From Candidatus Heimdallarchaeota archaeon (lineage in GTDB: Archaea; Asgardarchaeota; Heimdallarchaeia; Hodarchaeales; Hodarchaeaceae), in assembly GCA_020353515.1 (NCBI GenBank), contig CP070695.1, positions 3,073,528 to 3,092,253 of the forward strand: a stretch of 18,726 nt of DNA. Direction: 5' to 3'. The translations under genes were made by a program, and so were the position numbers. Shown one piece after another: positions 1-18,726 of this stretch (its first letter is position 1; each line of letters opens with the position of its first letter). Under the pieces are notes generated by a model that ran no database searches, was not told where the DNA came from, and worked only from the letters and a program-made list of their open reading frames with translations.

Positions 1-86
1 TACACACGAACCTCCGTATGTTTTATTTCTCGTGTGAAAAAAAATCTTCTAAATGGAGGTATGAATGAATCAAATTTAGGATTTAC

Positions 87-545
87 TTAATCAATATCTT
101 TTATGGCCCATTCCAACAAATCATCACTTAGATACAGATCAGTTCTTAATTTTTCCAAGTATTTTAGATAGGTTTCTCTTGTTTGAATTATATTTTGAGT
201 GTAAAGAAGTTTCAACAAACCAAGGGTTCCAACTACCGCAATATCTCTATCTCTTGCTACTTTCCTAAGTGCGAGGTCATCTGTTGCAATCATTGATTTC
301 TTTTCAATAGCAAGTGATATTAATGACGTGTCAGTTGTACTTATACTCAGAGATTCTGTCTTAATTTTATCGGATGGGACGTCTATATTTATCCAAGAAG
401 GAATCTTAGTTTTTACCCATTTTCTTGAAAATTCTTCAAGAACATCAGGTGTAATGGCATAAGTCATATTTAACTGTCGGAGTTCTTCCAATAATCCAAG
501 ATATGTGAAAGTGCTTAAGACACTAGTGTCTAAAATAAGCATCAA
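87..545 (-). CDS. vapC: PIN-domain ribonuclease toxin, VapC/DUF3368-like
   Basis: N-terminal ILDTSVL PIN motif, ATDD acidic motif and VVGTLGLL C-terminal motif typical of DUF3368 PIN proteins; abuts upstream antitoxin (TTG at 545 or ATG at 542). Confidence 0.85.
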   Translation of the reverse strand: MMLILDTSVLSTFTYLGLLEELRQLNMTYAITPDVLEEFSRKWVKTKIPSWINIDVPSDKIKTESLSISTTDTSLISLAIEKKSMIATDDLALRKVARDRDIAVVGTLGLLKLLYTQNIIQTRETYLKYLEKLRTDLYLSDDLLEWAIKDID

Positions 546-546
546 A

Positions 547-822
547 TCACTTCAAAAGGTTCTTCGTAGCTTGAAATTCCTCCTCAGCCTCTTTTGATGA
601 AGCTGGCCCTCCTGATCTAAGTAAACGACGTTTACGAAATTCTTCTAAGAACTTGTCCACCTTCATACCTGCTAGTTCTGCAGATTTTGACATACTAATT
701 TTACCTTGTTGATAAAGTTCAAAAAGAATGAGTAAATGGTTTTGGTGTTCAAGATCCTCTTTAGATAATCCTGATAACTCAAGTAACTGGCGTGAAACCT
801 TAATTGATATTTCTTCAGTCAT
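547..822 (-). CDS. UPF0175-family antitoxin
   Basis: LFELYQQGKISMSKSAELAGM..FLEEFRKR matches the UPF0175 pattern; directly upstream of a DUF3368 PIN gene. ATG at 822 preferred over TTG at 831. Confidence 0.8.
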   Translation of the reverse strand: MTEEISIKVSRQLLELSGLSKEDLEHQNHLLILFELYQQGKISMSKSAELAGMKVDKFLEEFRKRRLLRSGGPASSKEAEEEFQATKNLLK

Positions 823-941
823 TACCCTCAACCTTATAGAAACATGACATAATTTTCATTAATATGATCTATTAAATTAAGTTTCCTATTCCTGATTTGA
901 ATAACTTTTTGTTCCAATAATAATTTTTTTTAGGAATATAT

Positions 942-994
942 CGTTGGCTATGTTACCAAAAATACGTATATTGATACGTATAATGTACTATAAC
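942..994 (+). repeat. Block A copy 1, 53-bp repeat (second copy at 16034-16086)
   Basis: 49/53 identical to 16034-16086; contains ATACGTATA twice at 12-bp spacing (962, 974). Confidence 0.95.
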
Positions 995-1003
995 GTTGGT
1001 TAT
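976..1003 (+). other. Putative 11-6-11 recombination site
   Basis: ACGTATAATGT-ACTATA-ACGTTGGTTAT; forms the junction between block A and block B. Confidence 0.55.
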
Positions 1004-1035
1004 ACTCAAAAATGACTTCAAAAGTGAAGTCATAA
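991..1035 (+). repeat. Block B copy 1, containing perfect inverted repeat ATGACTTCA-AAAG-TGAAGTCAT (1012-1033)
   Basis: 45/45 identical to 2524-2568; near-identical to 4263-4304. Confidence 0.95.
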
Positions 1036-1324
1036 ATTTCAGAAAGTTCCATCAAGTGCATAATTTTTATTAGCAGGGATTTATTTGATGTGTTATCAGA
1101 TTGGTTAGATACTCCCAAAAAGTATCGTGAATCTATTTCAGGGGTGTTTCACAACATGTATTGAGGAAAAAAAAGTAAGAGAGAGGAAGATTATAGTTGA
1201 ACTAGAGGTTTGCGAATAAGAATGATCTTCCTATGTAGGCCACTTCCAAGCATGCCAAATAATCAGGACATAGATGATGCAGATGATAACTCATACTGCA
1301 GGCAGGATGTAAAAAATGTAACCC

Positions 1325-2146
1325 TTATTGGGATTGGTAGCCTTGAGAAGCTTCGTGCAATCCAATGGCAAGAAGATTAAGTACTTTCATAGCTCTGGTA
1401 GGATTTAGTTTAAAATCTCCTACTTGGACAAGAGTCCTCGATTTCATAGGTAAAAGAATTGTTGTAATTCCTAGAGCATCTGATACTTTTACATTCTTCT
1501 TTTTGGCTTCAGATAGAGCTATAAATCCTTTAATTTCCTTATGAAGTTGAGACATACCATTCAAATGATTGCTAAAGAAACTTTGTTGTCTTTCCAATTT
1601 AATTGCTTGTTCCACATAGTTTCGCGTTTCTTGATCATTTCTTAAGGCCTGGAGAATTTGGGCCAGTTTAAACGCTAAAGATTCTTCTCCACTCGATTGG
1701 AGTAATGATTGTTCGTCAATCTCGATTTGATCAATTGCCCGTTGTATAGCAAAAAAGCCTTTCTGCCCCTTGAACAGACCTTTCTTTTCTATATAGATAA
1801 TAGTACTATCGCAAGGATAGGGCAATAGTGTTGTGTAAGTATACTCCTCAAAAACAATAAAACCTGTTCCTAAGGGGATAGGACTGAGAAAACCGATCAA
1901 ATTTTTAAAACTGTGTTCTTTAACGAAAGCATTAAAGAGCAAATAACGCTCCTTAAGTTTTTGAATCTTAGTTTTGCCCGCTAACCTTGATACACCAGTC
2001 CGTTTTTCATCCTCACTGACCGTAGGTATAAAGGCAGATTGGTATTCAAGAAATTGACCTAAATCCTTTTCAATCTGTTTAATATATTTAGAACGAACTT
2101 TACCTAAAGTTTTATCTGTCACTTGAAATTGGTCAAAGAATCTCAA
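1325..2146 (-). CDS. Hypothetical protein (273 aa)
   Basis: Long ORF, TTG start preceded by GGAGGA (complement of 2153-2158); no motif recognised. Confidence 0.75.
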   Translation of the reverse strand: MRFFDQFQVTDKTLGKVRSKYIKQIEKDLGQFLEYQSAFIPTVSEDEKRTGVSRLAGKTKIQKLKERYLLFNAFVKEHSFKNLIGFLSPIPLGTGFIVFEEYTYTTLLPYPCDSTIIYIEKKGLFKGQKGFFAIQRAIDQIEIDEQSLLQSSGEESLAFKLAQILQALRNDQETRNYVEQAIKLERQQSFFSNHLNGMSQLHKEIKGFIALSEAKKKNVKVSDALGITTILLPMKSRTLVQVGDFKLNPTRAMKVLNLLAIGLHEASQGYQSQ

Positions 2147-2274
2147 TAAAATTCCTCCAATTATTAAATCAAGAAAATTTGATTGTTTTATTAGTTCTAC
2201 ATTCGTCTCAAAAATATAACTAAATTATATACGAAATTCACTCCTACAATAAAAAAAATTGTACCCTTTTTTTC

Positions 2275-2442
2275 TCCATCATCAGTAGCAGGCGCCTCCT
2301 CCAATACGAGAATTCAGGACAGATTGGCACTATGGTGATTGCTGCCCTCAACTTGTTCAATTTTCCCTTTGGCACCATTTTTGCCATTGCGGCGCTCTAT
2401 GTCTTGTCTCAATCTGAAGTCGAACAGCTCTATACCCAGTAG
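2275..2442 (+). pseudogene. Block C copy 1: 3' end of a membrane-protein gene (SIISSRRLLQYENSGQIGTMVIAALNLFNFPFGTIFAIAALYVLSQSEVEQLYTQ*)
   Basis: Frame not in the ORF track; differences from copies at 11572 and 12701 are mostly synonymous in this frame; hydrophobic FPFGT helix pair; no 5' part of the gene present. The repeat continues through the 3' UTR to 2525. Confidence 0.75.
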
Positions 2443-2508
2443 TTTCTTGTTCTTGTGTGGAGGGAATTTTTCACCTTTTCTCTTTTTTCTTGAAGAGGTA
2501 ACTTTCCG

Positions 2509-2536
2509 ATTTCCAATGTCGCTTAACGTTGGTTAT
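2509..2536 (+). other. Putative 11-6-11 recombination site
   Basis: ATTTCCAATGT-CGCTTA-ACGTTGGTTAT; arms are 8/11 inverted-complementary; junction between block C and block B. Confidence 0.6.
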
Positions 2537-2568
2537 ACTCAAAAATGACTTCAAAAGTGAAGTCATAA
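2524..2568 (+). repeat. Block B copy 2 (inverted repeat 2545-2566)
   Basis: Identical to 991-1035. Confidence 0.95.
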
Positions 2569-2701
2569 TTTTTGAAAAGTCATATAAATTCTTCTAATCC
2601 TTTTAAATTTGTTTACAAATGCCAACACTATACTAAATAGGTATATCAGAATATTAATAACTATCACTAGTTTTTTGGCTTCTTTTTTTTATTTGGTTAA
2701 T

Positions 2702-2729
2702 TAATAAGCTGTCAGTGAACGTTGGTTAG
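2702..2729 (+). other. Putative 11-6-11 recombination site
   Basis: TAATAAGCTGT-CAGTGA-ACGTTGGTTAG; same TGT-N6-ACGTTGG spacing, intergenic. Confidence 0.45.
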
Positions 2730-2908
2730 TAATTGGGACAATATAATAGTATAGCACCGATTCTTGTACCGATAGACCTCGAAAGGAAATATCTTTAGTT
2801 GGATTTTTCTTATTGTTTTGATTAACCATTGATATTCGTGAAATGATTTGAGCTTGTAAGTACTGAGCTAGAGTATGTTCAAGCACAATAAATTAATTCT
2901 TGCAGAAA

Positions 2909-2965
2909 TGGAAGGATATATATATAACAATTATAGTTACAATAATAGTTTGCATAATAGAGGTT
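2909..2965 (+). promoter_or_regulatory. Candidate archaeal promoter/operator and RBS of the padR operon
   Basis: Purine run followed by ATATATATATAA (TATA-like), TAAC-N7-GTTA inverted repeat (2925-2939), GAGGT at 2960-2964 before TTG 2971. Confidence 0.3.
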
Positions 2966-2970
2966 GTCAA

Positions 2971-3324
2971 TTGAATCCTATTGAGAAATGGCAGGCAGCT
3001 TATCGCAAAGGATTTGCAAAGCCAATTATCCTAAGTATTCTTTATAATGAGGTAGAAAGCTATCCATATCGAATAACTAAGCAAATATCCGCAAATACTC
3101 ATGGACAATTAACAATTGCGCCATCCAATATTTATCCAATTCTTAAAGAGATGGTTCATGAGGATTTGATATATGAAAAAGGTGTTGATGAAAGAAGGAT
3201 TATTTACAGTATTACTAAGCGAGGAAGAGCATTTTTTGAAGATCTTAGTAACCATCTGTGCGAATTTTTGTCTGCAATGCAGAAAAATTTTGACAATCCC
3301 AAAGAGCTGAAGAAGGATGAATAA
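2971..3324 (+). CDS. PadR-family transcriptional regulator
   Basis: RKG..PIILSIL...SYPYRI...SNIYPILKEM...LI...RRIIYSITKRGR winged-helix PadR pattern; TTG 2971 with RBS preferred over the ORF-track start 2875. Confidence 0.9.
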   Translation: MNPIEKWQAAYRKGFAKPIILSILYNEVESYPYRITKQISANTHGQLTIAPSNIYPILKEMVHEDLIYEKGVDERRIIYSITKRGRAFFEDLSNHLCEFLSAMQKNFDNPKELKKDE

Positions 3325-3958
3325 AGAAATGGAATTAATAGATGATTATATTCAAGAAGTTAATATCTGGTTACCATATCCAATGAATTTGAAATCTAAG
3401 ATTCTAGAAAATCTCAAATCTGATATTCTAGAAACTATTAAAGATACAGGTGAAAAAAATCCAGTATTAGCCTTTGGTGATCCCTATCATGTTGCTAAAA
3501 GTATTAGTAAAGGTCAAGACTGGGGAACAATTCGTGCAGATTATGGAACGCGTTTTTGGGCTTATTTATTTGACCAAGTTATTATTTTTCTAGGAATGCT
3601 GATTGGTATTTATCTATATATCAGCATCTCCCTGAGATCAGGGTTCAACTCATTATCCTTATTTTTTACTGCATTTTTTGTGCTGCTTCCATATACCCTT
3701 TTCTGGATATATGGTTATTTCGTTATCTTAGAAAAAATATTTGCTGCAACACCTGGAAAACGATTATTAGGTTTATCAGTTTGTGATGAATCAGGGGTTC
3801 GTATAACGTGGCTTCAAGCAATAATAAGAAATATTACGAAATTTGAAACTACATTATTGTTGTTAGATACTATAATTGCACATTATAAAAAAACAAATTA
3901 CCAGCGATTAATGGATACTGTGGCCAAAACCATTGTGGTTAGAAGAATTAATTTTTAG
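3317..3958 (+). CDS. RDD-family membrane protein with N-terminal HAAS-like (DUF1700-type) helical domain
   Basis: N-term DDYIQEV...ILENLKSDILE...FGDPYHVAK; C-term RFWAYLFD, TPGKRLLGLSV, AIIRN, QRLMDTVAKTIVV RDD motifs; overlaps the padR stop. Confidence 0.85.
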   Translation: MNKEMELIDDYIQEVNIWLPYPMNLKSKILENLKSDILETIKDTGEKNPVLAFGDPYHVAKSISKGQDWGTIRADYGTRFWAYLFDQVIIFLGMLIGIYLYISISLRSGFNSLSLFFTAFFVLLPYTLFWIYGYFVILEKIFAATPGKRLLGLSVCDESGVRITWLQAIIRNITKFETTLLLLDTIIAHYKKTNYQRLMDTVAKTIVVRRINF

Positions 3959-4244
3959 ATCATGATAATTGCTTAAATCGGTTAACACACTATCCGAAGG
4001 ATTTTATCTCGAATAAACGGTTGAATAAGCAACAGCTGGAATTTAGGTGCTTAATTATAGCTTACTCCTGTGATGATCTAGCACTGATTTTTGGATAGAG
4101 TAATCTATATAGAACGTTCATTTATCATTGATATACAATATTCAAATGTCGTCAAGCAAAAATTATAATTGTTAAAGCCAGCTTTTGAGAAATTTTGACT
4201 TGTATATATCAGAATTTGTCGTTTAAGTTGGTTATATTCAAATG

Positions 4245-4272
4245 TCATAAAATGTCATTGATCGTTGGTTAT
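4245..4272 (+). other. Putative 11-6-11 recombination site, preceded by a degenerate copy at 4209-4235
   Basis: TCATAAAATGT-CATTGA-TCGTTGGTTAT; upstream TCAGAATTTGT-CGTTTA-A(-)GTTGGTTAT. Confidence 0.5.
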
Positions 4273-4304
4273 ATTCAAAAATGACTTCAAAAGTGAGGTC
4301 ATAA
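4263..4304 (+). repeat. Block B copy 3 (inverted repeat 4281-4302, one mismatch)
   Basis: CGTTGGTTATATTCAAAAATGACTTCAAAAGTGAGGTCATAA; two substitutions versus copies 1 and 2; similarity to copy 2 continues to about 4325. Confidence 0.93.
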
Positions 4305-4415
4305 TTTCTGAAAAATCCTATAAATACACAATTTCATAAAAATTCTAAAATCATATTGGTACTAAATCATTCTTTGTCAGTAATTGATCTTTCTGAAAAT
4401 ATATAGGTGAAATAA

Positions 4416-4682
4416 TTGACGCTATTTGAAGGATTTCTCCACATTGGTTTCATTATTACTGGATTAAGCTTCAGTGTATTTCTAGGGAGTTTGGTGAAAC
4501 ATTTTATTGATCTTAGGAATTTAATCTATAGATTATTTGACGAGTACAAGCAAGATGAGTTGTCAGAAAACTTAGCTAAACTTGATAAGAGTCTTATGAG
4601 TAGTGCACGCAGAATCTTTTTCTCTGGCTTTTTCATGGTTATTGGATTATTCATATCTTATGTCGGAGTGCTAAATAGTTAG
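4416..4682 (+). CDS. Small hypothetical membrane protein (2 predicted TM helices)
   Basis: AGGTGA RBS before TTG; hydrophobic segments at both termini. Confidence 0.7.
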   Translation: MTLFEGFLHIGFIITGLSFSVFLGSLVKHFIDLRNLIYRLFDEYKQDELSENLAKLDKSLMSSARRIFFSGFFMVIGLFISYVGVLNS

Positions 4683-4703
4683 GCCCCTAATTTGGACTTT
4701 AAT

Positions 4704-6164
4704 TCAAAATAATAAGAGGAATGGTGCGGTCAAGATAACCATTATCATTAAAATAAAGTATCTAGTTAGCTTGGAGTTTATTAGTCTTGTTTTCCCGAGA
4801 ATTGTGCTCAATCCTGACATAAGGATTATAACCAATAAGCTAAGCGGTCCTTTTATTACTAACAAAGGGATGCTATAAAAACTGGTTCCCAACAGTCCAA
4901 GGAGAAATTTACTTTTTCGCATATCCCATTTATTGACTGGAAACCGTTGCATAGGATTCTTAATTTCAAGTTGCATAATTTGCATACAGAAGTCGGCTAT
5001 TCGATAAATAACTATGAGTAAAATGATATGGATCCATGTGTTCTCTTTTGGTATAACGAATAAAATAATAAGGGTAATTCCAGTAACAATAATCGGAGCT
5101 TGGTAAAGATGTTTCCGTAACATCTGAATACGTTTAATAGCGAGCCAATCTTTTAATAAATAAGCTCGCCAAGGTGATTTGCCACTGATAATAGTTGTAC
5201 CCTTGATATTTTCGTTAATTAGCTCAGGAGGTTCAATGGTTTTCCCACCGAAAAGATCTTCTATTTGTGTTGCTTGAAATGATAATATAGGCATGATCTC
5301 TGTCATATCTACCATTGGGTTGTATTTCACTGCAACAAGACTAGCGATACATGTGAGTATGATTGATTCCAAAAATAAGATGAATAAGGCAAACCAACTA
5401 ATTAAAGGAACACCAGATCGAAAGAAAAAACCTGTTGCTGATACTGCTGTATTAATCAATGGAATAATAATGTATTTGGAAAGAGTATTGAAAGGGATGA
5501 AAAAATGCTGTTGTAACATTAGAAGTGCTATTATGGGGATTCCAAGAATAATTATACCAATTAGCGGATTAATGTTTACCCATATTAAGAACCAACTTCC
5601 CTTACGCCTGAACCTTCGAAGAGTAAAGAAAGCTAATTGTGCCATGCTTTCACAAAGATGATAAGTAAGAAAACATATAATCAGTACACTTGCTATTCTC
5701 CACCAAGGTAAATGAAGTACAAACATTAAAGGACCGAATAACGCTACAATCATAGGTCCCAAAACGAAGGATACTTTGAGAGACTCAGTTATTCGCGTTG
5801 AAACATACATTACAGATGGTTCAACTGGGATACGTTGAAAAAAGTGAATATCTTGTCGCCCACTAATAAAAGGGTTCCGAAGTCCAGTCGCTCCAGCAGT
5901 AATTGAATAAGACAACATTGTGGCAAAAAAGACTAAAAATCCGAATGATAATAAGTCTCTGTAAGGAATTGATGGTTGAGTGTTTTGTTGTGAGAAGATA
6001 CCTAAGAAAAGAATAACTAAAAGAACTCCAAAAATTAAAGCATAAAACAACAATAATAATATACCAAGTGTTAAAATAATGGGTGAGTGGCGTTTAAGTC
6101 CAATTTTTATTCGCAAACGACTCAAATCATATACTTTTTTAAGCAGATTCCTTATCGTTTCCAA
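4704..6164 (-). CDS. Multi-pass membrane protein, probable ABC exporter permease
   Basis: About 10-12 hydrophobic segments; start directly abuts the stop of an ABC ATPase gene. Confidence 0.75.
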   Translation of the reverse strand: METIRNLLKKVYDLSRLRIKIGLKRHSPIILTLGILLLLFYALIFGVLLVILFLGIFSQQNTQPSIPYRDLLSFGFLVFFATMLSYSITAGATGLRNPFISGRQDIHFFQRIPVEPSVMYVSTRITESLKVSFVLGPMIVALFGPLMFVLHLPWWRIASVLIICFLTYHLCESMAQLAFFTLRRFRRKGSWFLIWVNINPLIGIIILGIPIIALLMLQQHFFIPFNTLSKYIIIPLINTAVSATGFFFRSGVPLISWFALFILFLESIILTCIASLVAVKYNPMVDMTEIMPILSFQATQIEDLFGGKTIEPPELINENIKGTTIISGKSPWRAYLLKDWLAIKRIQMLRKHLYQAPIIVTGITLIILFVIPKENTWIHIILLIVIYRIADFCMQIMQLEIKNPMQRFPVNKWDMRKSKFLLGLLGTSFYSIPLLVIKGPLSLLVIILMSGLSTILGKTRLINSKLTRYFILMIMVILTAPFLLLF

Positions 6165-6974
6165 TTATTCTACTTCCTCCCCACCTTCAACTACAGCGAG
6201 GTAAACATCCTCAAGACTTGCATCCTCAGTTAGTCTATAACGCACCTCAGAGAGCGAACCTTGAGCTACTACTTGACAATCATGGTTCAATATAATAACA
6301 TCTGTACAAATACGTTCTATATCACTAAGTAAGTGACTACTGATAAGAATTGTTCCCTGAGAAGTAATAGCGAGTTCAGACACTCCTTCATCTATAAATT
6401 GTGATAGTAGATTCAGACAATAATGTCTTCCATCAGGATCAAGTCCATTGAGAGGTTCATCCAGAAGAAGAAGTTCAGGTCCTTGGATAAAGGCAGCAGC
6501 GACAGATAAACGTTGTCTATTTCCTTCAGATAAGGTGGTTATCATCTGCTCAGCCCAGCGTTCTAATTTAAATGCACTTAATAATGCGTCTACTCGAAAA
6601 GCTTGAATATCCTTTGGTATTCGAATGGCACAGGCAATCATCTGGAGATATTCTTTGGGAGATAAATGTTCGTAAAAGACATTCTCTTCTGGAACGTAAC
6701 CAATACGTTTCCTATAGGTTTGTAGACTCTGGTGTTTTACAAAGCCGTCTATACATGTTTCCTCTCCAAAAAGAGAGATTTGGCCATAAGTCACATCAGT
6801 AAAACCAAGTAAGCACTTGAACAGAGTGGTCTTTCCTGATCCATTGGGCCCTACCAATCCTGTACAAGAACCTTTGTTGATTGTTAATGATAGCTTATCG
6901 AATACAGGAAACGTACCATAGTTTTTTACCAATTCTTTCACATTAACAACAGCTTCTTGTTCTTTCATAAACAA
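6165..6974 (-). CDS. ABC transporter ATP-binding protein (ABC-2/multidrug type)
   Basis: Walker A GPNGSGKTT, IGYVPE loop, signature LSEGNRQR, Walker B LLLLDEP, D-loop GLDP, H-loop ISSH. Confidence 0.95.
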   Translation of the reverse strand: MFMKEQEAVVNVKELVKNYGTFPVFDKLSLTINKGSCTGLVGPNGSGKTTLFKCLLGFTDVTYGQISLFGEETCIDGFVKHQSLQTYRKRIGYVPEENVFYEHLSPKEYLQMIACAIRIPKDIQAFRVDALLSAFKLERWAEQMITTLSEGNRQRLSVAAAFIQGPELLLLDEPLNGLDPDGRHYCLNLLSQFIDEGVSELAITSQGTILISSHLLSDIERICTDVIILNHDCQVVAQGSLSEVRYRLTEDASLEDVYLAVVEGGEEVE

Positions 6975-7379
6975 CCAGCTTTAATTTAATAAAATGAGTA
7001 TATTAAAGAGCATAATTGAATTATATAATAGCTACCTAAAATTGGTTTTGACATTATTGGATTTGTCTTTATAGAATTGACCAAGTTTAGTCTCGCTTTG
7101 TGTCAAGAGAAAGATATAACTTAATTAATTCATTAAGCAAAATGTACCTGAATCGATATTCATATCATCCCAGAGCAATTTTATATAAAAAATTTGTATA
7201 TAGAGTTGGGTAGGTTAAAGGGTCTATCTTACTAGCTTTTCCTACTGACACATCAATATAATTTTCAAAGCGATCCTGGTGCGTTTCGGCAATGATTTTT
7301 GAGATTAAAAATTCTTTAATGAATTTTGAATTTATTTTCAATAAAAGTTAAAGAACAGTTCTGAAGATACGTTGGATTA

Positions 7380-7607
7380 ATGACTAATTACATAGGTATT
7401 TATATGGGTATGTGGTTAGGTTTTCAGTTTGGTCTGCGAAATGGCGAGATAGTGCATCTACGGATCATCCACATTCACAGAATATGTTTAAAGAAAAAAG
7501 AAGGAACATCTTTAATCAATGGTGGCTCTCCAAAAAAGGATTCAACTTGGTTGATCACTCCTCCTAGTTTTTCCTCAAGTGCTTATTTGTTCATGAAATT
7601 TAAATAA
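7380..7607 (+). pseudogene. Tyrosine recombinase/integrase fragment
   Basis: WLGFQFGLRNGEIVHLRI matches box I (GLRxxE..L); downstream SPKKDS resembles the catalytic-Lys hairpin; no HxxR/Tyr box II and no N-terminal domain; in-frame stop upstream at 7362-7364. Confidence 0.6.
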
Positions 7608-7635
7608 GAATAAAAAAATTCATCTCGTCAGGACA

Positions 7636-9270
7636 ATGGCTATGGTAAAGGAAATAGACAGGGTAAAAAAGTTATTAGAGAAAGGGAAGTTAAACGAAGC
7701 ACTAACGAAAATAGACCAACTGGATAAAAGGACGGATCTTTCTAATGATGACAAAATTGAGATTCTTTTACTAAAAAGCACTATTTTTATGAAGTTAGGG
7801 GAATTTGAACTAAGTAACGATATACTAGGGGAGTTTCTTGGGAAGAAAAATATTGATCCCTTGCACACTGTTGATGCCTTGATAATTAAAGCAGAGAATT
7901 TAGATCGTCAAGCTGAATATGACGAGGGGTTAGAGATAGTTAGCGAGGGTGAGGAACTCCTCAAACAATTAACTCAAATTGAGCAAAAGGAGATTTCAAA
8001 GAGGCAAAGTATTCTATTAAGACGCAAAGGGGGTATTTATTCAATGAAAGGAGACTTAGATAGTGCGTTAAACTTAACTCAACAAAGTCTGAAGTTAGCT
8101 AGAGAAATAAAAGACCAAAGCCTCATTTCAGGAGCTCTCAATAATATTGGCATAATTTTTCAGGAGAAAGGGGACAACGATAACGCTTTAGACTATTTTC
8201 GACAGAGTTTGGCTATAGCTCAGGAAATTGGCAAAAAATATGACTTAGCATTCCCTCTTGGTAACATTGGCATTATTTATCGTAGGAAAGGAGATTTTAC
8301 CAAAGCGCTAGAAAATTTTCAACAAAGTTTGGCTATATACCAAGAAATTGGCGATAAACGAGGAATATCAGTTCTTCTTTTTTTTATTGGTGAAACTTAT
8401 GCGCAGAAAGGTGAACTTGATGATGCTCTAGATCATTATGAGCAAAGTATTGTACCAATGGAAGAGATTGGTGATAAATTTTTCCTTGGAAATACTCTTT
8501 TGGGCATTGGTGAAGTTCATAGACAGAGAGGTGACTTTACCCAAGCCAATGATTATTTTAAAAGGAGTTTAGTACTATTTGAAGAAATTGGGAACAATAT
8601 CCATATCTCAGAAAATGTTCTGCTATTGCTGTTAACAGCTATCAACAATAATTCATTTTCACAGGCAAAGAATTTCCTTGGACGTTTACAACAGATCAAT
8701 GACTTAGAAGACAATTTAATAGTCAGTCAATACTTTCGTTTAGCACACGCGATAATACTGAAAAATAGCACTCGTATGTCAGGAAAGGTAAAATCCCAAG
8801 AAATCCTTCATGATCTGGTTAATGAAAAAAGTTTTTCCTATCAAATAACTTTTCACGCCATGTTAAGCCTCTGTGAGTTATTAGTTGACGAATTGAAATT
8901 GTTTGGTGAAGAAGAAGTTCAGAAACAAGTTAAATCGTTACTTAATAGAATCAATGTTATAGCTTTTGAACAACATGCGTCTCCTTTAATCGTACAAACA
9001 TTATTGTTGCAGGCTAAATTCTCATTAGTTGAAGGTAATGCCCAACAAGCTAACAAATTACTTGATAAAGCAAGAGTTACAGCTAATGAAAGTGGGTTGG
9101 AATTGTTAGCTGTTAATGTGTCTAACGAACAGGAAAATCTCTATCGCGAACTAGATAAATGGAAAGAGCTTTTTCATCGGAATGCTCCTCTGGTGGAACG
9201 ACTTGATATGGCTCAACTCAATGATTATATTTCGAATGCTCTCGATATGGTAAGAACAAGGAAAAACTGA
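7636..9270 (+). CDS. Tetratricopeptide-repeat protein (544 aa) with conserved C-terminal helical domain
   Basis: About 40-aa repeats such as LNNIGIIFQEKGDNDNALDYFRQSLAIAQEIG; C-terminus shared with the other two TPR genes. Confidence 0.93.
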   Translation: MAMVKEIDRVKKLLEKGKLNEALTKIDQLDKRTDLSNDDKIEILLLKSTIFMKLGEFELSNDILGEFLGKKNIDPLHTVDALIIKAENLDRQAEYDEGLEIVSEGEELLKQLTQIEQKEISKRQSILLRRKGGIYSMKGDLDSALNLTQQSLKLAREIKDQSLISGALNNIGIIFQEKGDNDNALDYFRQSLAIAQEIGKKYDLAFPLGNIGIIYRRKGDFTKALENFQQSLAIYQEIGDKRGISVLLFFIGETYAQKGELDDALDHYEQSIVPMEEIGDKFFLGNTLLGIGEVHRQRGDFTQANDYFKRSLVLFEEIGNNIHISENVLLLLLTAINNNSFSQAKNFLGRLQQINDLEDNLIVSQYFRLAHAIILKNSTRMSGKVKSQEILHDLVNEKSFSYQITFHAMLSLCELLVDELKLFGEEEVQKQVKSLLNRINVIAFEQHASPLIVQTLLLQAKFSLVEGNAQQANKLLDKARVTANESGLELLAVNVSNEQENLYRELDKWKELFHRNAPLVERLDMAQLNDYISNALDMVRTRKN

Positions 9271-9412
9271 TGACACAGAGTTCGTTTGAAAAGTCTTGAA
9301 GAAACTATTTCCTGTTATGTACAGGTTTGTCCTCCTAGTAGAATATTCCGTGTATAGCCACTTTATAACGGGTGTCGGGCGAATTCTAAGTAGTTATTCT
9401 CTATTTCATTAA

Positions 9413-11434
9413 TTATTGATTAATCATGTCAGCTGTCGGGCGCACCCACGCTTCCTGAATTTTTTTTGCATCTGCAATATAGCTTGCGATACGTGCCCGT
9501 TCTACCCGTTCCTGAATCGACGCCTTGCGTTGGATTAATTCGTCCCACTTATCTAGTTCAGCTTGGACAGTTTCCTGCTCCAATTTGACTTTGGAGAGTA
9601 GACTAATGAGTTTTTTCTCCTCTGCAATTCTTTTGGCAGTAATAAGAAGATCATTCGCCTCCTCAATCTTACCTTTAACTAGCATTAATTTTGTTTGTAA
9701 AATAAGCGACATTACTGTGAGCAATGGAGATTTTTGACTTTGAGCGATGTTATAAAGATCCCCTGAGAGTCTTATTACTTCTGCTAACAACTCCTCGGGT
9801 GTCTCTGAAATTTGCAATTCCAAGATAAGTAATTCACAAAGGTTCAACATTGCCAAGATAGTAATGCTATGGTCAATAATTTCGTCTTCAATAATCGCTT
9901 GGAAAATTTGTTGAGCTTGGAGTTTCTTTACACCTCGTTTACTCATTTTTAAGACTATAGCCTCTGAAAAACGAGTTATTAGCTTAACAAATTTGCTTTC
10001 AGTTTCTTGTTGAACATCCTGTGCCTGTTTAAGGTATTCTTCTGCTATTTTAACAGCATTTAGATCTTGTGCTACAAGTATCACATGAAACAGGAAATAA
10101 GAGAACCAAAATGACACTACACCCCTTCCACCTATTACTGCTTTCTTAAGTGACGCCATTCCTTCCTCTAAAAACTTCAAAGATTGATCTAATTTTCCAA
10201 GAAGCTTATAGATTACACCGAGTTGCCCGTGACAAATTGAAATTCCAATTTTTACATTTTGTTTAGTAAAAATATCTAGGCTTTGACTGATAGTCTCTAA
10301 AGCCAGGTCTAGTTCTCCCTGGAGAGTATAGACGACTGATTGTCTCTGAAAAGACCAAGCAATGCCTGTATCATTATTATATTGTTTACATAATTCTAAG
10401 CATTCATTATAGTAATCGAAAGCAAGATTTAAGTCTCCTGTTCCTAAATAATGGACGTCCCCAATGCTCATTAAGCACATTGGTATACGAAATAGATTAC
10501 CTATCTCCTTATAGATGTCTAAACTTTGTTGATAATAATTTAAGGCAGTATCAAACTCACATTTTAGAGAATGAGATAATCCAATATTAGCAAAAATTAG
10601 TGCAACTGAATTTTCATCATCAAGTTGCTTTTTTATTTCTAAGGCTTTTTCAAAATAATTTAATGCAAGATCATACATTTCCTTGTACATGTACGTAATA
10701 GCAATATTATTGTTTAACCCAGCTATCCATTCCCTATTATCTACTTCTTGATAGAGGGCAAGACTTTTTTCAAAATAAGAGAGAGCTTTATCAAGGTTCG
10801 AATCGCTTTTATAATAAGTACCTAATCTATTGAGAGAATAAGCAATGGCTGTCTTATTACCAAGTTTTTCACTAATGGTTAAGCTTCTCTTAAAAAAATC
10901 AAAAGCAAGTTTGAGTTTTCCGGTAACTTCTGAATGAACCCAACCAATAGCTATCAATGTTTCCACAATATCATGCTGGTCATCGAGTGCTTGTCTAATA
11001 ACTAAACTTTTATCTAATAATATCAAAGATTGTTGTGTTTCACCTGTATAAAGATGCAGATATCCTTGTAAATACGCTAGTGAACCTTGACATTCCCTCT
11101 TATCAGTTTGGGGTACCTGTTTAATATCAAGAAGCAATTGTTCACCCTTTTGAATGACCATTGTTAACTCTACTAAATTTCGAAGAGATAGATAGCAATA
11201 ACCTAAGCTTATGAGTGCTTTTAGTTCTTGAAGCTTCATCCCCTTCGTCTGACTCTCCTTAATCGTTTGTTCTGCTACCTCTAGTGCCTTTTTCGCCTCT
11301 CCCATTCGTTCTAAGATGCGACTTTTTAGGATCATTCCCTCTAACTTATCTTCCTCTCCTAATTCCTCTATTATCTCAAGTGTTTGATTGTATTTCCCGT
11401 GTTGCATCAATTCTTTAATTTTTAGGATCCCCAT
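9413..11434 (-). CDS. Tetratricopeptide-repeat protein (about 673 aa), paralog
   Basis: TPR repeats (SLNRLGTYY..ALSYFEKSLALYQE); ATG 11434 (MGILKIKELM) aligns with the paralogs' N-termini, so preferred over TTG 11545. Confidence 0.92.
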   Translation of the reverse strand: MGILKIKELMQHGKYNQTLEIIEELGEEDKLEGMILKSRILERMGEAKKALEVAEQTIKESQTKGMKLQELKALISLGYCYLSLRNLVELTMVIQKGEQLLLDIKQVPQTDKRECQGSLAYLQGYLHLYTGETQQSLILLDKSLVIRQALDDQHDIVETLIAIGWVHSEVTGKLKLAFDFFKRSLTISEKLGNKTAIAYSLNRLGTYYKSDSNLDKALSYFEKSLALYQEVDNREWIAGLNNNIAITYMYKEMYDLALNYFEKALEIKKQLDDENSVALIFANIGLSHSLKCEFDTALNYYQQSLDIYKEIGNLFRIPMCLMSIGDVHYLGTGDLNLAFDYYNECLELCKQYNNDTGIAWSFQRQSVVYTLQGELDLALETISQSLDIFTKQNVKIGISICHGQLGVIYKLLGKLDQSLKFLEEGMASLKKAVIGGRGVVSFWFSYFLFHVILVAQDLNAVKIAEEYLKQAQDVQQETESKFVKLITRFSEAIVLKMSKRGVKKLQAQQIFQAIIEDEIIDHSITILAMLNLCELLILELQISETPEELLAEVIRLSGDLYNIAQSQKSPLLTVMSLILQTKLMLVKGKIEEANDLLITAKRIAEEKKLISLLSKVKLEQETVQAELDKWDELIQRKASIQERVERARIASYIADAKKIQEAWVRPTADMINQ

Positions 11435-11571
11435 CGTTGAAATTTCATCCCTTAAACGCTTTTTTTTTAAAAAAAGTTCATTCTGTAACCTCAAGATATT
11501 TTCAAGTATGAATAACTTTCTATGGAACAATATAATTTTTCTCAAGATGTGATATGTGATGTCGTTTTGTC

Positions 11572-11739
11572 TCCATCATCAGTGGCAAACGCCTCCTCCA
11601 ATATGAGAATTCTGGTCGGATCGGCACTATGGTGATTGCTGCTCTCAATCTGTTCAATTTTCCCTTTGGCACCATTTTTGCCATTGCGGCGCTCTATGTC
11701 TTGTCTCAATCTGAAGTCGAACAGCTCTATACGCAATAG
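11572..11739 (+). pseudogene. Block C copy 2: 3' end of the same membrane-protein gene (SIISGKRLLQYENSGRIGTMVIAALNLFNFPFGTIFAIAALYVLSQSEVEQLYTQ*)
   Basis: Versus copy 1: 9 synonymous and 3 non-synonymous codon differences; in-frame TGA at 11557-11559 upstream; 3' similarity ends at half-site ACTTCCCTTGT-CATTTA (11842-11858). Confidence 0.78.
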
Positions 11740-11887
11740 AGTCTTTTCATGGGTGGAGGGAGTTTTTCCCCTTTTCTCATTTTTCTTGTGGGTTTTTCAG
11801 TCTGTTTGGGTAGTCTTTCTTGAAGGAAATATTACCTTCTTACTTCCCTTGTCATTTAGATCAGAGGAGTTTTAGGCTTTTCACCAT

Positions 11888-12379
11888 TTATGAATTCTCT
11901 TTAACTTCATTTATTTTCGCTTCTAACTCGTTTGTATTTAGTATTTCAAATTCTGTGTTAATTTCTCTGACTCTATTCAACCATTTCGTTTTTAACAGCT
12001 TTTTTAGTGTGATATCTTCGCTTACAAGAACATTTGCATGGATTATGGCGCTTGCTAGTACTAAACAATCAATATAATCTGAATGATCATACCTAAAGTC
12101 AAATGCTAATCTCTGTACTTCTCCATTCCAAGGATCTATTGATGAGATGTTTCTCCAACTGGTTAATGCATTTATTCCATCAATTACATCATTCACTGTC
12201 AATTTTCCTGCTTTTATCATTTTTGCCCCCTTTGTAGATAGTTCAAATAATGTTATGGAAGAGAATTGCAATTCAAAAGGTTTTTTTTGGTGGATAAGTG
12301 AGATGATTTCTGGAGAAGATTTTTCCACCTTTACTTTTATCAGAGGAAAAAAGTATGAAGAATCAAATAAGATCTTCAC
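11888..12379 (-). CDS. vapC: PIN-domain toxin VapC
   Basis: ILFDSS, SSITLFEL, DYIDCLVLASA, LVSED PIN motifs; 4-bp overlap with upstream antitoxin. Confidence 0.9.
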   Translation of the reverse strand: MKILFDSSYFFPLIKVKVEKSSPEIISLIHQKKPFELQFSSITLFELSTKGAKMIKAGKLTVNDVIDGINALTSWRNISSIDPWNGEVQRLAFDFRYDHSDYIDCLVLASAIIHANVLVSEDITLKKLLKTKWLNRVREINTEFEILNTNELEAKINEVKENS

Positions 12380-12624
12380 CTTTCTAGCTCCTTCGAGAGT
12401 GTTAATCGATCCTTTTTGAACTCCTTCCAGCTAATGTTGATCTTTGAGGGTTGTGACAATAAGATAATTGGATCTGGAATTTTTTCAATGATTAAGCGAC
12501 CATGTATTACCGAATACTTTATTTTTTGGTTCTTTTTAAGTCCAATCGCTTCTCTTATCTTTTTTGAGGGGAATAATTCCCCTTTTGACCCGACTTTTCC
12601 TTCATCTGTTGTCATTCTTTCCAC
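12376..12624 (-). CDS. vapB: AbrB/MazE/SpoVT-family antitoxin (VapB)
   Basis: KVGSKGELFPSKKIREAIGLKKNQKI...GRLIIEKI swapped-hairpin pattern; upstream of vapC (alternative ATG at 12615). Confidence 0.88.
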   Translation of the reverse strand: MERMTTDEGKVGSKGELFPSKKIREAIGLKKNQKIKYSVIHGRLIIEKIPDPIILLSQPSKINISWKEFKKDRLTLSKELER

Positions 12625-12700
12625 TCGACTATCTAATATTTTTTCTGGTATATATAGTTTTTTCTGGTGATTGAGCTACATCTATCTAATTTTAAGTTGT

Positions 12701-12820
12701 ATTGGCATTTTGGTGAGTGCTGCCCTCAATCTGCTCAATTTTCCCTTTGGTACCATTTTTGCCATCGCGGCGCTCTATGTCTTGTCTCAATCAGAGGTTG
12801 AACAACTCTATACCAAGTAG
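12701..12820 (+). pseudogene. Block C copy 3: shorter 3' end of the same gene (IGILVSAALNLLNFPFGTIFAIAALYVLSQSEVEQLYTK*)
   Basis: Versus copy 2: 9 synonymous and 5 non-synonymous codon differences; the repeat continues through the 3' UTR to 12904. Confidence 0.75.
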
Positions 12821-12887
12821 TTTCTTTTTCATGTGCGGAGGGAGTTGTGTCCCCTTTTCTCTTTTTTTTGGTGGATGTTTCTTTCTA

Positions 12888-12915
12888 CTATCCAATGTCG
12901 TTAAACGTTGGGTAT
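12888..12915 (+). other. Putative 11-6-11 recombination site
   Basis: CTATCCAATGT-CGTTAA-ACGTTGGGTAT; arms are 8/11 inverted-complementary; block C ends here and is followed by non-B sequence. Confidence 0.6.
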
Positions 12916-13102
12916 CACTAGTTTTTTATATAAATAACACTTTTTCACTTTATTATTGTCAAAAGTCCTCAGGATTGATTAATAACATTATGATTTTATA
13001 TCATTTCAAGCTTTAAACCTGCGTTCATCTTAAAACTTTAAAATATGATTTCAAACTTATTTCTAATAAGAAACAAACCTATTGTTGATCTCCTCAAACG
13101 AT

Positions 13103-13147
13103 TTTTTTAATTCCAATCCTGGAGCAGAGAGGATTGAAATTAAAGAA
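13103..13147. promoter_or_regulatory. Long inverted repeat upstream of the protease gene
   Basis: TTTAATTCCAATCCT-N9-AGGATTGAAATTAAA, 14/15 paired (13106-13144). Confidence 0.45.
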
Positions 13148-13181
13148 TGGATTTCGGCAATATTAAGGTGGTTATGAAGTT

Positions 13182-15323
13182 TTGGAGAAGAAGAAAGCAA
13201 TTTTATCAAGTGTTATTGTGACACTATTGTGTTCTATTTTAATTTCTTTTAACATGATTTCTGCTAATTCGAAATATGCTTTGACGGAAGTGAGAAGTGC
13301 TCATTTTCCATCAACAACTCAAAATTTGGGCTTTGACCTTGATAGGAAATCTAATGTTTTATCAAATGAGCAATTACTCTTTAAAAGTTCCAATTCTACA
13401 AAATCTTGGACTTATATGTTGTATCTTGATGCAGATAATGATATAGAAAGAGATGCAATTCAAGATCTAGAGGAGATTGAACGTGGTGTAGGGAGTAGTG
13501 CTGATATCAATGTCGTAATCTTATTCGATAGAATCCCTGGTTACGATGATAGCCATGGAAATTGGAGTGGCAGCCGTTATTATTTGGCTTCTGAGGATCT
13601 TTCAATGTTTACGATTGATTCAGTTTTATTAGAAGACTTAGGAGAAGTAGATATGGGTGACCCAAACACGCTAAATAATTTCTTAAATTTTTGTTTTGAG
13701 AATTATCCCGCTGAGAAGTATTGTCTAGACTTATGGGATCACGGCTGGGGGGCCCATGGAATGTGTGCCGATGAAACGGAAGGCTCTGGGTTAACACTGG
13801 AAAATATCCAATATGCCCTTTTGAACTCCACTGTTGCCTATGGAACTGAAATTGATGTTATTTCTATGGATGCTTGCGACATGAATACCTTAGAGGTCGC
13901 TTGGGAGTTGCGAAATCTTTGTGAGTATTTTGTAGCTACAGAAGATGTAACAAATGGCTATGAATATGAACCCATTATTCGAGGATTACTGGAAAGCCCC
14001 GAAATAACTTCCTTTGAACTTAGCAAATTAATGGTTGACGTATATGCAAATGAATTCAATTCAGTGTCCTTTACTTGCCTATCTGTTATAAACGAATCTC
14101 GTATAGACGATGTTATACCCTATATCAACAATTTCGCCGAACAACTAACTTATGTTTTAACTGAATTGGGGTATAAACCATTGTTTTCGTGGGTAAGAAA
14201 AAATACTCCCGATTTCTTTGGAAAGGACTTTGTAGATTTAATTAATTTTGCTGAAAAAATGAATTCCTGTTCCAATTATGAGCCCCTCCAAATAGCAGCA
14301 AATGAACTCGTAATATTTCTTAAACAATTAGTAGTTTATAATTGGCAACATAGTTCTTACATTGGAGCTGCAAACGGAATAAGCATCTTTTTACCTTACA
14401 CTAATAAGAATTTTACATATTACATTCTGGATAATTATGTGAATCAGAGAGGTCCTTTTGAAGGAATGGATTGGCAAAGGGATTCACAGTGGGATGAGTT
14501 TTTAGAGCTATACTTGAGTCAGAGTTATTATTTGGCTCAACCAAGTCCTTATCGACTTTTTTTAGGAGAGAAAACAGAGGAGTTTACTCTTAATCAAGAT
14601 GAAGGAAAACTATTCCGAATAGGAGGTTGTCAAAAATCAACCTATGAATTTACTTGCAATATATTATCTGGAGATGTTGATATGCAAGTGTTAAGCGTAG
14701 ATGGTCATCTTGGTGGGAGTTACCTTATTAATCCAGAAGACGGTTCAACTGAGAATTGTCGTTTTTATCTCCCATATGGTTCTTACTATCTTTTTCTCCG
14801 TGGAAAAATTCCTGTATCTAGTTATACAGTTGAAGTAAATCAATATCTCCCTCAAAACCTCTCTTGTAACACCCCATATCGTGCTTCTGGAGGTACAAGA
14901 CAAGGAGATAGTACAGGACATTTCATTCAAGACTTACATCATTACTTTCAAGTTGAAATAGGAAAAGGAAATTATACAATAATTCTCAGTAATTCAGAAA
15001 CAGCAAATTACCAATTAACACTCTATGATGACTCTTGGATTCAACTCCTTCTTTGTAAACCAGCAGGTTTTGGACAAGCTTTTACTTTGAATTACACTTC
15101 CACTAACAGTGAAACTGTCTTATATTTTGAAGTAGTTGGACTTGAAGGTGCAGGAAGTTTTACAATAGAAATAAATGATGGAATGTCTACTCTGTCATCA
15201 GAAGAATCATCTAGACTACCAAACACATCTACTTCCGAATCTTCTTGTGGATTTTTGTATTCTTTTGTTATTTTAATTGGAATAATTTTAACTTTCCAGA
15301 AAAAGCATAGAAAATACTTGTAA
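13182..15323 (+). CDS. Clostripain-related cysteine peptidase (family C11), secreted and C-terminally anchored
   Basis: Signal peptide; WTYMLYLDADNDIE, DMGDP, LWDHG (catalytic His) and MDACDM (catalytic Cys); beta-rich C-terminal domains, Ser/Thr linker, GF plus TM helix plus basic tail. Confidence 0.92.
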   Translation: MEKKKAILSSVIVTLLCSILISFNMISANSKYALTEVRSAHFPSTTQNLGFDLDRKSNVLSNEQLLFKSSNSTKSWTYMLYLDADNDIERDAIQDLEEIERGVGSSADINVVILFDRIPGYDDSHGNWSGSRYYLASEDLSMFTIDSVLLEDLGEVDMGDPNTLNNFLNFCFENYPAEKYCLDLWDHGWGAHGMCADETEGSGLTLENIQYALLNSTVAYGTEIDVISMDACDMNTLEVAWELRNLCEYFVATEDVTNGYEYEPIIRGLLESPEITSFELSKLMVDVYANEFNSVSFTCLSVINESRIDDVIPYINNFAEQLTYVLTELGYKPLFSWVRKNTPDFFGKDFVDLINFAEKMNSCSNYEPLQIAANELVIFLKQLVVYNWQHSSYIGAANGISIFLPYTNKNFTYYILDNYVNQRGPFEGMDWQRDSQWDEFLELYLSQSYYLAQPSPYRLFLGEKTEEFTLNQDEGKLFRIGGCQKSTYEFTCNILSGDVDMQVLSVDGHLGGSYLINPEDGSTENCRFYLPYGSYYLFLRGKIPVSSYTVEVNQYLPQNLSCNTPYRASGGTRQGDSTGHFIQDLHHYFQVEIGKGNYTIILSNSETANYQLTLYDDSWIQLLLCKPAGFGQAFTLNYTSTNSETVLYFEVVGLEGAGSFTIEINDGMSTLSSEESSRLPNTSTSESSCGFLYSFVILIGIILTFQKKHRKYL

Positions 15324-15332
15324 AAAGGTGTA

Positions 15333-15352
15333 GGAGGATTATTTTATCCTCC
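15333..15352. terminator. Hairpin between convergent genes
   Basis: GGAGGAT-TATTTT-ATCCTCC perfect 7-bp stem just after the protease stop; T-run at 15370-15376. Confidence 0.45.
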
Positions 15353-15429
15353 ATTGACCTGCATAGTTGTTTTTTTCGAGTAATCCTTGGTTATGTAGTT
15401 TCTTGAACGTATACCTTAAAAATTTCTAT

Positions 15430-15966
15430 TCAATTGAGGGTAGATTGGACAGATTTGCTAATAACGGTTTTTGCTGTATCTGCAAGCTTAAGTACTGGTT
15501 TTTTGTACTTATTAAGAAGTAAGCTGCTTGTCACAACTGATACAGAACTTAATGCCATAGCTAGACCAGCTAGTTCGGGTGGAAGAGTAATTTTAAGAAT
15601 AGGATATAATAACCCTGCAGCAATTGGTATTCCAGCGGTATTATACCCTAAAGCCCAGAACATGTTCAATCGAATTCGTCTCATGGTTTTTTTGCTTAGA
15701 TCAATCGCTGTAACAACATCACAGGGGTCATCTTTCATGAGAATAATATCTCCTGCTTCAATTGCAACGTCTGTTCCTGAACCTATCGCTATACCTACAT
15801 CGGATTGAGCTAAAGCTGGGGCATCATTTACACCATCTCCAACCATCGCAACTGTTAATCCTTTTGATTGAAGCTCTTTTACTTTCTCTGATTTTTCTCC
15901 TGGCAATACATCTGCAAAAATATCCTTGATTCCTAGTTGTTTCCCTATTGCATTTGCAGTTCTTGT
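15430..15966 (-). pseudogene. copA: 5'-truncated Cu(I)-translocating P1B-type ATPase (C-terminal about 180 aa only)
   Basis: [38 protein letters not shown] and MALSS copper-ATPase motifs; similarity stops just before the expected TGDN; no DKTGT or CPC upstream. Confidence 0.9.
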
Positions 15967-16033
15967 AATAAATTGGCACCAAGTGAGGGAATGATAAGAC
16001 TCACATTTGTTTATATAAAAATTGTGCAGATTC

Positions 16034-16086
16034 CGTTGGATATATTACCAAAAATACGTATATTAATACGTATAATGTACTTTAAC
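16034..16086 (+). repeat. Block A copy 2; ends in degenerate site ACGTATAATGT-ACTTTA-ACTCAGGATAA (16068-16095)
   Basis: 49/53 identical to 942-994, with unrelated flanks on both sides. Confidence 0.95.
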
Positions 16087-16358
16087 TCAGGATAAGTTAA
16101 TGAATATACATAAAATGGCATGTAACTTTAGATTACCACCAAATTTAAAATAAATGAATATTTTACAAAAAACCTACATTATGTTAATTGCCAGTTTTTC
16201 AGCTTCCGAAAAGCTCAAAGCAGTAGGTCAATCCTTGTTCAGTAGCACAGGTACGGAAGTGACAATCAGAAGTCCAACACTTATCTGTCATCCATCTACA
16301 CTTTTTACAAGATAGTTCAACAATTCATTCAGAACTACTTCCATTTAAGTCAAATTAA

Positions 16359-16700
16359 ATAATAGAACTATTTAGAGACGGACACATTTGGGATGAAATC
16401 GCTCCCTTAGCAAAAGACATTATCATCTACAAACCCTCTTATGGAGCTTTCTATGACACTCCATTGGAAACGATACTTCGGAATCTGGGAAAAGATACCA
16501 TCACCATTTGCAAGACATTAACGAATTATTGTTGTGGCATGAGAGCCCCCCAAGGGTATGAAAGAGGATTCAAGGTCGTGTTGGGGAGCGATTTGACGTC
16601 AACGAATGACCCAAAAATGCATGAAGAGGAACTAAAAGTCCTAAGGGCTGGATTAGCTTGTGTACTCTCTTTAGATGACATTCCCAAGGAAATAGCATAG
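16359..16700 (+). pseudogene. 5'-truncated isochorismatase-family cysteine hydrolase
   Basis: Frame extends upstream of the ORF-track start: IWDEIAP..IIIYKPSYGAFYDTPLETILRNLGKDT..TLTNYCC..GYERGFKVV..SD; stop at 16356-16358 and no N-terminal IDMQ-type motif. Confidence 0.82.
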
Positions 16701-16809
16701 ATTTGGAAATAAAAATAAACTCTACTTTAAGAATCTTCTCATTGAAAATTAAATGCTTACTGCTTCATGAGTTAAGTTAAAATACATCCCTTACACATGA
16801 TTAATTTAA

Positions 16810-18726
16810 ATGCTGAACAAATCAAAAATCCAACAACTGATCGATCGAAATGAATTCAATGAAGTATTAGTGATCATTGATAACTTAATGAACACTAGTG
16901 ATATTGATTTGGAAGATCAGCTCGTATGTTGGTTCCTCAAGAGTCAAGTGCTAGTTAAAACGGGGAAAACTGAGAAAGGTCTTGAATTGGCAGATAAAGC
17001 ATTAACTACTGTTCGAAATCAGGCGTTGGGAAACCAGTTATTATTGGTTGATGCTATCATAACGAAATTAGAGGCCTTAAGAAGGGTTAGTCAGATATTT
17101 TCTACATATTCGATAGAGAAGCTGTCTGGGCATCTTCAACTACTAAAGGAGGGAGAACGAATTCTCGAGAACATTTTACATATAGAACCACTGGAAAGAA
17201 CAGAACGGATAGTCATTTTACTAAGAATTAAAGGTATTATTTACAGATCATTGAGCGATTTTGGCCGTGCTGAGAAATGCTTTCTGGAAAGCATAGTGCT
17301 GCATAAAAAGATGGGAAATAAAAGGGATGTAATTGAATTATTGACTGATTTGGCTATTATTTATCAAATAAAAGCTGAATATGATCGGCAATTAGAAATA
17401 TTTCAGGATTGTCTGAACCTCTGCGAAGAGCTTGAAGATAGGGAGGGTATAGCTGAAAGCTTCCTGAAGCTTGCTAATGTTTATCAAAGTAAAGGAGACC
17501 CTGAAAATGCTTCCATATACGTCCAACGGAGTCTACAATTAGCTAAGGAGCTCCCTGGGACTTATCGAATTTCGAGATTATTATTTAACATTGGATTTTT
17601 TTATGTTAATGCAAAATATGAACCCCCCTCCGCCCTTGATGCGTATCATAGGAGTTTATCCATTGATGAAAAACTGGATAATAAAGATGGAATCCAACTA
17701 TGCCTCCACTTATTAGGAGATGTCTATCAATATTCAAAAGGAGACCTAAATAGAGCCTTAGAGTATTATGAAAGAAGCATGGCAATGTTTACAGTTGGTC
17801 GTAAAATAGTGCATGGATGGAACTTACTTGATGTTGGTAACCTTTATCACCTTAAAGGAGACTTGGATTTAGCACTTATCCACTTTCAAAAAGCTCTTCC
17901 TCTATTAGAGGAAATAGGTGATGATTTTTATTTTTGTCAAACGTTTCTTCATATTGGTCGTGTTTATCGCTCGAAAGGGGACAATCATGCCGCTTTAGAC
18001 TATTATAAGAGATGTTTGAAATTTATAGGAGAAAGAAAATTACGATTTGGTCAAGAAACTGAAGGATTAGCGTATCACGAGCTAATCGCAGTAATGCTCG
18101 ACAATAAGGACATTAGGGAAGCGAAGAAATATTTTGAATTGTTTAAACAGTATTATGAAAGGCAAGAACAAAGCAAGCGCTTCCTTAACCAGTGGTATAA
18201 ACTATCAGAAGCCTTGATACTGAAAACAAGCCCAAGGATCAAGGAAAAAGCCCGAGCTCAACAACTCTTTCAAGAAGTAGTTGACGATCCATTTGTGAAA
18301 CTCGACTTACTCCATTATTTAGCTGACTCGAATAAAACTGCTATGTTAAATCTGTGTGAACTCCTCCTTTTTGAGCTAAAATCATCCCCAGATGAAATAA
18401 CGGAAAAAAATGAAATTTTCTTGGAGGTCAAGCAGTTGTTAACCAATCTTGCTTCATTAGCCCGGGAGCAATATTCTTTTCCCTTGCTTATTGATGTAAC
18501 AATCCTCCAAGCAAAATTAGCGTTGATTGAGGGAGATCTTCTACTGGCGAGGCAGCTACTAGCTCAAGCAAAGATCACAGCGGAAGAAAATGAACTTCAA
18601 TTACTACACAAAAGAGTAACTGGAGAAGAGAACTACTTAATGACCCAGTTAAGTGTATGGGAGAATCTAATTAAGAAAAATGCGCCACTGCTTGAACGGC
18701 TCGCGTATGCTCAAATAGAGGATTAT
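16810..18726 (+). CDS. Tetratricopeptide-repeat protein, third paralog, incomplete at the window end (at least 639 aa)
   Basis: ATG 16810 MLNKSKIQQLIDRNEF; TPR repeats; the same frame reaches the window edge, ending AMLNLCELLLFELK...WENLIKKNAPLLERLAYAQIEDY like the paralogs. Confidence 0.92.
   Translation, partial: MLNKSKIQQLIDRNEFNEVLVIIDNLMNTSDIDLEDQLVCWFLKSQVLVKTGKTEKGLELADKALTTVRNQALGNQLLLVDAIITKLEALRRVSQIFSTYSIEKLSGHLQLLKEGERILENILHIEPLERTERIVILLRIKGIIYRSLSDFGRAEKCFLESIVLHKKMGNKRDVIELLTDLAIIYQIKAEYDRQLEIFQDCLNLCEELEDREGIAESFLKLANVYQSKGDPENASIYVQRSLQLAKELPGTYRISRLLFNIGFFYVNAKYEPPSALDAYHRSLSIDEKLDNKDGIQLCLHLLGDVYQYSKGDLNRALEYYERSMAMFTVGRKIVHGWNLLDVGNLYHLKGDLDLALIHFQKALPLLEEIGDDFYFCQTFLHIGRVYRSKGDNHAALDYYKRCLKFIGERKLRFGQETEGLAYHELIAVMLDNKDIREAKKYFELFKQYYERQEQSKRFLNQWYKLSEALILKTSPRIKEKARAQQLFQEVVDDPFVKLDLLHYLADSNKTAMLNLCELLLFELKSSPDEITEKNEIFLEVKQLLTNLASLAREQYSFPLLIDVTILQAKLALIEGDLLLARQLLAQAKITAEENELQLLHKRVTGEENYLMTQLSVWENLIKKNAPLLERLAYAQIEDY

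Follow-up and report, generated by a model that had tools for sequence, protein, structure and literature searches.

A cassette array in a Hodarchaeales genome, probably built by recombination at co-oriented 28-bp sites of the Xer/dif type

The window analysed here (the whole stretch of 18,726 nucleotides) is one entire draft-MAG contig of the Hodarchaeales (Asgard archaea), with N spacers at both ends, and it holds an array of modules. Conservative site-specific recombination at a 28-bp site of the Xer/dif type probably built this array and reshuffles it, with an accessory integrase as the most likely catalyst. The sites, the similarity breaks and the swapped neighbours described below support the proposal of a first-pass annotation that this is an archaeal module array rearranged at a recurring, co-oriented site of the tyrosine-recombinase type. 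The data were short-read MAGs and Logan contigs throughout, the latter being uninformative on circles, strand and abundance and interpreted for those parts of the window that the runs covered. Neither a circular intermediate nor excision within a population was seen, which counts against our reading. The comparison set consisted of 22 genomes of the genus (21 besides G000, the source genome) and 61 genomes from outside the genus.

The site is ATGTCGTATAA-CGTTGG-TTATACGACAT, in which CGTTGG is an invariant and asymmetric centre, and it has the geometry of dif and pdif sites (28 bp, with 11-bp arms and a 6-bp centre). The 11-6-11 plan had been recognised in the first-pass annotation and holds, though in another register: (N)AATGT and ACGTTGGNTAT had been taken as arms around a variable N6 spacer, and this "spacer" belongs to the left arm. 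The inverted repeats ATGTC (left) and GACAT (right) each lie 6 nt from CGTTGG, and sites picked by one arm revealed the other arm, while background CGTTGG gave no such signal; CGTTGG is therefore the overlap and the former spacer is part of an arm. The CCA needed for the palindrome of the earlier register was found in 2 of 32 non-identical sites, both in block C of the window, and the claim of arms inverted at 8 of 11 positions held for the two block-C-linked copies only.

Within the window, CGTTGGNTA occurred seven times on the + strand and never on the - strand, every copy being intergenic, as had been claimed for the motif. The genome rate of 0.0103 per kb per strand gives an expectation of 0.19 copies per window strand (Poisson probability of about 1e-9), and the window is the densest CGTTGGNTA cluster of the genome. 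The motif copies reported earlier, all on the + strand, were recovered as 7 matches, where shuffled sequence led us to expect 0.72 and not one of 200 shuffles gave as many. The suggested genome scan for clustering and strand bias of the 4.94-Mb assembly found three copies of the full motif, none of them outside the window, and the reading as a genome-wide regulator site was rejected because the full motif is restricted to the window. Searches of the 22 genus genomes gave 66 matches for the left-arm pattern with the centre, against 5 for a control pattern, and 55 against 2 for the centre with the right-arm pattern. The site family is confined to the genus, the left-arm pattern with the centre being present in 18 of the 21 other genus genomes versus 3 of the 61 genomes outside it. 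Other centres with the same arms were not enriched in G000 at the 18-nt spacing. Fully palindromic sites exist, for example in G008:C53 (arms 9/11 and 11/11). Two observations count against our reading: the window sites have good left arms and right arms that match only in the inner TTAT(AC), and in some mobile cassettes, the TA cassette among them, the arms at both ends are poor.

Table 1. Sites, cassettes and genes along the window
Feature	Position	Centre	Strand	Remarks
Cassette 0	1..941		+	F-type right arm cut by contig start; TA pair
PIN-like toxin	87-545		-	Cassette 0; Pfam
UPF0175 antitoxin	547-831		-	Cassette 0; Pfam
Site S1	931..958	942-947	+	Left arm from TA cassette, right arm from unit A1
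Unit A1	942..993		+	52-bp miniature cassette: right arm, ATACGTAT-ATTG-ATACGTAT palindrome, left arm
Site S2	983..1010	994-999	+	Arms 9/11 and 7/11
Cassette 2	1000..2526		+	B1 start unit (1000-1056), 273-aa ORF, C1 tail
273-aa ORF	1325-2146		-	Cassette 2; no known family
C1	2268-2507			Membrane-protein gene tail in cassette 2
Site S3	2516..2543	2527-2532	+	Left break point of the 99.4% module in G011
Cassette 3	2533..2719		+	B2 start unit and AT-rich spacer; no ORF
Site S4	2709..2736	2720-2725	+	G011 copy has the site too
Cassette 4	2726..4262		+	Two genes below
PadR regulator	2875-3324			Cassette 4; Pfam
RDD membrane protein	3317-3958			Cassette 4; Pfam
Degenerate site	4217-4243			In cassette 4; centre with 1-nt deletion (C gone)
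Site S5	4252..4279	4263-4268	+	Right break of the G011 module, directly after CGTTGGT
Cassette 5	4269..7369		+	B3 start unit and three ORFs
88-aa ORF	4416-4682			Cassette 5
486-aa ORF	4704-6164		-	Cassette 5
ABC ATPase	6165-6974		-	Cassette 5; Pfam
Site S6	7359..7386	7370-7375	+	Absent from the first-pass list
Cassette 6	7376..12905		+	TPR proteins, C2, PIN toxin pair, C3
TPR protein	7636-9270		+	Cassette 6
TPR protein	9413-11545		-	Cassette 6
C2	11565-11803			Tail in cassette 6
PIN toxin and partner	11888-12624		-	Cassette 6
C3	12646-12886			Tail in cassette 6
Site S7	12895..12922	12906-12911	+	
Cassette 7	12912..16033		+	Two genes below
Clostripain-family C11 peptidase (Pfam)	13182-15323			Cassette 7
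P-type ATPase/HAD gene fragment (Pfam)	15430-15906		-	Cassette 7
Site S8	16023..16050	16034-16039	+	Similarity to G003:C95 starts exactly at 16034
Unit A2 and altered site	16034..16102		+	Site 16075-16102 has both arms, centre CTCAGG (16086-16091)

The cassettes range from 0.05 to about 5.5 kb and carry from 0 to 4 or more genes, and the window sites are distributed 7 vs 0 by strand while gene orientation is mixed (Table 1). The degenerate copies listed in the first-pass annotation proved to be sites at S1, S8, 4217-4243 and 16075-16102, whereas the one at 11842-11858 amounts to no more than the relic of a left arm. The start of the window falls inside a site, its first bases being a right arm without only CGTTGGTAT, and Logan contigs showed CGTTGG plus 2-3 nt immediately before window base 1. 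Unit A1 is 85-96% conserved in at least 10 genus genomes, and tails C1-C3 are 84-90% identical, each of them placed before a site. Cassette 6 is probably composite, and its PIN pair is a separate cassette between two sites in G003:C95. PADLOC returned generic ATPase and TPR matches only for the cassette genes, and Rfam and tRNA scans of the window gave nothing relevant.

The repeats and the changing flanks from which it had been proposed that blocks A, B and C switch neighbours at the motif were confirmed. The 1,744-bp PadR-RDD module (window 2526-4269) was 99.4% identical to G011:C7:224884-226627, while the other window matches to G011 reached 74-92% identity only. Both flanks of this module are unrelated in G011, with the breaks at CGTTGG(T), which agrees with the expectation that breakpoints between relatives would map to the site. 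The TA cassette has an 87% identical copy, 950 bp between two CGTTGG sites in G010:C11, and its similarity to G010 stops at the centre, at position 947. A 27-kb stretch of this 632-kb contig contains at least 10 sites, all in one orientation (10 vs 0 by strand among true sites), and TA cassettes are duplicated within its array. Copies were also found of cassette 3 (93% identical, in G019:C271, ending at 2728), of cassette 5 (85-92% identical, in five other genomes) and of the unit A2 junction (in G003, L040). Other sediment metagenomes (Logan) join the cassettes differently at the centre: from 991 to 12904 at S2, with the common sequence AACGTTGG, from 4260 to 940 and from 4269 to 1, both of which map to S5, and from 7375 to 1, which maps to S6. 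Several module boundaries lie off-site (e.g. 7022-7030 and 11886/12671) and the B unit of G011:C68 is without the centre, and both facts weigh against our reading. The gene fragments and the repeated gene tails show that illegitimate or homologous events had a part in shaping the locus too.

No integrase gene is located in the window, and the source genome has two PF00589 genes only. One is XerA proper (G000 2222613-2223494), with 283 bits against a cut-off of 220 for the NCBIfam equivalog. The other lies on another contig (L001:593-1465) and encodes a protein of 290 aa (PF00589, 86.6 bits) that scored 99.8 bits with the XerA model, below the cut-off of 220, and is 27% identical to the XerA of the same genome in the catalytic domain. 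Its closest solved structure is P. abyssi XerA (4a8e, E 1.7e-19, end-to-end alignment), and alignment to 4a8e showed that the catalytic residues R..HxxR..H..Y are conserved (R of GLRxSE, HxLR, LGH, Y). The scores with the IntI models were 69.5 bits for TIGR02249 (cut-off 265) and 37 bits for NF011946 (cut-off 435), and homologues behaved alike. Judged by these scores, the accessory integrase is a divergent Xer-like protein, distinct from integron integrases and from the host XerA alike.

This integrase adjoins A-type sites. At six loci (G021, two in G011, G008 and two independent metagenome contigs), a CGTTGG site lies 20-100 bp upstream of an operon of a small gene and the integrase, divergent from the operon in some and co-oriented in others, and the right arm of S6, ATTAATGACTA, is identical to that of the site upstream of the RHH-integrase operon of G011:C70. 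The small upstream gene is NikA/RHH-like in one integrase homologue. Counted against our reading are the G000 integrase, upstream of which only a TGTTGG variant occurs, and the integrase homologue L069, whose adjacent site has a different centre.

In the mechanism that we propose, a tyrosine recombinase would bind the arms, pair two sites, and cut and exchange strands at the borders of the overlap. With an overlap that is asymmetric and identical everywhere, any two sites might recombine, but in parallel alignment only. Two sites in cis would release the intervening DNA as a circle carrying one site, which could then enter any other site, and the outcome would be co-oriented sites with the left arm from the left cassette and the right arm from the right cassette. 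We infer that the catalyst is most likely the genus-specific divergent Xer-like integrase with the product of the small upstream gene, encoded on another contig, and this integrase would act in trans on the integrase-less cassettes. Such exchange may continue in the present day.

The host XerA could instead be the catalyst of an otherwise unchanged mechanism, as in IMEX and Acinetobacter dif modules, with the accessory integrase serving its own element only, and we regard this as unlikely. XerA is present, the sites have the dif geometry, and their inner arms, ATAA-N6-TTAT, are as in dif sites, including that of E. coli. A related palindrome family of the genus, TGTCGTCAAA-N6-TTTGACGACA, has outer arm bases identical to those of the CGTTGG sites, and its member with the centre CAAGAC occurs once in each of five genomes, which is what one would expect of a chromosomal dif. 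The CAAGAC palindrome at G000:3452204, outside the window, is a candidate chromosomal dif; however, it is unlike the CGTTGG sites in its centre and inner arms, and the CGTTGG sites that immediately precede the accessory integrase operon at the six loci also argue against XerA. The accessory integrase is patchily distributed and several site-rich genomes show no close homologue, but this point in favour of XerA is weakened by the incompleteness of the MAGs and the shortness of the integrase contigs.

It is more doubtful still, and in our opinion improbable, that the locus is a fossil pile of independent integrative elements, each of which once brought an integrase of its own and entered an attB behind a gene for a small membrane protein, and which have since decayed, with no cassette shuffling today. 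The placement of tails C1-C3 before sites is as expected if every attP carried a tail copy, in G008:C37 a site whose left arm is perfect comes after the full-length membrane-protein gene, G008:C56 contains a 13-kb module that opens with a site, a small gene and an integrase, and gene fragments are present in the window. However, modules of 0.2-1.7 kb, in which an integrase would not fit, are mobile and have precise ends, and one is 99.4% identical between species; the duplication of TA cassettes in one array and the variation of cassette order among samples also speak against a fossil pile.

Units A and B carry a palindrome followed on the - strand by T5, which is terminator-like, and the TTATA 3' of the centre might pass for a TATA box. 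It is nevertheless very improbable that the motif serves regulation, as an operator, promoter or terminator, or is a MITE-like repeat end, and that it travels with mobile genes without being a crossover site, for motif orientation is constant while that of the genes is mixed, the distance to genes is not fixed, similarity between genomes breaks inside the 6-bp centre, and variable target duplications are absent. No hairpin is conserved, because other species have a direct repeat in place of the B palindrome. Position and orientation ruled out the terminator and promoter readings, and A and B units as structured RNA or ssDNA hairpins (IS200/IS605 ends, REP, attC) were rejected on the B palindrome, which is not kept, and on the lack of attC-type long-range pairing. 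An assembly chimera at short repeats is hardly credible, since many junctions share merely 7-12 bp, contigs of 217, 227 and 632 kb in other assemblies show the same architecture and one Logan contig spans S1, even though this is a short-read MAG contig, the contigs of the assembly often end at these repeats and Logan unitigs break there.

Hodarchaeales are among the closest archaeal relatives of eukaryotes, and the genomes of Asgard archaea are large and contain many acquired genes, but how such genes are gained is poorly known. To our knowledge, the classical integron is the sole cassette system reported for Asgard archaea, and our literature search found, among the papers searchable, none that describes a CGTTGG-site cassette system. 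On balance, we lean towards a gene-capture platform of Hodarchaeales that is independent of integrons and made from Xer/dif parts, namely a dedicated Xer-like integrase with a small partner protein, 28-bp double-stranded sites and an invariant overlap as address; several addresses (CGTTGG in this array, and CCAGCC among others in the rest of the lineage) would act as parallel, separate cassette pools. If true, this second, lineage-specific cassette system would explain both the local mosaicism and exchange between species, such as that of the 99.4% identical module. It would also provide a defined recombinase/site pair, testable in vitro, that might serve as a genetic tool in these organisms, and would show that tyrosine recombinases gave rise to gene capture of the integron kind more than once.

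Among known systems, tandem genomic islands include cis-mobilisable members without integrase at the 3' end of a gene. The block C gene tails that recur through the array, and the full gene followed by a site in a relative (G008:C37), resemble them, but most cassettes here are without a gene tail, and the cores are short and dif-like rather than long att repeats. Aloposons integrate at tRNA genes and carry giant genes (PMC8813620) and are hence unrelated, and nothing of this kind is described in the paper on Atabeyarchaeia mobile elements (PMC11529989). IMEX tandem arrays at dif, e.g. CTX/TLC/RS1 at dif1 of Vibrio cholerae, use the host Xer (reviewed in PMC5357621). They likewise consist of integrase-less elements with a dif-like site, inserted in tandem at one site and flanked by co-oriented sites, whereas the sites studied here are unlike the candidate dif, are spread over many arrays in a genome and show linkage to an accessory integrase. 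Archaeal XerA/dif has been described (PMC2958812; structure 4a8e) and shares the 11-6-11 plan, and P. abyssi XerA is the nearest solved structure to the accessory integrase, but the latter falls below the XerA cut-off, is 27% identical to the XerA of the same genome and is patchy in distribution.

The plasmid dif (pdif) modules of Acinetobacter are gene modules bounded by 28-bp 11-6-11 dif-like sites, which alternate in orientation around each module and on which host XerC/XerD are thought to act, on plasmids (PMC6449649, PMC13141974). Modules bounded in this way, in varied contexts and often of the toxin-antitoxin type, are common to both systems. Every site of an array lies here on one strand, so that, as first proposed, this is not a typical pdif array; the sites are all direct, the centre is invariant, the contigs are long and chromosomal, and the site shows linkage to a dedicated integrase.

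Integrons, as well as attC clusters without an integrase (CALINs), have been reported in Asgard MAGs (PMC9668308). The array resembles them in its small cassettes of accessory genes (toxin-antitoxin, regulators, acetyltransferases) between co-oriented sites, in the tyrosine recombinase gene found beside a site in some loci and in the reordering of cassettes in other genomes. The earlier view that it is not an integron was upheld by the absence of IntI and of attC R''/R' and by the mixed gene orientation; when attC pairing of R'' (RYYYAAC) with R' (GTTRRRY), inverted repeats that form a hairpin at a spacing of 40-130 nt, was sought at the 8 window sites, the best R'' upstream matched at 4-5/7, random positions having a mode of 5/7. 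The array has double-stranded 11-6-11 sites of 28 bp, whereas attC is a folded single strand of 55-140 nt, and the recombinase is not IntI and is without the IntI-specific additional domain. Integron cassettes mostly hold one promoterless ORF in one orientation, whereas the genes of this array face both ways in cassettes of up to several kb.

The first-pass annotation reported a motif that lies always on the + strand, and this was borne out by our counts, which gave seven matches where 0.72 were expected, a number reached in 0 of 200 shuffles. The exact motif was present in three copies in the genome, all of them within the window. The sequence CGTTGGNTA occurred 102 times genome-wide (0.0103 per kb per strand), a rate that predicts 0.19 copies per strand in the window, where seven were found on the + strand and none on the - strand.

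The same annotation placed a variable six-base spacer between the arms of an 11-6-11 site. The arrays of relatives include sites with the layout ATGTC-six bases-CGTTGG-six bases-GACAT, and in one of these the two arms agree with the consensus at 9/11 and 11/11 positions. Searches of 22 genomes of the genus gave 66 hits for the left-arm pattern TGTC-N6-CGTTGGNTA, compared with 5 for its reversed control. The right-arm pattern CGTTGGTWA-N4-ACAT gave 55 hits, compared with 2. A cross-test of the arms on 175 non-identical CGTTGG occurrences from fetched loci showed that those picked by the right arm had a visible ATGTC on the left and that those picked by the left arm had a visible TTAT on the right, while the other 135 carried no arm signal. 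These three tests support an 11-6-11 site with CGTTGG at its centre. The CCA that would complete the palindrome in the original register was present in just 2 of 32 sites, both of which are block C in the window. Together with the arm tests, this indicates an overlap region formed by the invariant CGTTGG. In the corrected register, the supposed variable spacer makes up the left arm's inner half. The kind of system first proposed was upheld, while its register had to be abandoned and its account of the enzyme was incomplete.

The sites of the window, in the CGTTGG register, are listed in the table with the other features. The site centred at 7370 is new, and the first bases of the contig are a right arm lacking only CGTTGGTAT. 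Left arms of the window sites were good, and right arms matched in the inner TTAT(AC) only. A dif-like 11-6-11 match inside the C11 peptidase gene agreed at 17 of 22 arm positions, and its score, reached at only 11 genome positions, may be due to chance.

Features of the window and of the loci compared with it (positions are those of the window unless a genome or locus is named)
Feature	Position	Remark
Site centres	942, 994, 2527, 2720, 4263, 7370, 12906, 16034	CGTTGG register
Site with 1-nt deletion	4217-4243	
Site with intact arms	16075-16102	centre CTCAGG
dif-like match in C11 peptidase gene	14096-14123	centre ACGATG
B units	994-1056, 2527-2589, 4263-4325	
PIN/UPF0175 toxin-antitoxin pair		
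PadR-RDD pair		
ABC ATPase and 486-aa partner		
TPR proteins		three
Second PIN pair	11888-12624	
Clostripain-type peptidase		
Gene fragments		two
P-type ATPase/HAD fragment	15430-15906 (-)	C-terminal part
Isochorismatase fragment	16369-16698 (+)	
Short dispersed repeat	1227-1342	
Metagenome joint	991 to 12904	A1, then clostripain cassette; AACGTTGG common to both
Metagenome joint	4260 to 940	PadR-RDD cassette, then A1
Metagenome joint	4269 to 1	PadR-RDD cassette, then toxin-antitoxin cassette, as in G011
Metagenome joint		block-C tail, then A1
Host XerA gene	source genome, 2222613-2223494	
Accessory integrase gene	L001 (locus of the source genome), 593-1465	290 aa
Palindrome, centre CAAGAC	G000:C1:3452204-3452229; G002:C94; G013:C30; G003:C157; G017:C174	
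Similar arms, centre CCAGCC	G000:C1:903714-903741; G018:C82:264-289	
Tandem duplication	L067 (G009:C89), 2349-6181	period 2,991 bp
Pair of dif-like sites	L068 (ENA metagenome scaffold), 9525-9578	15 bp apart

The window spans a single contig from end to end. It comes from a draft metagenome-assembled genome with a size of 4.94 Mb and a G+C content of 35.8%, whose 113 contigs are linked by N spacers and which the database names of homologous proteins assign to Hodarchaeales (Asgard archaea). No recombinase, tRNA or Rfam match was found in the window. When the whole window was searched against the genus, its modules were found singly, on different contigs. The stretch 2526-4269, which holds a B unit, an empty cassette and the PadR-RDD pair, was 99.4% identical to positions 224884-226627 of contig 7 of genome G011, the remaining matches of that genome to the window being 74-92% identical, and the flanks were unrelated immediately to the left of ACGTTGG and to the right of CGTTGGT. 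The alignment shows a module, lying between two sites, that was recently transferred between species. The toxin-antitoxin cassette (1-947) matched contig 11 of genome G010 at 87% identity up to the last G of the centre. There it occupies 950 bp between two sites of an array in which another cassette carries a paralogous copy. This array has at least 10 co-oriented sites across 27 kb of a 632-kb contig, and its cassettes measure 0.8-2.3 kb, their genes pointing both ways. Similarity to G003 started exactly at 16034 and that to contig 31 of G011 exactly at 4263, while that to G019 stopped at 2728; the second PIN pair is a separate cassette between two sites in G003. Other orders joined at the centre were found in contigs from public sediment metagenomes (three studies), which represent mixed populations and show presence, not frequency, with short sides at some joints. 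We infer catalysis, circular intermediates and present-day activity.

Two gene fragments inside the array have relatives elsewhere in the source genome, that of the P-type ATPase/HAD protein being 68% identical to positions 4712496-4712905 and that of the isochorismatase 80% identical to 2264330-2264659. The 3' end of a 273-aa ORF contains a 50-70-nt repeat with 94-97% identity to three other places in the source genome (235492-235543, 3351532-3351581 and 232763-232832), of which two lie at contig ends. In locus L067, a two-cassette unit is duplicated in exact tandem, each copy being bounded by CGTTGG sites.

Blocks A, B and C proved to be real repeats with differing neighbours, as first described. 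The genome has further copies outside the window, and several of these are located at contig ends, which shows that the blocks are multi-copy and break the assembly. Block C consists of the last 39-57 codons of a membrane-protein gene of about 190 aa and about 85 bp up to a site. Contig 37 of genome G008 has the full gene, and behind it come a site whose left arm is perfect and, after that, cassettes. The C tails may be copies brought in by attP sites or remnants left by insertions behind this gene. The A and B units (52-60 bp) have a right arm at their start and, where complete, a left arm at their end; they are either cassettes in miniature or the conserved heads of cassettes. Between species, unit A is conserved at 85-96%. 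Two copies of it enclose 15.1 kb of the window, and in G008 two copies likewise enclose 19 kb in which the integrase lies. The palindromic form of B is not conserved: comparison of the window units with copies in the fetched loci L046, L048 and L030 showed an inverted repeat of TGACTTCA around AAAG in this genome and G021, and a direct repeat of AAAATGACTTC in G011 and G019. The B unit resembles two half-sites for a protein more closely than it does a hairpin, and it is possible, as a guess, that these repeats bind an accessory protein.

Of the 21 other genomes in the genus, 18 had the left-arm pattern, compared with 3 of 61 outside the genus but within the class, a number at the chance level. 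A second, related family of 26-28-bp palindromes, TGTCGTCAAA-N6-TTTGACGACA, has the same outer arm bases as the CGTTGG sites and many different centres (47 sites in the genus, compared with 2 for a control pattern). Its copy with the centre CAAGAC is single in five genomes and is thus a candidate chromosomal dif for XerA. Similar arms around CCAGCC were seen in two genomes.

Two PF00589 genes are present in the genome. The first passes the XerA model with 283 bits (cut-off 220), while the accessory integrase scores 99.8 bits on it. For the integron-integrase model, the accessory integrase scores 69.5 bits at a cut-off of 265. The two proteins are 27% identical over the catalytic domain, and the closest solved structure to the accessory integrase is P. 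abyssi XerA, with the catalytic residues visible in the alignment. The accessory gene follows a 135-aa gene, whose G008 homologue is weakly NikA/RHH-like, and adjoins A-type sites bracketing a NosD-like gene. The family to which it belongs comprises about 44 proteins, every one from a Hodarchaeota MAG or a metagenome and most on short contigs, and is patchy across the genus, with some fragmentary copies. In G021, contigs 27 and 70 of G011, contig 56 of G008 and two independent metagenome contigs, the small-gene/integrase operon has a CGTTGG site 20-100 bp upstream; the counterpart in the source genome is TGTTGG, and one further contig has a different centre. In the clade of the source-genome enzyme, the site is directed away from the operon, as attI is from intI in integrons. 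Site and operon share one orientation in G011 and G008, and the G008 pair stands at the start of a 13-kb module that extends to the next site. Because of this linkage of CGTTGG sites to the operon, the accessory integrase is preferred over XerA as the recombinase. The host XerA is a less favoured but still credible candidate for CGTTGG sites, since the related palindrome family shares their outer arm bases and has one member resembling a chromosomal dif. Of the two dif-like sites upstream of the operon in L068, one has the centre GTTGCG and the other arm family, and the second has CGTTGG and a perfect 11/11 arm.

Among known systems, pdif modules as defined do not fit, all sites here being direct and chromosomal. 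Integrons were rejected since IntI is absent, gene orientation is mixed and attC-type R''/R' pairing is lacking, the best pairing at window sites being 4-5 of 7, the same as at random positions. A regulator site, a terminator and misassembly were each rejected as explanations of the motif or the mosaic. Published accounts cover integrons in archaea (PMC9668308), aloposons (PMC8813620), mobile elements of Atabeyarchaeia (PMC11529989), archaeal Xer/dif (PMC2958812) and dif modules (PMC6449649, PMC13141974); an incomplete literature search, which does not prove novelty, found no description, for Asgard archaea, of cassette arrays with co-oriented dif-like sites and a dedicated Xer-like integrase. 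The system of the window is best placed among the site-specific gene-cassette systems.
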